A DNA stretch of 51,294 nt from Candidatus Omnitrophica bacterium UBA6253 (GTDB taxonomy: Bacteria > Omnitrophota > Gorgyraeia > Gygaellales > Profunditerraquicolaceae). Location of the stretch: the NCBI GenBank assembly GCA_002441245.1, contig DJVP01000011.1, forward strand, positions 1 to 51,294, in the 5' to 3' direction. The position numbers were made by a program, and so were the translations under genes. Below the pieces are notes generated by a model. That model saw only the letters and a list, made by a program, of their open reading frames with translations. It ran no database searches and had not been told where the DNA came from. Positions 1 to 51,294 of the stretch are shown in pieces; positions within the stretch are counted from its first letter, which is position 1; each line of letters opens with the position of its first letter.

Positions 1-3000
1 AGGGTACAATTACCGGCGTTACAACAACAGCAGGTACATTAACTAGCGTATCCGGGACTCCGGTAAATTATGCCGCAGGAGCCACGACACAATACGTATT
101 TAATTTTATGCCTGCTAATGATGTTGCGGTAGGGGGGTATTTAAAGATAGAATTTAATTCTGAATACAGTTTAACTGGTGCCTATCTTATCAGCCCTTCA
201 GCTAAGTATAGTATATCCAGCAAGACAGGTAATATCATAATTCTTAATGTCCTTGAGCAGGCATTAGCTTCCAGTTCCCAGAGCATAAGTATTGGAGGTA
301 TAGTTAACCCCGGTCGGGAGAAGACGGGTATCAAATTTACATTAACTACGCTTACATCCGGCAGCGCAGTTATAGATACTGCCCAGTCAGCAGCTATAAA
401 TATAACCACAGGTTTATTAACTTCAGCTTCTGTCAATGCCAGTACTTATACAACTTATGATTTAGCCACATATACATTCAGCTTTACTACTGTTAATGCT
501 TTGGATGTAGGCGGGAAGGTAGAAATAACCTTTGATGCGGATTATGATGTGTCTGGGGCAGTGTTTACATACGGCAATGACGGTTCTGCGCTTTCGGTGT
601 CAGGCCGCGTGGTTACTATTACCTTGGGGACAGCAATACCCAAACAGGAAAGCGTAAGCCTGGCTATATCTGAAATCAGGAATCCAGGTGTTCAATCTAC
701 AGACAGCTATTCTATAGTGACTAAGGATTCTACGGATGTAAAGGTAGATACCGGAACAATCTCCGGCAAAGTAATCACTGGCGGTAGCATGAGCGCTACT
801 TCTGTGGTTGCCGGATCAACACAGCCAGCAGTAAGTACCAGCTATACGTTTGCTTTCACCCCTGACCATGTGATCCCCGCCAGTGGTTATGTTAAGATAG
901 TTTTCGATAGCGATTATGTTTTAGATTATACTTCTGTACAGACAGCAGGTTATGCCTCGAATGCAGGGCCTGGATACGTACTTTTAACTAACACAAGCGG
1001 AGATGATTTAAGCGGCGCGCGTACTATAGTGCTGCTTAATGTCAAGAATCCTTCGTCTGTTGAAGAGCCGACGGATAATTTTTATCTTACGACTATGACC
1101 CAGAATCAGGATACTATAGATACTAAGAGTATTACTGGTATTACCATGACGCCAAGCCCGATAACTGTTTCGTCTATTTCAACCGTTTCAACAGAGGTTT
1201 CCGCGCTTACTTCATATACCATAAGAATAACACCAATCCATACGATACCGATAGGCGGCAAGGTACTGATTACCTTTGATAGTGATTACAATTTAACCAA
1301 TATTGGCTCCGGGGATGTGTCAGGCAATAGCTCCACTGCCTCTGTAAGCGGCAGCACCTTGACGGTTACTTTAGGCGAAATAGCATCCCAGGGGAGCGTG
1401 CTTACTTTAATAGTCTCAAATGTACAAAATCCTTCATATGTGCAGACAACAGATGAATTTTCGGTAATAACTAAGGATGCCTCCGGAGGTAAATTAGACT
1501 CTGGAAATATAACCGGGGTTACGATGACCGAAGGCCAGTTGACTGGTTTATCGGCAACGCCTGCGGATACTACTTTGGATGCCACTACTAATTATCTGTT
1601 CCAGTTTACCCCTGAGCATACCATACCTTTAAATGGTTATGTAAAAATAAGCTTTGATGCTGATTTTAACCTAAGCGACGCCTATAGCGGTAACAGCAGC
1701 TATTCTGTTATCTCGATAGGTAGCGGTTATATTCTACTTAAAGCTTTAGCCGAGAAATCAACTGCGCAAAGTTTGCAGATTCTTAATATCAGGAACCCCT
1801 CATACGTACAAACAACAGACGTGTTCTCTATTACTACACAGAATACTAATCAGAAGAATATCGATACAGGAAACGCTGCTGGCATTACTACTACGGCAGG
1901 GCTATTGGCCGTTAACTCGGTCAGCCAGGTTTCTACGCAAGCCGGAGCCACTACAAGTTATACCTTTGTTTTTACTACTGTCCACGCTGTTGCCGCCGGC
2001 GGAAAAGTTGAAATAACCTTTGATTCAGATTACGTCCTGACTTCTGTAACCGCTTATAATGTATCCGGAATCGCCAATTCTACTGTAGCTGTAAGCGGGA
2101 ATAAATTAATCGTGACTACGGGGGCGGAAGTTTCCGCAGGGGCACAGGTATCATTAATTATTTCTAATATCAAGAACCCGGCGTATGTGCAGACAACAGG
2201 AGCCTTTATGATAGATACTAAGAATTCTTCAGGAGGCATATTGGATAGTGGCTCTATAGCCGGAATAAATATTACAGCAGGATCTTTATCGTCTGTTTCA
2301 GTTACGCCGGTTTCTACTGAAGTGGCTAAGAGTACGGATTATACATTTGCTTTTACCGCTGAACATAGCCTGCCTTCAGGAGGTTATGTGCAGATACAGT
2401 TTGATTCCGCTTATGATTTAACTACGGCCATAGTTTTAACATCGGGGTATTCGTTGATAACCAGGGGTAGCGATTATCTTAGGTTGCAATCTTCCGATGA
2501 GAATTCGGGTTCCGTCAGTATCGCGCTCAGAAATATAATTAACCCTCATTATGTAACAACAACTTCAGCCTTTACCATAATTACACAAACAACCGGTGGC
2601 GATACAATTGATATGGGTACATGCAACGGTGTTACAACTACAGCTGCATCTTTAATAAGCGCATCTGCAAGCGCTGCCTTAAGCGAGGTGAGTGCTCAAG
2701 GCGAATATACCTTTGTTATTACTCCTCAGCACGATATACCCGTAAATGGTAAAATCAGGATAACTTTTGATAGTGATTATAATGTTAGTGAAGTGGGGAC
2801 AGGAGATGCCGCCTGTAGCGGCGGCAGCGCAACAGTGCAGGTGAGCGCTAAGACCTTGATCCTAACGTTGGGTTATGAGTTAGCTGGCGGTACAGAAGAA
2901 GGTATAGTAATCTCCAAGATAAAAAATCCTTCTTTTGTGCAGACTACATCCAACTTTGCTATACAGACAAGAGATGACCAGGATAGGATAATTAACCAGG

Positions 3001-6000
3001 GTAGTGCTTCCGGCATTGCGATAACCGCTGGCACCATGACCGCAGTATCGGTAAGCGCCGATTCACTTGTAGCAGGATATACGACAAATTATACGTTTAA
3101 TTTTACTCCCAGCCATGCTGTTAATGCAGGAGGGTATGTTGTAATAGATTTTGATTCTGCTTACGATGCCTCTTCAGGTTATGTAGTCAGCCCGCTTAGT
3201 ACATTCAGTTTAGTATCCAGGTCAGCCAATAAGATAACCCTTAATACATTAGAGGTATTGCCAGCCGGTACAGCACAAACTGTGGTTATTGGTACTATTG
3301 TCAACCCCGGCTCTGTAAAACAAGTTACCTTTAATATTGCCACACAGAATTCTACTCAGAATACTGTAGATTCGGTTGTTTCTCCTGCCATAAGTACGCA
3401 GGCAGCTCCTATGGCGGCTATCTCCTTAACCGCGTCCAACTTAGTTGCTTTAGATACCAGCACATATACCTTTGGTTTTACTACCGTTAACTCAATAGAT
3501 GTTGGTGGTAAGATTGAAATTACATTTGATGCTGAATATGATTTGACCCAGGCTACATATACCTCAGGTTTGATAGGCGGTTCAACCTCGCTGGTTGCGA
3601 CAATGGCCTTAAGCGGCAGCAAGTTAATATTAACCACAAATACAGCAGTTGGCACGCAAAAGAGTGTTTCAGTAGTTCTCTCGAATATCAAGAATCCGGG
3701 TGTTCAAATAGTAGATAATTTTGCCATGCTTACCAAAGATTCAACGGGTAGAGAGCTCGATCAGGGTAGTGCATCGGGAGTTAGTATAATAGCCGGATCC
3801 CTGACCGGGCTATCAGTGGCCGCAGATTCAACAGAGATAAGCAAGAGCGCAACCTATAGTTTTAGTTTTACGGTAGCCCACAGTGTTCCGGTTGATGGCT
3901 ATGTAAAACTGTCATTTGACAATGAATATTCGTTTACTAATGCCAATGTCTTAAGCGCAGGTTACGTGATAGTGGATAGGCAGAGTACTTTTATCCTTCT
4001 TAAGAGAAGCGCTCAACTTATAGGGTCAAATACTCTACAGTTGAGTAATATAGTAAATCCGTCTTATGTCCAGACAACGGATCCCTTTGTTATTACGACC
4101 CAGCTTAGTGATAATAAAGTGATAGATACCGGAACCACGCAAAGTGTCAGTATTACTCCCGGTATTTTGACGCAGACATCCGCAGTTGCAGTTAACCCGC
4201 TGATAAGCGCAACCAGTGTTTACAATTTTAGCTTTGTAACATCGCATGCTATAGAAACAGGCGGCAAGGTGGTAATTACTCTTGACGATGATTACGATCT
4301 AAGCCTGGTATCCGTAGGTTCCCAGGATGTCTCGGGTACCGGCACCCCTGCCATTGAATCAGTAGACGGGAAGAAAATAAATATACTTCTTTCTTCCGGA
4401 GTTGCGGCTGCTGCGACCGTTTCATTGAGTATCTCTGATATTAATAACCCGGCTTATGTACAGACAACATCTTCTTTCCTGTTGCAGACTAAGACTGCCT
4501 CAGGGGCAGTTAAGGATGAGGGGGCAGCTACGGGAATAACAACTACAGCCGGCGCATTAACCGGCATCACTATAGCGCCAGGCAGCTCAATAGCAGGTGC
4601 CAGGACAGATTATACTTTTACTTTTACGCCGGCCCATCAGGTAGGGCAATATGGTTATTTGAGGATTGATTTAAATTCGCAATATGATGCGAATATCGCT
4701 TATGTAATATCTCCGACTGCGACATTTGAAATATCCGAGAAGTCTGCTAACTATGTTGTGGTTAAGACATTGTCTGCTTTGGCAGCCGGTACGGCATATA
4801 CCCTTAGGCTGGGCAGTATTGATAACCCCGGCCGCTCAATGGATGTGACATTCACCTTGACTACCAAGACTTCATCCGGTTCTACAATAGATACAGGTAT
4901 TAGCTCAACCCTGCATATAACGCCTGCACCTATGCAGTCAGCTTCTATTTCGGCAAACAGCTTAGTTGCTACTCAGATAACTACCTATACCGTGAGTTTT
5001 GTCCCTATTAATGCGATAGAGGCAGGTGGCAGAGTTGAAATTACTTTTGATGCAGATTATGTCCTCACCGGAGTTAATAGCGTAACAGGTTATGATGCCA
5101 GTATAGCGGTAGCCGATAATGTTTTGATTATTACCTTGAATACTGGATTAGAAGCAGGCGCAGCCTGTTCTTTTACAATTCCAAACATTAAGAATCCGGG
5201 GGCGCAGACAACGGATGCCTATTCATTGGTTACTAAAGATTCCACGAGCACATCTTTGGATGAAGGCACGATCGCCGGGAAAGTTATTACTGCCGGTTCA
5301 TTAAGCAGTCTTTCTGTTTCTGCTATGTCGTATGAAGTAATGGGTACGAGTGAGAGTACCACCTATACTTTTAGTTTTACCTGCCAGAACGCCATCCCTG
5401 TTAATGGGTATATTAAAATAGGTTTTGACGCGGATTATTCCTTGGACAACGCGGTTAATCAGAGCGCGCAATATTTAATATCTTCTAAGGGGGCGGATTA
5501 CCTGTTAATTAAAACCACTCAGGAGCGTACGGGAGCCTGTACTATACAATTAAGCGGCATAAGGAATCCATCTTATGTGCAGACGACAAATAACTTTACA
5601 GTAGCCACGCAATTGCCCGCGCAGCAAAACATTGACGTTGGCACAATTGGCGGCATTACCACTACAGCAGGCTCATTGAGCGGGCTTTCAGTAACAACAA
5701 CTAATTCCAAGATAGCTGAGTCAGCTGTATATACCTTTAACTTTACGGCTGAGCATGCCATCGCGGTGGGCGGTAAAGTAGCCATATCTTTAGATTCTGA
5801 TTATAATCTTACATCGGTTAGTTCCACGGATGTATCCGGCAATACGGGTTCGACTGTTGCAGTAAGCGGGGCAGATCTGGTGATTACCTTGGGTGAACAG
5901 GTGTTTGCTTTGGATAGCGTGTCATTGACAGTATCTAATATAGTTAACCCCTCATACGTTAAGACTTCAGCTGATTTTATCTTTAAGACCAAAAATCCTG

Positions 6001-7565
6001 AAAATGGATTAATAGATGAAGGTGTTGCCTCCGGTGTAACTTTTGAACCGGGTATTTTAGAAGCTGTAAACGTCAGCGCAACCAACCTGCAGGTAAATTC
6101 ACAATCAACTTATACCTTTACCTTTACGCCTGCGCATGCTATACCCAGCGGCGGGTATATCAAGATAGACCTGGATAATGATTTTAACATAGACGGGGCT
6201 TACTTATACCTGGTATCCGGTTATTCCTTTGAGAAGAATCTGACTGATATTTATTTTACTCTGCAGCCAAACAGCGCCAAGCCGGCAGGTACGCCTTTAA
6301 CGATATCTATAGCAGGTATTATTAACCCTCCATATGGACAGATTACGGATGATTTTACAATTAACACGCAGGCGGTTAACCAGAGCGGTATTGATTCCGG
6401 GACGGTTTCCGGGGTTGAGATTACTGCAGGGCAGCTTTCAGGGGTTTCTGTGTCAGCAGCAGGAAATAATTATGTGGTTGGCGAGCAGACGAGTTACACT
6501 GTTTCCTTTACTACCGTAAATGCTATAGATGCTGGCGGTAAGGTTAAGATAACCTTTGATGCCGATTATGGTTTTGCCTTAGATGGCACTGTATCAGGAA
6601 ATTCTGGAGCAACAGTTGCAGTAAGCGGTAATATCGTTACTGTAACTTTAGGAGAGGCAGTTGCGGCCAATCAAGCCGTCAGCTTAACTATGGGGGTTTT
6701 AACTAATCCCGGATATGCGCAAACAACAGAAGAATTTTCCATAAAAACATATGATGCCGCGGATAATGCCTTGGATTCAGGTAAGGCTTCAGGCCGGGAT
6801 ATTACTATAGGAGCTTTGACCGGTTTAGCCGTGAGTTCCAGTTCATTGAGCGTGCTTAATGCAGATACAAAATTAACATTTAATTTTAACGCTGCTCATA
6901 CGATTCCGCGCGATGGTTTTATTAAGATTGCCCTGGATAGTGATTATAGTATAGTTTCGCCTTACATTAAGAGTTCTACCGGGGCCAACCTGACATTGCT
7001 TACGGCTGCGGGTAGCCAGGATGGCTATCTTTTGTTTAAATTAAATGCAGCAGCGACGGGGGCAATGAGCGTAGAGGTAGGAGGGCTTACTAATCCGCCT
7101 TATGAGCAAACTACATCGGATTTTGTAGTTACTACTATGTATACCGGCGAACAGAGTATAGATACCGGGACTATTTCAGGACTGGCTATTACTTCCGGCG
7201 CCTTGGTTATAAGTTCTGTGAGTTGTTTGGATAATTACGCCGGTGCTACTACTGAATATACCATCGACTTTACCGCAGTCCATAGTATTCCGGTTACAAG
7301 CAAGATTGAAATTGTTTTTGATAGTAACTACGGTTTGACTAATGCCAGCTTGAGCAGCCCGGCAGGGGGATTAACCATTTCGGCAAGTACGCTGAGCATA
7401 TCTTTAGATGCAGGAGCTGCTGTTTCTTCTAATGTAAGCCTGAAGATAGCCGGTATTTTGAATCCAGGCTATTCACAGACAACAGATAGCTTTAAAGTTA
7501 CGGTTAAAAATATCGATGGTAATATCGTAGATAAAGGCGAGCATGCAGGAATCGCTATATTGCCT
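1..7565 (+). repeat. In-frame tandem array of 20 beta-rich modules (121-130 aa each), alternating between two subtypes
   Basis: The conserved Asn-Pro codon pair of the motif I.NP.YVQTT.F falls at nt 306, 681, 1047, 1428, 1794, 2175, 2541, 2925, 3303, 3693, 4056, 4446, 4824, 5193, 5565, 5946, 6324, 6705, 7092 and 7461. All spacings are multiples of 3 (363-390 nt). Each module carries T.YTF.FT..H.IP.GG.V.I.FD.DY followed by ..NP.YVQTT. The copies are divergent at the nucleotide level. Confidence 0.85.
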
Positions 7566-10500
7566 ACCCAGATACAGTTTATAACTCCTGCGGCAGGGGA
7601 TGTTTATTCGGTTGGAGATAGCAGGAGCATTAAATGGCAGGTAACCGGTGGCAATATCTCTAGAACCAGCAGTCATTGGTTAGTGCAGTTTTCCACAGAT
7701 GCTAATTTTACTTCGCCTATAACTGTACATGAAGGATTGGCGAGCGTTGATGGAGATAACAACCTGTATTTCGTATTATCTGTGGATTCAAGTATGCTTT
7801 CAGAGGTTGTTTATTTGCGGGTATCCTGTATTGATAATTTATATACTGATGTTGCAGCAACCTCCGGGCAATTTAGCATAAGGCCTGTTGCTGCCTTTGT
7901 GGGTTTTGTTGCCCCGGCTTCAGCTGTTAAGTGGGCTATCGGCAGCAGTAATACAATAGAATGGTCCACGCAGGGGGCGATCAGTAATAATTTCAAGATT
8001 GAATATTTTGCCGGGAATACATGGACAACGATTTATGAAGAAGGTGTCAGCGGTTCAGCATCAGTTACTAAGGCAGCAGGCGCGCATTGGTACGAAGATG
8101 ATTGGTCTTATTCCTGGACTGTCCCGCAGGCGGCTAACCTGCCTGATTCCGGAGCAGTGATCAGGGTCACCAATTCAGATAACAGTATAGTTACCGGAGT
8201 CAGCGAGGAATTTGAAATAGCCACCGCTTATATTAAAATAACCAGCCCGACCGAGGGGATTACTTGGGTAAGGACTGAAACTAATAATATTACCTGGGAG
8301 GGCCAGGGTGAATCAGGTACGCGCTTTAGCATACAATATTCGGATACTGCCAATGCAATTACTACTGAGCTTTATAATGGTTCAATAGAAAGGACACTCT
8401 CTGAGGGGAAGTGGCTATATAGTTATCCATGGGTATTAAGCGCCGAACTTGAGCCGACTGATACAGCGGCAATAATAATAACTAATCTTGATGATAGCGG
8501 TATTGCCGATACGTCTGCCATATTTAGTGTTAATGCCAGTGGAAAGTTGGAGATAACTGCTCCTGTGGCAGGGGATAAATGGGTTATTGGCGCCAAATAC
8601 ACAATAAAATGGACTTCTGATGGACAGTCTCTTAGCTCCTCATCCATAAGGATTACTTATACGGCAGATGGTGTTGCAGAAACCCTGATTACTAATTCTA
8701 CTTCTAATACCGGAAGCAAAGATTTTACTTGTCCTTCCACCGCCTTAAGCAATGTAAAGGTGCATTTGTATCAAATAAACGGCGACGTAACGGCTGAATC
8801 AGGAGTTTTTAGTTTTGTGGCAGTTCCTTCGCTTCAGTTTGTATCTCCGGTTGCCAATGATAACTGGGTTGCCTCTTTCACTAAAGAAATAAAATGGAGC
8901 GGTGTCGGGGGCGGGCTAACGCAAATGCTGGTGATTAAATATTCAACTGACGGCGGTTCAACGTATCCTAATACAATCTTTAACTACACCACGGATTCTT
9001 ATGAGGAGAAGATTTCGTCTGTAGTTAGCGGTACCGTTACTAATTATACATTGGCCTGGCCGGTACCAATTAATTACAGTAATAACGTGAAGATAAAAAT
9101 CGAAGACATGGGGATAATGCGCCTGGTAAGCGGCTCTTATGTGCCTTTAAGCGTAGTAAGCGGAAAGTTCTCTATAACCGCGCCGTTTGCTACCATTGCC
9201 CAGCCAGCAGGTGGAGAAGGCTGGATAGCTGGTACGGAGCACGATATTATCTGGTCGGAGACAGGGTCTTTAGGTAAAGATATAAAGATAAGTTATTCGG
9301 TTGACGGCGGCTTGACCTATCCTTATGTAATCTTCCAGAATTCCACAGGAGACAGCGCTATATACGACAATTATATAATTCCTGTAAATAGTTCGCTGAG
9401 CTATAAATGGACAGTCCCCAATACTATTTCTACGCAATGCCGTATTAAGATAGAGGGCCTGACAAACAGCGGAAGTGGAACCTCTCTTGCTAATTTCTCG
9501 ATCAAGCTGCCTATTATAACAATAACCTCTCCTGTATCGACAGATTTATGGTCAATTTACGATACCGGCAAGCTGATCAGCTGGACTAATACCGGTAATG
9601 TCAGTGAACATTTAAAAATAGAGTATTTTAAGGATGCATCTACTTCTAAGGTAATATTGGCAGATGTCAACGGCACGGCGACATCTTATAGCTGGGATAT
9701 AACTGAGGATTATAAGAGCTACGTTTCGGATAGCGGCTGGATAAAGATCACTGACTTAAATGCCGAAACAACATTTGGCCAGCCCCTTACTGCGGTATCG
9801 GAGGCGTTTGTGCTATCCTTGCCTGGTTTTGAGATTAATGTACCGGCCAGCCCCTTAATTACCGGCAGTTCCTATAATATAACTTGGCAAGGCATTGGTA
9901 TGTATTCTGAATGCAGCACAGATCCGTCTAATACCATACGTTTAGAGTATGGCGTGGGAGATAATCCTACATGGATTACAATTTCAGCTTCTACCCAAAA
10001 TGACGGCTCATATGAAAATTGGGTAGTTCCTGATAAGCATTCCAGCGACGTTAAATTCAGGATTACCAATAATACATGGTCATTTATTACGGGGATTTCG
10101 GAACCATTCAAGATCATGGGTTCACTCTCCATTACCAGCCCCGCTGCCGGGACAAAACTTTTCGTAGGACAAGAGCAGATGATGGAGTGGAGCACTAATG
10201 GTACGATTAACAAGGTAAATTTGTATTATTCAAAGAATAACGGCTCTACCTGGAATGCCATAGCTACAGATACTACTAATAACGGGTATTATATGTGGAC
10301 GATTCCCGACGCAGTATTAGTTGACCGTTCTCCTAACAGCAGTGTTTATTTTAAGGTAGAGGATGCTACGGATTCGGCGGTGTATATCAATAGGCAATAT
10401 ACAATAAGTTATTATAAAGTTACCTGGAATGTTATTGATGCCGACGGCCTGGTAGGCGATTTGGATGGTTTAAGTGTCAATACATTAGATGTAACTAATA

Positions 10501-12668
10501 ATAATACGGTATGGGAGGACAGGACAGGTTTGAGCTGTTCTTCATCTATTAAGAATGCCGGGGTTGATGCCGATGATATCGTACTCTATTATTATCCCGG
10601 GCACTTGTACCAGACTACCTGGTCAAGAGACGCCTATCTGGATGCTACTGTTCAGCCTTCTCCTTGGACAGCCGATACCGATGGCAAAGAGGTGACTATA
10701 ACATTAGCTACCCAACTGGTGACAAAAACAAGGACAGTATATTCCTCTGTAACATATGATGCCTCAACTGATATTTTAAGCATACAATGCTGGCTGCAAG
10801 AAGAGGAAAAACTCCTTACTGAAATAGCCGGTTTGCAGGGTTGTTTGATAATAGTTTATGATGATAACGATGCGCAGATTAAAACTTTTGAATATGACGC
10901 TTCAGAATCAGATGCCAGCGGTGTCTTCTGGACGAAATGGGAGCATCCCGGGCTTGAAACTAGTAAGTCTTATTTTGTGCGTTTCAGGATCCAGTTTGAA
11001 GGGGCATTCCATTACGGCGGCAAGACCTTTGAAATAAGCTCAGCTTCGCAGATTGAGAATATTGCCGAATCAGTAAATTCAGGTGTGATTGCTATTACGT
11101 CAGCAATCTCGGAAAGTTCCGCGCAGATAAAGGCAAAAATTGAAGAGACAGCTACTGAGACCCAGAATAAAGTAGCTGAAACCGTTAACTCCGCTAAGAC
11201 ATCGATAGAGAGCAAGGTTACTGTTATCGGCGAGGAAAATAAGGCGGCGATTAATAATGCTGCTACTACGATAAAAGAAAATGTCAGCAGGGAAGCATCA
11301 AGCCGGATAGTAAATGAAGAGAGTTTTATAAAATCAGGAAAAACCTTAAAAATAAAATATAAAGTTGATTCCGGTTTAGAGCTGTCTCCAGAGATAGATG
11401 TATATGACCCTGAAAATAAACAGCGCATATCTAAGGGGGTAATGAGCGAGATTGGGACTACGGGAGTATATGAATATGACCTTACTTTCTTAACTGCCTG
11501 GGGTACGGGATCATTTTCCATCGTTTGTTCAGAATCGACATATGGGACAATTGACGGAATAAGCATAGAGGTAGTAAAGGCAGACTTAGAAGATATCAAT
11601 AGCGCCGCGGTTGTATCCATGTCGCAGTTGTCTAATATCGATACCGATGAGATGAAGAATTTATCTAGCAGTATCGGCATTGTCAGCTCCAGCATAGAGA
11701 AGATTGTAGGTACAATGACTGATTTAGGTTCAATGAGCAATAAGATCTCTGCATTGACAAACGATATCCAGAAGACCGTTTTTGAGCAACTTTCTGTTGC
11801 TTCAGACAAAATGAAAGAGATAGCAAAGCAGCAAAGCGTCAAAATAGACAAAATGATTGATGTGTCTGAGAAGGGCCGGGAGGATGTAAATTATCTTAAG
11901 AAAAAGACTCTGGAGATTAAGGCAACCGCAGAACTTACCAATGAGATAATTCAAAGGTCTAACGATAAGCCGATAAACAAGAGCTGGCTTGAGCCTGGAA
12001 GCATATTAATGAACGCGATGGTGGTCAATCCTTCAACCTCAAAGAGCCAGACTGCTATGCTTAAGGCTTATTTGCCCGTTGAGAGTAAACCCGAAGATAT
12101 AGTGAATTTGGGCGATCTTTCCGTAAGTTACGATGTCCAGGAGAACCTTTATTACGTATTTAAAGAGTTTACCCTTGGCCCCGGAGAAGTAGCTAAACGT
12201 CAGATAGAGCTCAAAGATGTATGGGTAATATCTGAAAAAGAATTAAATGCGAACCTGGAGAGAATTAATGAAATGCTCCAGGATTTAAAGGGCAGTTCTT
12301 TCTACGATAGGGCCTCTGTTATAAAAGGTACCATCCAAACTAGAGTTGATCAAATCCTGGATGCTCAGAAAAAGGCCATTGATGCATTGCCCGATACCCA
12401 CATTGCCGTCTATAGAGCCAATATGCAGATTCTAAATACAATTAAAGATGATCTGGCCAGGGTAGAGGCTATGCTGCTTCAAGCTAAGCCTGCTGTTGGC
12501 CTTGCATTTAATAAAGTATTTGTTAAGACCAGCTGGTGGATAATCCTGTTGGTGGTTGTTTTTCTGGGAGTACTTTCATTCGGACTTTTTATTGTATGGC
12601 ACAAACAGGCAAAGATTGCGCAGATAGAAAAGAAAACCGAGAAGGCTGAAGAACCAATAGATCAATGA
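1..12668 (+). CDS. Giant repeat-rich, C-terminally membrane-anchored fibre/adhesin-like protein. It is 5'-partial and exceeds 4,220 aa within the window.
   Basis: The track ORF is 108..12668. Frame 3 is open from nt 3, and residues encoded by 3..107 (GTITGVTTTAGTLTSVSGTPVNYAAGATTQYVFNF) continue the repeat consensus, so Met-108 is internal and the true start lies upstream of the window. The composition is Thr/Ser/Ala/Gly/Val-rich and Cys-poor. A single hydrophobic helix followed by a Lys/Glu tail sits at the extreme C-terminus. Confidence 0.9.
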   Translation, partial: GTITGVTTTAGTLTSVSGTPVNYAAGATTQYVFNFMPANDVAVGGYLKIEFNSEYSLTGAYLISPSAKYSISSKTGNIIILNVLEQALASSSQSISIGGIVNPGREKTGIKFTLTTLTSGSAVIDTAQSAAINITTGLLTSASVNASTYTTYDLATYTFSFTTVNALDVGGKVEITFDADYDVSGAVFTYGNDGSALSVSGRVVTITLGTAIPKQESVSLAISEIRNPGVQSTDSYSIVTKDSTDVKVDTGTISGKVITGGSMSATSVVAGSTQPAVSTSYTFAFTPDHVIPASGYVKIVFDSDYVLDYTSVQTAGYASNAGPGYVLLTNTSGDDLSGARTIVLLNVKNPSSVEEPTDNFYLTTMTQNQDTIDTKSITGITMTPSPITVSSISTVSTEVSALTSYTIRITPIHTIPIGGKVLITFDSDYNLTNIGSGDVSGNSSTASVSGSTLTVTLGEIASQGSVLTLIVSNVQNPSYVQTTDEFSVITKDASGGKLDSGNITGVTMTEGQLTGLSATPADTTLDATTNYLFQFTPEHTIPLNGYVKISFDADFNLSDAYSGNSSYSVISIGSGYILLKALAEKSTAQSLQILNIRNPSYVQTTDVFSITTQNTNQKNIDTGNAAGITTTAGLLAVNSVSQVSTQAGATTSYTFVFTTVHAVAAGGKVEITFDSDYVLTSVTAYNVSGIANSTVAVSGNKLIVTTGAEVSAGAQVSLIISNIKNPAYVQTTGAFMIDTKNSSGGILDSGSIAGINITAGSLSSVSVTPVSTEVAKSTDYTFAFTAEHSLPSGGYVQIQFDSAYDLTTAIVLTSGYSLITRGSDYLRLQSSDENSGSVSIALRNIINPHYVTTTSAFTIITQTTGGDTIDMGTCNGVTTTAASLISASASAALSEVSAQGEYTFVITPQHDIPVNGKIRITFDSDYNVSEVGTGDAACSGGSATVQVSAKTLILTLGYELAGGTEEGIVISKIKNPSFVQTTSNFAIQTRDDQDRIINQGSASGIAITAGTMTAVSVSADSLVAGYTTNYTFNFTPSHAVNAGGYVVIDFDSAYDASSGYVVSPLSTFSLVSRSANKITLNTLEVLPAGTAQTVVIGTIVNPGSVKQVTFNIATQNSTQNTVDSVVSPAISTQAAPMAAISLTASNLVALDTSTYTFGFTTVNSIDVGGKIEITFDAEYDLTQATYTSGLIGGSTSLVATMALSGSKLILTTNTAVGTQKSVSVVLSNIKNPGVQIVDNFAMLTKDSTGRELDQGSASGVSIIAGSLTGLSVAADSTEISKSATYSFSFTVAHSVPVDGYVKLSFDNEYSFTNANVLSAGYVIVDRQSTFILLKRSAQLIGSNTLQLSNIVNPSYVQTTDPFVITTQLSDNKVIDTGTTQSVSITPGILTQTSAVAVNPLISATSVYNFSFVTSHAIETGGKVVITLDDDYDLSLVSVGSQDVSGTGTPAIESVDGKKINILLSSGVAAAATVSLSISDINNPAYVQTTSSFLLQTKTASGAVKDEGAATGITTTAGALTGITIAPGSSIAGARTDYTFTFTPAHQVGQYGYLRIDLNSQYDANIAYVISPTATFEISEKSANYVVVKTLSALAAGTAYTLRLGSIDNPGRSMDVTFTLTTKTSSGSTIDTGISSTLHITPAPMQSASISANSLVATQITTYTVSFVPINAIEAGGRVEITFDADYVLTGVNSVTGYDASIAVADNVLIITLNTGLEAGAACSFTIPNIKNPGAQTTDAYSLVTKDSTSTSLDEGTIAGKVITAGSLSSLSVSAMSYEVMGTSESTTYTFSFTCQNAIPVNGYIKIGFDADYSLDNAVNQSAQYLISSKGADYLLIKTTQERTGACTIQLSGIRNPSYVQTTNNFTVATQLPAQQNIDVGTIGGITTTAGSLSGLSVTTTNSKIAESAVYTFNFTAEHAIAVGGKVAISLDSDYNLTSVSSTDVSGNTGSTVAVSGADLVITLGEQVFALDSVSLTVSNIVNPSYVKTSADFIFKTKNPENGLIDEGVASGVTFEPGILEAVNVSATNLQVNSQSTYTFTFTPAHAIPSGGYIKIDLDNDFNIDGAYLYLVSGYSFEKNLTDIYFTLQPNSAKPAGTPLTISIAGIINPPYGQITDDFTINTQAVNQSGIDSGTVSGVEITAGQLSGVSVSAAGNNYVVGEQTSYTVSFTTVNAIDAGGKVKITFDADYGFALDGTVSGNSGATVAVSGNIVTVTLGEAVAANQAVSLTMGVLTNPGYAQTTEEFSIKTYDAADNALDSGKASGRDITIGALTGLAVSSSSLSVLNADTKLTFNFNAAHTIPRDGFIKIALDSDYSIVSPYIKSSTGANLTLLTAAGSQDGYLLFKLNAAATGAMSVEVGGLTNPPYEQTTSDFVVTTMYTGEQSIDTGTISGLAITSGALVISSVSCLDNYAGATTEYTIDFTAVHSIPVTSKIEIVFDSNYGLTNASLSSPAGGLTISASTLSISLDAGAAVSSNVSLKIAGILNPGYSQTTDSFKVTVKNIDGNIVDKGEHAGIAILPTQIQFITPAAGDVYSVGDSRSIKWQVTGGNISRTSSHWLVQFSTDANFTSPITVHEGLASVDGDNNLYFVLSVDSSMLSEVVYLRVSCIDNLYTDVAATSGQFSIRPVAAFVGFVAPASAVKWAIGSSNTIEWSTQGAISNNFKIEYFAGNTWTTIYEEGVSGSASVTKAAGAHWYEDDWSYSWTVPQAANLPDSGAVIRVTNSDNSIVTGVSEEFEIATAYIKITSPTEGITWVRTETNNITWEGQGESGTRFSIQYSDTANAITTELYNGSIERTLSEGKWLYSYPWVLSAELEPTDTAAIIITNLDDSGIADTSAIFSVNASGKLEITAPVAGDKWVIGAKYTIKWTSDGQSLSSSSIRITYTADGVAETLITNSTSNTGSKDFTCPSTALSNVKVHLYQINGDVTAESGVFSFVAVPSLQFVSPVANDNWVASFTKEIKWSGVGGGLTQMLVIKYSTDGGSTYPNTIFNYTTDSYEEKISSVVSGTVTNYTLAWPVPINYSNNVKIKIEDMGIMRLVSGSYVPLSVVSGKFSITAPFATIAQPAGGEGWIAGTEHDIIWSETGSLGKDIKISYSVDGGLTYPYVIFQNSTGDSAIYDNYIIPVNSSLSYKWTVPNTISTQCRIKIEGLTNSGSGTSLANFSIKLPIITITSPVSTDLWSIYDTGKLISWTNTGNVSEHLKIEYFKDASTSKVILADVNGTATSYSWDITEDYKSYVSDSGWIKITDLNAETTFGQPLTAVSEAFVLSLPGFEINVPASPLITGSSYNITWQGIGMYSECSTDPSNTIRLEYGVGDNPTWITISASTQNDGSYENWVVPDKHSSDVKFRITNNTWSFITGISEPFKIMGSLSITSPAAGTKLFVGQEQMMEWSTNGTINKVNLYYSKNNGSTWNAIATDTTNNGYYMWTIPDAVLVDRSPNSSVYFKVEDATDSAVYINRQYTISYYKVTWNVIDADGLVGDLDGLSVNTLDVTNNNTVWEDRTGLSCSSSIKNAGVDADDIVLYYYPGHLYQTTWSRDAYLDATVQPSPWTADTDGKEVTITLATQLVTKTRTVYSSVTYDASTDILSIQCWLQEEEKLLTEIAGLQGCLIIVYDDNDAQIKTFEYDASESDASGVFWTKWEHPGLETSKSYFVRFRIQFEGAFHYGGKTFEISSASQIENIAESVNSGVIAITSAISESSAQIKAKIEETATETQNKVAETVNSAKTSIESKVTVIGEENKAAINNAATTIKENVSREASSRIVNEESFIKSGKTLKIKYKVDSGLELSPEIDVYDPENKQRISKGVMSEIGTTGVYEYDLTFLTAWGTGSFSIVCSESTYGTIDGISIEVVKADLEDINSAAVVSMSQLSNIDTDEMKNLSSSIGIVSSSIEKIVGTMTDLGSMSNKISALTNDIQKTVFEQLSVASDKMKEIAKQQSVKIDKMIDVSEKGREDVNYLKKKTLEIKATAELTNEIIQRSNDKPINKSWLEPGSILMNAMVVNPSTSKSQTAMLKAYLPVESKPEDIVNLGDLSVSYDVQENLYYVFKEFTLGPGEVAKRQIELKDVWVISEKELNANLERINEMLQDLKGSSFYDRASVIKGTIQTRVDQILDAQKKAIDALPDTHIAVYRANMQILNTIKDDLARVEAMLLQAKPAVGLAFNKVFVKTSWWIILLVVVFLGVLSFGLFIVWHKQAKIAQIEKKTEKAEEPIDQ
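7566..10412 (+). repeat. Second in-frame tandem array: about 9 modules of roughly 95-115 aa with consensus I[TV][SA]P..G..W..G....I.W...G......I.Y
   Basis: Module starts were read from the translation: IQFITPAAGDVYSVG, VGFVAPASAVKWAIG, IKITSPTEGITWV, LEITAPVAGDKWVIG, LQFVSPVANDNWV, IAQPAGGEGWIAG, ITITSPVSTDLWS, FEINVPASPLITG and LSITSPAAGTKLFVG. Each ends in F.I/F.V. Boundaries are approximate. Confidence 0.7.
11030..12530 (+). other. Ser/Ala/Glu/Lys/Ile-rich, largely helical (coiled-coil-like) stalk with embedded beta segments, lying between the repeats and the TM anchor
   Basis: The translation contains long runs such as SAISESSAQIKAKIEETATETQNKVAETVNSAKTSIESKV and MKNLSSSIGIVSSSIEKIVGTMTDLGSMSNKISALTNDIQKTVFEQLSVASDKMKEIAKQQ. 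No Pro/Gly-rich breaks are present. The secondary structure is judged by eye only. Confidence 0.45.
12531..12596 (+). other. C-terminal transmembrane anchor of the giant protein
   Basis: The 22 hydrophobic residues SWWIILLVVVFLGVLSFGLFIV are followed by the charged tail WHKQAKIAQIEKKTEKAEEPIDQ. By the positive-inside rule the tail is cytoplasmic and the bulk of the protein lies outside the membrane. Confidence 0.75.
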
Positions 12669-12760
12669 GGGGGTTAGATTAATTGCCTCAATCTGCAGGC
12701 GTTTATGCAATAAAGATGCATTTTGGTTTTTAAGAAAAGAAAGGGGGCGTTCCTAAAATA

Positions 12761-12778
12761 AGGGGGCACCCCTCTTTT
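12761..12778 (+). terminator. Weak intrinsic-terminator-like hairpin downstream of the giant ORF
   Basis: AGGGG-GCA-CCCCT forms a 5-bp GC stem with a 3-nt loop, followed by CTTTT. The stem is short. Confidence 0.3.
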
Positions 12779-12792
12779 AGTGTGTTTTCCCT

Positions 12793-12807
12793 TAAGGTGC
12801 TTGATTT
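12793..12807 (+). promoter_or_regulatory. Copy 1 of a 15-nt motif, TAAGGTGCTTGATTT, that also occurs at 14890..14904
   Basis: The exact 15-mer occurs in two short intergenic regions. This copy overlaps the -35-like TTGATT element. Confidence 0.4.
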
Positions 12808-12829
12808 AAAATTTTTAATATGGTAAAAT
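12801..12829 (+). promoter_or_regulatory. Sigma70-like promoter upstream of the peptidase gene
   Basis: TTGATT (12801-12806), a 17-nt spacer, then TAAAAT (12824-12829), lying 39 nt upstream of ATG 12868. Confidence 0.45.
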
Positions 12830-12867
12830 TTATTGGGTATTTTAATTGTTTATGATGGCATAACTTT

Positions 12868-13653
12868 ATGCTGATAAGAAATAAAATATGGGTTAATTGG
12901 GCATTATTGAGCAGTTTTTTATTTATCCCTTTGCAAGCTGATGCTGCAACCGATACCTGGAATAATATAGAAAAGAGTAAGCACTTTATCATTTATTATC
13001 AGGATGCATCTGCTGAATATATTAACCGGCTGGTTAGAGAGGCGGAACATTATTATAAGAATATTACTCAATACTTAGGGTTTGTGAGATTTGATTTTTG
13101 GATTTGGGATAATCGTTGTAAAATATTTCTTTATCCGGACGCCGAGACGTATTTAGGGACTACTGGAGTTGTTTATTGGTCAAGGGGGCATGTCCAGATT
13201 AAAACGAAAGAAATCAGCACTTATATTTGGCAGGAAATGTTCTTTGATACAATTCTTCCGCATGAGATTGGCCATATAATATTCAGGGAGTTTGTCGGTT
13301 ATAACAAGGCATTGCCTCTTTGGCTTGATGAAGGGGTGGCATGTATGCAGGAATATGAAAGTAAGGACCGTCTGGCAACCGCTAAATGCCTGGTAAGCTT
13401 GAAATTATACACGCATTTAACTGATCTGGCTACGATTAAAGATTCAAGCGTAATTATACCGTTTATTTTTTACAACGAGTCAGCCAGCATAGTGGATTTT
13501 CTCTTAAGGAGGTTCGGCAGGAATAAATTTGTAGATTTCTGCCGTTCTTTGCGGGATGAGCCTAATTGGGAACAATCCCTTAAAGGCGTATACAGGATAA
13601 AAGGCATGGAAGAATTAGAAAAACTTTGGGTTGCGGATTTAACTGAAAATTAA
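12868..13653 (+). CDS. Secreted gluzincin-type zinc metallopeptidase (peptidase MA-like)
   Basis: The N-terminal signal-like segment WALLSSFLFIPLQADA is present. HEIGH lies at nt 13261-13275, and a Glu (WLDEG, nt 13330-13332) follows exactly 18 residues after the second His, giving HEXXH-X18-E. Confidence 0.7.
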   Translation: MLIRNKIWVNWALLSSFLFIPLQADAATDTWNNIEKSKHFIIYYQDASAEYINRLVREAEHYYKNITQYLGFVRFDFWIWDNRCKIFLYPDAETYLGTTGVVYWSRGHVQIKTKEISTYIWQEMFFDTILPHEIGHIIFREFVGYNKALPLWLDEGVACMQEYESKDRLATAKCLVSLKLYTHLTDLATIKDSSVIIPFIFYNESASIVDFLLRRFGRNKFVDFCRSLRDEPNWEQSLKGVYRIKGMEELEKLWVADLTEN

Positions 13654-13717
13654 AATCCGGTTTTTTAAGCGTTAGCAAAGATTTGTTTATTCAAGAAGAT
13701 AACAGGAGGTTCAGGTT

Positions 13718-14629
13718 ATGAAGAATGATGTAAAAGCCCGGGAATTCAATATTTTAGTCGTTGAGGATGATGAAAGGACATTTAAAACCATAAAAGACGG
13801 CTTGATAAATCCGGAATATAAACTGCATCGGGTGACTACGGGACAGGAGGCGATCAACCTGGCCAAAGAAGGCTATTTTGTCGCTATTATTACCGAGATG
13901 CAGATCGGGGATATGAATGGGATTGAGTTAATCCGCCGGCTTAAGAAAATAGATCAGCGGATTAATATAATCGGTCTGACCGTTTATGCCTTTGTTAATC
14001 TAGCGGTGGAGGCAATGAAGGAAGGTGTCTATTCTTATCTGATGAAACCGATCAATACGGAAGAGTTGAATTTAGTTTTGAGGCGGGCGATAGAGAATAC
14101 CTTTCTTTTGATACAGGCAGGGCAAAGGAAATATTATCAGGATATCGCTACTATGGATGGCTTGACCGGTGTTTATAACCATCGCCATTTTCACGAAATG
14201 CTGGATTGGAATATTTCGCATTTGAACCGTTCCCCGCAAGCCTTCTCGCTTTTTATTACCGATATTGATGATTTTAAGAAATATAATGATACTCATGGCC
14301 ATGTAGAGGGGGATAAGATATTACATAATTTCGCTCAGCTATTAGTCAGTTCTACCAGGGATAATGATATGGTGTTTAGATATGGAGGGGAGGAGTTCGC
14401 TGTAATTTTGTCGCAGACAGACCAGTTTAGCGCCCAGAAGGCCGGGGAGAGGCTGCTGGTAATAGTAAGGAGCCGGATGCCTATTACCATGAGCGTAGGT
14501 TTAGCCAGTTTTCCATTGAATGCCCAGATTAAAAGCGAGTTAGTCATACGCGCTGACAAAGCGCTTTACCGGGCTAAAAAAACAGGTAAAAACAGGTTAT
14601 GCACATTTGACGAGAAAATAGACATATGA
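13718..14629 (+). CDS. Response-regulator receiver fused to a GGDEF diguanylate cyclase (GGEEF active site, RxxD I-site); receiver has Glu at the phospho-acceptor position
   Basis: An AGGAGG Shine-Dalgarno precedes the ATG. The receiver shows ILVVEDDE, GLTVYA and LMKP. The GGDEF domain shows YNHRHF, DIDDFKKYNDTHGH, RDND followed by 5 aa and then GGEEF (nt 14384-14398). Residue 60 (nt 13895-13897) is Glu where CheY has Asp57. Confidence 0.85.
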   Translation: MKNDVKAREFNILVVEDDERTFKTIKDGLINPEYKLHRVTTGQEAINLAKEGYFVAIITEMQIGDMNGIELIRRLKKIDQRINIIGLTVYAFVNLAVEAMKEGVYSYLMKPINTEELNLVLRRAIENTFLLIQAGQRKYYQDIATMDGLTGVYNHRHFHEMLDWNISHLNRSPQAFSLFITDIDDFKKYNDTHGHVEGDKILHNFAQLLVSSTRDNDMVFRYGGEEFAVILSQTDQFSAQKAGERLLVIVRSRMPITMSVGLASFPLNAQIKSELVIRADKALYRAKKTGKNRLCTFDEKIDI

Positions 14630-14838
14630 AAAACTTAACGATTATCCTGATAATGTTGATCAGTACCTTAGGCCCGTCGGCGGTAATCGCGGCGGTAGGT
14701 TTTTCCGGGGTTAAGGCCATTGGCAGGAATCCTTCAGCAGCACCCAAGATTTTAATTTCCATGGTACTGGCATTTATTTTTGCTGAAGCCATAGCCGTAA
14801 TCGGGCTTTTGGTCGTATATAATTTATTCGGACAGTAA
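14626..14838 (+). CDS. atpE: F-type ATPase subunit c (proteolipid)
   Basis: This 70-aa two-helix hairpin has a GRNPS polar loop (R-N/Q-P type) and a membrane-embedded carboxylate in FAEAIAVIGLLV. Its ATG overlaps the GGDEF stop codon (ATGA). Confidence 0.8.
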   Translation: MKNLTIILIMLISTLGPSAVIAAVGFSGVKAIGRNPSAAPKILISMVLAFIFAEAIAVIGLLVVYNLFGQ

Positions 14839-14889
14839 GGGGCTATCCTTGTTCGTTTTACTCGCAAGGAAAGCGCTAGATAAAAACTA

Positions 14890-14904
14890 TAAGGTGCTTG
14901 ATTT
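14890..14904 (+). promoter_or_regulatory. Copy 2 of the TAAGGTGCTTGATTT motif, in the c/b-delta intergenic gap
   Basis: The 15-mer is identical to the one at 12793..12807. No properly spaced -10 element follows this copy. A 6-bp hairpin (TCCTTG..CAAGGA, about 14850-14873) lies just upstream. Confidence 0.35.
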
Positions 14905-14931
14905 GGGCAATAAAAATAAAGAGGAGCCTAT

Positions 14932-15690
14932 ATGCTGGTATGGCAGATAATTCTTATTCAAATAGCTACTTTTACTTTAATTGTTTTATTTTTACGCTGG
15001 TTGCTTTATAGCCACATCAGCCGCGCCCTGGAGAGGTTGCAGAAGTTAAATCAACAAAACCTGGAGAAAGAAAAGGTGCTCAAGGAGGAATTTGAGCGGG
15101 CAAGAAAACAGGCGGAGATCGAGATCCAACAGGGTAAGGTTGAGGCTGAGAGCATAAAAGAACAGGCAAAAGAGGATGGAGAAAAGACAAGAAGGAATTT
15201 GCTTGAGGCTTCTAAAGAAGAAGCAAAACGAATTGTTAGTGAAGGGATCAGGGACAGCCAGAGAAAATATAATGATTTACTTCTGGAGATGCAGGATAAA
15301 TCGGTATACCTGGCAGTTGATATTATAAAATATATTTTTACAGAAAGGATCCGTCAGGTCATACATATCCAGGTTATTGATGAATTGATAGATGATGTAG
15401 CCGGGCTGGATAAAGAAAAGATACGGGCCCAGGGGGATAAGGCAGAGATTGTTTGCGCCTACCCCTTAGGGGCGGATCAGAAACAGCGATTACAGCAGGC
15501 CTTATCTAATAAGTTAGAGCGCAATATTGTATTAGAGGAGACGGTTGACCCGGAGGTCGTCGGAGGCCTGATTATACGCTTAAGCGGATTTGTGGTTATT
15601 GACGGCAGTATCAAAAATAAATTTAAAAGAATAGTGCCGATAATGAAAGATAAAGCCAGGGCTGGTGTTGAACAGGCGGAGAAAGGTTAA
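14932..15690 (+). CDS. F-type ATPase stator subunit: b fused to the C-terminal domain of delta (OSCP)
   Basis: The N-terminal TM segment IILIQIATFTLIVLFLRWLL is followed by a charged helix typical of subunit b. The C-terminus (AEIVCAYPLGADQKQRLQQALSNKLERNIVLEETVDPEVVGGLIIRLSGFVVIDGSIKNKFKRI) matches the delta/OSCP C-terminal consensus. A GAGGAG Shine-Dalgarno is present. Confidence 0.7.
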   Translation: MLVWQIILIQIATFTLIVLFLRWLLYSHISRALERLQKLNQQNLEKEKVLKEEFERARKQAEIEIQQGKVEAESIKEQAKEDGEKTRRNLLEASKEEAKRIVSEGIRDSQRKYNDLLLEMQDKSVYLAVDIIKYIFTERIRQVIHIQVIDELIDDVAGLDKEKIRAQGDKAEIVCAYPLGADQKQRLQQALSNKLERNIVLEETVDPEVVGGLIIRLSGFVVIDGSIKNKFKRIVPIMKDKARAGVEQAEKG

Positions 15691-17157
15691 ATGCAGGAGA
15701 TAAATTTAAAGCCGTTAGAGATAAAGGACGTAGGTACGGTTAAAGAGATTAAAGGTGGCGTAATTAAAATAAGCGGGCTGGCTTCCTGTGTAAATGGCCA
15801 GTTGATTGAGCTTGCGCCTGATTTAATGGGTATGGTAATCGGTTTTACCAAGAGAGATGTCTTGGTTTTAGTTTTAGGCGATGAAAATAAGGTGCATATT
15901 GGCGATACTGTTTATGGGGAAGAGGGTGTTTTTGAAATTCCCGTAGGGAGTAATTTTATCGGCAGGGTAGTAAATACCTTTGGCCAGCCATTGGACGGCA
16001 AGGGTAAGATTGAGGGGGTGGATACTTATCCAATATTCAGAAATGCTCCCGGGGTCTTGGATAGGACGCCAATTGTAGAATCATTCCTTACCGGTACTAA
16101 AATTATCGATACTTGTATTCCCTTGGGTAAAGGCCAGAGAGAACTTATCCTGGGGGACAGGGTTACTGGAAAAACCACGCTGGTAATTGATGCGATTATA
16201 AATCAGAAGGGCAAGGATGTAATCTGTATATATTGCTGGGTAGGGGGTAGCCAGTCTGCCTTTTTGAAGATTATGGAACAGCTTAGGTTAAGCGGAGCTA
16301 TGGATTGGACTATTGTTGTGGCGGCCTCGGCATCTGCTTCTCCCGCAGAACAATATCTTGTCCCCTATGCTGCCTGTGCATTGGGAGAGTATTTTATGGA
16401 TCATGGCAGGGATGTTTTTTGCGCTTTTGATAATTTAACCCGGCACGCCTGGATCTACCGTGAGATATCCCTGCTTTTAGAGAGAAGCCCGGGCAGGGAA
16501 GCCTATCCCGGGGATATTTTTTATATCCATTCCCAATTAATGGAGCGAGCTGGCAAGTTAAATGAAGAAAAAGGAAGCGGCTCAATGACCTTTTTGCCTA
16601 TTGTAGAAACACAGGAAGGAGATATTACCGGCCTTGTTCAGTCTAATCTTGTTTCTATAACTGACGGCCAAATATATTTAAGCGCATCCCTTTTTAATGA
16701 AGGTTTCAGGCCGGCTATTGATTTAGGGCTTTCTGTCTCGCGAATTGGAAGTAAGGTCCAATGTGAATCCATAAAAAAAGTAAGCCGTTCCTTAAAGAGG
16801 GAATTTGCCCAGTATAAGGAATTAGCCGCTCTTACTACTATTAGAACTAAACTCTCTGCTGATATAGAACTTAGATTGAAGAGGGGGCAGGCATTAAGGG
16901 ATTTTTTCATTCAAGATAAATCAAGGCCTCTTTCCGTAGAAGAAACAGTGGTGCTTTTTTATGCTTTTATCAAAGAGATCCCTGAAATATTAGAAGAATC
17001 TAAAAGAGAAAATTTTAAACAAGAGATATTTGGTTATCTGCTTAAGAATTACCCGCAATTAATTGAAGAGCTTGCTATACAGAAGCTTTTAACCGGCGGG
17101 GTAGAAAGAGGCCTGGATAAGGCATTTGAGGATTTTTTTGAAGTTTCTAACAGCTAA
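15691..17157 (+). CDS. atpA: F1 ATPase alpha subunit
   Basis: The P-loop reads GDRVTGKTT. The motifs DNLTRHAWIYREISLLLERSPGREAYPGDIFYIHSQLMERA and GLSVSRIG are present. The start codon directly abuts the upstream stop (TAAATG). Confidence 0.9.
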   Translation: MQEINLKPLEIKDVGTVKEIKGGVIKISGLASCVNGQLIELAPDLMGMVIGFTKRDVLVLVLGDENKVHIGDTVYGEEGVFEIPVGSNFIGRVVNTFGQPLDGKGKIEGVDTYPIFRNAPGVLDRTPIVESFLTGTKIIDTCIPLGKGQRELILGDRVTGKTTLVIDAIINQKGKDVICIYCWVGGSQSAFLKIMEQLRLSGAMDWTIVVAASASASPAEQYLVPYAACALGEYFMDHGRDVFCAFDNLTRHAWIYREISLLLERSPGREAYPGDIFYIHSQLMERAGKLNEEKGSGSMTFLPIVETQEGDITGLVQSNLVSITDGQIYLSASLFNEGFRPAIDLGLSVSRIGSKVQCESIKKVSRSLKREFAQYKELAALTTIRTKLSADIELRLKRGQALRDFFIQDKSRPLSVEETVVLFYAFIKEIPEILEESKRENFKQEIFGYLLKNYPQLIEELAIQKLLTGGVERGLDKAFEDFFEVSNS

Positions 17158-17172
17158 AATCTAAGGAGCAGC

Positions 17173-18069
17173 ATGATTCCATTAGTTATATTACGTAAAG
17201 ATTTAGCGTTTAATAAGGTGATGGAGAGTATTATCGAGGTTTTGAAGGGGGTGGCTGCGACCGAGTATTTCCACCTTCAAAGCAAAAGAAAGAGTTTCGA
17301 TGAGTTTGAGGGTTATCTAAGGGATTTATTTGAACGGGTAGATATCAGCGGTTTCCAGCACCCTTTTTTAGGGGGGCCGGCTTCTTCAAGTAATATTGTT
17401 ATGATAACCTCGGATTCCGGTTTTCTCGGTGAACTTAATATGTCAGTAGTGAATTATGGTTTGGCCCAGTATAGAAGCGATGACCTGCTTACGGTAGTCG
17501 GTAAAGAAGGAGTCAGGTATATAGGAGAGCAAGGAATAAAATATACCAGTTTTGCCGGTATTGATGATGATATTTCTTATAGTACAGTGATAAAATTAAG
17601 AGACCATATAGTAAATGAGTTTTTTAACAAGAAATTAAGCAGTACGGTTATTGTTTACCCGCATTTTGTTTCTTTTGCGGTACAAAAGATTGAACAGTTC
17701 CAATTGTTCCCCTGCAGGTTTTTATTTCCACAGGAGTCAGGTTCCGGAAAAACAGGCCTTGGCCAAGCCGGGTTTTTGCAAATAGACCCCAGCGAGAAGG
17801 TGATATTGGACTCGCCCTTGAAGTCAATTGTAGAATATTTAGTCAAGGTATGGGTCGGGCAATTAATCCATCTTATCTTTTGGGAGAGTAAACTTTCTGA
17901 ATGGGCGGCTCGTGTAATGCATTTAGAGAGAAGTTCTAACGAGATCAGGGATCAGCAGAAGAAAATGAGGCTGCAATATTTTCGCACCATGCATGAAAGA
18001 AGCGATAAGAGTACTAGGGAGATTTTTGTCAGTAGGATGGCTTTGAGAAAGACCGGGGCCATAGCTTAA
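17173..18069 (+). CDS. atpG: F1 ATPase gamma subunit (divergent)
   Basis: The call rests on size (298 aa), position between alpha and beta, an N-terminal helix ([17 protein letters not shown]) and a C-terminal helical segment ([19 protein letters not shown]) resembling the gamma termini. Confidence 0.65.
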
Positions 18070-18083
18070 AACAGGAGTTTTTA

Positions 18084-19493
18084 ATGCAGGAAGGTAAAGT
18101 TGTTTCAGTGCAGGGACCGATTGTAGATGTAGAGTTCCCTCCCGAGGTGTCGTTTCCGGCAGTCTATGATATTATCGAGACAGAGACCTTTGACGGGCAG
18201 CGGATAGTATTGGAGGTAGTCGAGTATTTAAGCAAGACGGAGACGGATAAGACGAACACTATGCGTTGTATCTCCCTTACCCCCAATTTTGGCTTGCGTA
18301 GAAATGCCAAGGCCTTTGCTGTCGGTTCAACGATTAGTGTTCCCGTAGGGGAAGTAACCTGTTCCCGGATATTAAATGTGTTGGGTGAGCCGGTAGATAA
18401 AAAAGGCGCTATCAAGGTTGGCCCGGAGTCCATCAGGCCTATCCATAAAAAACATCAAATAGCTACAGTTGATACAGGGGAAGGTAAGGAGAAAAAGTTT
18501 GAGGTTATGCAGACAGGGATCAAGATGTTCGATCTTTTATTTCCTCTGATCAGAGGCTCAAGGAATGGTATTTTGGGAGGAGCTGCTTGCGGTAAGAGCG
18601 TAATTATCCTTGAGCTTATGCATAATATTATTAAGATGCAAAAAGGATATTGTGTATTTACCGGGGCTGGAGAACGGACCAGGGAAGGAAACGAGTTATA
18701 TTATGAGCTAGAGAAGCAGGAAATATTAAATAGGTCATCTTTGGTTTTTGGGCAGATGAATGAATCTCCTGGAGCCAGGTTTGAGGTAGTCCATACCGGT
18801 TTGACATTGGCAGAGTCTTTTGTTGAAGCCGGTGATGATGTTTTATTGTTTGTTGATAATGTATTCAGGTTTGCTCAGGCAGGCAGCGAGTTATCTACGC
18901 TCCTGGGGAGAATCCCTTCTGAAACCGGTTATCAACCCACCCTGCCTACAGAGATGGCTGAATTCCAGGAGAGGATCCGCTCTATAGGGCAGGCTTCAAT
19001 TACAGCGATGGAAGCAGTCTATGTGCCTTCTGACGACTTGACTGATCCGGCCGTTGTCTGCATATTCAGTTATTTAGATTCCATAGTTATCTTGTCACGC
19101 CGGTATGTTCAGTTAGGACTTTTTCCCGCTATTGACGCCTTGACATCCTCCTGTGCTTTTCTTGACCCTATGATTATTGGAAACAGGCATTTCAAAATTT
19201 CCCGGGATGTCTTAAGGATCCTTAACAGGTATGAGGAGCTTAGGCGTATTGTTGCTATTGTAGGGGTAGAGGAGCTTTCCGGAGGAGACCGTATCATATT
19301 TGAAAGGGCGCAAAAACTGCAGAATTTTCTTACTCAGCCATTTTTTACCGCAGAAGCTTATACAGGCAAAAAAGGGGAATATGTCCCCTTAGAGGCGACT
19401 TTAGAGGGCTGTGAAAGGATAGTTGCTGGCCAGGTGGATAAAGTTCCTAATGAGAAGTTCTATATGATTGGGGCATTGTTGGCTAATCCTTAA
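18084..19493 (+). CDS. atpD: F1 ATPase beta subunit (variant P-loop and degenerate DELSEED)
   Basis: The P-loop reads GGAACGKSV. The motifs [43 protein letters not shown] and [13 protein letters not shown] are present. The DELSEED position reads EELSGGD (nt 19269-19289). Confidence 0.9.
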
Positions 19494-19569
19494 TTTAATA
19501 TTTAAAATGATTTTGGCTGGGAAAGCATAAGTAATAAATTCATACAAATAAACAAGGGAGACCAAGGGA

Positions 19570-21294
19570 ATGTTAATTAAAATAGGGCAGATGCTGATTA
19601 ATAAGAAATTGATTACGCCTGAGCAGTTAGAGGCAGCTCTTGCCGAACAAGGTAAAACCGGTGAGCTTTTAGGGGTTATCCTGGTTAAAAAGGGTTTTTT
19701 GAGCCAGGAGGATTTCTTAAAAGTACTTTCTGAGCAGTTTAATGTGCCTTTTATAAAGTTAAAGGAAACCGCTATTGATCCTTTAGCGATAAAGAAAGTA
19801 CCCGCCAAGTTCGCCTGGTATTATAAAGTTATGCCGGTTAAATTTGTAGATAATAAATTGCTTATTGCTTCTTCTGACCCCTTGCGTTCTCTGGATGATC
19901 TGAGAATATTCTTAGGTTATGATTTGAAGCCGGCCCTGGCTTCGGAATCAGAAATAATGGAAATGATCAAGGAGAATTACGGGGTAGGCGCTGAGACTGT
20001 AGAGGGGATCATTGCTAAAGCGCCCAAAGATACCAAGGGGCAGGATGCGCCAAAAGAAACAGGCAAGATTGAGGATATAGAGAAATTAGCCGAAGATGCC
20101 TCAGTAGTCAAGTTGGTAAACCAGATAATTCTGGAGGCTTATCAGAAGAGGGCAACCGATATCCATATTGAGCCATTCCGGGGTAAGATGAATATAAGAT
20201 ACCGTATTGACGGCGTTCTTTACAACGCAAATGTTCCGGCTGATATCGAGCGGTTTTTCCTGGCGATTATTTCGCGTATAAAGATAATGTCCAGGTTGAA
20301 TATTGTAGAACGCCGACTTCCTCAGGATGGCCGCGCTGTGATAAAAATTGGGCAGGAGGAACTGGATTTAAGAATTTCGATTATCCCCACGCGTTACGGT
20401 GAGGGTATGGTTATAAGGATCCTTCCCATGAGTATGCTTTTTAGCCTGGAGCGGCTTGGCTTGGTCCCTGAGGATTTAGAGATTTTGGCAAAATTAATCA
20501 AGAAGCCCCACGGCATAATCCTGGTTACCGGGCCGACGGGAAGCGGCAAGAGCACTACGTTGTATGGGTGTTTGAATGATATAAAAAGCAGCAAGAATAA
20601 GATAATTACTATTGAAGACCCTATAGAATATGAACTGGAGGGTATAATTCAAATCCAGGTCATTCCGGAAATAGGGTTTACTTTTGCTCAAGGCTTAAGA
20701 AGTATATTAAGGCATGATCCGGATATTATGATGGTAGGAGAGATCAGGGATTTTGAGACCGCGGAGCTGGCAATAAGGAGTGCGTTAACCGGGCATTTGG
20801 TTTTTTCCACCCTGCACACAAATGACGCTGCCGGGGCGGTTGCCCGCCTGTTAAATATAGGTATTGAGCCATACCTGGTAGCTTCTTCCGTAGAGGCATT
20901 CATCGCCCAGAGGTTGGTGCGCTTAATCTGCCCGGAATGCAAAAAGATAGATACGGCGATACCGGATAATGTCAGGTCGTTAATAAGCCAGGATATAGCC
21001 AAGAGCAAAACAGATTTAAAACATTTAAAACCTGAAGAGATTAAATTTTACAAGGGGCAGGGCTGTAAGGAATGCAATTTTACCGGTTATAAAGGCAGGA
21101 CTGCAATCCATGAAATACTGGTAGTAGATAAGCTGATAAGAGAGTTGATGTTGAGGAAGGCATCAACCGATGAATTAAGGGATAAGGCGGTCAGTCAGGG
21201 AATGAAGACTTTGCGTTTATGCGGGTGGAAGAAGGTTATCGACGGCCTGACTACTCCCGAAGAGATATTGAGGGTAACCCAGGCAGAGGAGTAA
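19570..21294 (+). CDS. gspE: Type II secretion / type IV pilus assembly ATPase (GspE/PilB family) with an MshEN-like N-terminal domain
   Basis: Walker A is GPTGSGKST. The motifs IMMVGEIRD and FSTLHTND are present. The tetracysteine cluster reads CPECKK...CKECNFTGYKGR. The N-terminus is LITPEQLEAALAEQ...LLGVILVKKGFLSQEDFLKVLSEQ. Confidence 0.9.
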   Translation: MLIKIGQMLINKKLITPEQLEAALAEQGKTGELLGVILVKKGFLSQEDFLKVLSEQFNVPFIKLKETAIDPLAIKKVPAKFAWYYKVMPVKFVDNKLLIASSDPLRSLDDLRIFLGYDLKPALASESEIMEMIKENYGVGAETVEGIIAKAPKDTKGQDAPKETGKIEDIEKLAEDASVVKLVNQIILEAYQKRATDIHIEPFRGKMNIRYRIDGVLYNANVPADIERFFLAIISRIKIMSRLNIVERRLPQDGRAVIKIGQEELDLRISIIPTRYGEGMVIRILPMSMLFSLERLGLVPEDLEILAKLIKKPHGIILVTGPTGSGKSTTLYGCLNDIKSSKNKIITIEDPIEYELEGIIQIQVIPEIGFTFAQGLRSILRHDPDIMMVGEIRDFETAELAIRSALTGHLVFSTLHTNDAAGAVARLLNIGIEPYLVASSVEAFIAQRLVRLICPECKKIDTAIPDNVRSLISQDIAKSKTDLKHLKPEEIKFYKGQGCKECNFTGYKGRTAIHEILVVDKLIRELMLRKASTDELRDKAVSQGMKTLRLCGWKKVIDGLTTPEEILRVTQAEE

Positions 21295-21301
21295 TAAAGG
21301 T

Positions 21302-21541
21302 ATGTTTAAGGTATCGGTGCTGGATATAAAGACAGCTTCGACTATATTCCAGGAGTTAGTTTCTTCTGTTATACTGCCTGGTGACGAAGGCGAGCTTTCT
21401 ATATTAGATTTTCATCAACCGATCATCTCTTGTTTAAAAGAGGGTATGATTAAAATAGATAATATCCCGCCTGTGGTTATCAAGAGTGGCATTGCAAGCA
21501 TGCAGGATAATGAACTGGTAGTATTGGTGGAGAAAAAATAA
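21302..21541 (+). CDS. atpC: F1 ATPase epsilon-like protein: N-terminal beta-sandwich domain only (79 aa)
   Basis: VSVLDIKTASTIFQELVSSVILPGDEGELSILDFHQPIISCLKEGMIKI aligns by eye with the epsilon consensus (..G.EGE[LF]GIL.GH.P.......G...I). No C-terminal helical hairpin is present. The gene starts 7 nt after the gspE stop and ends 1 nt before the gspF start. Confidence 0.65.
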   Translation: MFKVSVLDIKTASTIFQELVSSVILPGDEGELSILDFHQPIISCLKEGMIKIDNIPPVVIKSGIASMQDNELVVLVEKK

Positions 21542-21542
21542 G

Positions 21543-22790
21543 ATGCCAATATTTGTTTATCAAGCAAAAAAAGGTCCTCAGGAAGTTATCGAAGGGACTG
21601 TCGATGCCGCAACCAAAGAAGCGGCTGTGAATAAGATAGAGAATATGGGTTATGTGCCTATCCGGGTTAATCTTGAAAAAGAGCCTAATGTTGGTGCTGC
21701 CGGAAAACTGCCAGGAGACAAAAATGCCGCTGTTGGGCATTTGGGGCTGTTTGAAAGGGTTGGTTCCCGTGACTTAAATGTATTTACTGAACAACTGGCT
21801 ACCTTGGTTAAGTCTAAGGTACCGCTTTTTGAAGCTATAAATATTCTTTCTTCTCAGACGGATAATCCCAGGCTTAAAATGATAATAACTTCTATATCCG
21901 GTGAATTAAAAGACGGTAAAACCTTGTCGGAGGCATTAAGTAGATACCCCCAGGTTTTTCCTTTGCTATATGTTAATATGGTCCGTTCAGGAGAAACAGG
22001 CGGTGTTTTAGATGAGACCTTGACCCGGCTGGCTAAATTCCGTGAAGAACAAGAAGAGGTAAGGGCAAATATCAGTTCAGCCCTGGCATATCCGATCTTT
22101 ATAACAGTAGTAGGTTTGATTACCGTTATTATCCTGCTTACCTTTGGTATTCCGCGTTTAGTTTCTATGTTCAGCGAAACCAAGCAAGCCCTGCCTTTGC
22201 CTACCAGGATCTTGATTTCAATAAGTAGCGGAATCAGGAATTATTGGTATTTAGGGATTACATTTATAGCCCTGGTAATCTTTATCCTGCAACAAAAACA
22301 GGTAGCTAAGAAAAAAAAGGCTATTCTTGAAAAGATTATATTAAGGTTGCCCTTAATCGGAAATTTTAGCAAAAAGGCTATGCTGGGGGAGTTTACCCGG
22401 ACTTTTGCTTTACTCCTGGCTAATGGGGTTCCGGTACTTGAGGCCCTTCAGATAACAGTGCCGACAATAAATAATGAAGTATTTAAACTGGAGCTGGAAA
22501 AGGTACATAGCGACCTTATTGTGGGTACTCCTCTTTCTCAGAGCATGAGAAAATCCAGCTGGTTCCCGCCATTTCTGACCAATATGATAGCGGTAGGCGA
22601 AAGAGGAGGGAATCTTCAAGATGTATTATTGGAGGTGGCAGTTTTTTATGAGCGCGAAGTAAGAAAAATAAATAAAATAATGACCTCTTTACTTGAACCA
22701 GCGATAATCTTAGTTATGGGTTTAGTAGTAGGGTTTATTGTCATAGCGATGCTCCTGCCTATTTTTGAGATAAATATGGCGGTGCAATAA
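21543..22790 (+). CDS. gspF: T2SS/T4P inner-membrane platform protein (GspF/PilC family)
   Basis: This is a 415-aa protein with a duplicated GspF domain. The motifs LATLVKSKVPLFEAINIL, VNMVRSGETGGVLDETL and NMIAVGERGGNLQDVL are present, along with three TM segments. Confidence 0.9.
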   Translation: MPIFVYQAKKGPQEVIEGTVDAATKEAAVNKIENMGYVPIRVNLEKEPNVGAAGKLPGDKNAAVGHLGLFERVGSRDLNVFTEQLATLVKSKVPLFEAINILSSQTDNPRLKMIITSISGELKDGKTLSEALSRYPQVFPLLYVNMVRSGETGGVLDETLTRLAKFREEQEEVRANISSALAYPIFITVVGLITVIILLTFGIPRLVSMFSETKQALPLPTRILISISSGIRNYWYLGITFIALVIFILQQKQVAKKKKAILEKIILRLPLIGNFSKKAMLGEFTRTFALLLANGVPVLEALQITVPTINNEVFKLELEKVHSDLIVGTPLSQSMRKSSWFPPFLTNMIAVGERGGNLQDVLLEVAVFYEREVRKINKIMTSLLEPAIILVMGLVVGFIVIAMLLPIFEINMAVQ

Positions 22791-22805
22791 TAAGGGGGAA
22801 TTTAA

Positions 22806-23222
22806 ATGAAGGCAAAAAGTGGCTTTACGCTTATAGAGTTAATGTTGGTAGTTATAATCCTCGGTGTTTTAGCGGCGATGGTAATGCCAAGGCTGTCCGG
22901 ACGCTCAGAGCAGGCAAAGTCCTCAGTGGCTAAGACAGATATCAGCGCTAATATAGCAACTGCCCTGGATCTTTATGAGCTGGATAATGGCAGATACCCG
23001 ACTACAGAGCAGGGGCTTAGCGCATTAGTGACAAAACCGGGGGATCTTTCCGATGGGTCTAATTGGAATGGCCCCTATATTAAAAAGGAACCTAACGATC
23101 CATGGGATAAGGCGTATCAGTATAAATACCCTTCAACGCATGAAGGCCAAGACTATGACTTGTATTCCCTGGGGGCAGACGGCATAGAAAGTGAAGATGA
23201 TATCGGCAACTGGGAAAAGTAA
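22806..23222 (+). CDS. gspG: Major pseudopilin GspG
   Basis: The prepilin leader and cleavage motif reads MKAKSG/FTLIELMLVVIILGVLAAMV. The GspG-type body includes LDLYELDNGRYPTTEQGL, DPWDKAYQY and LYSLGADGIESEDDIGNW. Confidence 0.85.
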   Translation: MKAKSGFTLIELMLVVIILGVLAAMVMPRLSGRSEQAKSSVAKTDISANIATALDLYELDNGRYPTTEQGLSALVTKPGDLSDGSNWNGPYIKKEPNDPWDKAYQYKYPSTHEGQDYDLYSLGADGIESEDDIGNWEK

Positions 23223-23595
23223 AGGTTTTACGTTAATTGAAATAATGATCAGTATATCCATCCTGTCTGTGGGGTTGATTTTTGTGCTTCAAGGGCTCAC
23301 CCAGTGCCTTAGTATTTTGCGTATTTCCCAGAATAATCTGGAAGCAAGTTTGTTGGCTGAGGAGAAGATGGCAGAAGTAGAGATAGCCGCTAAGCAGGAT
23401 AAGACCACATTCTCTAAAGATGCAAGCGGAGAAGAGCAATCCGGTAATATAGAATTTAAATGGCAAATACGATTGACTCCTGACAGTGGATATGAAGATC
23501 TTAATAAGGTCATGGATACTGTTTATTGGAAAGAGGGCAGAAGGAGCGGCGTCAGCGTATTTAATACTTATTTGTTAATCCCGCATGATAAATAG
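23191..23595 (+). CDS. Minor pseudopilin (GspI-like)
   Basis: The leader reads ...GKSKG/FTLIEIMISISILSVGLIF. At 134 aa the size matches GspI. The start is GTG 23191 or ATG 23197, and the gene overlaps the end of gspG. Confidence 0.6.
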   Translation: MKMISATGKSKGFTLIEIMISISILSVGLIFVLQGLTQCLSILRISQNNLEASLLAEEKMAEVEIAAKQDKTTFSKDASGEEQSGNIEFKWQIRLTPDSGYEDLNKVMDTVYWKEGRRSGVSVFNTYLLIPHDK

Positions 23596-24205
23596 AAAGA
23601 ATAATAAAAAGAAGTTCATCATGGGGTTTACCCTGGTTGAACTTATTATCAGCGGGGCAATAATCTTTTTGATTTCTGTAACTGTGTATTCCGTATTTTC
23701 CAGTGGTATTAATGTCTGGAAAAAAGCTAATCAGGCCAAGAGCAAGGGGTATGGTTTAAGACTGATTGCGGATAAGTTGAGTATGGAGCTAAGGAATACT
23801 TTTAAGTTTTCCAGCATTCCGTTTGAGGGCACCGAAGATTCTATTTCTTTTGCTGCCCTTGTCGATAACGGGGTAAGCAGGACCAGCTATTTTATTAATG
23901 AGGATAATGTTTTTTGCCGCAGGCTTCAGAGCTATGCGGATGTTTTTAAGAAGGGCGAGTCCGGTAATTATGATTTACTGTTTTTCGGGGCCAAGAAGTT
24001 AAAGTTTAGCTATTGTTACCTTGATAACGCAACAGGTGATTATGAATGGAAGGATGAGTGGATAAAAGAGGAGCAGGATACTATCCCCCAGGCAGTAAAA
24101 ATAGAGTTGACTTTTGAAGGAAAGCCTGAAGAAGAATTAAAATTTACCAAAACGGTCTTCATCCCTATTGGTACGGGAGAGCAACGGATAGAACTTATAC
24201 AGTAG
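23585..24205 (+). CDS. Minor pseudopilin (GspJ/H-like)
   Basis: A basic leader, MINRKNNKKKFIMG/FTLVELIISGAIIFLISV, precedes a 206-aa protein. The gene overlaps the preceding gene by 11 nt. Confidence 0.5.
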   Translation: MINRKNNKKKFIMGFTLVELIISGAIIFLISVTVYSVFSSGINVWKKANQAKSKGYGLRLIADKLSMELRNTFKFSSIPFEGTEDSISFAALVDNGVSRTSYFINEDNVFCRRLQSYADVFKKGESGNYDLLFFGAKKLKFSYCYLDNATGDYEWKDEWIKEEQDTIPQAVKIELTFEGKPEEELKFTKTVFIPIGTGEQRIELIQ

Positions 24206-24215
24206 GGGTAAGTTT

Positions 24216-25238
24216 ATGGGAAAAAAGGGCAATCCTGCGCGGGCGAGCATACTGATTATTACTCTTTGGGTCTTAGGTTTTTTGACTGTTTTTGTGGTTA
24301 ACCTTGGATTCATGGTCAGGTCGCAATTGCAATTTGCTGATCACCTGCAGGATAGGATGAAAATGTATTATCTGGCCCGGGCAGGCATAGAAAGGGTGGT
24401 TGCTGAATTAAGTAATGATGAGACCGAAAGCTATGATTCCTTTAATGAGTCATGGGCGAATAATGAGGAGTTTTTCAAGGATGCAGTTTTTGGGGGAGGA
24501 TTTATAACTCTTAGCTACCATCCCGGGGACCAAGAAGGCGATGAAGGAGAGATGACATTATATGGGGCAATGGATGAAAGCAGTAAAATAGATATAAATA
24601 ATGCGCCCCAGGATATATTAATAACATTACTGGAGCGTATTGGCAAGGTAGAGGCAGAAGAGGCAATAGATATTTCCGGGGCAATCCTTGATTGGAGAGA
24701 TAAAGATGTAGCTGTTTCGACAGGAGGGGCCGAAGACGGATATTACCAGGGGTTATCTTCTCCCTATGAATGCAAAGATGGAAAATTTCAAATACCGGAA
24801 GAATTATTACTGGTTAAGGGCATGACCCTTGAGATCTTTTCCGAGATCAAGGATGTAATTACTGTTTATGATACAGAAAAGGTTAATATTAATACCGCAA
24901 GTTTTGACTGTTTATACGCTTTAGGCCTAAACAGAAGCCTTTGTGAACAGATAATTAAATTCCGCCAGGGTAGTGATGGATTGAGCGGCACCGAGGATGA
25001 TTTTATTTTTAAAACCCCCTCGGCATTAATGAGCATAGGCTCCTTGTTTACCGAGGAAGCCACACAAATAAATACTTTGATCTCCAGGAATATACTTACA
25101 GTAAGATCGGATATTTTCAGGATTAATTCTCTGGGGCAGCTAAAAAATGCAAGGGGGACGCGTTCCAGGGAGATTGTTTGTGTGTTAAAGCGCCAAAAAA
25201 ACAAGGGTGCGAAAATATTATATTGGCATGAAAATTAA
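24216..25238 (+). CDS. gspK: Minor pseudopilin GspK-like
   Basis: The N-terminal hydrophobic helix ASILIITLWVLGFLTVFV has no F/E prepilin pair. The motifs ESSKIDINNAP and EKVNINTAS (GspK-type KININ.A) are present, and the size is 340 aa. Confidence 0.7.
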   Translation: MGKKGNPARASILIITLWVLGFLTVFVVNLGFMVRSQLQFADHLQDRMKMYYLARAGIERVVAELSNDETESYDSFNESWANNEEFFKDAVFGGGFITLSYHPGDQEGDEGEMTLYGAMDESSKIDINNAPQDILITLLERIGKVEAEEAIDISGAILDWRDKDVAVSTGGAEDGYYQGLSSPYECKDGKFQIPEELLLVKGMTLEIFSEIKDVITVYDTEKVNINTASFDCLYALGLNRSLCEQIIKFRQGSDGLSGTEDDFIFKTPSALMSIGSLFTEEATQINTLISRNILTVRSDIFRINSLGQLKNARGTRSREIVCVLKRQKNKGAKILYWHEN

Positions 25239-26730
25239 TTTAACGAAATTATTCCAAAAGCAAGAGAAGGTAACAACTGTTGTCCAGATAGACAATAACT
25301 GGTTGAAATTAATCCAGGTAAAAGAGCTCAAGCGGGAGAAGAAGGTCTCCATGATCAAGGTTGCGGAGATTAGTTCTTTGTCCGACGAAGATATCACGCT
25401 TAAGATTTCTAATCTGGCTTCGGAGTTAAAGATAAATTCGCATTATCTCATTCTTTCTATACCGCGGCATCTAACAACCACCAGGAATCTTGATTTGCCT
25501 TCCGCAAACCCGCTTGAGATAAAAGATATGATTGAGCTTCAGATTGGCAAACAAACACCCTATGCCAGCGACGAGGTGATTAAAGATTATCAGATTTTAG
25601 GCAGCAATGCAGATGGGTACAGCAGGGTGCTTTTGGTTATTGTGCACCGGGATATTGTGGGAAGGTATTTTAAAATACTGGAATCAGCGGGACTTAAGGT
25701 GCAAAAGGTGAGTTTTAGCTCTGAGGGATTATTAAATTGGAGGAGCCTGGTTTACCGGGAAAAGGTCTCAGGCGAGAAAGTGCATATATTGATTGATGTT
25801 GATTATGATACAAGTGACTTTGAGGTTGTGCTGAATGATAAACTGGTTTTTGGCAGGAGTATCTCCTTGGGTTTCTCCCAGCTTCCCGGGCAAATAGAAC
25901 AGTGGCAGAAGAAATTTGTTGAAGAGATAAACCATTCAATTTATGCTTACCAGAATGAAATAATGGGCAAGGAGATCAGCAGGATTATAATAAGCCGTCC
26001 GAGGTTGGTCGGCGATAGCCTGGATAAAAATGTTTTAGAAAGAGAATTTGGTTTACCCGTAGAGATCATAGACCAATTCAAGGATATTCCCCTGACCGAG
26101 GAAGGTACGAATTCTTATAATAATTTGGTTAGGACTGATTTATCGTTTGCCGGATTAATCGGCTTGGGTTTGCCCTCTGGCGAACATAAGATTGACCTTG
26201 TTCCCCAGGAGCATCTGATAGGCAAGGCGGTAAAAGAAAAAGGCAAAGACCTATACATTATGGGCATACTATTGGTGTTTATCTTGGTTGCTGTTTCTGG
26301 TGTTTTCCTGGGGAGGATGTATAATAAAGAACGGTACTTGAGTCAATTAAAACAGCGGCTCGATCAGATCCAGGACAAGACCAAGGAATTAAATGGCATG
26401 ATCCGGGGGATAGAAACAATAAAAGACAGGGTTTATACAAGAGGTACATCGCTTAATCTTTTTTATGAGGTGCACCGGGCGATCTCTCCTGAAATTCATT
26501 TAATTTCGATAAGCTTTGACGGGAAAGAAAACCTTATCTTGCGGGGAGAGTCAAATGAGATGTCCGAGGTTTTTAGCTTTGTTAATAAATTAGAAGAATC
26601 AGCGTATTTTCAGAATGTTAAGTCGAAATACGCCACTAAACGCAAGGTGGGGGATAAAGAAATTACGGATTTTGAAATTTCCTGCCCCTTGCAGGATAAA
26701 TACAAGGTTACGGATAAACACAAATTATAA
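25228..26730 (+). CDS. PilM-PilN fusion (GspL-like): actin-like cytoplasmic domain, TM segment and periplasmic domain
   Basis: An N-terminal domain of roughly 340 aa has PilM-like organisation. It is followed by the TM segment LYIMGILLVFILVAVSGVFLG and a PilN-like coiled-coil/ferredoxin-like tail. ATG 25228 is preferred; the alternative GTG 25207 lies deeper in the gspK overlap. Confidence 0.6.
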   Translation: MKINLTKLFQKQEKVTTVVQIDNNWLKLIQVKELKREKKVSMIKVAEISSLSDEDITLKISNLASELKINSHYLILSIPRHLTTTRNLDLPSANPLEIKDMIELQIGKQTPYASDEVIKDYQILGSNADGYSRVLLVIVHRDIVGRYFKILESAGLKVQKVSFSSEGLLNWRSLVYREKVSGEKVHILIDVDYDTSDFEVVLNDKLVFGRSISLGFSQLPGQIEQWQKKFVEEINHSIYAYQNEIMGKEISRIIISRPRLVGDSLDKNVLEREFGLPVEIIDQFKDIPLTEEGTNSYNNLVRTDLSFAGLIGLGLPSGEHKIDLVPQEHLIGKAVKEKGKDLYIMGILLVFILVAVSGVFLGRMYNKERYLSQLKQRLDQIQDKTKELNGMIRGIETIKDRVYTRGTSLNLFYEVHRAISPEIHLISISFDGKENLILRGESNEMSEVFSFVNKLEESAYFQNVKSKYATKRKVGDKEITDFEISCPLQDKYKVTDKHKL

Positions 26731-26736
26731 ATAAGA

Positions 26737-27270
26737 ATGGAATTCCTGTCCAGGCTATCTAAAAAAGAAAGGCGTTTGTTTTATATCACAGTGGCGGTGG
26801 TGGCCATTGTTTTTCTTGAGAGGGTGGTTTTTAAGCCGGTTATGAATAAGCTGGAAAATTTTAACGGCAAGATATCTTTAGAAGAAAAGAAGCTGGAAAA
26901 GTCAATGCATATTCTGGGGCAGGAATCAGCCATAACCAGCGAATATGAGAAATTTGCTCAAAGCATAAAACAAGAGCAATCCGATGAAGAGACGCTAGCC
27001 ATATTGCTTAGCAGTATTGAGAAGATGGCAAACAGCGTTTCTGTTTTTATCTTGGATATGAAGCCTGGCACAGTAGAGAAAGCCGAGTTTTACAAGAAAT
27101 ATACCGTTAAAATTGAAGCCGAGGCAAAGATCAGTAACTTGACAGATTTTATTTATCAGTTGGAGAATTCTCCGAAATTGCTCAGGGTATCGGATTTTCG
27201 CCTGACCCCCCAGAAAAAAGAGACTGTTCTTAAAATTAGCATGACAGTTACTGAGGTTTTGATTAATTGA
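26737..27270 (+). CDS. PilO/GspM-like bitopic assembly protein
   Basis: This 177-aa protein has a single N-terminal TM segment (LFYITVAVVAIVFL) and a coiled-coil segment. The call rests mainly on its position after PilM-N; sequence evidence is weak. Confidence 0.45.
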   Translation: MEFLSRLSKKERRLFYITVAVVAIVFLERVVFKPVMNKLENFNGKISLEEKKLEKSMHILGQESAITSEYEKFAQSIKQEQSDEETLAILLSSIEKMANSVSVFILDMKPGTVEKAEFYKKYTVKIEAEAKISNLTDFIYQLENSPKLLRVSDFRLTPQKKETVLKISMTVTEVLIN

Positions 27271-27295
27271 TAAGCCGCAGGGCCTTACTCCTACC

Positions 27296-28414
27296 ATGAA
27301 GGTACTAACTCAGTTTGAAAAGAAATCGCGTTTATTTGCTGACCCGGAGTTTATTGTATCCTGCCTTGATTCATCTTCGCTGGTTTCTAGTTTTAAGGAT
27401 ATGGAACGGGCACTCTCATGCGGGTATTATTTGGCAGGTTTCCTGTCCTATGAAGCAGGTTATTGTTTCGAAGAAAAGTTAGCTAGGAACAGGCTTTATG
27501 ATTTTCCCCTTCTTTATTTTGGGGCGTATAAAGGCGTAAGTAAGGATAAGCCTGGATTATCAAGGCTGCCTCTTGCGGATTATCCGGAAAATATCCGTTT
27601 AAATATCAAGCGGGATGAATATTCCCTAAATATAAATACTATCCGCGATTATATATCTAAAGGGGATGTCTATCAGATTACCTATTGTATAAAACTATTG
27701 TTTGAATTCTACGGTTCAGCTTTCTCTCTTTACAGCCAACTTCTAAAAGAACAGCCAGTGCCTTATCCTGCCTATATTGAAACTGACCAGTTTCGAATAC
27801 TTTCTCTGTCCCCGGAGCTGTTTATTAAAAAGGAAGCTGCGCATATGGTGACCAAACCCATGAAAGGAACTTGGCCAAGAGGCCAAGGCGCGCTTTCGGA
27901 TTTATTTGCCCCGTTACGTTTAAGAAATGATTTAAAAAACCGGGCGGAGAACGTAATGATTGCTGATTTATTAAGGAATGATTTGGGCAGGCTCGGCCTT
28001 AATGTCAAGGCACCTACGCTGTTTGAAGTAGCCAGGTATAAAACTCTTTGCCAGATGACTTCTACTGTAACGGCTAAAATAGACAAGGATATATCCATTT
28101 ATAAACTTTTTTCTTCACTTTTCCCATCGGGTTCGGTTAGCGGAGCGCCGAAGATTAGCGCCATGGGGATAATAAGTCAGTTGGAAAAAGAGGAACGTAA
28201 GATTTATACCGGAGCTATCGGGTATATAACCCCCGAAAAAGATATGTTTTTTAATATACCTATACGTACGCTTTTGATCCAGGGTGCTCAAGGCCAGATG
28301 GGCATAGGAGGCGGGATAGTCTGGGATTCAACCCCTGCAGGGGAGTGGAGCGAGGGGTTGCTTAAGGCGAAGTTCCTTACAGACCTTGCTAAAACTCCTT
28401 TTGCCCCTTGTTGA
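27296..28414 (+). CDS. pabB: Chorismate-binding enzyme, probably aminodeoxychorismate synthase component I
   Basis: The motifs SPELFIKK, KPMKGTWPRG (Lys as in PabB PIKGT, versus Ala in TrpE), AENVMIADLLRND, GAIGYI and GGGIVWDS are present. Confidence 0.65.
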   Translation: MKVLTQFEKKSRLFADPEFIVSCLDSSSLVSSFKDMERALSCGYYLAGFLSYEAGYCFEEKLARNRLYDFPLLYFGAYKGVSKDKPGLSRLPLADYPENIRLNIKRDEYSLNINTIRDYISKGDVYQITYCIKLLFEFYGSAFSLYSQLLKEQPVPYPAYIETDQFRILSLSPELFIKKEAAHMVTKPMKGTWPRGQGALSDLFAPLRLRNDLKNRAENVMIADLLRNDLGRLGLNVKAPTLFEVARYKTLCQMTSTVTAKIDKDISIYKLFSSLFPSGSVSGAPKISAMGIISQLEKEERKIYTGAIGYITPEKDMFFNIPIRTLLIQGAQGQMGIGGGIVWDSTPAGEWSEGLLKAKFLTDLAKTPFAPC

Positions 28415-28435
28415 TAAAAGGCCGATAAAAAAAGA

Positions 28436-28465
28436 TTAGCATTAGAGCACCAGAAGAAGTATAAT
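28436..28465 (+). promoter_or_regulatory. Possible sigma70-like promoter for the kinase/regulator pair
   Basis: TTAGCA, an 18-nt spacer, then TATAAT. The -35 match and the spacing are both sub-optimal. Confidence 0.3.
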
Positions 28466-28496
28466 TTATAAAAAGAGAAGGATTAATCTTAACCTC

Positions 28497-29954
28497 ATGC
28501 CTTTAAAAATATCTAAAGACCAGCGTTTGCTTAACTTTATTGAAAGAAACCACGATGGTATAGTGGTCGTGGATAAATCAGGCCTTGTGCTTTTTGTTAA
28601 CTTCGCCGCGGCAAAGCTTTTTAATCGCGAGAGGAAAGAATTATGCGGCAAGCCGTTTGGGTTTTCCTTGCCTGGTGATAATATAGTTGAAATCAATATC
28701 CCGGGGATAAACAAGGAAGTTGGCATCGCTCAAATGCAGCAGATGTCTATAGAATGGCAGGGTAAACGGGCGTTTGCCTTATTGATACATGATATTTCTG
28801 AACTTAAGAAAACAGAAATGCTTAAAGCCGCCATGGATGAGCGCAGGCGCATTGATAGGATAAAAAATGAATTTATTTCTAATGTTTCTCATGAGTTGCG
28901 CACTCCGCTTACCTCGGTGAGGGAAGGGATAAGCCAGATCCTGGAAGGTTTTCTGGGCAGGACTACAGAAAGGCAAAAGGAGTTTTTATCCATGTGCCTT
29001 GAAGATATTGACCGCCTGTCCAGGATTATCGACGGCCTTCTGGATATCTCAAGGATTGAATCCGGTAAGATTATCCTTAAGAAAGAAACATTGGATATTG
29101 TGGATTTAGCTAAAAGTGCGGTAACTTCGCTTTCCGTTAAAATAAAGAATAAGGGGTTGGAATTAATAGAGGATTTCCCCAAAGAAAAAACGGAAATCTA
29201 TGTTGATAAAGACAGGATTATTGAGGTATTTATCAATTTACTGGGCAATGCTATTAAATTTACCGATAAGGGCCATATCGGTATTTCCATAAAAAATAAA
29301 GCCAAAATGGTTGAATGTTGTGTAGCGGACACCGGCCGGGGGATAGCTAAAAAGGACATCCCCAGGGTTTTTAGCAGGTTCCAACAGTTCGGCCGCGTAT
29401 TTGGTCCGGGCGAAAAAGGTACCGGCCTGGGGCTTTCCATTGTTAAAAGTATAATTGAATTGCATAAAGGTCAAATCCGTGTAGAGAGTAAATTAAATAG
29501 GGGGACTAGGTTCATCTTTACCCTGTTTAAATATACTTCCAGGGAATTGTTTAAACAATATATAGTCGACGGCCTAAGAGAAGCGGTACATAATGACGAG
29601 CCTCTTTCTATTTTTGTTTTTTATATTGAGGATTTTGCACTTGTTAAAAAAGAGTTTGACAGTAAAAAGATTACTGTGCTGATGAATAAATTCTATGAAA
29701 TAATAGGAGGACACCTGCGCCGTCAGGCTGACCTGGCGGTTAAGGATGACCGCGCTATCCTCCTGGTACTCCCAGTTACTAAAAACGAATATATTGATAG
29801 TATCCAGATGAGGTTATCTCAAGCCCTTGAAGAATATTTGACTAAAGAAGGGTTGGATAAGAAAATAAGGATAGGGTCTAAGACAGCGGGCTTCCCCAAG
29901 GACGGCTCCAGCCCCGATGAATTATTTGATAAAATAAAAGAGGCAGTTAGTTAG
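28497..29954 (+). CDS. Cytoplasmic PAS sensor histidine kinase with an extra C-terminal degenerate GGDEF-like domain
   Basis: The PAS domain reads FIERNHDGIVVVDKSGLVLFVNFAAAKLF. The H-box is [10 protein letters not shown], the N-box NLLGNAIKFT and the G-boxes DTGRGI / GTGLGLSI. The C-terminal roughly 135 aa is LSIFVFYIEDFALVKKEFD...RRQADLAVKDDRAILLVLP. Confidence 0.85.
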   Translation: MPLKISKDQRLLNFIERNHDGIVVVDKSGLVLFVNFAAAKLFNRERKELCGKPFGFSLPGDNIVEINIPGINKEVGIAQMQQMSIEWQGKRAFALLIHDISELKKTEMLKAAMDERRRIDRIKNEFISNVSHELRTPLTSVREGISQILEGFLGRTTERQKEFLSMCLEDIDRLSRIIDGLLDISRIESGKIILKKETLDIVDLAKSAVTSLSVKIKNKGLELIEDFPKEKTEIYVDKDRIIEVFINLLGNAIKFTDKGHIGISIKNKAKMVECCVADTGRGIAKKDIPRVFSRFQQFGRVFGPGEKGTGLGLSIVKSIIELHKGQIRVESKLNRGTRFIFTLFKYTSRELFKQYIVDGLREAVHNDEPLSIFVFYIEDFALVKKEFDSKKITVLMNKFYEIIGGHLRRQADLAVKDDRAILLVLPVTKNEYIDSIQMRLSQALEEYLTKEGLDKKIRIGSKTAGFPKDGSSPDELFDKIKEAVS

Positions 29955-29968
29955 GCGAAAGGAATAAG

Positions 29969-30337
29969 ATGGCAAAGAAAATATTACTGGTTGATGATGA
30001 GCCTCATATAATTATGATGCTGGAGAATAGAATGAAACATGCAGGTTATGATGTAATTACCGCTTCTGACGGCCAGGAAGCCCTTGTAAAGGCCCATAAG
30101 GAAAAGCCCGACCTTATTATATTGGATTTGATGCTTCCTAAATTAGACGGCTATAAGGTTTGCCGGATGCTTAAGTTTGATGAAAAATATAAGCATATTC
30201 CTATAATTATGCTTTCCGCTAGGGCACAGGAGGCAGACAAAAAGATGGGGGAGACTGTGGGCGCAGACGGTTATATTACTAAGCCTTTTGAGCCACAGGT
30301 ATTGTTAGGCAAGGTAAGCGACCTGTTGATGGGGTAA
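29969..30337 (+). CDS. Single-domain CheY-like response regulator
   Basis: The motifs ILLVDDE, DLIILDLMLPKLDG (Asp acceptor present), MLSA and ITKPF are present. The gene starts 14 nt after the kinase stop. Confidence 0.85.
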   Translation: MAKKILLVDDEPHIIMMLENRMKHAGYDVITASDGQEALVKAHKEKPDLIILDLMLPKLDGYKVCRMLKFDEKYKHIPIIMLSARAQEADKKMGETVGADGYITKPFEPQVLLGKVSDLLMG

Positions 30338-30387
30338 ATAACGGATAATATGATAATGTAGTTAATCTTTAAGGGTGAGTGTTTGTA

Positions 30388-30415
30388 TTGACAATTATGA
30401 TTAAAGTGGTATAAT
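30388..30415 (+). promoter_or_regulatory. Near-consensus sigma70 promoter with an extended -10 element
   Basis: TTGACA (30388-30393), a 16-nt spacer ending in TGg, then TATAAT (30410-30415). Confidence 0.6.
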
Positions 30416-30421
30416 AAAGCA

Positions 30422-30484
30422 AAGATTAGGGAATTTTTTAGTTTAGGCCGCAAAGAGAGGGCAACTAACCTTTGCGGCTTTTTT
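30422..30484 (+). ncRNA. Candidate short transcript of about 60 nt (sRNA or terminated leader), running from the consensus promoter to the intrinsic terminator
   Basis: The predicted start lies about 7 nt after the -10 element. The RNA would end at the GC-rich hairpin and U-tract (30447-30484). No ORF lies within it. Confidence 0.3.
30447..30484 (+). terminator. Rho-independent terminator
   Basis: A 9-bp stem, GCCGCAAAG (30447-30455) paired with CTTTGCGGC (30470-30478), encloses a 14-nt loop and is followed by TTTTTT (30479-30484). Confidence 0.6.
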
Positions 30485-30545
30485 GGGTCTAGCACCCGGC
30501 CTGAAAGGAATCGGCCGGTGTGTCTTTGTGGTCTAGGAGGTGTCT

Positions 30546-30698
30546 ATTAAAAAGGTAAAGACTTCACTTAAGGGCAGGAAGTGCAAATATTTGCATTGCA
30601 AGCATATATTAAGTATCTATAATCATGAGGATTATTGCCATATCCATCTCGGTTTATTGGCTTATAGCGAGAAAAATAAGACAGGCAAGGTGTCTTGA
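30546..30698 (+). CDS. Unannotated small Cys/His-rich ORF (about 50 aa) coupled to the DEAD-box helicase gene
   Basis: The frame is open from 30537 to TGA 30696-30698. The peptide is (V)SIKKVKTSLKGRKCKYLHCKHILSIYNHEDYCHIHLGLLAYSEKNKTGKVS. AGGAGG lies at 30535-30540. The only well-spaced start is ATT 30546, because GTG 30540 overlaps the Shine-Dalgarno. The stop overlaps the helicase ATG (TGATG). Confidence 0.3.
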   Translation: MKKVKTSLKGRKCKYLHCKHILSIYNHEDYCHIHLGLLAYSEKNKTGKVS

Positions 30699-31999
30699 TG
30701 AATAAAACGATAATCACAAATAGCTCCCCGCAGGTAACTGCTGATTTTTATGGGTTAGGTATTGCCCCTAAGATTCTGGATATTTTAGGGCATATGAAAT
30801 TTAAAGTTCCTACGCCTATTCAGTTAAAAGCAATTCCCCTGGCCATTGAAGGCAAGGATATTGTGGGTATTGCACAGACCGGAACAGGAAAAACACATTC
30901 TTTTGCCATCCCCATGGTGCAGCGCTTGGTGCAGAAAAAAGGTATAGGATTGGTGCTTGCGCCTACGAGGGAACTGGCTATCCAGATTGATGAAGCCTGT
31001 CATATGCTTGCCCATGCCTTTGGCATGAAGACGGCCTGTCTTATCGGCGGGGCGCCTATGGATCCTCAGGTGCAGGCCTTGCGCAAAGATCCCCGTTTGG
31101 TAATCGCTACTCCGGGCAGGTTGATTGACCATATGTCTCAATGGAATTTTCTGCCGGATAGCGTGGTTATGCTTGTGCTTGATGAGGCTGATCGCATGCT
31201 GGATATGGGATTTGCTCCGCAAATTGAGAAAATACTGCGCTTCCTGCCCAAAGAAAGACAGACCATGCTTTTTTCGGCAACTATGCCCAAAGAGATTATG
31301 AACATTGCTGCTAAATATATGAAATTGCCTTTAAGCGTTGAAATAGCTCCTTCCGGGACTACCTCTGAGAAGGTTACCCAGGAGCTGTTTATCGTAAAGA
31401 AAGAGGCAAAGACGCAGTTGCTTAAGAAATTACTTGCGCAATATCACGGCACAGTGCTTTTGTTTTCGCGTACTAAACATAATGCTAAAAAGATTGTCAG
31501 GTCGATCAGGGATATGGGGTACCCTGCTTCAGAGATTCATTCTAATCGTTCCCTTGCTCAGCGACGCGAGGCCTTAGAAGGTTTTAAATCCGGTAAGTAC
31601 AGGGTGTTGGTGGCTACTGATATTGCTTCCCGGGGTATTGATGTTACCGGGATTGAACTGGTGATTAATTATGATTTGCCTGAGGACGCGGAAAATTATG
31701 TGCATCGTATAGGTCGGACTGCCCGCGCAGGGCATAAAGGCCATGCCATTTCTTTTGCCACGCCTGATCAGGGGCATGATGTACGCGATATTGAAAAGCT
31801 TATTAAGGCCACCTTGCCTGTATCAAAACACGCTGAACTTACTCTTGATAAGTTCAGCGAATCCAATCAAAGCTCAAGCCAGCATTCCGGACGTTCTTTT
31901 GGCCGCCAGTCTAACCATGGACAGCCAAGGTATGGCCAGTCAAACCATGCCCAGGCCAAGAGACCGTATAAATACCCAAAGCCTAAGTTCTACCGTTAG
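30698..31999 (+). CDS. DEAD-box ATP-dependent RNA helicase
   Basis: The Q-motif reads F..PTPIQ. The motifs AQTGTGKT, PTRELA, DEAD, SAT and HRIGRTARAG are present, with a basic Gln/Ser/Arg-rich C-terminal tail. ATG 30698 is preferred over TTG 30695. Confidence 0.9.
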   Translation: MNKTIITNSSPQVTADFYGLGIAPKILDILGHMKFKVPTPIQLKAIPLAIEGKDIVGIAQTGTGKTHSFAIPMVQRLVQKKGIGLVLAPTRELAIQIDEACHMLAHAFGMKTACLIGGAPMDPQVQALRKDPRLVIATPGRLIDHMSQWNFLPDSVVMLVLDEADRMLDMGFAPQIEKILRFLPKERQTMLFSATMPKEIMNIAAKYMKLPLSVEIAPSGTTSEKVTQELFIVKKEAKTQLLKKLLAQYHGTVLLFSRTKHNAKKIVRSIRDMGYPASEIHSNRSLAQRREALEGFKSGKYRVLVATDIASRGIDVTGIELVINYDLPEDAENYVHRIGRTARAGHKGHAISFATPDQGHDVRDIEKLIKATLPVSKHAELTLDKFSESNQSSSQHSGRSFGRQSNHGQPRYGQSNHAQAKRPYKYPKPKFYR

Positions 32000-32026
32000 T
32001 TAATAAACCAAGTTTTTTTAAAATCC

Positions 32027-32054
32027 TTGTCAAACGCGCTAATTATTTTATAAT
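32027..32054 (+). promoter_or_regulatory. Sigma70-like promoter upstream of the MFS gene
   Basis: TTGTCA (32027-32032), a 16-nt spacer, then TATAAT (32049-32054). Confidence 0.45.
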
Positions 32055-32092
32055 AATACCAGTTTCTATTAGAACCGTAATACTTAGCTGTG

Positions 32093-33307
32093 ATGAATAA
32101 TAAAAAGAGAGCTGCATTTGCCCTTATCTTTCTTTTCGGCCTGGTAAGCCTCTTCGGGGATATGGTTTATGAAGGGGCACGCAGCGTCAATGGCCCATAT
32201 CTTAAGACCCTGGGCGCAAATGCCGCGATAGTAGGTTTAGTTGCCGGGATTGCCGAATTCCTGGGTTATGCTATACGCTTGCTTTCAGGGTATTTTGCCG
32301 ATAAAACAAAAGCATATTGGTTATTTACTTTTATAGGTTATGGCTTGCTGGTTAGCGTACCGTTACTTGCATTAACCGGTATTTGGCAGGTGGCAGTTGT
32401 TTTTATTATCATAGAGAGATTGGGTAAAGCCCTGCGCAGCCCGGCAAAAGATACTATTCTTTCCCAGGCTACCAAACAGGTAGGTACAGGAATTGGTTTT
32501 GCCATAGCTGAGGTACTTGATCAAATCGGTGCAATTGTTGGGCCGCTGATTTTTACCGTGCTTTTTGTGGTTCTTGGCAAAGGGAACAGGTCTCTTCTGG
32601 ATTATCAGCATGGATATTCATTGCTTTGGATCCCTTTAATCTTGGTTATGCTTTGTATTGTTTTTGCTTATCGGCGCCTGCCTAACCCGGAAATTTTAGA
32701 GACATCTGTAATTAAAACCCAGGAAACGGATAAACTGGGGAAGGTCTTTTGGATTTATACGATTTTTACCTTTGTTACTACCCTGGGTTTTGCTAATTTT
32801 GCCTTGATTGGATATCATTTTAAAACCAGGCATATCTTAAGTGATGCGCAGATCCCCCTGTTTTATGCTTTAGCTATGGGTGTTGATGCTGTAGCGGCCT
32901 TGATTATTGGCAAGGCATACGATATCTTTAAGGCCAGGCGCAGTAATGAAAAAGCCGGCTTAATTACCTTGATCGCCATCCCGGCCTTCTCGTTATTTAT
33001 ACCCGTATTTGTTTTTTCTACAAGGTTTTCATTTGTTTTGGCTGGTGTGATTATCTGGGGAATTGTTATGGGGGCACATGAAACAGTTATGAAATCCGCT
33101 ATTGCCGATCTTACCCCGTTAAAGAAGAGGGGTACCGGATACGGAATATTTAATACTGTTTATGGCCTGGCTATTTTTATCGGCAGCGCATTTACTGGCC
33201 TGCTTTATGAGTATTCTATACCCGCAATTATAATAATAAGCGTTGTTGTTGAATTGGCGGCCATCCCGGTATTCTTTATCTTAAAAAAAAGAAGCCTTGA
33301 CAGTTAA
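32093..33307 (+). CDS. Major facilitator superfamily transporter
   Basis: This roughly 404-aa protein has about 12 hydrophobic segments and an MFS-like loop motif, ERLGKALRSPAKD, between TM2 and TM3. Confidence 0.75.
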   Translation: MNNKKRAAFALIFLFGLVSLFGDMVYEGARSVNGPYLKTLGANAAIVGLVAGIAEFLGYAIRLLSGYFADKTKAYWLFTFIGYGLLVSVPLLALTGIWQVAVVFIIIERLGKALRSPAKDTILSQATKQVGTGIGFAIAEVLDQIGAIVGPLIFTVLFVVLGKGNRSLLDYQHGYSLLWIPLILVMLCIVFAYRRLPNPEILETSVIKTQETDKLGKVFWIYTIFTFVTTLGFANFALIGYHFKTRHILSDAQIPLFYALAMGVDAVAALIIGKAYDIFKARRSNEKAGLITLIAIPAFSLFIPVFVFSTRFSFVLAGVIIWGIVMGAHETVMKSAIADLTPLKKRGTGYGIFNTVYGLAIFIGSAFTGLLYEYSIPAIIIISVVVELAAIPVFFILKKRSLDS

Positions 33308-33316
33308 AGCCCGACA

Positions 33317-33341
33317 TGTTACCATTAAAAAATTAGTAACA
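33317..33341 (+). promoter_or_regulatory. Inverted repeat TGTTAC-N13-GTAACA upstream of nikR (candidate operator)
   Basis: Perfect 6-bp arms flank an AT-rich 13-nt spacer, ending 20 nt before the nikR ATG. Confidence 0.3.
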
Positions 33342-33360
33342 CATAATACGGAGAAGAACC

Positions 33361-33774
33361 ATGCCCTTAATTCGCTTTGGAGTTTCGATAGATAAAGAAC
33401 TCTTGATGAAGTTTGACCACTTGATCAAAGATAGAAAATATACCAATCGTTCTGAAGCCTTTCGTGATTTAATCCGCCAGGAATTGATCCAGGAGCAATG
33501 GCAGGGTAACCATGGGATAGCAGGGGCAATTACCTTAATTTACAACCACCATAAAAGGGAACTGGTGAATAAGCTTATGGATATCCAGCATGATTTCGGT
33601 GAGGTTATAATTTCTTCTCAGCATATCCATCTGGACCATGATAATTGTTTAGAGGTAATTGCGGTAAAGGGGAGCCCTAAACAGGCCCGTAAGTTAGCGG
33701 ATAGCTTAAAATCGGTAAAGGGGGTCAAGCACGGGGTTTTAAGTATGACAACTACCGGCCGGGGCATAATATAG
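33361..33774 (+). CDS. nikR: Nickel-responsive transcriptional regulator NikR
   Basis: The ribbon-helix-helix N-terminus reads RFGVSIDKELL...YTNRSEAFRDLIR. The C-terminal metal-binding region reads QHIHLDHDNCLEVIAVKG...GVKHGVL. The protein aligns by eye with E. coli NikR, including the His/His/Cys ligands. Confidence 0.9.
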   Translation: MPLIRFGVSIDKELLMKFDHLIKDRKYTNRSEAFRDLIRQELIQEQWQGNHGIAGAITLIYNHHKRELVNKLMDIQHDFGEVIISSQHIHLDHDNCLEVIAVKGSPKQARKLADSLKSVKGVKHGVLSMTTTGRGII

Positions 33775-33793
33775 ATATTATTTTTTTGCCTAC

Positions 33794-33821
33794 TAGTAGC
33801 ACTAATATAATAATAGTAGCA
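33794..33821 (+). repeat. Direct repeat TAGTAGCA x2 with a 20-nt period, upstream of the porin gene
   Basis: TAGTAGCA occurs at 33794-33801 and again at 33814-33821, flanking TAATATAATAA. Confidence 0.3.
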
Positions 33822-33887
33822 ACATTAATACAGGTTTTATAGTTTATTTAATGAAAATAAAGCGGTATTGTAAAGAAGGGGGGGTGC

Positions 33888-35258
33888 ATGGTTGCCGGGT
33901 TTTTTAGAAGGTTGATATTGTTTACGGTTGTCTCGTTTTTTTATTCTGTCGGATGTCTTTTTGCTGGCGATGTATCAATTATGGATGAAATCAACCAGCT
34001 TAAAGAGCGCATCGCTGTCTTAGAGAAAAGAGTTTCGGAGCAGGACAAATGCATCGCTATGCACAACTCGACAGTCCAGGCCCAACAGGTAAAAATAAGC
34101 GAATATGAAACCAGGTTCTCCCAGTTTGAGGAGAATCTCCACCGTGTTTCGGCTTCACCTATGCAACTTATGGAAGGCCTTGAGCTTGGCGTAGGCGGCA
34201 CAATGGTCCTTCAGGGGGCGGATAATATTAACTACCGTAACGGCCAGACGCAAAAGGAATCCCGAGCCGACGCCTCATATTCAGCAGACGTAACCTTAGC
34301 CAAAGAGTTTAAAGAAGCTGGTGGCAGGGTATTCTTGCATCTAGAGGCTGGCCAGGGTGCAGGCTTAGAGGATAACCTTACCTTGTATAGCAACGTCAAC
34401 CGTGATGCCGGTGATAGTGACGCTAAAGTAGAATTAACCGAGTTTTGGTATGAGCAGGATCTCTTTAACAATAAAGTTGCCGCTACTTTTGGTAAGCTTG
34501 ATCCCACTGCTTATTTTGACCAGAATGAGGTTGCCAATGATGAGACCACTCAATTTTTAGGAAGGATATTCCGCAATTCGCCTACTGTTGAATTTCCGGA
34601 TAACGGCGCAGGCATCCGTTTCGCTTATTTGCCTGTTGAGTGGCTAGAGTTAGGATACGGTTTATTTGATGGAAGCGGCAGTTGGGAAGATATAGGAGAC
34701 AGTTTATTTAATATCGGCCAAGTGCATTTTAAAACAAGTTTCTTTAATTTACCCGGAAACTACCGTTTCTACGGTTGGAATAACAATACCAACCATACTA
34801 AATGGCTGGATAGCCAAAAAAATAAAGAGGGCGCTTATGGTTTTGGCTTAAGCTTCGATCAAAAGGCCAGCGATGTTGTTACTTTTTTTGCCCGTTATGG
34901 CTGGCAGAATCCTGAAGTTTATAATCCTGATATAACCGCAGCAGATGGTTCTAGCTATTCATTGGAGCAGTCCTGGAGCATAGGCTTTCAGGTTGAAGGT
35001 AAGCCTTGGGGTAGGGAGTTTGATGCGTTTGCTTTAGCCATAGGTCAGGTAACTCCTTCGGATGACTATAAAAAGTCAAATACAGCATTATCGGCTAAGC
35101 CGGAAGGGCATCTTGAAGCCTATTATAAGATACATGTTAATGATCACCTGTCTATCAGCCCCGATTTTCAGTATATCTGGAATCCGTTCGGTAAAGATGT
35201 TACTGGAAATACAAAAGGGGTATTTGTGGGCGGCATGAGGGCGCAGGTGGATTTTTGA
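33888..35258 (+). CDS. Outer-membrane beta-barrel porin with an N-terminal coiled coil (OprB/carbohydrate-porin-like)
   Basis: A signal-like N-terminus is followed by the heptad segment INQLKERIAVLEKRVSEQ. The remainder shows an alternating amphipathic pattern rich in Gly, Tyr and Asp. The C-terminus (GGMRAQVDF) ends in Phe, as in the OMP beta-signal. Confidence 0.5.
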   Translation: MVAGFFRRLILFTVVSFFYSVGCLFAGDVSIMDEINQLKERIAVLEKRVSEQDKCIAMHNSTVQAQQVKISEYETRFSQFEENLHRVSASPMQLMEGLELGVGGTMVLQGADNINYRNGQTQKESRADASYSADVTLAKEFKEAGGRVFLHLEAGQGAGLEDNLTLYSNVNRDAGDSDAKVELTEFWYEQDLFNNKVAATFGKLDPTAYFDQNEVANDETTQFLGRIFRNSPTVEFPDNGAGIRFAYLPVEWLELGYGLFDGSGSWEDIGDSLFNIGQVHFKTSFFNLPGNYRFYGWNNNTNHTKWLDSQKNKEGAYGFGLSFDQKASDVVTFFARYGWQNPEVYNPDITAADGSSYSLEQSWSIGFQVEGKPWGREFDAFALAIGQVTPSDDYKKSNTALSAKPEGHLEAYYKIHVNDHLSISPDFQYIWNPFGKDVTGNTKGVFVGGMRAQVDF

Positions 35259-35326
35259 TGGGAGCTACATTGTAGATTAATTCGAATATCCAGGTTAATT
35301 AAGGAAAAAAGAGAGGAGATTTATAT

Positions 35327-36010
35327 ATGCATATACCAGATGGGTATTTAGGGCCGGGTACATGTGGATTGTTTTACTTAGCCATGCTTCCGATATGGAC
35401 AGCTGCTTCGCGCATTGTTAAGAAAACTCTTAACGCCAGGCAGGTTCCGCTATTGGCGATAGGAGCGGCATTTAGTTTTGTGATTATGATGTTTAATGTG
35501 CCAATACCCGGAGGTACTACCGGACATGCGGTGGGCGGGGTGCTTGTAGCAATACTTCTTGGCCCATGGGCTGCCTGTATTGCCATTACAGTAGCGCTTG
35601 TAATTCAGGCGTTGTTATTTGGCGATGGGGGTATTACTGCTATAGGCGCAAATTGTTTTAATATGGCGTTTGTGCTTCCTTTTACCGGATATTATATTTA
35701 TAAAGCAATCAGCTGCGGTGCTCCCATAGATTCAAAGAGAAGGGTTGTTGCCGCGGGTGTTGCCGGTTATGTGGCGCTTAATATTGCCGCGGGGGTGGCT
35801 GGTTTTGTCTTTGGCATCCAGCCTCTGTTGCATAAAACTTCAGGCGGCCAGGCCCTGTATTGCCCTTATGGTTTAAATGTTGCTTTGCCTGTTATGCTGG
35901 GTGAACATCTTCTGGTTTTTGGATGGGTGGAGGCAATTGTAACTGCTTTAGTAATAAAATATTTGCAAAAACCCGCTCCGGAGCTATTGGCAGAAGGGAG
36001 GAAAATCTAA
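35327..36010 (+). CDS. cbiM: ECF-type Ni/Co transporter substrate-capture subunit CbiM/NikM
   Basis: The diagnostic N-terminus MHIPDGYL is present, with about 6-7 TM segments and the motif GGTTGHAVGG. Confidence 0.85.
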   Translation: MHIPDGYLGPGTCGLFYLAMLPIWTAASRIVKKTLNARQVPLLAIGAAFSFVIMMFNVPIPGGTTGHAVGGVLVAILLGPWAACIAITVALVIQALLFGDGGITAIGANCFNMAFVLPFTGYYIYKAISCGAPIDSKRRVVAAGVAGYVALNIAAGVAGFVFGIQPLLHKTSGGQALYCPYGLNVALPVMLGEHLLVFGWVEAIVTALVIKYLQKPAPELLAEGRKI

Positions 36011-36342
36011 TGAAGATTATTTCTAAGCTTTGGATTTTTATCGGCGTATTGATTGCCTTGTCTCCTTTAGGCCTGTTATTGCCTGAACACTTTAAGGCAG
36101 GTTCAGCCTGGGGAGAGTGGGGAACGGATGAAATGCAGGAGTTAGTCGGCTATATACCCAAGGGTCTAGAGAGGCTTTCGAGCATTTGGAGCGCGCCGAT
36201 TCCCGATTATGCTTTTAAGGGGTGGGAAGAGAAGCCTATGTTAAGCTTAAGCATTGCCTATATCTTGTCAGCTGTTGTTGGGATACTTATTTGTGTTGGC
36301 GTGGTATTTATATTTGGTAGATTTTTAAGCAAGAAAGAATAG
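36010..36342 (+). CDS. PDGLE-domain small membrane protein (CbiN/NikN-type partner of CbiM)
   Basis: The ATG overlaps the cbiM stop (TAATG). The protein has the form TM - SAWGEWG - IPKGLERL - TM. The longer track ORF from 35923 would overlap cbiM in another frame. Confidence 0.65.
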   Translation: MKIISKLWIFIGVLIALSPLGLLLPEHFKAGSAWGEWGTDEMQELVGYIPKGLERLSSIWSAPIPDYAFKGWEEKPMLSLSIAYILSAVVGILICVGVVFIFGRFLSKKE

Positions 36343-36364
36343 ACCCGTAAGCGCCTAGTAATGT

Positions 36365-37327
36365 ATGGATATTTTAACCGGAGGAGCAGGTTTTATCGGT
36401 AGTTGTTTTCTTGCCAAGCTTAACAGTCAGGGCATAGATGATATTATTGTCGTTGATAACCTAAACGATTCAAGGAAATGGCGTAATCTTCTGAATAAAC
36501 GTTTTTGTGATTATATCTCAAAAGATAAATTCCTGAGGTTGCTGGAGAATAACCGCCTGCCTATGCCCAAACATATTATCCATATGGGTGCCTGCAGCTC
36601 TACCTTAGTTAATGACCGCGACTACCTGATGAGTAATAATTACGAGTATTCCAGGAGACTTAGTGTTTGGGCGTTTGAACATAATGTTGCCTTTATTTAC
36701 GCATCAAGCGCTGCCACATACGGAGATGGCTCTTTCGGTTATGACGATAGCGACGAGAATACCTTGCGTTTAAAGCCGCTCAACCTTTATGGATTATCAA
36801 AACAACTTTTTGACATCTGGATGCTTAAAAACAGAAATCAGGCCAGGGCTACAGGTTTAAAATTCTTCAATGTCTTTGGGCCTAATGAATACCACAAGGC
36901 GCAGATGATGAGTGTAATTTGCAGGAGGTTTGATGAACTTAAAAGCGGTTTGCCTATGAAGCTTTTTAAGTCATATTCTGCCCAATGTCAGGACGGCGAG
37001 CAAAAAAGGGATTTTATCTATGTAAAGGATGCCGTTGAGGTGATGTACTATTTTTATAAAAACCCGCAAATATCCGGTATTTATAACCTGGGTACAGGCC
37101 TTGCGCGCAGCTGGAATGACCTGGCTAGGGCAATGTTTTCGGCGCTTAAGATGCAGCCCAATATCGAATATATTGAAATGCCGCCGGAAATAAAGGAGAA
37201 ATACCAGTATTTTACTCAAGCGGATATGGTAAAGCTGCGTTCCTGCGGATGCCAATGCAAATTTAGCACGCTTGAAGAGGCGGTAAAAGATTATTCAATT
37301 TACCTGAATTCGAAAACATATATTTGA
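36365..37327 (+). CDS. hldD: ADP-L-glycero-D-manno-heptose 6-epimerase
   Basis: The motifs GGAGFIGS, VVDNL, HMGACSST, YASSAATYG, YGLSK, FFNVFGPNEYHK, KRDFIYVKD and YQYFTQADM are present. The protein is colinear with E. coli HldD. Confidence 0.85.
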   Translation: MDILTGGAGFIGSCFLAKLNSQGIDDIIVVDNLNDSRKWRNLLNKRFCDYISKDKFLRLLENNRLPMPKHIIHMGACSSTLVNDRDYLMSNNYEYSRRLSVWAFEHNVAFIYASSAATYGDGSFGYDDSDENTLRLKPLNLYGLSKQLFDIWMLKNRNQARATGLKFFNVFGPNEYHKAQMMSVICRRFDELKSGLPMKLFKSYSAQCQDGEQKRDFIYVKDAVEVMYYFYKNPQISGIYNLGTGLARSWNDLARAMFSALKMQPNIEYIEMPPEIKEKYQYFTQADMVKLRSCGCQCKFSTLEEAVKDYSIYLNSKTYI

Positions 37328-37352
37328 CAGAAAGACATTTTCTTGTTATAAA
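37324..37352 (+). promoter_or_regulatory. Strong sigma70-like promoter for the gcv operon, overlapping the hldD stop codon
   Basis: TTGACA (37324-37329), a 17-nt spacer, then TATAAA (37347-37352). Confidence 0.5.
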
Positions 37353-37414
37353 TATAAGTCAAATCTGTTTTAAAATACACAACCTCATTCTGCCAAAATA
37401 TTAAACCTAAGAAA

Positions 37415-38524
37415 ATGGAAGAAAGTTCAACATTGCCGGCTACACCTCTTTTTGAACAGCACAGGAATTTAGGCGCAAAGCTTGCCCCTTTTGGCGGTTG
37501 GCTAATGCCTATTCAATATAGTGGCATTATAGATGAGCATAACTGGGTGCGTAAGAATTCCGGGTTATTTGATATTTGCCATATGGGTGAGTTTATGGTC
37601 CAGGCGGACTTGGCCAAGGCCAACCTTGGTAATTTAGTGACGATTAACCTTGAGGGTATGCCGCAGGGGGCCTGTCGTTATGGGTTTATGCTTAATGAAC
37701 AGGGTGGGATCATTGATGACCTGCTTGTTTATAGGATCGATAGTGCAGAATGGATGATTGTGGTTAATGCCGCTGCCTCTGATGGAGACTTTGCCCATTT
37801 AAAAGAACATTTAACCGGGGCAATGAGGATTGAGAATATTTCACAGGTTTTGGGGAAACTTGATTTGCAGGGGCCACTGTCAGCAGATGTACTGGAAGAT
37901 TTAGCTGGCCCGGGCATCAAGAGTTTGAAGTATTATACCTTTGGTTATTTTGACATTTTAGGCGAAAGAATTATTATCAGCCGCACTGGTTATACAGGAG
38001 AGATGGGTTATGAGTTGTATATGCCGAATAACAAAATTCCTCAATTATGGGAGAAGTTGCTTAATGATCAACGGGTTAAGCCTATAGGACTTGGGGCGCG
38101 CGATACATTGCGCCTGGAGATGGGCTATAGCCTTTATGGACAGGATATAGATAAGAACACCACGCCATTGGAAGCGGGGTTAAGCAATTTTATAGATTGG
38201 AATAAAGAATTTATTGGAAAGGGCAGCCTTTTAAAACAAAAACAAAATGGAGTCCTTCGCAGGATGATCTGTTTCTTAGCGGATTCCCGGCGCTCGCCCC
38301 GCCATAATTACCGCATAATTTATAAGGATAAGGATGTTGGCGCAGTAACCAGTGGATCATTCTCTCCCAGCCTTGGGTTTGGCATCGGGATGGGTTATGT
38401 TAAAGATGAGATCTCTCTTGGAGAACAAATCATTCTTAGTGAAAATTCTATTTCAATAAACGCAAAAGTTACAGCTAAGCCTTTCTATAAAAACGGAAGC
38501 GCAAAATCAGGAGAGAAAAAATGA
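37415..38524 (+). CDS. gcvT: Glycine cleavage system T protein (aminomethyltransferase)
   Basis: The motifs TPLFEQH, GGWLMPIQY, LFDICHMG, ISRTGYTGEMGYE and GLGARDTLRLEMGY are present. Confidence 0.9.
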   Translation: MEESSTLPATPLFEQHRNLGAKLAPFGGWLMPIQYSGIIDEHNWVRKNSGLFDICHMGEFMVQADLAKANLGNLVTINLEGMPQGACRYGFMLNEQGGIIDDLLVYRIDSAEWMIVVNAAASDGDFAHLKEHLTGAMRIENISQVLGKLDLQGPLSADVLEDLAGPGIKSLKYYTFGYFDILGERIIISRTGYTGEMGYELYMPNNKIPQLWEKLLNDQRVKPIGLGARDTLRLEMGYSLYGQDIDKNTTPLEAGLSNFIDWNKEFIGKGSLLKQKQNGVLRRMICFLADSRRSPRHNYRIIYKDKDVGAVTSGSFSPSLGFGIGMGYVKDEISLGEQIILSENSISINAKVTAKPFYKNGSAKSGEKK

Positions 38525-38910
38525 CCATACCGGAAAATCTTTTGTATACTAAGGATCATGAATGGGCAAGGCTTGACGGGGATAAGGTAACTATGGGGAT
38601 TACGGATTTTGCGCAAGGCTCTCTCGGCGATATTACTTTTATCGACCTGCCGAAGCCGGGGGCAAAGGTAGAACAGTCTAAATGGTGCGCTACGGTTGAG
38701 TCGGTAAAGGCCGCTTCGGATGTTTATGCGCCATTTTCAGGCGAGGTGCTTAAGGTAAATACGCAATTAACTGGTCATCCGGAGCTGGTGAATAAATCCG
38801 CCTATGATGCAGGGTGGTTTGCGGTGGTTAAAATATCTGATTTAGAAGAAAAAAATAAACTTATGAATTCTACTCAATATAAAGAATACATACAGGGTTT
38901 ATCTAAATGA
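38521..38910 (+). CDS. gcvH: Glycine cleavage system H protein
   Basis: The motifs YTKDHEW and GITDFAQ are present, along with the lipoyl-lysine motif VESVKAASDVYAP. The gene overlaps the gcvT stop by 4 nt. Confidence 0.9.
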   Translation: MTIPENLLYTKDHEWARLDGDKVTMGITDFAQGSLGDITFIDLPKPGAKVEQSKWCATVESVKAASDVYAPFSGEVLKVNTQLTGHPELVNKSAYDAGWFAVVKISDLEEKNKLMNSTQYKEYIQGLSK

Positions 38911-40244
38911 ACTATATTGCGCACACAGAATTAGAAAAGAAGGAGATGCTTAAGGCTATTGGAGCAGTAAGTGTCGAAGACCTTTTCAGGCATATACCCG
39001 ATGGGTTGCGGCCCAAATCATTTAATATCCCGGAAGGTAAATCTGAATTTGACGTGATTGAGTATCTAAAACTTCTTAGCCGCAAGAATGCAACCAACCT
39101 TACGGATTTTGTAGGCGGGGGATTTTATGACCATTATATTCCGGCAGCGGTTGATGCTTTGGCCGGGCGTTCGGAATTTTATACAGCTTATACGCCTTAC
39201 CAGCCTGAGTGTTCGCAAGGCTGGTTGCAGGCAATCTATGAATATCAGACAGTGATCTGCGAACTAACCGGCCTGGATGTTTCCAATGCTTCTCTTTATG
39301 ACGGTGGTACCGCTCTCTACGAGGCTGCGATGATGGCGATGAGGCTTACAGGGAGAAAGAAAATCATTGTTGATAGCGGGGTGAGCTTAATTTACCGCAC
39401 CATGCTTTATGCATATACATCTAATCTTTCCATTGAATTTGTAGAAACTCCTGTAGTACATGGCCAGAGCTGCAGGGAGGATATTTATAAACATTTGGAT
39501 GATAAGACTGCAGCGGTGATTGTGCAGAACCCTAACTTTTTCGGGGCGGTAGATGATTTTTCCGATATTGCCCAGAGAGTGCATAAATGCGGGGCGCTGG
39601 CAATTGCTTCAGTTTATCCGGTTTCTCTGGGCATGCTTAAGAGTCCCGGAGAGATGGGGATTGATATCGCAACCGGAGAGGGGCAGAGCCTGGGTATCCC
39701 TTTATCTTTTGGCGGGCCTTATTTAGGTTTTATCGCGGTAAAAAAAGAACATATGCGCCAATTGCCGGGCAGGATTGTTGGCGCAACTGTGGATAAAGAT
39801 AATAAGCGTGGTTTTGTCCTTACTCTGCAGGCGCGTGAGCAGCATATCCGCAGGGAACGTGCGACCTCCAATATTTGTTCTAACGAAGCGCTTTGCGCTT
39901 TACGGGCTTTGATCTATACCTCGCTTTTAGGCAAGGCCGGGTTTCAGGAGCTAGCCAGGCTAAATTATCAGAAGGCGGAGTTTGCCAAGGCAACATTAGG
40001 TAATGTTAGCGGAGTAGAGGTTAAGCGCAGCGCACCTACATTTAATGAGTTTACAGTTTGCCTGCCAAAGAATGCCGACGAAGTAGTTTACAGGATGATT
40101 AATAAAGGATTTGCCTGTGGTTTTCCGTTGGGAAGATTCTATAAGGGATTAGATAATTACCTTTTGGTTGCGGTTACGGAAAAACGCACTAAAGAAGAGA
40201 TTATGCAATTTGCCAACAGCCTGGAGGCAGCGCTATGCAGTTAA
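38907..40244 (+). CDS. gcvPA: Glycine dehydrogenase (decarboxylating) subunit 1
   Basis: The motifs YTAYTPYQPE.SQG.LQ..YE.Q and ATSNICSNEAL are typical of the split P-protein alpha subunit. Confidence 0.9.
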   Translation: MNYIAHTELEKKEMLKAIGAVSVEDLFRHIPDGLRPKSFNIPEGKSEFDVIEYLKLLSRKNATNLTDFVGGGFYDHYIPAAVDALAGRSEFYTAYTPYQPECSQGWLQAIYEYQTVICELTGLDVSNASLYDGGTALYEAAMMAMRLTGRKKIIVDSGVSLIYRTMLYAYTSNLSIEFVETPVVHGQSCREDIYKHLDDKTAAVIVQNPNFFGAVDDFSDIAQRVHKCGALAIASVYPVSLGMLKSPGEMGIDIATGEGQSLGIPLSFGGPYLGFIAVKKEHMRQLPGRIVGATVDKDNKRGFVLTLQAREQHIRRERATSNICSNEALCALRALIYTSLLGKAGFQELARLNYQKAEFAKATLGNVSGVEVKRSAPTFNEFTVCLPKNADEVVYRMINKGFACGFPLGRFYKGLDNYLLVAVTEKRTKEEIMQFANSLEAALCS

Positions 40245-41686
40245 TCTTTGAGAAAAGCCGGACCGGGCGCAGTGGATTTATGCTGCCTGAAATAGATGTG
40301 CCGGTAGTTGCGGGACTGCCTGAAAAATATTGCCGTAAACAAGCACCTTCCTTGCCTGAGGTTTCTGAATTAGATGTAGTGCGCCATTTTACCAACTTGT
40401 CACGTCTGAATTTTTCAGTAGATACAAATTTCTATCCTCTGGGTTCTTGTACCATGAAATACAACCCGAAATTCACGGAGAAGATTTGTGCTTTAGATGG
40501 TTTTAGTGACCTGCATCCTTTATTGCCTCAGCTTTTAGGGGGAGGGATGCTTGCTCAAGGGGCTTTAGAAGTTTTATATAATACCGAAAGATTGCTCAGC
40601 GAGATTACCGGAATGTCTGCTTTTACCACTCAACCGCTTGCCGGAGCGCATGGGGAATTGACCGGGGTTATGCTGATTGCCGCCTACCACAAGTATAATG
40701 GCGAGCATAGAAAGCATATTATTATTCCGGATTCTTCGCATGGGACTAACCCTGCCAGCGCTGCAATTGCCGGATATAATGTAGTGGTTATTCCTACGGA
40801 TAAAGATGGTTTTCTGGATATGCAGGCGTATAAGCAAGCCTTGAACCAGGAAACCGCCGCGGTTATGCTTACCTGCCCGGATACGCTCGGGATTTTTAAT
40901 CCCAGAATAAAAGAGATTGCGGATTTAGCGCATGCAGCCGGTGCGCTGATGTATTATGATGGAGCTAATCTCAACGCGATATTGGGAAAATGCCGTCCTG
41001 GGGATATTGGTTTTGACGTAATACACCTCAACCTGCATAAAACTTTTGCTACTCCGCATGGCGGAGGCGGGCCGGGAGCAGGGCCGGTTGGCGTATGTGA
41101 AAAGCTGATAGATTTTCTTCCTATATCCAGAGTTATCCGCCGTTCTGACGGGACGTTTGCCTTAGATTACCATAAACATAAATCCATCGGTTATATCGCT
41201 CCATTTTATGGTAACTTTGGAGTAATCTTAAAGGCGTATGCGTATATTTTAAGGCTGGGAAAAAGCGGGCTTATTGAGGCCAGTGAGAACGCAGTATTAA
41301 GCGCAAACTATTGCCTGGCTCGCCTAAGGGATTATTATGCGCCGGCTTACGGTAAAAGTTGTATGCATGAATGTGTATTATCGGCAGCAAAACAGTTGGA
41401 GCAAGGAGTGCATGCGTTAGATATTGCTAAATACTTAATTGACAGAGGATTCCATCCTCCAACAATTTATTTTCCAATGATCGTAAAAGAGGCGATGATG
41501 ATTGAGCCTACAGAAACCGAAAGCAAGGAAACGCTTGATGCCTTTATTGAAGTTATGATTGAGGCAGCTTCTCTTGCTAAAACTAACCCCGAGGCTTTGC
41601 ATTCAGCTCCGCTCTCTATGTCGGTCAAGCGGCTTGATGAAACGAAAGCCGCCCGAGAACCGAATCTGCGTTGGAAGCCAAAGTAA
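40235..41686 (+). CDS. gcvPB: Glycine dehydrogenase (decarboxylating) subunit 2
   Basis: The motifs LGSCTMKYNP, HGTNPASA and the PLP-lysine context NLHKTFATPHGGGGPG are present. Confidence 0.9.
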   Translation: MQLIFEKSRTGRSGFMLPEIDVPVVAGLPEKYCRKQAPSLPEVSELDVVRHFTNLSRLNFSVDTNFYPLGSCTMKYNPKFTEKICALDGFSDLHPLLPQLLGGGMLAQGALEVLYNTERLLSEITGMSAFTTQPLAGAHGELTGVMLIAAYHKYNGEHRKHIIIPDSSHGTNPASAAIAGYNVVVIPTDKDGFLDMQAYKQALNQETAAVMLTCPDTLGIFNPRIKEIADLAHAAGALMYYDGANLNAILGKCRPGDIGFDVIHLNLHKTFATPHGGGGPGAGPVGVCEKLIDFLPISRVIRRSDGTFALDYHKHKSIGYIAPFYGNFGVILKAYAYILRLGKSGLIEASENAVLSANYCLARLRDYYAPAYGKSCMHECVLSAAKQLEQGVHALDIAKYLIDRGFHPPTIYFPMIVKEAMMIEPTETESKETLDAFIEVMIEAASLAKTNPEALHSAPLSMSVKRLDETKAAREPNLRWKPK

Positions 41687-41693
41687 GAAAATC

Positions 41694-42476
41694 ATGAAGA
41701 CATTCAGGCTTATCCGCTCAATGCCGCAAAGCGCAGGATATAATATGGCGCTGGATAGGAAGATATTTTTTCGTTATATGGAAGAGGCTGTTCCGGTGTT
41801 TCGTTTGTATAGCTGGCAAGCGCCTTCTTTTACATATGGGATTTCGCAGCGGCCTGAAAAGGAGATCGATCTAAAACTGTGCAATCGTGACGGTATCCAG
41901 ATTGCGCAAAGAATTACCGGCGGTGGAGTACTTTTTCATAATTATGAGATTACTTATAGCCTTGTTTGTTCAAAAGAAGATATAGAAGAGGATAAAAAAG
42001 TTTTTGTCTCTTACCGGCAGGTCTGTGCTTTTTTGATATATTTCTACAAATCCCTTGGCTTAAATGCCTCTTTTGCACTTGAGGCGGATGATTTTAAGGA
42101 TAAATCCCTGCCGCATCAATTATGCAGTGCTTCGCATGAAAAATTTGATATTGTTATTGGGGGCAGGAAAATAGGGGGTAATGCCCAGAAGCGCAGCCGC
42201 CAAGTAATATTTCAGCATGGTTCTATTCCCATTAGTATCGATTGGGAGTTTTTACGCCGGCATGTGCGCTGTCTACCGGATAATATTTCTTCGCTGGCCA
42301 CGGCATTAACTGAGGAGTTGGCAGTTCTTCCGGAAAAACTGGTCCTTGAGCAAAAGCTTATCAATGCTTTTGCGTATATATATGGAGTGAGTTTTGTAGA
42401 AGAAAAAGAGTTGTTGTCCCTGCTCCCCGATAAAAACTTCGGGGTTAGGGATTTCGCTAGATTAAATGATTTTTAG
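41694..42476 (+). CDS. Lipoate-protein ligase A / octanoyltransferase family protein (LipM-like; catalytic domain only)
   Basis: The motifs NMALD, RITGGGVLFHN and GGRKIGGNAQKR (catalytic Lys context of the LplA/LipM family) are present. ATG 41694 is chosen because the longer track ORF from 41559 overlaps gcvPB. Confidence 0.7.
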   Translation: MKTFRLIRSMPQSAGYNMALDRKIFFRYMEEAVPVFRLYSWQAPSFTYGISQRPEKEIDLKLCNRDGIQIAQRITGGGVLFHNYEITYSLVCSKEDIEEDKKVFVSYRQVCAFLIYFYKSLGLNASFALEADDFKDKSLPHQLCSASHEKFDIVIGGRKIGGNAQKRSRQVIFQHGSIPISIDWEFLRRHVRCLPDNISSLATALTEELAVLPEKLVLEQKLINAFAYIYGVSFVEEKELLSLLPDKNFGVRDFARLNDF

Positions 42477-42502
42477 GTATCAGTTTAGGCGGGTGCTCAG
42501 AT

Positions 42503-43354
42503 ATGATCAAGCCGTCTTGGCTTAATAAAAAGATTTCGCTTAGGGATTGCAGCCAGGTTAAAACTTTACTTAAAGATTTACGGCTGCATACGGTTTGTGA
42601 AGAAGCACTTTGCCCGAATATGGGGGAGTGTTTTAAGGCGCGTCAGGCGACATTTATTATTCTTGGCGCAATCTGCACGCGCGCCTGCCGTTTTTGCGGG
42701 GTAGTTAAAGGTCAGCCGCTTGCGCCTGATGTTGATGAGCCAAGGCGTATTGTTGAGGCTGTACAAAAGATGGGATTGAACCATGTGGTCATTACTAGCG
42801 TTACTCGTGATGACCTGCCTGACGGCGGCGCCTCGGTATTCGCTGAAACTATTTTCTCTCTGCGTGCTATAGGGGGCGGGATATCAATTGAAGTACTCAT
42901 TCCGGATTTTAAGGCGGACCATAAGTCTTTATCTGTCCTTGCAAATGCCCGGCCGGATATCCTTGCCCATAATATAGAAACAGTTCCAAGCTTATATAAA
43001 AAGGTAAGGCCTGCGGGGGCTTCTTATAGCAGGTCTTTGGATGTGTTGCGTAGTTTAAAGAATATCGCGCCTAAAATTGCCCTTAAATCCGGCTTAATGC
43101 TTGGGCTCGGGGAAAAAGATGATGAGGTCTTTAAAGTGTTTGATGATCTTGTTAAAACAGGTTGCAGGTTATTAAGTATCGGCCAGTACCTTGCCCCCAG
43201 CAAAAACCATTTCCCGGTTAAGAGGTATCTGGAGCCGGAGGTTTTTGAAGAATATAAAAAAGCAGCCCTAAGGCGGGGTTTTAGCTATGTAAAAAGCGGC
43301 CCCTATGTACGCAGCTCTTATGCTGCTTCCGAATACAGGTTGGCCATTAAATAA
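42503..43354 (+). CDS. lipA: Lipoyl synthase
   Basis: The auxiliary cluster reads CEEALCPNMGEC. The radical-SAM cluster reads CTRACRFC. The motif VITSVTRDDL is present. Confidence 0.9.
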   Translation: MIKPSWLNKKISLRDCSQVKTLLKDLRLHTVCEEALCPNMGECFKARQATFIILGAICTRACRFCGVVKGQPLAPDVDEPRRIVEAVQKMGLNHVVITSVTRDDLPDGGASVFAETIFSLRAIGGGISIEVLIPDFKADHKSLSVLANARPDILAHNIETVPSLYKKVRPAGASYSRSLDVLRSLKNIAPKIALKSGLMLGLGEKDDEVFKVFDDLVKTGCRLLSIGQYLAPSKNHFPVKRYLEPEVFEEYKKAALRRGFSYVKSGPYVRSSYAASEYRLAIK

Positions 43355-43385
43355 ATTTATAATATTTAATTAAAGGAGAAGAGAA

Positions 43386-44129
43386 ATGCCTAAAACAACT
43401 TTGAATATAAAATTACTGGATGTAACGGAGAATGCCCTTGCGCTTATATATTCTGCCTGCCGTCAGTGTTACTCGGAGGAGTTCGCCGGGGATATCTTTG
43501 AAAAAATAAAGCTTGACCAGGTAAAACAAGCTGCATTTATCAAGAAGATAATTTCTTCGGGGCATGAAAGCCCTTTAGAGCATGTAAAGTTTACCTTTGC
43601 TATCGAAGGGGTATCCCGCGCGTTGACACATCAGCTTGTGCGTCATCGCCTGGCCTCATATTCTCAACAGAGCCAGCGTTATGTAGGGGAAAATGATTTT
43701 GATTATATTATTCCGCCGTCGATAAAAAATAATCCTTTGGCAAAGGAGGAGTTTGAAAAGACAATGGATTTGATCCAGGACAGTTATACCAGGATATCCG
43801 GGTTTTTGGCGCAGCAGGGATTAAGCGGGGAAGCAGCTAATCAGGATGCGCGTTTTGTCCTGCCCCAGGCGGCGGAAACAAAAATAATCGTTACAATGAA
43901 TTGCCGTGAATTATTGCACTTTTTCAAACATCGTTGTTGCTCCCGGGCGCAGTGGGAGATCCGTGAATTAGCGGAGAAGATGCTGATGGATTGCAAAAGA
44001 TGCCTGCCGTTGTTATTTTCAAAAGCAGGAGCAAAATGCAGCTCTCTCGGGTTTTGTCCTGAAGGAGCTCGTTTTTCTTGCGGTAGATTTCCGGTTAAAG
44101 AAGAAAAGGGTACAAAAACAGGCAAATGA
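43386..44129 (+). CDS. thyX: Flavin-dependent thymidylate synthase
   Basis: The ThyX signature RHRLASYSQQSQRY is present, along with SPLEH. The stop overlaps the cbiQ ATG (ATGA). Confidence 0.9.
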   Translation: MPKTTLNIKLLDVTENALALIYSACRQCYSEEFAGDIFEKIKLDQVKQAAFIKKIISSGHESPLEHVKFTFAIEGVSRALTHQLVRHRLASYSQQSQRYVGENDFDYIIPPSIKNNPLAKEEFEKTMDLIQDSYTRISGFLAQQGLSGEAANQDARFVLPQAAETKIIVTMNCRELLHFFKHRCCSRAQWEIRELAEKMLMDCKRCLPLLFSKAGAKCSSLGFCPEGARFSCGRFPVKEEKGTKTGK

Positions 44130-44968
44130 AGGAAGATTCCCGCAATGGCGGTTTCGTTGACCGTTCACTGATTGGTATTTTAGCATTTCTTAAAAACTCG
44201 TTATTTGCCGAAGAACATGCTTTAAAACACGGGTTTATTCAATCTTTGGATCCGAGGATAAAAACCTTAACTTTTATTTTATTTATAGTCGTAATACTGT
44301 TAGCAAAAACTATCCCGCTTGTTTTATCTTTATATCTATTGTGTTTGTTGCTAGCCTGCATCTCAAAGGTCAATTTGGGGTTTTTCTTAAAACGCACCTG
44401 GATATTCATCCCGTTATTTTCATTGTTTATCGCGCTTCCTGCGTTATTTAGCAATTTTACCCCCGGAGAGGAGTTGTTTAGTTTTAAAGCCGCGGGCTTA
44501 GCTTTGGTAATTACCCGGCCCGGGGCATTGACCGTGTTATTGTTTGTTTTGCGTGTTACTGCTATAGTATCTTTTGCCGTGTTGTTAAGTATTACTACGC
44601 GGCATTGTGAATTGTTAAAAGTCCTGCGTATTTTTGGCATCCCCCAGGCTTTTGTTATGGTCTTAGGGGTTTGCTACCGTTACATTTATATCTTTATAGG
44701 AATAATCGAGAATACCTATCTTGCAATTAAAAGCAGGGTAGGCACAGAGATACATTATAAAAGTGGACAGCAAATAGTCGGTTGGAATATTGCATTTCTT
44801 TGGGTCCGATCATATCGGTTGAATGAAGATGTCTATAAAGCCATGCTTTCCCGCGGATACAACGGTGAACCGTATGTATTGGATGATTTTAAAGTAAACT
44901 CAAGAGATTGGCTGTGGTTGGCGTTTTCAGGAGTAATAGGCATATGCATAACTTGCTTTTTTCATTAA
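44126..44968 (+). CDS. cbiQ: ECF transporter transmembrane (T) component CbiQ/EcfT
   Basis: The LDPRIK motif is present near the N-terminus, followed by 5-6 TM segments, and the size is 280 aa. The cbiO ATPase gene follows. Confidence 0.75.
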   Translation: MKEDSRNGGFVDRSLIGILAFLKNSLFAEEHALKHGFIQSLDPRIKTLTFILFIVVILLAKTIPLVLSLYLLCLLLACISKVNLGFFLKRTWIFIPLFSLFIALPALFSNFTPGEELFSFKAAGLALVITRPGALTVLLFVLRVTAIVSFAVLLSITTRHCELLKVLRIFGIPQAFVMVLGVCYRYIYIFIGIIENTYLAIKSRVGTEIHYKSGQQIVGWNIAFLWVRSYRLNEDVYKAMLSRGYNGEPYVLDDFKVNSRDWLWLAFSGVIGICITCFFH

Positions 44969-45771
44969 AAAATGTCTGGTTTTCTTATCTGGGGAAATTT
45001 CCGGCCTTAGCTGCTGTAGATATTGATATTAATGCCGGCCAGAAAATTTCCATTATCGGCGCAAATGGTTCGGGTAAATCTACGCTCCTGCATTTGCTTG
45101 ACGGGCTTATATTTGCAGATAAAGGGGCAGCGAGTTTTTGCGGTAGAGAGTTAAATGAAAAGGATTTTAATGATTCCGAATTTTCCCGAAACTTTAGGCG
45201 CAAGGTGGGGTTTGTTTTTCAAAATCCGGATGTCCAATTATTTTGCCCTACTGTTAAAGAAGATATTATATTTGGCCCTTTGCAGCTGGGTTTTGGAAAG
45301 GATGAAACCCAAAAACGCCTGGAAAAACTCATAGCCATATTAGCTATTGAGGGTTTGCTGGAGAGATCCCCAAACCAATTGAGCATAGGAGAGAAACGTA
45401 AGGTAGCGCTAGCTTCCACCTTGATTATTAGGCCGGATATTCTTATCCTGGATGAGCCGACAGCCGGGCTTGATCCTTTGACTACCAGGCACATAATTGA
45501 TCTACTCATTGATGAGAATATCTCCGGCAAGACAATTATTACTTCTACGCATGATTTGCATATTGTGGAAGAAATATCAGATGTGGTTTATGTTTTTGGG
45601 CGGGAGAGAAGAATAGTTAAATTTGGCAGTCCGGATTCTATCTTGAGTGATACAGCCTTGCTTAGTGAGAATAACCTCGTGCATATTCATAGTCATAGGC
45701 ATAAAGATAAGGTACATGTCCATCCGCATGTACGTTTGGAACATCATCTGCAGGATGGGGAGCCAGGTTAA
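44944..45771 (+). CDS. cbiO: ECF transporter ATPase CbiO with a His-rich C-terminal tail
   Basis: Walker A is GANGSGKST, the signature LSIGEKRKV and Walker B ILILDEPTAGLD. The tail reads HIHSHRHKDKVHVHPHVRLEHH. ATG 44944 is preferred over the track start at 44908. Confidence 0.85.
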   Translation: MHNLLFSLKNVWFSYLGKFPALAAVDIDINAGQKISIIGANGSGKSTLLHLLDGLIFADKGAASFCGRELNEKDFNDSEFSRNFRRKVGFVFQNPDVQLFCPTVKEDIIFGPLQLGFGKDETQKRLEKLIAILAIEGLLERSPNQLSIGEKRKVALASTLIIRPDILILDEPTAGLDPLTTRHIIDLLIDENISGKTIITSTHDLHIVEEISDVVYVFGRERRIVKFGSPDSILSDTALLSENNLVHIHSHRHKDKVHVHPHVRLEHHLQDGEPG

Positions 45772-45793
45772 TTTAGAAAGAAAGGGTTTAACC

Positions 45794-46120
45794 ATGCTTA
45801 AAGAAAACGTTTTTTCTATGAAATTAAGAGGCAGGCAAAAGTTCAGCCGTTTACTCGGAGATTCAACTAAGCGAAAGGGGCTGCGTAGCGGATTTGTAAC
45901 CTTAAGGCCGAAAGAATCAATTGGCGGACATAAAACTGATAAAAAGGAAGAGGCGATAATTATTATTAAAGGCAGTGCTACTATTTATTATGGTAGGAAT
46001 AAAAGTATTAAAGCTGGTAAAAATACCTTTATATATATCCCCCCGGAAACCGAGCACGATGTAAAGAACTCAGGCAGTAAAATTCTGCAGTATGTTTACA
46101 TAACCGCCAAGGTTAATTAG
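45794..46120 (+). CDS. Small cupin-fold protein
   Basis: The sequence GGHKTDKKEEAIIIIKG...IYIPPETEHDVKN resembles the two cupin motifs. ATG 45794 follows a purine-rich stretch; the track ORF from 45647 overlaps cbiO. Confidence 0.5.
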   Translation: MLKENVFSMKLRGRQKFSRLLGDSTKRKGLRSGFVTLRPKESIGGHKTDKKEEAIIIIKGSATIYYGRNKSIKAGKNTFIYIPPETEHDVKNSGSKILQYVYITAKVN

Positions 46121-46187
46121 AATATATTTGTTTTGTAACCTGGTGATATTAGGTTAGTTACATACACTGTCTACTCATCTTTTTGCT

Positions 46188-46215
46188 TGCAATGTGATAT
46201 TATTAATGTAGAATA
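46188..46215 (+). promoter_or_regulatory. TTGCAA-N16-TAGAAT promoter-like element immediately upstream of the sensor kinase ATG (possible leaderless mRNA)
   Basis: TTGCAA lies at 46188-46193 and TAGAAT at 46210-46215. ATG 46221 is only 6 nt downstream, and no Shine-Dalgarno is present. Confidence 0.35.
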
Positions 46216-46220
46216 AATTC

Positions 46221-48677
46221 ATGATAGAATTTTTTAAATCCCAGATGGATTATATCTATTTTATCTATGGGATGAGTTTTTTTATCCTAGCTGCCGCCTG
46301 CCTGTTATTAACAAAGACCCAAGAAACAAGATTGCCCTGGTTTTGGTTAGGTTTGTTCGGTTTTTTCCATGCGGTTAACGAATGGCTGGATTTATGGGCT
46401 TTGGTCATTGGCGAGACTGTTTTTCTTGTCCCGGTGCGTTTAGCGGTTCTATTTGTATCATTTGTGTTTCTTGCGGGATTTTCCTGGTTTTCTTTTTTAG
46501 CTTTAGAAAAGAAGTTTTCAGGGTATTGGTTATTTATCCCATGGTTGTTACTGGTTTATTCAGGATGGTATTTTGGCAAAGGTAATGGTTTTAATTTTAC
46601 CTGCCGTTATTTTTTGGGTTTTGCCAGCGCCTTTGCCGCGGGAGTAATTTTAGTCTTCTATGCTTCAAAATTTAAGGATACCCCGGGGCGTTTAATTGCC
46701 GCCCTGGGTTTTTTTATCGGGATATATTCTTTTACTCAACTTGTAATTTCAAGCCCGCCGTTTTTACTAAAACATACGTTATTTAACCAGGATAATTTTC
46801 TTCGGTTTTTCGGCTTTCCCATACAACTGTTGCGTTCTGTCCTGGTAATGTGTATTTCGTTTATTGTGCTGACGTACTGGTATTTTGTGCAGGGTTGGCT
46901 GGATAAGGATAAGTCAGGCAAACAGAGGAGTAAGCGGGTCTTTTTAGCGGTATCCGCTTATCTGATCCTGATAGTTTTAGGCTGGTTGATTACACAGAGG
47001 ATTGGTACTTATTTCTGCCAGTCGAATGTGAATGAGCTGTCGGCTAAGGCTAAGACCGCGTCAGCGGCGATTAATTTCCGCCGCGTGGAAACACTTACTG
47101 CAACGTCAGCGGATATCGGCACCTCTGATTATGAACGTTTAAAGGAGCAGCTTAAAGCGATAAATGAGGCCAATGTTGACTTAACATACGTTTATTTAAT
47201 GCGCCTTGACAATGGAAAAATAACTTTTCTTGCAGATTCGGAGCCGGATTCTTCTGTTAACAGTTCCCCTCCAGGCCAGGTTTATGAAGAGGCCCCCGAG
47301 GAACTGAAGAATAAATTTCTTAGCCGAAAGACTTTTATTGTCGATTCTTATATCGATAGATGGGGAAATTGGGTTTCTGTTTTTTCACCAATCGTTGATT
47401 CCAAAAGAAACAAAATTGTTGCTTTGATCGGCATGGATATGGATGTCAGGGTATGGCAGCAGAAGATATTCTGGCACCGCCTGCTTGGCATCTTAATCAG
47501 TTTTTGCATATTTGTTTTATTTTCCGTTTTCTTTATTATTAACCAGATTAACCGGGCCTCTGCCGAGAAAATATCTGTTATCCGAAAGCATCTGCAGGTT
47601 TTAATTGATAATATCCCCATCCCGGTTTTTTATAAAAATACCCAAGGCGAGTATTTAGGGTGTAATCTTGCCTTTGCACAATTCTTCGGATTAACAAAGG
47701 AGGCTGTAGTCGGTAAGACCCAGTTTGATCTTAATCCCCTGGGCCAGGCGGAAAGTAATTATCGGGTGGATATAGAGTTATTCAGCCTGTCCGATGGAGG
47801 ATCTAAATTTTATGAGACTGAGCTACTGGATGTAGAAGGCATAAAACATAGTATGTTTCTAAGTAAATCTACTTATCCCGGTCCGGATGGAAAGATCGCC
47901 GGATTAGTCGGGGTGATGCAGGATATTACCGAACGCAAAAGAATGACAGAAGAGTTAAAACAGAAAAATATTGCGTTGGAGAAATTGGACCAGTTAAAAT
48001 CGGATTTTGTTTCTATGGTATCCCATGAATTACGTACTCCGCTTTCCATAACCAAGGAAGGCATTAGCCTGGTTTTGGATGAGGTAACCGGTAGCGTTAA
48101 CCCCAGGCAAAGCAAGATTCTTACTGCCTCTAGGAATAACATTGACCGCCTGGCGAGAATTATTAATAGTCTCCTGGATATTTCTAAGATTGAGTCCGGT
48201 AAGACGGAGCTCAAAAAGAAAGCCGTTGATATGGGGGGGTTGATAAGGAATATTGTTTTGTCATTTGAAAATTTGGCGAAAGAAAAACACCTGGAGATAA
48301 GGGCTGATTTACCCAAGGGGCAAAGTTTAAATTTATATGTTGATGAAGACAGGGTGATGCAGGTATTTACTAATTTAATTGGTAACTCCCTTAAGTTTAC
48401 CGAGAAAGGGCATATTAATATTTCATTGGTACAAAGAGAGGATGAAATGGAGTTTACGGTTAGCGATACGGGTATCGGCATTGCGGCCGAAGACTTGCCT
48501 AAAATATTTACTAAGTTTCTGCAATTTGGGCGTACTCCCGGAGCAGGAGAAAAGGGTACGGGTCTAGGGCTTTCTATCGCTAAGGGGCTGGTTGAGTTGC
48601 ATGGAGGAAGAATTTGGGTGGAAAGCGAAGTTGGTAAAGGCTCAAAGTTTATTTTTACCTTGCCTAAATTATCCTAA
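46221..48677 (+). CDS. Membrane sensor histidine kinase: N-terminal multi-TM module, extracytoplasmic Cache-like domain, PAS, HisKA and HATPase
   Basis: About 9 hydrophobic segments occur in the first 260 aa. The loop domain reads [20 protein letters not shown]...[11 protein letters not shown], followed by a TM segment. The PAS domain reads [26 protein letters not shown]. The H-box is SHELRTPLS and the G-box GTGLGLSI. Confidence 0.85.
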
Positions 48678-48716
48678 GTGTTTAAATAAAGTTAACTGTA
48701 TATTAGACTTTAATCA

Positions 48717-48744
48717 TTGCAACTCTAGGTTATTTTGATAGAAT
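48717..48744 (+). promoter_or_regulatory. TTGCAA-N16-TAGAAT promoter-like element upstream of the second CheY-like regulator
   Basis: The hexamers and spacing match the element at 46188, including the shared TAGAATAAA. The element lies about 70 nt upstream of ATG 48815, with a GGAAGG Shine-Dalgarno. Confidence 0.4.
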
Positions 48745-48814
48745 AAAGTAAGTTTTTAAGGGTCAATACGCGGTAGCATGAATAGCGTAATACCATATTA
48801 GTTCAGGGAAGGCT

Positions 48815-49186
48815 ATGGATAGGGCAAGGGTGTTGATTATTGATGATGAGACAGACCTTATGGAAATGGTTTCCTTGAGGCTAGAGGCAAATGGTTATCA
48901 GGTTATCTTTGCTTCCGACGGACAAGAAGGCCTGGATAAGGCGCGAACTGAGAAGCCGGATTTAATTATTCTTGATCTTATGCTTCCAAAGATTGAGGGT
49001 TATAAAGTATGCCGTATGCTCAAGTTCGATGAGAAATATAAACATATACCAGTTATATTGTTTACGGCACGCGCGCAGGAGCCCGATGTAAAGTTGGGCA
49101 AAGAAGTAGGGGCGGATGCTTATATAACCAAGCCGTTTGAGCCGGATATCCTTTTAGATAAAGTAGCCCAACTATTGAAAAAGTAA
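48815..49186 (+). CDS. Single-domain CheY-like response regulator (paralogue of 29969..30337)
   Basis: The motifs VLIIDDE, DLIILDLMLPKIEGYKVCRMLKFDEKYKHIP and ITKPF are present. A long block is shared with the first regulator. Confidence 0.85.
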   Translation: MDRARVLIIDDETDLMEMVSLRLEANGYQVIFASDGQEGLDKARTEKPDLIILDLMLPKIEGYKVCRMLKFDEKYKHIPVILFTARAQEPDVKLGKEVGADAYITKPFEPDILLDKVAQLLKK

Positions 49187-49200
49187 ACGAAAGTTAATCT

Positions 49201-50856
49201 ATGGAGATAATTGATTTATTGTTAAAGCAGGACTTGATTACCCAGGCGCAGGTGGAGAAGGCCAAGGATGAGGTAAGGCGCACCGGGATCAAGCTTGAAA
49301 AGGCTTTGGAAAAGCTAGGTTTTATTACTGAGGAGGATATTGCCGAAGCTAGGGCTAATGCCTTAGGTTTCTTATATATGAACCTGGAAGATTATGTTAT
49401 TGATGCTGAATTAACTAAGCTTATCCCGGAAGCCGTCGCCAATAAATATAAAGCGGTTCCGCTTTTTAAGATTATGGATACTTTAACGGTAGCAATGGCG
49501 GATCCGAGCGATATTCAGGCGCTGGACCATATCCGCAGGATTAGCAAGGTGGGCACTGTGGATCCGGTGTTGGTCTCCTCAAAAAGTATTGAGAAAGTCC
49601 TAGATTTTTATTATGGCCAGGGCAATTCCATTGAAGAGATTGTTAAGGCAATAGAAAGTAAAAAGTTGTTGGCGGACAAGGGGGCATTGACAGAAGTTGC
49701 GGAAGAGCCGCCGATAATAAAATTAGTAAATATCTTAATTTCTGATGCAGTTAAAGACCGTGTATCGGATATCCATATTGAACCGGAGACAGAGATTCTG
49801 CGCGTGCGCTACCGTATCGATGGTATCTTGCATGAAGTGTATTCCTTGCCGAAGAAAATGCAGAGTGCGGTTATTTCAAGAATTAAGATCCTTGCAGAAA
49901 TGGATATTGCTGAAAGCAGAAGGCCGCAGGACGGCAAGATAAGTGTAAAACTGGAAAATAAAGATCTGGATATCAGGGTTTCTACATTTCCTACTGTACA
50001 TGGCGAGAATGTGGTTATGCGTTTATTGGATCGTTCGTCTATTTTATTAGGGTTAAAAGATTTAGGTTTTACCAAGGAAAATCTTGAAATCTTCAGCCAG
50101 ATGATCTTGCAGCCGAACGGGATTATCCTGGTGACCGGGCCTACCGGCAGCGGTAAGACCACTACGCTTTATTCTGCTTTAAGCACCATTAGTTCAATAG
50201 AGAAGAATATTATTACCATTGAAGACCCCGTTGAGTATGAATTACCGTTAATCCGCCAGACTCAAGTTAATCCCAAGGCGGATATTACTTTTTCCAATGG
50301 CCTGCGCTCAATTTTGCGCCAGGATCCGGATGTAATCATGGTTGGCGAAATCCGCGATAAAGAGACAGCGGAGGTGGCTATACAGGCATCTTTAACCGGG
50401 CATCTGGTTTTTTCCACCTTGCATACTAATGATGCATCAAGCTCCTTAACCCGCATGATTGATATGGGACTAGAGCCATTTTTGATCTCCAGTTCTTTAA
50501 TTCTTGTTGTTGCTCAGCGCCTAGTGCGTCAGATTTGTCCAAAGTGTAAGGAAGAATATTCTCCTACTCCTGTTGCTTTGCAAGGCCTAGGTTTGGATAT
50601 TTCAACAAAATTATTCCGCGGTAAAGGATGCCCCGCCTGCAAGAATACCGGATTCCTCGGCCGAATAGGCATATTCGAAGTGCTGGTGATTAATGAAATT
50701 ATCCGTAAAATGGTTGAAGAGAAAAATTCTGCGGATGCGATAAAAAATAAGGCAATTGAGCTGGGAATGAAGACTTTGCGCGAAGACGGATTAGAGAAGG
50801 CAAGGTTAGGGGTGACTACTATCGAAGAGATATTAAGGGTTACGGAAATAGAATAG
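49201..50856 (+). CDS. Second GspE/PilB-family secretion ATPase
   Basis: The motifs GPTGSGKTT, VIMVGEIRD and FSTLHTND are present. The tetracysteine cluster reads CPKCKEE...CPACKNTGFLGR. Confidence 0.9.
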   Translation: MEIIDLLLKQDLITQAQVEKAKDEVRRTGIKLEKALEKLGFITEEDIAEARANALGFLYMNLEDYVIDAELTKLIPEAVANKYKAVPLFKIMDTLTVAMADPSDIQALDHIRRISKVGTVDPVLVSSKSIEKVLDFYYGQGNSIEEIVKAIESKKLLADKGALTEVAEEPPIIKLVNILISDAVKDRVSDIHIEPETEILRVRYRIDGILHEVYSLPKKMQSAVISRIKILAEMDIAESRRPQDGKISVKLENKDLDIRVSTFPTVHGENVVMRLLDRSSILLGLKDLGFTKENLEIFSQMILQPNGIILVTGPTGSGKTTTLYSALSTISSIEKNIITIEDPVEYELPLIRQTQVNPKADITFSNGLRSILRQDPDVIMVGEIRDKETAEVAIQASLTGHLVFSTLHTNDASSSLTRMIDMGLEPFLISSSLILVVAQRLVRQICPKCKEEYSPTPVALQGLGLDISTKLFRGKGCPACKNTGFLGRIGIFEVLVINEIIRKMVEEKNSADAIKNKAIELGMKTLREDGLEKARLGVTTIEEILRVTEIE

Positions 50857-50859
50857 TTT

Positions 50860-51294
50860 ATGCCTAATTACCAGTATAAGTGCAGGGATAAGTTTAGTAA
50901 AGAGACCCGCGGTGTAATGGAGGCCGAAAGTGAAGATGCTGTAGCCCAAAGGTTAATCCGGATGGGGTTTACTCCGGTTTCTATAACAGAGGAAAAAGAG
51001 ACCGGACGCAGCAATAAATTTTCAGGCTCAGGTATCCGGATAAAGTTTTCCGAATTGAATATGTTTACCCGCCAATTAGCAACCCTGCAGAAGGCAGGCC
51101 TGCCAATCCTGCTTTCCTTGAATGCTTTAGCCGAACAGGCGCAAAACAAAGTTTTTAAAGAAGTAATTGGCCAAATAATACGGGATATTGAATCAGGTTC
51201 AAGTTTATCCGGGGCACTGGAGAAATACCCAAGAATATTTAACAACCTTTATTTAAACATGGTTGCTTCGGGGGAGGCAGGCGGCAGACTGGAT
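50860..51294 (+). CDS. Second GspF/PilC-family platform protein (3'-partial; runs off the window)
   Basis: This ORF is not in the track because it has no stop codon. ATG 50860 opens a frame that stays open to 51294: MPNYQYKCRDKFSKETRGVMEAESEDAVAQRLIRMGFTPVSI...FTRQLATLQKAGLPILLSLNAL...YLNMVASGEAGG. The sequence parallels the N-terminus of the first GspF. Confidence 0.8.
   Translation, partial: MPNYQYKCRDKFSKETRGVMEAESEDAVAQRLIRMGFTPVSITEEKETGRSNKFSGSGIRIKFSELNMFTRQLATLQKAGLPILLSLNALAEQAQNKVFKEVIGQIIRDIESGSSLSGALEKYPRIFNNLYLNMVASGEAGGRLD

Follow-up and report, generated by a model that had tools for sequence, protein, structure and literature searches.

Omnitrophota are abundant, ultra-small and mostly uncultured bacteria that are thought to live as epibiotic predators or parasites. 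The window that we analyzed is a stretch of 51,294 nucleotides from one of them, Candidatus Omnitrophica bacterium UBA6253. [quoted passage not shown] The features, with gene identities confirmed by Pfam and NCBIfam, are the following:

3..7571, + strand: giant protein, repeat region 1, ~20 tandem 125-aa beta-sandwich modules
7572..10409, + strand: giant protein, repeat region 2, modules of ~90-110 aa (translation and motif scan)
10410..11990, + strand: giant protein, unique C-terminal region with K/E/S-rich stretches (translation)
11991..12668, + strand: tail-anchor module, here fused to the giant protein (alignment, AF2 model)
12760..12777, + strand: weak terminator-like hairpin, within the 199-nt gap 3' of the giant gene
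12868..13653, + strand: secreted MA-clan metallopeptidase (Pfam Peptidase_MA_2 PF13485, signal peptide, HEIGH)
13718..14629, + strand: pseudo-receiver-GGDEF diguanylate cyclase (Pfam Response_reg and GGDEF)
14626..14838, + strand: ATPase subunit c, 70 aa (ATP-synt_C PF00137), its start overlapping the GGDEF stop (ATGA)
14932..15690, + strand: subunit b with C-terminal delta fusion (ATP-synt_B and OSCP; PF00430 at aa 7-133, PF00213)
15691..17157, + strand: subunit alpha, N-terminus shortened (Pfam)
17173..18069, + strand: subunit gamma (PF00231)
18084..19493, + strand: subunit beta of a divergent clade (Pfam, identity, P-loop)
19570..21294, + strand: GspE/PilB-type assembly ATPase with N-terminal MshEN (PF05157 and PF00437, T2SSE)
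21302..21541, + strand: subunit epsilon, 79 aa, beta-sandwich domain only (ATP-synt_DE_N PF02823)
21543..22790, + strand: GspF/PilC platform protein (T2SSF PF00482)
22806..23222, + strand: major pseudopilin GspG (T2SSG PF08334)
23191..23595, + strand: minor pseudopilin, GspI-like (N_methyl; weak gspI/XpsI matches)
23585..24205, + strand: minor pseudopilin, GspJ-like (T2SSJ PF11612)
24216..25238, + strand: minor pseudopilin, GspK-like (T2SSK PF21687)
25207..26730, + strand: PilM-PilN fusion, GspL-like assembly-platform protein (PF11104 and PF05137)
26737..27270, + strand: PilO/GspM-like protein (PF04350)

An earlier, sequence-only reading of this DNA had described these genes as one tightly spaced, co-directional train. 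All 11 junctions that it gave (199, 64, -4, 93, 0, 15, 14, 76, 7, 1 and 15 nt) agree exactly with the table of open reading frames, and its single weak hairpin is indeed the sole intergenic terminator-like site on the + strand. The tight spacing goes on beyond position 27270, where 25 nt lead to a PabB-like gene and then, as far as 30337, to genes for a histidine kinase and a response regulator. The shared strand holds as well, but it does not serve as evidence for an operon: because all genes of the 51 kb lie on the + strand, co-directionality is uninformative by itself. GC skew is positive along the whole window. The window also holds unrelated housekeeping genes, namely those for glycine cleavage, lipoate synthesis and ThyX, and an OprB porin gene, whose presence implies an outer membrane. 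Since the identical locus recurs in at least six independent assemblies, two of which are NCBI genome assemblies, the arrangement is not an assembly artifact.

The giant open reading frame extends from nt 3 to a stop at 12668 and comprises 4,221 codons, in agreement with the predicted tail-anchored protein of more than 4,220 aa. Because repeat sequence is already running at codon 1, the window edge truncates the gene at its 5' end. Its sole hydrophobic segment (aa 4172-4201) lies 20 residues short of the C-terminus of the visible 4,221 aa. In repeat region 1, where anchor positions are spaced 122-130 aa apart, Pfam returns a weak match to DUF2808 and nothing else. The AF2 model of one module (pLDDT 88, pTM 0.82) has 8 strands, with weak PDB fold matches (TM ~0.5) to CBM2, cohesin and adhesin Ig-like domains. 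The modules of repeat region 2 carry the signature 'I.I.SP..G..W..G....I.W...G', and homologues of the unique C-terminal region are confined to Omnitrophota-type contigs.

The last ~225 residues of the giant protein form a previously unnamed module, built of a small beta-sandwich, three helices, a transmembrane helix and a short K/E-rich tail. In most relatives this tail is a stand-alone gene of ~250 aa with its own signal peptide, and these N-terminal signal peptides indicate that the bulk of the tail protein faces outward. The alignment is invariant at VNPS, YLP.E, YD, E.DVW, P..HI..YR and W..I...W..Q. No Pfam family covers the module, and a PDB fold search with its AF2 model (pLDDT 82) gave no match at E<=0.001. 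The family comprises 953 representative clusters; in 22 species loci, the module lies no more than two genes ahead of the ATPase. A related locus (L094) encodes an orthologue of at least 8,736 aa that is colinear with the giant protein of the window at 48-55% identity (48% across repeat region 2) but has its tail in a separate gene; the two arrangements thus represent a fusion/fission gene pair.

Two genes separate the giant gene from the ATPase. The peptidase matches PF13485 with 33.9 bits against a cutoff of 32.4, and its signal peptide and the HEIGH at aa 132 agree with the earlier reading as a secreted HEXXH peptidase. 14 related loci also carry the gene, which either precedes the ATPase or, in four lineages, is located between gspF and gspG. 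In the cyclase, Pfam confirms the receiver and GGDEF domains that had been read from the sequence, and GGEEF is intact, as is the RxxD I-site. The phospho-acceptor Asp of the receiver is replaced by Glu in all 13 proteins compared (window plus 12 orthologues), so that the cyclase is probably not controlled by ordinary phosphotransfer. A possible target of its product is found in GspE, which passes the curated MshE-type model NF053729 (c-di-GMP_motif) at aa 4-56, where it scores 66.4 bits and the cutoff is 38. This region is made of two tandem 24-aa motifs, KIGQMLINKKLITPEQLEAALAEQ and LLGVILVKKGFLSQEDFLKVLSEQ, separated by the 5-aa spacer GKTGE; the MshEN consensus is RLGxx(L/V/I)(L/V/I)xxG(L/V/I)(L/V/I)xxxxLxxxLxxQ, twice, with 5 residues between. 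The first motif deviates from it twice, with K in place of R1 and of G10. For this locus, an MshEN motif for c-di-GMP binding in GspE is new, and the predicted binding gives a concrete basis to the second-messenger control that had been proposed.

The six F-type ATPase genes that had been counted are all present. They do not form an uninterrupted block, however, as the sixth, epsilon, sits between gspE and gspF; the same position is seen in 7 loci, and epsilon precedes c in 22 others. The beta subunit of the window shares 42-53% identity with 28 canonical betas and 49-99% within a divergent clade that takes in Velamenicoccus archaeovorus LiM, while canonical betas from different phyla have a median identity of 65% among themselves. 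The divergent P-loop reads GGAA(C/L)GKS instead of the invariant canonical GGAGVGKTV, and the DELSEED loop is altered; the catalytic GER.REG is retained, as are the P-loop and SRIGS motifs of alpha. Alpha has 14 residues before its beta-barrel, compared with a median of 28 in canonical alpha. The b-delta fusion is a single ORF of 233-285 aa across the clade, and its delta part covers only positions 103-168 of the 172 in the PF00213/OSCP profile. A subunit-a profile, built from 12 sequences, matches 21 loci of the canonical set, 0 of the 51 divergent loci and nothing in the 51-kb window. In all canonical operons with the upstream region in the fetched stretch, including those of Omnitrophota, subunit a adjoins c. 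The loss of subunit a throughout the clade, seen at 51 loci and in the window, is new.

The ion-binding Glu of subunit c is kept in 30 of 32 clade members, which speaks for a continued role of ion binding and for a possible subunit-a-like partner encoded at another locus. The complex could therefore be an ordinary ion-translocating F1Fo, working as synthase or pump with a distant subunit-a gene and merely co-regulated with the pilus genes. Besides the c carboxylate, the catalytic residues of alpha and beta and the presence of gamma and epsilon are consistent with this explanation; canonical F1 subunits score best in the PDB (430-478 bits), and according to a 2026 preprint, 125 of 176 complete Omnitrophota genomes encode alpha and beta. 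Against it stand the absence of a subunit that elsewhere adjoins c, the reduction of both the delta N-domain and the alpha N-terminus, which provide the normal stator attachment, and the altered P-loop and DELSEED loop of beta. [quoted passage not shown] We regard the ordinary F1Fo as a possible but rather unlikely explanation.

Downstream of beta, we count eight T2SS/T4P-type genes, rather than the ten reported in the sequence-only reading. GspG passes the equivalog cutoff of TIGR01710 (162 bits versus 88.85); GspF reaches 369 bits with TIGR02120, under the cutoff of 424, and the GspK-like (NF037980, 76 bits) and PilO/GspM-like (NF040576, 40.9 bits) proteins are also under their cutoffs. GspC, the secretin GspD and the prepilin peptidase GspO were not found among the window ORFs scanned with Pfam, nor was a retraction ATPase found in the cluster or the window. 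At 49201-50856, the window has a second PilB/GspE paralogue. With no secretin in the cluster or window, the genes there leave unexplained how a filament or a protein of more than 4,000 aa would cross the outer membrane.

These genes might alternatively encode a classical secretion system and not an attachment pilus. Such a system would carry the MA-peptidase, and perhaps the giant protein too, across the outer membrane by way of a secretin encoded at another locus. The best family matches of E, F, G, I, J, K and M are indeed T2SS models, the peptidase has a signal peptide and can lie between gspF and gspG, and one related cluster (L057) carries a secretin. On the other hand, most matches stay below curated cutoffs, three expected components (GspC, GspD and the prepilin peptidase) are missing from the cluster and window, and the giant protein is tethered to the membrane, unlike a released T2SS substrate. 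TXSScan-based work also called these clusters T4aP (PMC10066038, in the parts drawn on here). Dedicated secretion is a tentative reading that we do not favor.

Synteny in relatives had been named beforehand as a point on which the idea of one functional unit could fail, and the neighborhood proved to be conserved. The gspE gene directly follows divergent beta in 44 of 44 species-level loci and never follows beta in the 29 canonical F-ATPase loci, some of which are from other Omnitrophota. The block of giant, tail, MA-peptidase and REC-GGDEF genes lies directly upstream of the ATPase in 16 of the 23 loci with enough upstream sequence, and all five independent look-ups of tail homologues showed the order large protein, tail, (peptidase), REC-GGDEF and c. 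The homologues and related loci are labelled Omnitrophica/Omnitrophota. Giant and tail are missing next to the ATPase in the other 7 of 23 loci, including Velamenicoccus archaeovorus. The fibre is thus a frequent but not obligatory partner, and of the proposed functional unit it is the conserved neighborhood that is shown. In some relatives, mobile or toxin-antitoxin genes sit between the giant, tail and cyclase genes, which indicates that co-transcription is not obligatory either. Epsilon and the peptidase shift position between loci while remaining within the cluster. The genes 3' of PilO vary between relatives, so the region is not simply frozen synteny.

It is very unlikely that independent neighbors (an adhesin, a peptidase, a housekeeping ATP synthase with its regulator and a T2SS) came to lie side by side only through strand bias and inherited order, with no joint function: the single strand shared with unrelated housekeeping genes, the hairpin and 199-nt gap after the giant gene, the 76-nt gap before gspE and the insertions between blocks in relatives would all fit, but the beta-gspE adjacency persists in loci that are 49-60% identical in beta and otherwise rearranged, epsilon and the peptidase switch blocks within the cluster, giant and tail undergo fusion and fission, and conservation does not extend 3' of PilO.

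Overall, a distinct, fast-evolving clade of F-type ATPases lies always directly ahead of, and is sometimes interleaved with, a T2SS-like pseudopilus set. In many lineages, a large beta-sandwich-repeat protein and a type-I membrane tail module, fused in the window, directly precede this ATPase, and an MA-clan peptidase and a cyclase with a Glu receiver often accompany them. The reading that we consider rather probable is that the region exemplifies the Omnitrophota 'symbiotic F-type ATPase / type-IV-filament' locus with a full upstream surface module. From the gene content we infer a mechanism. The giant protein would be exported and stay anchored to the cytoplasmic membrane through the tail module, forming a long adhesive fibre toward host or prey. 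The c-di-GMP made by the cyclase would bind the MshEN N-domain of GspE and trigger polymerisation of the pseudopilus on the GspF/L/M platform, and the peptidase may be a cargo of the machine or a fibre-processing enzyme. The ATPase without subunit a would not be a normal proton-coupled synthase and might act as an ATP-driven membrane motor or as a local energizer of the apparatus. Its role is the least certain step of the mechanism, and the 'dedicated energy' of the sequence-only reading may be what it supplies.

A bolder version is that the a-less complex is a rotary ATP-driven motor removed from bioenergetics. Its mechanical coupling, within the membrane, to the giant fibre, the pseudopilus platform or both would run through either the strictly conserved tail transmembrane helix (W..I...W..Q) or GspF/GspL. 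The tail would then be a new core subunit, taking the place of subunit a beside the c-ring. We consider this quite improbable. If true, it would provide a diderm counterpart of the leg-and-motor of Mycoplasma mobile, with which the bacterium would pull on its host cell or travel over it.

On the reading of a symbiotic locus with a surface module, two hallmarks that had been reported apart, giant proteins and an odd ATPase beside pilus genes, belong to one conserved neighborhood in many lineages. The parts list gains a new tail-anchor family of roughly 950 sequence clusters, an MA-peptidase, a pseudo-receiver cyclase and an assembly ATPase with predicted c-di-GMP sensing. It also sharpens the question of what an F-type ATPase with a c-ring but without subunit a does.

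Compared with canonical F1Fo ATP synthase (atpIBEFHAGDC), the locus shares the c-b-(delta)-alpha-gamma-beta order, the catalytic motifs and the c-ring carboxylate. The canonical operon encodes subunit a, with its proton half-channels and essential Arg, which the divergent Omnitrophota loci lack. The N-domain of canonical full-length delta binds the alpha N-termini, whereas here only the C-terminal part of delta is left and alpha is trimmed; epsilon lacks its C-terminal helices and gspE is inserted ahead of it. The cyclase shares GG(D/E)EF and RxxD with response-regulator diguanylate cyclases of the PleD/WspR type but not their phospho-acceptor Asp, hence its designation as a pseudo-receiver. 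GspE has in common with MshE/PilB-type ATPases, such as that of the Vibrio cholerae MSHA pilus, an MshEN domain with tandem 24-residue motifs and a 5-residue spacer; beside this likeness, the window cluster also encodes the cyclase with the Glu phospho-site. Of the type II secretion system, E, F, G and minor pseudopilins are present, and PilM+PilN and PilO stand for L and M. The type IVa pilus has a PilA-type major pilin, while the major subunit here matches GspG instead, and PilT, PilP and PilQ were not found in the window.

The locus is broadly similar to the gliding machinery of Mycoplasma mobile, with its F1-like type-2 G1-ATPase and the giant surface proteins Gli349 and Gli521: both combine an ATPase that derives from F1 and has no normal Fo proton path with membrane-anchored surface proteins of several thousand residues that act on host surfaces, a role that is predicted for the Omnitrophota protein. 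Mycoplasma type-2/3 clusters, reportedly described by Beven et al. in 2012, are said to be without Fo subunits. The Omnitrophota cluster, unlike G1, retains c, b-delta, gamma and epsilon. Membership of the mycoplasma type-2/3 G1 group was rejected, as beta scores 305 bits against G1 beta (9io5_A) and 430-463 bits against F1 betas. G1 alpha is absent among the best 60 alpha matches listed, and the window beta is without the long N-terminal extension of G1-ATPase beta (9io5). Mycoplasmas also lack an outer membrane, and their cluster contains no type-IV-filament genes. The analogy was already drawn by Seymour et al. (PMC10066038).

The giant-gene loci of West-Roberts 2023 (bioRxiv 10.1101/2023.11.21.568195) likewise place a very large surface-type protein beside type-II/IV-filament genes, with c-di-GMP components near. 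Although such reports had been invoked as a precedent, they describe a different locus, with gspD, rcpC and a rotamase upstream of the giant, pilZ genes after it, and giants with SecA_DEAD domains and many transmembrane helices. In the window, the filament genes are downstream of the giant, with the ATPase operon between. An 'Archaeovorin'-type locus was rejected on the giant protein and the DNA 3' of its gene, the 5' side lying beyond the window: the 4,221 visible aa contain a single transmembrane helix and no SecA domain, and the next gene encodes a peptidase, not PilZ.

The closest known system is the 'symbiotic F-type ATPase/T4aP locus' of Omnitrophota, already published (Seymour 2023, Nat Microbiol, PMC10066038) although the sequence-only reading did not recognize it, in which ATPase and T4aP genes are co-located in every Omnitrophota class, within 10 kb on 57 of 66 contigs. 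The phylum and the divergent alpha/beta clade are the same. In the window, the ATPase belongs to the distinct clade and gspE starts 76 nt after beta, compared with the 10-kb limit, so that ATPase and filament genes are at most 76 nt apart; the Velamenicoccus archaeovorus LiM locus named by Seymour et al. is one of those recovered here (L025). The parts of that article drawn on here cover co-location and alpha phylogeny and treat giant ORFs as a separate feature; they report neither the loss of subunit a, the b-delta fusion and the interleaved epsilon, nor the upstream block of giant, tail, MA-peptidase and pseudo-receiver GGDEF genes and the MshEN motif. What is new is that the symbiotic ATPase/T4aP locus is linked with the giant protein, the tail module, the MA-peptidase and the pseudo-receiver GGDEF, which is a real but modest extension of it.

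The giant gene that opens the window runs on the + strand from nt 3, where it is open, to a stop at 12668 (4,221 codons). Repeat sequence is present from the first codon, so the gene is truncated by the window edge. Pfam agrees with each of the gene identities that the sequence-only reading had given for the downstream genes, and all 11 of its junction lengths are exact. The hairpin that it had described is also real, lies at 12760-12777 and is the sole intergenic terminator-like site on the + strand. Two of its points had to be revised. There are eight T2SS-type genes rather than ten, and the six F-ATPase genes, although all present, do not form one block, since the sixth (epsilon) sits between gspE and gspF.

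Gene order of the cluster, with the parts of the giant protein
3-12668, + strand: giant protein, composed of
aa 1-2,520: about 20 tandem 125-aa modules
then, ending near aa 3,470: a second set, each module about 90-110 aa
next: unique region
last about 225 aa (the tail): module with a hydrophobic segment at aa 4172-4201, then a K/E-rich end
12868-13653, + strand: MA-clan peptidase (Pfam Peptidase_MA_2) with signal peptide and HEIGH motif
13718-14629, + strand: cyclase (REC-GGDEF; Pfam Response_reg and GGDEF)
+ strand: ATPase genes (Pfam ATP-synt_C, ATP-synt_B/OSCP fusion, alpha, gamma, beta, ATP-synt_DE_N)
+ strand: gspE (Pfam MshEN and T2SSE), preceding the ATP-synt_DE_N gene
+ strand, after epsilon: filament genes (T2SSF, T2SSG, N_methyl pseudopilin, T2SSJ, T2SSK, PilM with PilN, PilO)

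That the genes of the train are co-directional is no evidence for an operon, because every gene of the 51-kb window lies on the + strand, including glycine-cleavage, lipoate, ThyX and ECF-transporter genes. The glycine-cleavage genes form a complete block with lipoate ligase/synthase at 37415-43354 (+ strand). GC skew is positive throughout the window (+0.12 to +0.26) except at 1-6000, within the repeat part of the giant gene, where a value of about zero probably reflects the Thr/Ser/Ala/Val-rich repeat composition. Tight spacing does not stop at 27270. Three more genes occupy 27296-30337 at gaps of 25-82 nt: directly after PilO a PabB-like chorismate-binding gene, next a histidine kinase (PAS-HisKA-HATPase with a degenerate C-terminal GGDEF-like region) and last a response regulator. 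They are kept only in L013 and L014, the two closest relatives. Judged by its motifs, a perfect sigma-70 consensus at 30388-30415 (TTGACA, 16 nt, TG-TATAAT), in the 357-nt gap before a DEAD-box helicase gene, is the first strong boundary and the clearest predicted transcription-unit limit in the region.

Nine contigs from independent assemblies, including two NCBI genome assemblies, encode an identical GspE in the same gene order, which excludes an assembly artefact. The labels of homologues and of related loci read Candidatus Omnitrophica/Omnitrophota. We searched one genome per GTDB species with an alignment of 20 beta subunits, and took the best 80 loci. These split cleanly into 51 divergent loci, which form the F-ATPase clade of the window, and 29 canonical ones. 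The divergent betas are 50-93% identical to that of the window; many of these loci are labelled Omnitrophota, and Velamenicoccus archaeovorus LiM (CP019384) is among them. The canonical betas are about 45-50% identical to the window and comprise 28 loci from many phyla plus L063, whose beta is about 50% identical and whose gene order is canonical; five of the 29 are from Omnitrophota. Some divergent loci bear labels such as Planctomycetia or Nitrospirota, probably through mis-binning or taxonomic mislabelling of MAG contigs. L016 (JAIWAR010000001.1), as well as L014, L018, L019, L022, L023 and others, carry MAG labels of Methanosarcinales archaeon, Planctomycetia, Nitrospirota or Nitrospiria. 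Velamenicoccus preys on Methanosaeta, which makes the Methanosarcinales-labelled contig curious.

Gene order was counted on ORF-based blastp maps. Beta is followed by gspE in all 44 divergent loci with downstream sequence, one of which has a response-regulator gene in between, and in 0 of the 29 canonical loci. After gspE come gspF, the pseudopilins and PilMN/PilO, in an internal order that varies by lineage. For epsilon two positions occur, ahead of c (22 loci) and between gspE and gspF (seven loci, the window's own clade within the divergent group). The peptidase is found either upstream of the ATPase or between gspF and gspG, and the genes beyond PilO show no conservation in the relatives' loci. 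Linkage that is maintained amid such shuffled surroundings argues for selection on the cluster rather than frozen synteny. Among individual loci, gamma precedes alpha in L099 (10417-12721), and in the V. archaeovorus locus (L025, 20261-21082) a 23S-IVP-like ORF separates beta from gspE and an AAA_22 (ExeA-like) gene follows gspK.

Upstream of the ATPase, homologues of the tail are mostly separate genes of 240-280 aa. These stand-alone proteins carry a signal peptide and, besides a conserved beta-domain and a helical region, a transmembrane helix at the C-terminus, which indicates type-I membrane proteins whose bulk lies outside the cytoplasm. The tail gene is within two genes of the first ATPase gene, on its upstream side, in 22 species-level loci; nothing but the MA-peptidase and/or the REC-GGDEF gene comes between them. 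Upstream sequence of 3 kb or more was available for 23 loci, of which 16 had a tail or giant homologue, 14 an ORF of at least 1,000 aa (a lower bound on its length) and 10 a REC-GGDEF gene. Five tail homologues at 44-52% identity were looked up, and every one of them sits in a locus ordered large protein, tail, (peptidase), REC-GGDEF, c and so on, with large proteins of 2,081, at least 1,904, at least 2,788, 2,809 + 755 and at least 8,736 aa. The association of giant or tail with the ATPase locus is not universal: Velamenicoccus-type and several other loci have only the cyclase, or nothing, upstream. The giant/tail/cyclase junctions appear to be insertion hot-spots in relatives. Mobile or defence-type genes, namely HepT/MNT toxin-antitoxin pairs, a Y1 transposase, a GIY-YIG protein and an Avd/23S-IVP-like protein, are inserted there in L093 (11318-13465 and 9404-9757), L096 (6595-7530) and L098 (8415-8705).

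The largest of these proteins, at locus L094, is colinear with the giant protein of the window, with 48% identity across both repeat regions and 55% across the unique region. Since it measures at least 8,736 aa, the giant gene of the window is probably about twice its visible length. The L094 protein ends 22 nt ahead of a separate tail gene, while the two are fused in the window; such a fusion/fission pair is a classical sign of joint working. The distant homologues P0007 and P0008 were rejected as orthologues, as they are 27% identical to the giant C-terminal region and match other parts of the query. Their contexts contain sulfatase-maturase and Tat genes and no ATPase or gsp genes. Not being orthologues, they were not counted as evidence against synteny. 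In relatives that do carry the orthologue, the neighbourhood is kept.

Fibre, the term used in the sequence-only reading, describes the repeats fairly. The AlphaFold2 model of one 125-aa module, for which 18 repeats of the window served as the alignment, shows a beta-sandwich of 8 strands with high confidence (pLDDT 88, pTM 0.82). A fold search against the PDB returned only generic beta-sandwich matches for this repeat (TM about 0.5: CBM2, cohesins, adhesin Ig-like domains), so that no specific ligand can be claimed. The Pfam scan of the entire giant protein gave nothing but a DUF2808 signal, sub-threshold per domain. The segment at aa 4172-4201 is the sole hydrophobic one in the visible 4,221 codons. 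In L099 (62-6307), the protein encoded ahead of the tail gene, seemingly complete at 2,081 aa, has a Laminin_G_3 (ConA-like lectin) domain, which suggests that the binding domains of the large partner differ among lineages. The tail family counts 953 clusters when its profile is run against 1.84 billion representative proteins, where it occurs as a single module, as two or three in tandem, or at the C-terminal end of proteins of up to 4,564 aa. It has no Pfam model, and its AlphaFold2 model (pLDDT 82) found no PDB match at E <= 0.001; the top matches, Hsp70 substrate-binding domains and Cys-loop receptors (TM about 0.2), were taken as noise.

Among the filament genes, E, F, G, I, J, K and M all match T2SS models best; only GspG exceeds its equivalog cutoff, and the other six fall under theirs. 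The PilM-PilN fusion is GspL-like. The Pfam scan of ORFs in the window detected no secretin, GspC, prepilin peptidase, PilT or PilA-type pilin. Among the unassigned downstream ORFs of eight relatives, a secretin was present only in L057 (11831-13462), inside the cluster, and the rest were unrelated housekeeping genes. An OprB-family porin gene at 33888-35258 indicates that the organism has an outer membrane. T2SS-like type-IV-filament machine is an apt label.

The N-terminus of GspE scores 66.4 bits, against a cutoff of 38, with the curated NCBIfam model of the MshE-type c-di-GMP motif (aa 4-56), and has two 24-residue motifs with a five-residue spacer. The cyclase retains GGEEF and the RxxD I-site. 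In its receiver, Glu replaces the phospho-acceptor Asp in 13 of 13 sequences (the window and 12 orthologues across the clade), which identifies a predicted conserved pseudo-receiver; control of the cyclase is probably not by ordinary phosphotransfer. Vibrio MshE is a precedent for c-di-GMP switching on filament assembly. By analogy, c-di-GMP made by the cyclase and bound by GspE would turn on assembly of the filament. A second GspE/PilB-type ATPase gene with an MshEN motif (NF053729, 38.8 bits, barely over the cutoff) lies at 49201-50856, at the right window edge, directly after a PAS histidine kinase (46221-48677) and a single-domain response regulator (48815-49186), and may head another filament cluster past the window.

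The F-type ATPase is genuinely atypical. In a MAFFT comparison, the median identity among canonical betas of different phyla is 65%, whereas divergent and canonical betas share only 42-53%. The divergent P-loop is GGAA(L/C)GKS, compared with an invariant GGAGVGKTV in canonical betas, and the DELSEED loop has lost acidic residues. A subunit-a profile, built from twelve canonical-locus sequences with the LSLRL..N arginine motif, matched 21 loci of the canonical set and none of the 51 divergent loci or the window. By Pfam matches, only the C-terminal third of delta remains, as part of a fusion with b (233-285 aa across the clade), and epsilon lacks the C-terminal helices. The alpha N-terminus, normally the binding site of the delta N-domain, has 14 residues in the window, with medians of 16 in the clade and 28 in canonical loci. 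The catalytic motifs of alpha and beta are retained, as is the c-subunit carboxylate in 30 of 32 members; by these residues the enzyme very likely turns over ATP and retains a c-ring. Any movement of ions by it would depend on a partner that neither the divergent loci searched nor the window revealed. The same features would suit a housekeeping enzyme completed by an atpB gene elsewhere in the genome, an explanation that we consider rather unlikely. In the available part of the KO table of Seymour et al. 2023 (PMC10066038), one of two informative genomes shows KOs for alpha and beta and none for a, b or c, together with the membrane subunits of a V/A-type ATPase. The pattern of this single genome (n = 1) fits a non-housekeeping role.

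The proposal of one functional unit is partly supported: the multi-block neighbourhood is conserved, at the level of gene order as distinct from transcription or physical coupling. Judging from the encoded proteins, the locus is most likely a c-di-GMP-switched host-attachment apparatus, in which a membrane-tethered giant adhesin and a pseudopilus machine would be served by an a-less F-type ATPase. The role of the ATPase is the weakest link of this reading.

The core of the proposed unit was already published. According to Seymour et al. 2023 (PMC10066038), F-type ATPase/T4aP loci are present in every Omnitrophota class, with ATPase and T4aP genes no more than 10 kb apart in 57 of 66 contigs, and the V. 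archaeovorus LiM locus is among them. In the literature searched, we found no report of the giant/tail/peptidase/cyclase block upstream of this ATPase, of the clade-wide lack of subunit a, or of the b-delta fusion, interleaved epsilon or MshEN link in these loci. A 2026 preprint repeats the giant-gene/T2SS observation and reports an "incomplete F1F0" in most genomes (bioRxiv 10.64898/2026.06.07.730766). West-Roberts et al. 2023 describe a gspD/rcpC locus upstream of SecA-domain, multi-TM giants, with pilZ genes downstream (bioRxiv 10.1101/2023.11.21.568195); the window locus is arranged differently, and gene order and domain content rule out that the two are the same. Membership in the mycoplasma G1/type-2 ATPase family was likewise rejected, on similarity scores and subunit content. 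The window beta scores 305 bits against the G1-ATPase beta and 430-463 bits against canonical betas, and the Omnitrophota cluster keeps c, b-delta, gamma and epsilon, so that the mycoplasma G1 system is treated as an analogy and not as the family to which this ATPase belongs.

Follow-up and report, generated by a model that had tools for sequence, protein, structure and literature searches.

The window, that is, the whole 51,294-nt stretch of DNA analysed here, carries six F-type ATPase genes between positions 14626 and 21541, which encode subunit c, a fusion of subunit b with the C-terminal domain of delta (b-delta), alpha, gamma, beta, and an epsilon reduced to its N-domain (Table 1). All six are intact and lie on the + strand, as the original prediction of a co-oriented F-type gene set had it, and each has a Pfam or NCBIfam match. 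A GspE/T2SSE gene separates beta from epsilon, and the genes of a type II secretion system (T2SS)/type 4 pilus (T4P)-like machine follow epsilon up to a PilO/GspM-like gene, which ends the cluster. Gene spacing is tight, the stop codon of the REC-GGDEF gene overlaps the start codon of the c gene (ATGA), and no terminator-like site was found between genes on the + strand from 13653 to 27270.

Table 1. Genes of the cluster and its upstream region, with the matches on which each assignment is based.
Feature	Position	Strand	Evidence
Giant repeat surface protein, 4186 aa	108..12668	+	ORF
Secreted Peptidase_MA_2 zinc metalloprotease, HEIGH motif	12868..13653	+	PF13485, E 3.6e-8
REC-GGDEF response-regulator diguanylate cyclase	13718..14629	+	PF00072 and PF00990
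F-type subunit c, 70 aa	14626..14838	+	PF00137, E 2e-7, 31.5 bits (cutoff 24)
b-delta fusion, peripheral stalk	14932..15690	+	PF00430, residues 7-133; OSCP, residues 169-234
F-type alpha, divergent	15691..17157	+	PF00006, 1e-72; TIGR00962, 536.9 (cutoff 484.45)
F-type gamma, very divergent	17173..18069	+	PF00231, 4e-28, 99 bits
F-type beta	18084..19493	+	TIGR01039, 541.6 (cutoff 462.85)
GspE/PilB-type hexameric ATPase with N-terminal MshEN, 574 aa	19570..21294	+	PF00437, 6.5e-129; PF05157
F-type epsilon	21302..21541	+	PF02823, 5.7e-13
GspF/PilC platform protein	21543..22790	+	PF00482, 5e-69; TIGR02120, 369 bits (below cutoff 424)
GspG pseudopilin	22806-23222	+	Pfam (T2SSG, N_methyl, T2SSJ and T2SSK_1st across the pseudopilin genes)
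GspH/I-like pseudopilin	23191-23595	+	Pfam
GspJ-like pseudopilin	23585-24205	+	Pfam
GspK pseudopilin	24216-25238	+	Pfam
PilM-PilN fusion, GspL-like	25207-26730	+	Pfam PilM_2 and PilN
PilO/GspM-like protein, cluster end	26737-27270	+	Pfam PilO

Conserved interleaving of atp and gsp genes in Omnitrophota

The window belongs to an Omnitrophota bacterium. Homologues of the b-delta fusion fall into 91 clusters, and the homologues carry Omnitrophota names. Among 37 species-representative Omnitrophota genomes, every sufficiently long locus showed the same interleaved order of atp and gsp genes. Of 23 species-representative loci, 22 have GspE after beta, and the remaining one has a split beta with GspE still next to it; the order GspE-epsilon-GspF was found in 21/22 loci, the GGDEF gene adjoins c in 20/22, and the order of the pseudopilin genes is also kept. 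This arrangement persists down to approximately 30% b-delta identity, and the seven parts of the enzyme other than subunit a were never found outside the cluster in related loci.

Conservation extends upstream. The metalloprotease is a regular member of the cluster (18 of the 22 species-representative loci with enough upstream sequence), and its gene lies between c and b-delta in loci L009, L014 and L046. A giant ORF precedes the cluster in most related loci; in the window, a conserved module makes up the last ~220 residues of its product (starting near nt 12003), closes with a single transmembrane anchor, and corresponds in L009 and L014 to a gene of its own with a signal peptide.

The T2SS parts present are GspE, GspF, GspG, an H/I-like pseudopilin, GspJ, GspK, the L-like PilMN fusion and the M-like PilO, with GspE and GspF scoring just under the NCBIfam equivalog cutoffs; the search of window ORFs of at least 100 aa turned up no secretin, GspC or A24 peptidase. 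The N-terminus of GspE matches MshEN (NF053729, 66.4 bits against a cutoff of 38, in addition to PF05157), and its motifs are conserved in 27 orthologues, the first Arg often being replaced by Lys. By these motifs, GspE is a putative MshE-type ATPase with tandem c-di-GMP-binding sites. Further, the REC-GGDEF protein has the RxxD I-site and GGEEF in 26/26 orthologues. An upstream diguanylate cyclase together with an MshEN domain on GspE suggests that the machine may be under c-di-GMP control.

Intact catalytic subunits and a shortened stator

The catalytic motifs of alpha and beta, which had been judged intact in the window, are kept across the clade: Walker A, Walker B and GER[TIV]REG in beta, and Walker A and the Arg finger (SVSRIG) in alpha. 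The beta P-loop reads GGAACGKS in the window, an instance of the clade-specific form GGAA[CL]GKS, and the window beta has GERTREG and is about 50% identical to solved beta subunits in the PDB. As in the canonical enzyme, the alpha/beta pair thus combines intact Walker motifs, the catalytic Glu and the Arg finger, and passes the canonical equivalog models TIGR00962 and TIGR01039. Because the catalytic residues of both subunits are conserved, the complex is predicted to be a catalytically competent rotary ATPase and not a relic.

Nevertheless, both subunits stand apart from canonical F-type sequences, to which alpha is 38-50% and beta 41-50% identical, compared with at least 55% (alpha) and at least 60% (beta) among the canonical sequences themselves. 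In a paralog-rooted NJ tree, the alpha and beta clades fell outside all sampled canonical F-type sequences. The placement well inside canonical clades that would have ended the novelty of the pair was therefore not observed. Gamma is as divergent as had been proposed and fails its equivalog model (TIGR01146, 72.7 against 194), and epsilon comprises the N-terminal beta-sandwich only, without the inhibitory C-terminal helices.

Subunit c has the loop GRNPSAAPK and an ion-binding Glu within FAEAIA. Of 35 distinct orthologues, 34 retain this membrane carboxylate, a feature of canonical c subunits, the lone exception being a Glu-to-Gln change in L047. Subunit c is unusually constrained and more conserved than beta: across lineages in which b-delta drifts to ~30% identity, c remains 65-94% and alpha and beta 51-93% identical.

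The stator protein had been described as a b-type part joined to only the C-terminal part of delta, and profiles and a structure model both agree with this. Pfam, NCBIfam and alignments resolve the fusion into a b-type transmembrane helix, a long helix and the C-terminal domain of delta/OSCP alone, the OSCP match covering only profile positions 103-168 of 172. The AlphaFold2 model (pLDDT 89) consists of a long helix (residues 2-135), a short helix and an alpha/beta domain that superposes on delta/OSCP C-terminal domains at 1.1-1.9 A, and the six-helix N-terminal bundle of delta is not present in it. N-terminal alignment revealed that alpha has no delta-binding helix at its N-terminus, so that the canonical arrangement, a full-length delta whose N-domain caps the alpha N-helices, is missing on both sides. 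The absence of the delta N-domain and of the alpha N-terminal helix is a concerted loss.

Subunit a and the possible coupling of the complex to ions

Subunit a was searched for at three levels. Pfam ATP-synt_A had no match among window ORFs of at least 100 aa; a custom HMM built from 19 canonical a subunits, which recovered a in canonical reference loci (39 matches, E 1e-24 or better), had no window match at E <= 10 and none within 10 kb in any of 51 related loci. Likewise, no unassigned ORF with at least three transmembrane segments was found in the window or within 10 kb in the 51 loci, the only polytopic ORFs in the window being an MFS transporter, CbiM, CbiQ and a histidine kinase. Pfam, the custom HMM and the survey of polytopic ORFs therefore agree with the original prediction that the 51 kb hold no a-subunit gene, and a protein with the canonical features of a (5-6 transmembrane segments and a conserved Arg) was likewise not found in the window or within 10 kb in the 51 related loci.

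Subunit a is known to diverge strongly in some lineages, some bacteria have scattered atp genes, and a subunits once thought missing were later found in other lineages. The complex could be an ATP-driven ion pump whose a subunit is encoded elsewhere or is too divergent for detection, and which energises the membrane of a fermentative cell when a secretion or pilus machine that consumes proton-motive force is being built. In favour of this, a retained c carboxylate and a c more conserved than beta would be expected if c still had a stator partner with the Arg; every rotor and stator part except a is present and under selection, and both alpha and beta score above the canonical equivalog cutoffs for atpA and atpD. 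Against this reading, neither a nor an unassigned polytopic protein occurs within 10 kb in the 51 loci while the other seven parts stay clustered, the delta N-domain and the alpha N-helix are lost, and species bearing the cluster already have a V-type enzyme. In the part of the KO table of Seymour et al. 2023 (PMC10066038) that was covered, the one comparable genome (221) has K02111 and K02112 without K02108, which argues weakly in the same direction, given that the divergent c, b and gamma escape KOfam as well. On balance we consider an ion pump unlikely, if a serious contender.

The missing a and delta N-domain, the truncated epsilon, the very divergent gamma and the Glu-to-Gln change in L047 could also mark a decaying, non-functional remnant that has lost a. 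Such decay is effectively refuted by the conservation pattern, as the ORFs are intact in dozens of species, the catalytic residues are invariant, and c, alpha and beta hold their identities despite the drift of b-delta.

A third possibility, that the genes encode the housekeeping ATP synthase in a split operon with incidental secretion neighbours, would account for the canonical c-b(delta)-alpha-gamma-beta-epsilon order and for the equivalog matches of alpha and beta. It is nevertheless very improbable, in view of the phylum-wide interleaving with gspE and gspF and of alpha and beta sequences outside the canonical range. A V-type ATP synthase is, moreover, the annotated bioenergetic enzyme in two members, Ca. 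Susulua stagnicola and Ca. Orphnella occulta, both of which carry this cluster and for which it is the published enzyme. Among Omnitrophota, those that possess a full "respiratory" F-type enzyme have alphas in a clade of their own (Seymour et al. 2023, PMC10066038).

Relation to known rotary ATPases and proposed role

The locus type has been published: Seymour et al. 2023 (Nat Microbiol, PMC10066038) reported "symbiotic", non-respiratory F-type ATPase/type-4a-pilus loci across Omnitrophota, with ATPase and pilus genes co-located within 10 kb on 57/66 contigs. Those loci, inferred to be non-respiratory, combine divergent F-type alpha and beta with adjacent pilus-assembly genes and often a giant ORF, and the window agrees with them in phylum, in adjacency to pilus genes and in an alpha outside canonical sequences; it is another instance, with no essential difference. 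The novelty assumed in the original prediction is thus largely pre-empted, and what is added here is the anatomy. Within the main text and part of the supplements of Seymour et al. 2023, no mention was found of the absence of a with c retained, of the b-delta(C-terminal domain) fusion with loss of the alpha N-helix, of GspE between beta and epsilon, or of the REC-GGDEF/MshEN link and the embedded metalloprotease, nor did we find these details mentioned elsewhere in the literature. The assignment of the alpha to Mycoplasma types 2/3 in that study is unsupported by the HMM scores obtained here, as detailed below.

Compared with the canonical F1Fo enzyme (atpBEFHAGDC), the cluster has homologous c, b, alpha, gamma, beta and epsilon in canonical order, with the catalytic residues and the c-ring carboxylate intact; it differs in the interruption by gspE, the epsilon without C-terminal helices, the lack of a detectable a and the delta cut down to its C-domain. 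With the N-ATPase it shares the absence of a separate delta gene, and among NCBIfam models the stalk protein best matches the long b of the N-ATPase, with an alignment along almost the entire length. However, the scores with TIGR03321, TIGR03324 and TIGR03305 (61.8 vs 224.7, 494.8 vs 750.5 and 476.6 vs 752) are far under the cutoffs, and the N-ATPase has its own order, atpDCQRBEFAG, including subunit a, whereas here the order is c-b-alpha-gamma-beta and the cluster has no AtpQ, AtpR or a.

Like the Omnitrophota module, the Mycoplasma F1-like X0 types 2/3, including the G1-ATPase of M. mobile, derive from F1 and were presumably taken over for a task in motility or at the surface instead of ATP synthesis. 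Their clusters are not known to contain c, b-delta or epsilon, all of which the Omnitrophota keep. Scores with the MMOB1660/1670 and MSC_0619/0618 models were 401 (cutoff 600), 378 (850), 320 (520) and 365 (570); alpha and beta do no better on these models than canonical alphas, and the G1-ATPase beta in the PDB is a much weaker match than canonical betas.

The flagellar FliI6-FliJ-FliH complex offers a functional analogy only, as an F/V-type-derived ATPase that a stalk protein ties to a secretion machine. The stalk there joins a b-like helix to a delta/E-type globular C-domain, and V-type subunit E is among the matches of the b-delta profile (6e-6). Identity with FliI/SctN was rejected, alpha and beta scoring 160-210 bits against cutoffs of 380-700; the Omnitrophota cluster, unlike FliI/FliJ/FliH, retains a heterohexamer, gamma, epsilon and the c-ring, and its partner is T2SS/T4P-like, not a type III system. 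The best PDB match to the stalk, in both sequence and fold (6.5e-18), is the mycobacterial b-delta fusion AtpFH, whose C-domain superposes at 1.1-1.3 A with 34-39% identity; AtpFH, at ~445 aa, keeps the full delta including the N-domain and has a distinct b' and an ordinary subunit a as partners.

Two explanations had been proposed for the gene set, a split operon or a reduced F1-like rotary ATPase serving the secretion or fibre apparatus. The latter is favoured because of the interleaved synteny in all sufficiently long loci from 37 species, the position of alpha and beta outside the sampled canonical sequences, the V-type synthase in two carriers, and the matching non-respiratory reading of Seymour et al. 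2023; the wording "reduced F1-like" understates the complex, because c and the membrane-anchored stalk are retained and strongly conserved. We therefore read the locus, with a probability of roughly 55%, as an instance of the symbiotic non-respiratory F-type ATPase of Omnitrophota that hydrolyses ATP on behalf of a pilus or attachment apparatus, the F-type genes most likely encoding a rotary module, driven by ATP and accessory to the pilus/secretion machine.

The complex would assemble from alpha3beta3, a gamma-epsilon shaft, a membrane c-ring and a membrane-anchored stalk of b and the delta C-domain, with a and the delta N-domain cap missing. It is co-inherited, and would be co-transcribed, with the giant surface protein, the metalloprotease, a presumably phospho-activated diguanylate cyclase and the T2SS/T4P-like pseudopilus machine. 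Phosphorylation of REC-GGDEF would raise c-di-GMP and thereby switch on GspE; ATP hydrolysis, the presumed direction of catalysis, would drive rotation of gamma-epsilon and the c-ring relative to the b-delta stalk, with a functionally absent and no ions translocated; and the work would go to the pilus/attachment apparatus, to which the complex may be coupled physically, ATP synthesis being left to the V/A-type enzyme. Counting against this mechanism are the retained carboxylate and strong conservation of c, the canonical equivalog matches of alpha and beta, and a steric objection, since F1 and a GspE hexamer would both want the platform's cytoplasmic face.

A more specific version, which we regard as doubtful, would build the F-type module physically into the T2SS/T4P-like machine as its second motor. 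The rotor would consist of the c-ring, gamma and epsilon, the b-delta stalk would dock on the PilMN/PilO/GspF platform, and the torque from ATP hydrolysis would drive or rotate the pseudopilus or the anchor of the giant adhesin; the constraint on c and on the b transmembrane helix would then reflect membrane contacts with Gsp/Pil proteins and not with a. If so, a present-day F-ATPase would have become the engine that mechanically powers a pilus or secretion apparatus, a counterpart to how FliH/I/J arose in type III systems.

Nearly all rotary F-type ATPases convert energy by coupling to ions, and here the rotor and stalk are kept with no detectable channel in the locus. If the preferred reading, an accessory rotary module of the pilus/secretion machine, is correct, the cluster encodes a rare F-type motor for mechanical work, wired into a pilus/secretion operon phylum-wide. 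It would inform the question of how the FliI/FliH/FliJ secretion ATPases evolved from rotary ATPases, as well as the means by which Omnitrophota, ultra-small and attached to hosts, hold on to other cells or attack them. With the a-less complex, the concerted loss, the hyper-conserved c, the gspE insertion and the c-di-GMP wiring, what was a genomic remark of two sentences in the literature leads to concrete, testable hypotheses.

Gene order and distribution of the cluster

An F-type ATPase gene set was identified with Pfam and NCBIfam at 14626-21541, as claimed in the original prediction, within a tightly spaced run of genes at 12868-27270 that lie on the same strand and extend from a metalloprotease gene to a PilO-like gene (hereafter the cluster). 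The earlier description of this set, placed between a GGDEF gene and secretion genes, holds for the atp genes and understates one feature, namely that gspE lies inside the set, between beta and epsilon. Since the sole intergenic terminator-like hairpin found in a promoter/terminator scan is located 3′ of the upstream giant gene, the genes from the protease to PilO are consistent with one operon.

Genes of the cluster and the giant gene upstream of it
Feature	Coordinates	Strand	Identification or remark
4186-aa repeat protein	108-12668		upstream of cluster
Peptidase_MA_2, secreted	12868-13653	+	Pfam/NCBIfam
REC-GGDEF diguanylate cyclase	13718-14629	+	Pfam/NCBIfam; ATGA overlap with c gene
F-type subunit c	14626-14838	+	Pfam threshold only
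b fused to delta C-terminal domain (b-delta)	14932-15690	+	Pfam/NCBIfam
alpha	15691-17157	+	NCBI atpA equivalog cutoff passed
gamma	17173-18069	+	Pfam threshold only
beta	18084-19493	+	NCBI atpD equivalog cutoff passed
GspE-type ATPase, N-terminal MshEN domain	19570-21294	+	Pfam/NCBIfam
epsilon, beta-sandwich only	21302-21541	+	Pfam threshold only
GspF	21543-22790	+	Pfam/NCBIfam
GspG, H/I-like pseudopilin, GspJ-like gene, GspK	22806-25238	+	Pfam/NCBIfam
PilM-PilN fusion	25207-26730	+	Pfam/NCBIfam
PilO/GspM-like protein	26737-27270	+	Pfam/NCBIfam

Two NCBI MAGs and several metagenome assemblies contain the exact beta protein in the same neighbourhood, and Omnitrophota names are attached to homologues of both alpha and the b-delta fusion. 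By scanning one genome per species, 37 loci with the full-length fusion were obtained, all labelled Omnitrophota or with a placeholder except for one Methanosarcinales MAG. Gene-order strings showed that GspE follows beta in 22 of the 23 species loci extending far enough, and in the one exception beta is split and GspE still comes next. The order GspE-epsilon-GspF was found in 21/22 loci, the GGDEF gene adjoins c in 20/22, and the metalloprotease lies within the cluster in 18/22. This arrangement is retained down to approximately 30% b-delta identity, and the cluster is present on two near-complete chromosomes; its carriers include CP070837.1 (1.55 Mb) and the 1.99 Mb contig behind locus L014.

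Several related loci deviate from this pattern. In two of the most divergent ones (L047 and L048), the epsilon gene is located upstream of c and not between GspE and GspF; therefore, the position of epsilon is conserved, not obligatory. A distant relative (L011, 2413-3153) carries a toxin-antitoxin-like nucleotidyltransferase/HEPN pair between c and b-delta in an otherwise intact cluster, and an apparent b-delta-alpha fusion ORF in L040 arises from a masked stretch of N and was dismissed. The Methanosarcinales MAG holds a full Omnitrophota-type cluster on its largest contig (L039, JAIWAR010000001.1, 87 kb), which is probably mis-binned and is of note because V. archaeovorus associates with Methanosaeta.

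Loci of this type have already been described and are not new as a kind: Seymour et al. 2023 (PMC10066038) report divergent F-type alpha and pilus genes within 10 kb in 57/66 contigs, and such loci in every class. Our search found no later literature on this locus type, and no paper on the missing subunit a, the stalk fusion, the loss of the alpha N-helix, the interleaved gspE or the c-di-GMP wiring.

Subunit a and the conserved membrane part

The original prediction that subunit a is missing from the 51 kb was borne out by three screens. ATP-synt_A of Pfam matched none of the window ORFs of at least 100 aa. An a-subunit HMM, built from 19 canonical a subunits of reference operons, gave 39 matches in the canonical reference loci at E values of 1e-24 or better, and nothing at E ≤ 10 in the window and 51 related Omnitrophota loci (up to 10 kb on each side). 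Finally, in a hydropathy screen of the same sequences, every ORF with at least three transmembrane segments could be assigned; the only polytopic proteins of the window are an MFS transporter, CbiM, CbiQ and a histidine kinase. Given the negative HMM and hydropathy screens, the locus lacks subunit a across the whole clade. Two sets of candidates were rejected: in L009 and L014, unannotated proteins of 244-264 aa encoded upstream of the cluster are single-pass and homologous to the C-terminal module of the giant protein, and a 152-aa ORF in L007 is soluble and unrelated.

Subunit c is the surprise of the locus. Among locus pairs with beta less than 75% identical, mean identities in the Omnitrophota cluster were 76% for c and 64% for beta (c minus beta, +12 points), and those in canonical operons were 36% and 66%, respectively (−30 points). 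The c carboxylate is kept in 34/35 sequences; in L047 (8453-8665) the motif reads FAQAIA, with Gln where all the others have the ion-binding Glu, and this may reflect genuine loss of the carboxylate or an error in the MAG sequence. In alignments of the stalk protein, conservation likewise peaks in the transmembrane helix of b. Because c and this helix are both so conserved, the sequences imply that a conserved membrane partner exists, which would be an a-like stator that escaped detection or else other parts of the machine. Within residues 1-26 of b-delta (14932-15010), the transmembrane helix has a conserved polar stripe (Q6, Q10 and T13), and its cytoplasmic end bears an invariant Arg22; these features are unusual for a b subunit and may serve to contact the c-ring or some other partner in the membrane.

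The best supported reading is that the F-type genes encode an ATP-driven rotary module that serves the pilus or secretion machine without translocating ions. The main alternative is an ion pump whose subunit a is remote or unrecognisable; the retained carboxylate would fit it, and the negative screens around the loci speak against it. According to Williams et al. 2021, ATP synthesis in Ca. Susulua stagnicola and Ca. Orphnella occulta is assigned to a V-type ATP synthase; both organisms carry the cluster. A 2026 preprint on 176 complete genomes describes the F1F0 of most complete Omnitrophota genomes as 'incomplete' and V/A-type subunits as common; it gives counts of alpha, beta and gamma and makes no mention of subunit a. 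Three features make the mechanism of an accessory rotary module testable: the predicted complex has no subunit a although its c-ring is hyper-conserved, delta and alpha have lost their contact in concert, and the genes are strictly co-inherited with a pseudopilus machine predicted to be under c-di-GMP control.

Catalytic core, stalk and relation to known ATPases

Among 30-34 distinct orthologues, beta retains Walker A (GGAA[LC]GKS), the catalytic GER[TIV]REG, Walker B and the adenine-pocket motif, and alpha retains Walker A and the Arg finger SVSRIG, while the DELSEED loop keeps its place and is less acidic. The motifs read earlier in the window beta (GGAACGKS and GERTREG) were correct. Together, these sequences indicate an F-type ATPase that is "alive but remodelled". 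The stalk protein contains the delta C-domain alone, again as predicted: in its AlphaFold2 model (pLDDT 89), a helix of 134 residues is followed by a short helix and then by an alpha/beta domain, which matches delta/OSCP C-domains on superposition at 1.1-1.9 Å. In canonical enzymes the N-terminal helix of alpha binds the delta N-domain, whereas this 'EISxLIK' helix is missing from all cluster alphas compared by N-terminal alignment, a loss that matches the missing delta N-domain. Epsilon lacks the inhibitory C-terminal helices.

Canonical alphas sampled in five phyla are at least 55% identical to one another and canonical betas at least 60%, whereas the Omnitrophota alpha and beta are 38-50% and 41-50% identical to their canonical counterparts, respectively. 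In a paralog-rooted NJ tree, each formed a clade outside all sampled canonical sequences; thus, by both measures, the pair does not fall within canonical F-type clades. Membership of the N-ATPases failed with NCBIfam models, although the long N-type b subunit resembles the cluster stalk protein in architecture, and the b-delta family profile also matched the V-type stalk subunit E. As judged by HMM-score controls and not by phylogeny, no evidence was found for the Mycoplasma-specific affinity claimed in the literature, since Omnitrophota alphas score with the type 2/3 models as ordinary alphas do, below the cutoffs.

Predicted c-di-GMP control and neighbouring genes

The REC-GGDEF protein has an RxxD I-site and GGEEF in 26/26 orthologues, and tandem MshEN motifs were found in 27/27 cluster GspE proteins, with the domain model above its cutoff. 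The simplest reading of these motifs is that the REC-GGDEF protein, once phosphorylated, would make c-di-GMP, which then would activate GspE. No Rfam family was found in the window, and hence no c-di-GMP riboswitch.

Neither a secretin nor a prepilin peptidase was found among the ORFs of at least 100 aa anywhere in the window. Downstream, 27296-46120 has an ordinary housekeeping look (a chorismate-binding enzyme, a two-component system, a DEAD helicase, MFS, NikR, an OprB porin, CbiMQO, glycine cleavage T/H/P, lipoate ligase and synthase, and ThyX). It is followed at 46221-51294 by a second pilus/secretion system with no ATPase genes attached, in which a PAS histidine kinase and a receiver protein precede a second GspE-type ATPase with an MshEN domain (49201-50856; 42% identity to the cluster copy) and the start of a second GspF comes after it.

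The last ~220 aa of the giant protein (from about nt 12003) contain the motifs VVNPS.SK.Q..LKAYLP and THIAVYR and end in one transmembrane helix. Because this module stands as a separate gene with its own signal peptide in L009 (6938-7672) and L014 (7284-8078), the giant protein appears from sequence comparison to have arisen by fusion onto a membrane anchor that is a conserved component of the cluster. The secreted Peptidase_MA_2 protein (HEIGH) is a near-constant cluster member, as in L009 (9196-9927) and L014 (8986-9756), and in some genomes its gene lies among the ATPase genes themselves, between c and b-delta.

Follow-up and report, generated by a model that had tools for sequence, protein, structure and literature searches.

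A truncated F1 epsilon gene between gspE and gspF in Omnitrophota probably belongs to an accessory F-type ATPase encoded within an endopilus gene array

A 79-aa gene lying between the secretion ATPase gene gspE and the platform protein gene gspF of a Candidatus Omnitrophica bacterium is best explained as the atpC gene of a divergent accessory F-type ATPase, the genes of which have merged with a T2SS-like endopilus array and the function of which is to serve the pilus/secretion apparatus; we assign this reading a probability of about 70%. The gene was found in the window, i.e., the whole 51,294-nt stretch that was analyzed (UBA6253, DJVP01000011.1:1-51294, GCA_002441245.1). The ATPase would be built from c, alpha, beta, gamma, epsilon, and fused b/delta, the cluster lacking a gene for a; the endopilus machine would comprise the GspE/PilB ATPase, the GspF/PilC platform protein, PilMN, PilO, and the pseudopilins G, H/I-like, J, and K. 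In Omnitrophota, the array would be placed after genes for a giant surface protein and a secreted peptidase-like protein.

All genes considered here are located on the + strand. The giant surface-type protein of 4186 aa, which has a membrane helix at its C terminus (positions 108 to 12668; weak DUF2808 repeats are its only Pfam matches), is encoded upstream of the cluster and is a conserved neighbor, found in related loci too. The next gene (12868 to 13653) codes for a Peptidase_MA_2 protein with a signal peptide (PF13485, E = 3.6e-8); it is a conserved array member present in most related loci, where its position varies. A response-regulator diguanylate cyclase with REC and GGDEF domains and a GGEEF motif (RR-GGDEF, 13718 to 14629; PF00990, E = 1.5e-39; PF00072, E = 9e-20) overlaps by 4 nt, as it does across the class I loci defined below, the gene for the 70-aa F-type subunit c (14626 to 14838; PF00137), whose invariant carboxylate is Glu54. 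These two genes start a single unbroken same-strand array that ends with PilO. Subunit c is followed by a b/delta fusion (14932 to 15690) composed of a membrane helix, the b coiled coil (PF00430, residues 7 to 133), and the C-terminal domain only of delta (PF00213, residues 169 to 234); by F1 alpha (15691 to 17157; TIGR00962 atpA, 536.9 versus a cut-off of 484.45), which lacks the ~14 N-terminal residues of the delta-binding helix; by a divergent F1 gamma (17173 to 18069; PF00231, E = 4.3e-28; TIGR01146, 72.7, below the cut-off of 194); and by F1 beta (atpD, 18084 to 19493; TIGR01039 atpD, 541.6 versus 462.85) with intact catalytic motifs.

According to the ORF coordinates, a 76-nt spacer (19494 to 19569) separates atpD from gspE, compared to 11 to 71 nt in most relatives. 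The gspE product (19570 to 21294) is a GspE/PilB-type assembly ATPase (PF00437, E = 6.5e-129) with an MshEN-type c-di-GMP–binding N terminus (PF05157; NF053729, 66.4 versus a cut-off of 38). The atpC-like gene (21302 to 21541) begins 7 nt further downstream, and the gene for the GspF/PilC platform protein (21543 to 22790; PF00482, E = 5e-69; TIGR02120, 368.8, below the cut-off of 424) starts 1 nt past the epsilon stop codon. Both the ORF list and the sequence thus confirm the originally described order. Tight spacing around epsilon is common, with medians of 7 nt before the gene and 1 nt after it (the gspF gap was measured in the 32 class I cases where both genes are visible). No terminator-like hairpin was detected in the intergenic gaps of the array, including the + strand of the 76-nt spacer. 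The array continues with the major pseudopilin GspG (22806 to 23222; PF08334; TIGR01710, 162 versus 88.85), three minor pseudopilins (23191 to 25238; an N-methyl-motif protein, a GspJ-like protein, and a GspK-like protein; PF07963, PF11612, and PF21687), a PilM-PilN fusion (25207 to 26730; PF11104 and PF05137), and PilO (26737 to 27270; PF04350). For comparison, a paralogous locus at 49201 to 51294 contains gspE2 (49201 to 50856) and gspF2 (from 50860, cut by the window end). These genes are 3 nt apart with no insert, as had been noted, and neither epsilon nor atp genes were found at this locus. GspE and GspE2 are 42% identical.

The original prediction took the 79-aa product for the N-terminal beta-sandwich of F1 epsilon, and the profile search agrees: the protein, whose translation includes the quoted peptide LPGDEGELSILDFHQPIISCLKEGMIKI, scores 49.1 bits with PF02823 (ATP-synt_DE_N; cut-off 27, E = 5.7e-13) over profile positions 9 to 78 of 80. 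A profile built from 30 homologues matched solved F1 epsilon chains (2rq6, E = 2e-10; E. coli, 3e-7) in the N-terminal domain only. When the AlphaFold model of the protein (mean pLDDT 63) was searched with Foldseek, the top 50 matches were all F1 epsilon or mitochondrial delta. With the epsilon equivalog TIGR01216, the score is 54.7, below the cut-off of 67.25.

Full-length F1 epsilon has ~130 to 140 aa and carries a C-terminal two-helix hairpin. In an alignment with E. coli epsilon, all members of the 79-aa family stop where the beta-sandwich ends, at approximately E. coli residue 86, so that the helical hairpin is absent in both classes of loci, as had been proposed for the window. A hidden epsilon C terminus was not found in GspF, which aligns to GspF profiles from residue 1 to 4. 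Since NCBIfam contains short epsilon models, PRK13449 (88 positions) and PRK13442 (102 positions), hairpin-less epsilons seem to occur elsewhere too. In E. coli epsilon, Glu31 and His38 contact c and gamma. Their equivalents are conserved in the family (motif LPGxEGE...H.P), which lends indirect support to epsilon binding gamma and the c-ring as a rotor part. The gene is under purifying selection, with a dN/dS of ~0.08, similar to those of gamma (0.09) and GspF (0.09). The 78 database homologues are 54 to 101 aa long and include no fusions. All epsilon homologues and loci with a phylum-level name are labeled Omnitrophota/Omnitrophica; some other rows are named “uncultured Planctomycetales/Planctomycetia.” Overall, the 79-aa protein is a real and conserved F1 epsilon beta-sandwich.

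When related genomes were surveyed, the gspE-epsilon-gspF triplet was found to recur in independent contigs from many samples. This context, which we refer to as class I, is represented by 36 distinct epsilon sequences in Omnitrophota contigs and is, therefore, not an assembly artefact. In a sister clade (class II; 24 distinct sequences), epsilon immediately precedes c, and gspE and gspF abut; class II epsilons also exceed the PF02823 cut-off (44 to 56 bits, E = 2e-11 to 3e-15). The two classes are reciprocally monophyletic on the alpha+beta tree, with bootstrap values of 99 and 100 of 100. In class I, epsilon lies between gspE and gspF as a gene order inherited within one clade, and this is no evidence for its belonging to the GspE/GspF motor.

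In every class I locus with enough upstream sequence (32 of 32), beta is located upstream of epsilon, and no class I epsilon devoid of F1 genes was seen among them. Epsilon always co-occurs with c, the b/delta fusion, alpha, gamma, and beta, and when loci were seeded with c, GspE was found directly after beta in 27 of 27. The array genes diverge together, their pairwise distances correlating at 0.88 to 0.98. This, together with their arrangement in one same-strand array, supports the first of two interpretations offered originally, namely, that atp and gsp operons have been interleaved. Mirror-tree partial correlations point to no single partner of epsilon: the values for GspE (−0.15) and GspF (0.18) are no better than those for c or b/delta.

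Judged by its sequence, the ATPase looks catalytically intact. Beta retains GGAxxGKS, GERxREG, and the Walker B Asp, alpha retains the P-loop and the Arg finger (SVSRIG), both exceed the canonical equivalog cut-offs (TIGR00962 and TIGR01039), and their best PDB matches are ordinary F1 enzymes. Gamma, c, and epsilon score under their equivalog cut-offs. Subunit c sequences are 62 to 100% identical, with an invariant FAE motif, and c is the most constrained gene (dN/dS of 0.02). No subunit a was found in the window and ~70 related loci, either as a PF00119 match or as a multi-TM candidate within 10 kb, and a phmmer search with the C terminus of E. coli a returned nothing; the position before c is taken by RR-GGDEF or epsilon. 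The PF00213 match of the b/delta fusion covers profile positions 103 to 168 of 172, and BLASTP aligned the fusion to E. coli delta residues 93 to 177 only, leaving the delta N-domain with no counterpart. Residue 10 of alpha aligns with E. coli residue 24, which places the alpha start at approximately E. coli residue 15 to 24. With neither the N-domain of delta nor the N-terminal helix of alpha present, the stator may not be canonical.

The association of F-type ATPase and pilus genes in this phylum has been described. Seymour et al. (2023, Nat Microbiol, PMC10066038) reported a non-respiratory “symbiotic” F-type ATPase encoded alongside type-4a pilus genes in Omnitrophota, with such loci in every class (among Velamenicoccia, in 56 of 111 species), and with both gene sets no more than 10 kb apart in 57 of 66 contigs. 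In the window, F-type alpha/beta are directly adjacent to pilus assembly genes, well within this 10-kb criterion. The phylum and the ATPase-pilus association are the same, and it is almost certain that the window is among these loci. The original statement that no such arrangement had been described therefore does not hold for the locus, whose linkage was published in 2023; the word epsilon has no match in the text of that paper, which mentions neither its position and truncation nor the absent a. That work treated the gene sets as neighbors and classified only alpha and beta; it is also silent on the c-di-GMP elements, on the retention of c and b/delta, on the existence of two gene orders, and on gspE/pilB being located within the atp genes. 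New relative to it are the placement of epsilon, its truncation, and the missing a subunit. Seymour et al. also assigned alpha to Mycoplasma types 2/3, an assignment that the NCBIfam cut-offs applied to the window alpha do not support.

The accessory status of the ATPase is suggested by two observations. First, the alpha subunits of such loci fall outside the respiratory clade (PMC10066038). Second, Candidatus Susulua stagnicola, which carries the cluster, is described as using a V-type ATP synthase (PMC8542988, Table 2).

The pilus part of the array resembles T2SS and type IVa pilus systems in its GspE/PilB, GspF/PilC, GspG, J-like and K-like minor pseudopilins, PilM, PilN, and PilO. While GspG passes its equivalog cut-off, GspE (572.8 versus 630.25) and, as noted above, GspF do not. 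No secretin, prepilin peptidase, GspC/L/M, or PilT was found in the cluster. PilMN and PilO replace the GspL and GspM of T2SS, and, unlike either system, the array has six genes of an F-type ATPase embedded in it. The array also contains two c-di-GMP elements, the RR-GGDEF gene overlapping c and the GspE N terminus passing NF053729.

Epsilon and gamma would form the rotor foot on the c-ring, and an enzyme with no inhibitory hairpin might be free to run toward ATP hydrolysis. The array is probably co-transcribed, c-di-GMP may gate pilus assembly, and the ATPase would serve the pilus/secretion apparatus, most likely as a dedicated ATP-driven ion pump energizing the membrane platform. Such a pump would need an a subunit encoded elsewhere; since none is located within 10 kb of any locus, the ion-pump version rests on a putative orphan atpB. 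A functional link to GspF would likewise be compatible with the strictly conserved 1-nt spacing between epsilon and gspF in class I.

The most probable alternative, which we nevertheless consider unlikely, is that the F-type genes encode an ordinary chemiosmotic ATP synthase with a located elsewhere, their interleaving being neutral and having no functional link to the pilus. The alpha and beta scores, the ordinary F1 enzymes among the PDB matches, and the conserved catalytic motifs and c carboxylate are all expected of such an enzyme. In addition, a 2026 preprint reported that 125 of 176 complete Omnitrophota genomes have alpha and beta but that only 30 have gamma at a strict threshold; hence, the divergent type may be the sole F-type enzyme in many genomes. 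However, neutral interleaving is difficult to reconcile with a linkage that is invariant over two deep clades, with GspE following beta in 27 of 27 loci and epsilon residing in the pilus part in 36 distinct sequences, or with the GGDEF gene that overlaps c by 4 nt. Moreover, the cluster has no a gene, and its epsilon is devoid of the inhibitory hairpin, its delta of the N-domain, and its alpha of the N-helix. The phylum also contains a distinct “respiratory” alpha clade, and one carrier was reported to have a V-type ATP synthase.

Somewhat less probable still is an a-less rotary hybrid, in which an F1/c-ring rotor with no ion channel is mechanically integrated in the pilus platform, the b/delta stator being anchored on GspF or PilMNO and ATP-driven rotation aiding pseudopilus assembly or giant-protein export. 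Subunit a is the sole F-type subunit missing, and it is absent from every locus (within 10 kb), RR-GGDEF or epsilon occupies the place preceding c, and the stator is remodeled. A precedent is provided by Mycoplasma F1-like X0 ATPases, in which F1 modules power surface systems in the absence of Fo, the M. mobile gliding motor among them (Beven et al. 2012, PMC3369863; Berlureau et al. 2026, PMC12994834). On the other hand, an invariant c carboxylate in the most constrained subunit is what an ion-translocating ring predicts, contact between the F-type rotor and the pilus machine is hypothetical, and the absence of a applies to the 10 kb around the loci. We similarly regard as improbable a single hybrid nanomachine in which an F-type rotor composed of alpha3-beta3, gamma, a hairpin-less epsilon, and the c-ring has lost its a channel entirely and is mechanically or energetically docked to the T2SS-like pilus platform. 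If it existed, the pseudopilus would be assembled, or the giant surface protein displayed, by rotary ATP hydrolysis in addition to the GspE hexamer, and epsilon would lie between gspE and gspF as a sign that both motors co-assemble.

The second original interpretation, an epsilon-fold protein co-opted by the GspE/GspF motor as an adaptor or accessory, is the least probable: the tight gspF spacing (median of 1 nt in 32 class I loci), the loss of the nucleotide-sensing hairpin, and the lack of the gene at gspE2-gspF2, which makes it specific to the epsilon-bearing machine, would fit it, but class II has epsilon before c with gspE and gspF adjacent, F1 genes always accompany epsilon, none of the 78 homologues is fused to GspE or GspF, the Glu31/His38 equivalents are kept, and the partial correlations favor neither GspE nor GspF. 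Since epsilon always occurs with F-type genes and class II has a different order, the 79-aa protein is best taken for the F-type ATPase's own epsilon.

The cluster was also compared to known rotary ATPases. The canonical bacterial F1Fo operon order is atpIBEFHAGDC. The window contains c, b, part of delta, alpha, gamma, beta, and epsilon in a nearly canonical order; it differs in having no a and atpI, only the C-domain of delta fused to b, alpha with no N-terminal helix, epsilon with no hairpin, and gspE between beta and epsilon.

Like Mycoplasma Type 2/3 F1-like X0 ATPases, the window encodes what is probably an extra F1-type module in addition to a housekeeping enzyme, tied genetically to a cell-surface system, with an alpha devoid of the N-terminal helix and with presumed ATP hydrolysis rather than synthesis. 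The F1-like X0 clusters consist of seven genes, with no Fo c/b and with novel membrane proteins of 12 TM and 2 to 3 TM (PMC3369863, PMC12994834). The window, in contrast, keeps c and b/delta, and no X0-like protein, 12-TM or comparable, was found in it. Identity with Type 2/3 was rejected, as the scores were far below the NCBIfam cut-offs (MMOB1660, 401 versus 600; MSC_0619, 320 versus 520; MMOB1670, 378 versus 850; MSC_0618, 365 versus 570). Beta scores 305 bits against M. mobile G1 beta and ~450 bits against canonical beta.

The N-ATPase, an alternate F1Fo, has the order atpDCQRBEFAG. Similar to it, the window cluster has no separate delta gene, and its long b has the same architecture (TIGR03321, positions 5 to 239 of 246); however, atpQ, atpR, and a are missing, and the gene order is different. 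N-ATPase identity was rejected by the scores of alpha (495 versus 750), beta (477 versus 752), and b (62 versus 225). Proteins homologous to F1 alpha/beta, gamma, and b/delta also act in export or filament assembly in the FliH-FliI-FliJ export complex, a precedent in this respect. Its proteins are far more diverged and form a homohexamer with no c-ring or epsilon. The window alpha and beta score only 160 to 210 bits on the FliI and SctN models of flagellar and injectisome ATPases.

An intact-looking F1, a c-ring, a b-type stalk, and an epsilon subunit lacking its helical hairpin are encoded in one array, which also includes c-di-GMP parts and a T2SS-like endopilus machine and adjoins a giant surface-protein gene, the 4186-aa ORF at 108–12668 (+ strand). 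Also on the + strand, the array itself runs from a Peptidase_MA_2 protein with a signal peptide (PepMA, 12868–13653) and a response-regulator GGDEF protein (RR-GGDEF, 13718–14629) to F-type subunit c (14626–14838), whose gene overlaps that of the GGDEF protein by 4 nt, a b/delta fusion (14932–15690), alpha (15691–17157), gamma (17173–18069), and beta (atpD, 18084–19493). GspE/PilB (19570–21294) follows after a 76-nt gap, the 79-aa ORF (21302–21541) after another 7 nt, and GspF/PilC (21543–22790) after a single nucleotide; these coordinates agree with the original prediction, which had placed an epsilon-like gene between gspE and gspF. GspG, three minor pseudopilins, a PilM-PilN fusion (one protein of 507 aa, 25207–26730; the fusion is kept in relatives), and PilO, all on the same strand, bring the array to its end at 27270. 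A scan of its intergenic gaps, including the one between atpD and gspE, revealed no convincing intrinsic-terminator hairpin. As had been pointed out, the paralogous pair gspE2 (49201–50856) and gspF2 (from 50860) carries no insert, the two genes being separated by 3 nt. On a longer contig, this pair is followed by prepilin-like genes, and no atp genes were found.

The 79-aa protein scores as the N-terminal domain of epsilon. It matches nearly the entire PF02823 profile (delta/epsilon beta-sandwich; E = 5.7e-13, 49.1 bits, cut-off of 27), and the best matches of a profile built from 30 homologues are solved F1 epsilon chains, in their N-terminal domains only. When an AlphaFold monomer model was submitted to Foldseek, the top 50 matches were all bacterial epsilon or mitochondrial delta subunits; the model (mean pLDDT of 63, with the N-terminal 17 residues poorly predicted) is good for fold assignment only. 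In the alignment with E. coli epsilon, all family members end where the sandwich ends. The C-terminal helical hairpin is therefore absent, as had been read from the sequence alone. The NCBIfam/TIGRFAM equivalog cut-off for full-length epsilon was narrowly missed (54.7 versus 67.25), as expected for a protein of half the length. A conserved family motif, LPGxEGE...FHQP, aligns with E. coli SEGELGIYPGHAP, which contains Glu31 and His38; in cross-linking work, these residues have been placed close to the c polar loop and gamma. Some anaerobes seem to have hairpin-less epsilons, and NCBIfam contains short epsilon models; a literature search for naturally hairpin-less epsilons returned nothing usable.

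The catalytic part of the ATPase is canonical by profile scores. Alpha and beta pass the canonical atpA (537 versus 484) and atpD (542 versus 463) equivalog cut-offs and fall far below those for N-ATPases and for the Mycoplasma gliding (MMOB1660/1670) and type-3 (MSC_0619/0618) proteins. Solved canonical F1 subunits score 430 to 478 bits, against 305 bits for the M. mobile G1 beta. Walker A, the catalytic Glu motif GERxREG, Walker B, and, in alpha, both the P-loop and the Arg finger are kept across the family. The stator is remodeled: delta is represented by its C-terminal domain only (matching E. coli residues 93–177), fused to b, and alpha lacks ~14 N-terminal residues. The N-terminal helix of alpha normally binds delta. 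With both this helix and the delta N-domain missing, the grip of the stator on F1 must therefore differ from that in canonical enzymes. Gamma, c, and epsilon are all below their equivalog cut-offs. A survey of 176 complete Omnitrophota genomes detected alpha and beta in 125 of them and gamma, by a strict threshold, in only 30 (preprint 10.64898/2026.06.07.730766); the low gamma count is probably due to the same shortfall from the cut-off that gamma displays here.

The most constrained gene of the cluster is that of subunit c (62 to 100% identity, dN/dS of 0.02), and its carboxylate, Glu54, is invariant. Neither in the window nor at the related loci (L001–L115) was a subunit a (ATP-synt_A) gene found in the F-type cluster or up to 10 kb away from it, whether by a Pfam search of all window ORFs, by a hydrophobicity screen of unlabeled ORFs at the 115 loci followed by Pfam analysis of eight candidates, or by phmmer with the C terminus of E. 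coli a.

The same array also encodes c-di-GMP parts. In the GGDEF protein, a receiver domain is combined with a GGEEF motif, and the N terminus of GspE (19570–19740) passes the model of the MshE-type c-di-GMP-binding motif (66 versus 38). Judging by these motifs, a producer of and a receptor for c-di-GMP appear to share the array. GspE2 passes the same model marginally (38.8 versus 38).

The anatomy raises the question of whether the cluster encodes an ion pump dedicated to the secretion platform or an F-type rotor without a channel. We favor a dedicated ATP-driven ion pump that would energize the membrane platform, which would need a subunit a encoded elsewhere in the genome. Epsilon and gamma would form the rotor foot on the c-ring, and loss of the hairpin would remove auto-inhibition of hydrolysis, so that the enzyme could work as an ATP-consuming motor, presumably expressed with the pilus machine and serving it. 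PulF/GspF is reported to form an ion channel (PMC10790770). For at least one carrier of the cluster, Candidatus Susulua stagnicola (L025), reliance on a V-type ATP synthase has been reported (PMC8542988), and this supports an accessory status of the F-type ATPase of the cluster. A channel-less rotor, coupled mechanically to the pilus platform, would take the lack of a in the cluster at face value, with c and its carboxylate retained nonetheless; we consider it improbable.

The original prediction had offered two readings of the gene order: either the atp and gsp operons are interleaved, or an epsilon-fold protein has been recruited as an accessory of the GspE/GspF motor. Related loci were collected from the contexts of three divergent epsilon matches, from 27 species-representative genomes (epsilon-seeded), and from 80 metagenome contigs seeded with subunit c, a seed blind to both epsilon and GspE. 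A protein search returned 78 epsilon homologues of 54 to 101 aa, with all named organisms among them being Omnitrophota/Omnitrophica and none of the 78 being fused to another domain. Two gene orders were found. Class I, to which the window belongs, is arranged as PepMA, RR-GGDEF, c, b/delta, alpha, gamma, beta, GspE, epsilon, GspF, G, H, J, K, PilMN, and PilO (36 distinct epsilon sequences). Class II has the order (PepMA/RR-GGDEF), epsilon, c, b/delta, alpha, gamma, beta, GspE, GspF, PilMN, PilO, and pseudopilins (24 distinct epsilon sequences, ~75 to 85 aa, which also pass PF02823). A neighbor-joining tree of alpha and beta, with E. coli as the root, recovers the two classes as reciprocally monophyletic sister clades (bootstrap of 99 and 100/100), and each gene order therefore arose once and was kept. 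Beta is located upstream of epsilon in all 32 class I loci with enough flank, GspE directly follows beta in 27 of 27 loci of the c-seeded set, and the median gaps are 7 nt from GspE to epsilon and 1 nt from epsilon to GspF.

Epsilon is thus tied to the F-type gene set and the supercluster and not to the gspE-gspF junction. The accessory reading is not supported, and the operons are truly interleaved into one conserved array, as the other had it. Cluster genes all co-diverge, and mirror-tree partial correlations among them picked out no single co-evolving partner of epsilon. The view of the short epsilon as a pseudogene or truncated remnant is rejected, given its dN/dS of 0.08 among close relatives (similar to those of gamma and GspF), the conservation of its ~79-aa length in both clades, and the lack of a fused epsilon C terminus in GspF. 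Mis-assembly or a one-off rearrangement is excluded by the recurrence of the gspE-epsilon-gspF triplet in dozens of independent contigs.

Insertions of three kinds are tolerated elsewhere in the array of related loci. In one sublineage, a PAS protein and a large Cache/HAMP/PAS histidine kinase (3.4 to 3.6 kb in total) are located between gamma and beta, the remaining array being undisturbed (L005/L029, 3425–6851; L051 and L055). Two loci (L003, 3624–3983; also L019) have a bAvd/23S_rRNA_IVP-type gene, perhaps an accessory of a diversity-generating retroelement, at the junction of b/delta and alpha. In some relatives, PepMA is found between c and b/delta. Separately, two loci of a class II variant (L113 and L115) have PilMN and PilO between GspE and GspF, so adjacency of the latter two genes is not obligatory. 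In another two (L075 and L076), the cluster breaks off behind alpha and gives way to an unrelated 8-TM ORF; the explanation is a rearranged or degenerate copy of the cluster or else a chimeric contig.

The suggestion that such an arrangement had not been described does not stand at the level of the locus. Seymour et al. 2023 (PMC10066038) reported that non-respiratory F-type ATPase genes adjoin type-4a pilus clusters in many Omnitrophota, with the two gene sets no more than 10 kb apart in 57 of 66 contigs and such loci present in all classes of the phylum, and proposed that they act in attaching to host cells and moving on them. Loci of this type are thus on record; what is new is the detailed anatomy, together with the question posed by the missing a. 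That report is silent on epsilon, on pilB/gspE lying within the atp block, on the retention of c and b/delta, and on the missing a, and the literature until now states only that the two gene sets adjoin. It also places alpha in Mycoplasma types 2/3, which the profile cut-offs used here do not bear out, and this raises the question of why the enzyme is classed with Mycoplasma F1-like ATPases when alpha and beta score as canonical. Mycoplasma F1-like X0 ATPases are the best functional analogy: they represent an additional F1 module that a surface system requires, and absence of the N-terminal helix that is missing from the window alpha has also been reported for the type-3 alpha. Their membrane sector differs, having no c or b. 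A second F-type ATPase built into a pilus/secretion operon beside giant surface-protein genes may be key to how the ultra-small Omnitrophota attach to or attack other cells. Testable questions follow from its anatomy: a hairpin-less epsilon, retained c and b/delta, no a in the cluster, a remodeled stator, c-di-GMP parts, and two stable gene orders.

Several other features of the window were recorded. The 4186-aa ORF contains weak DUF2808-like repeats only and a single C-terminal membrane helix; both this ORF and the Peptidase_MA_2 gene are conserved cluster neighbors in relatives. No tRNA was detected in the 51,294-nt window, and an Rfam search of it returned no RNA family. The assigned genes share the + strand throughout, and almost all 1-kb bins show a positive GC skew. 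In the second pilus-type cluster (window 46221–51294; also L034, a related locus), a histidine kinase and a response regulator of its own come first, followed by gspE2, gspF2, and several prepilin-like genes; GspE2 is 42% identical to GspE.
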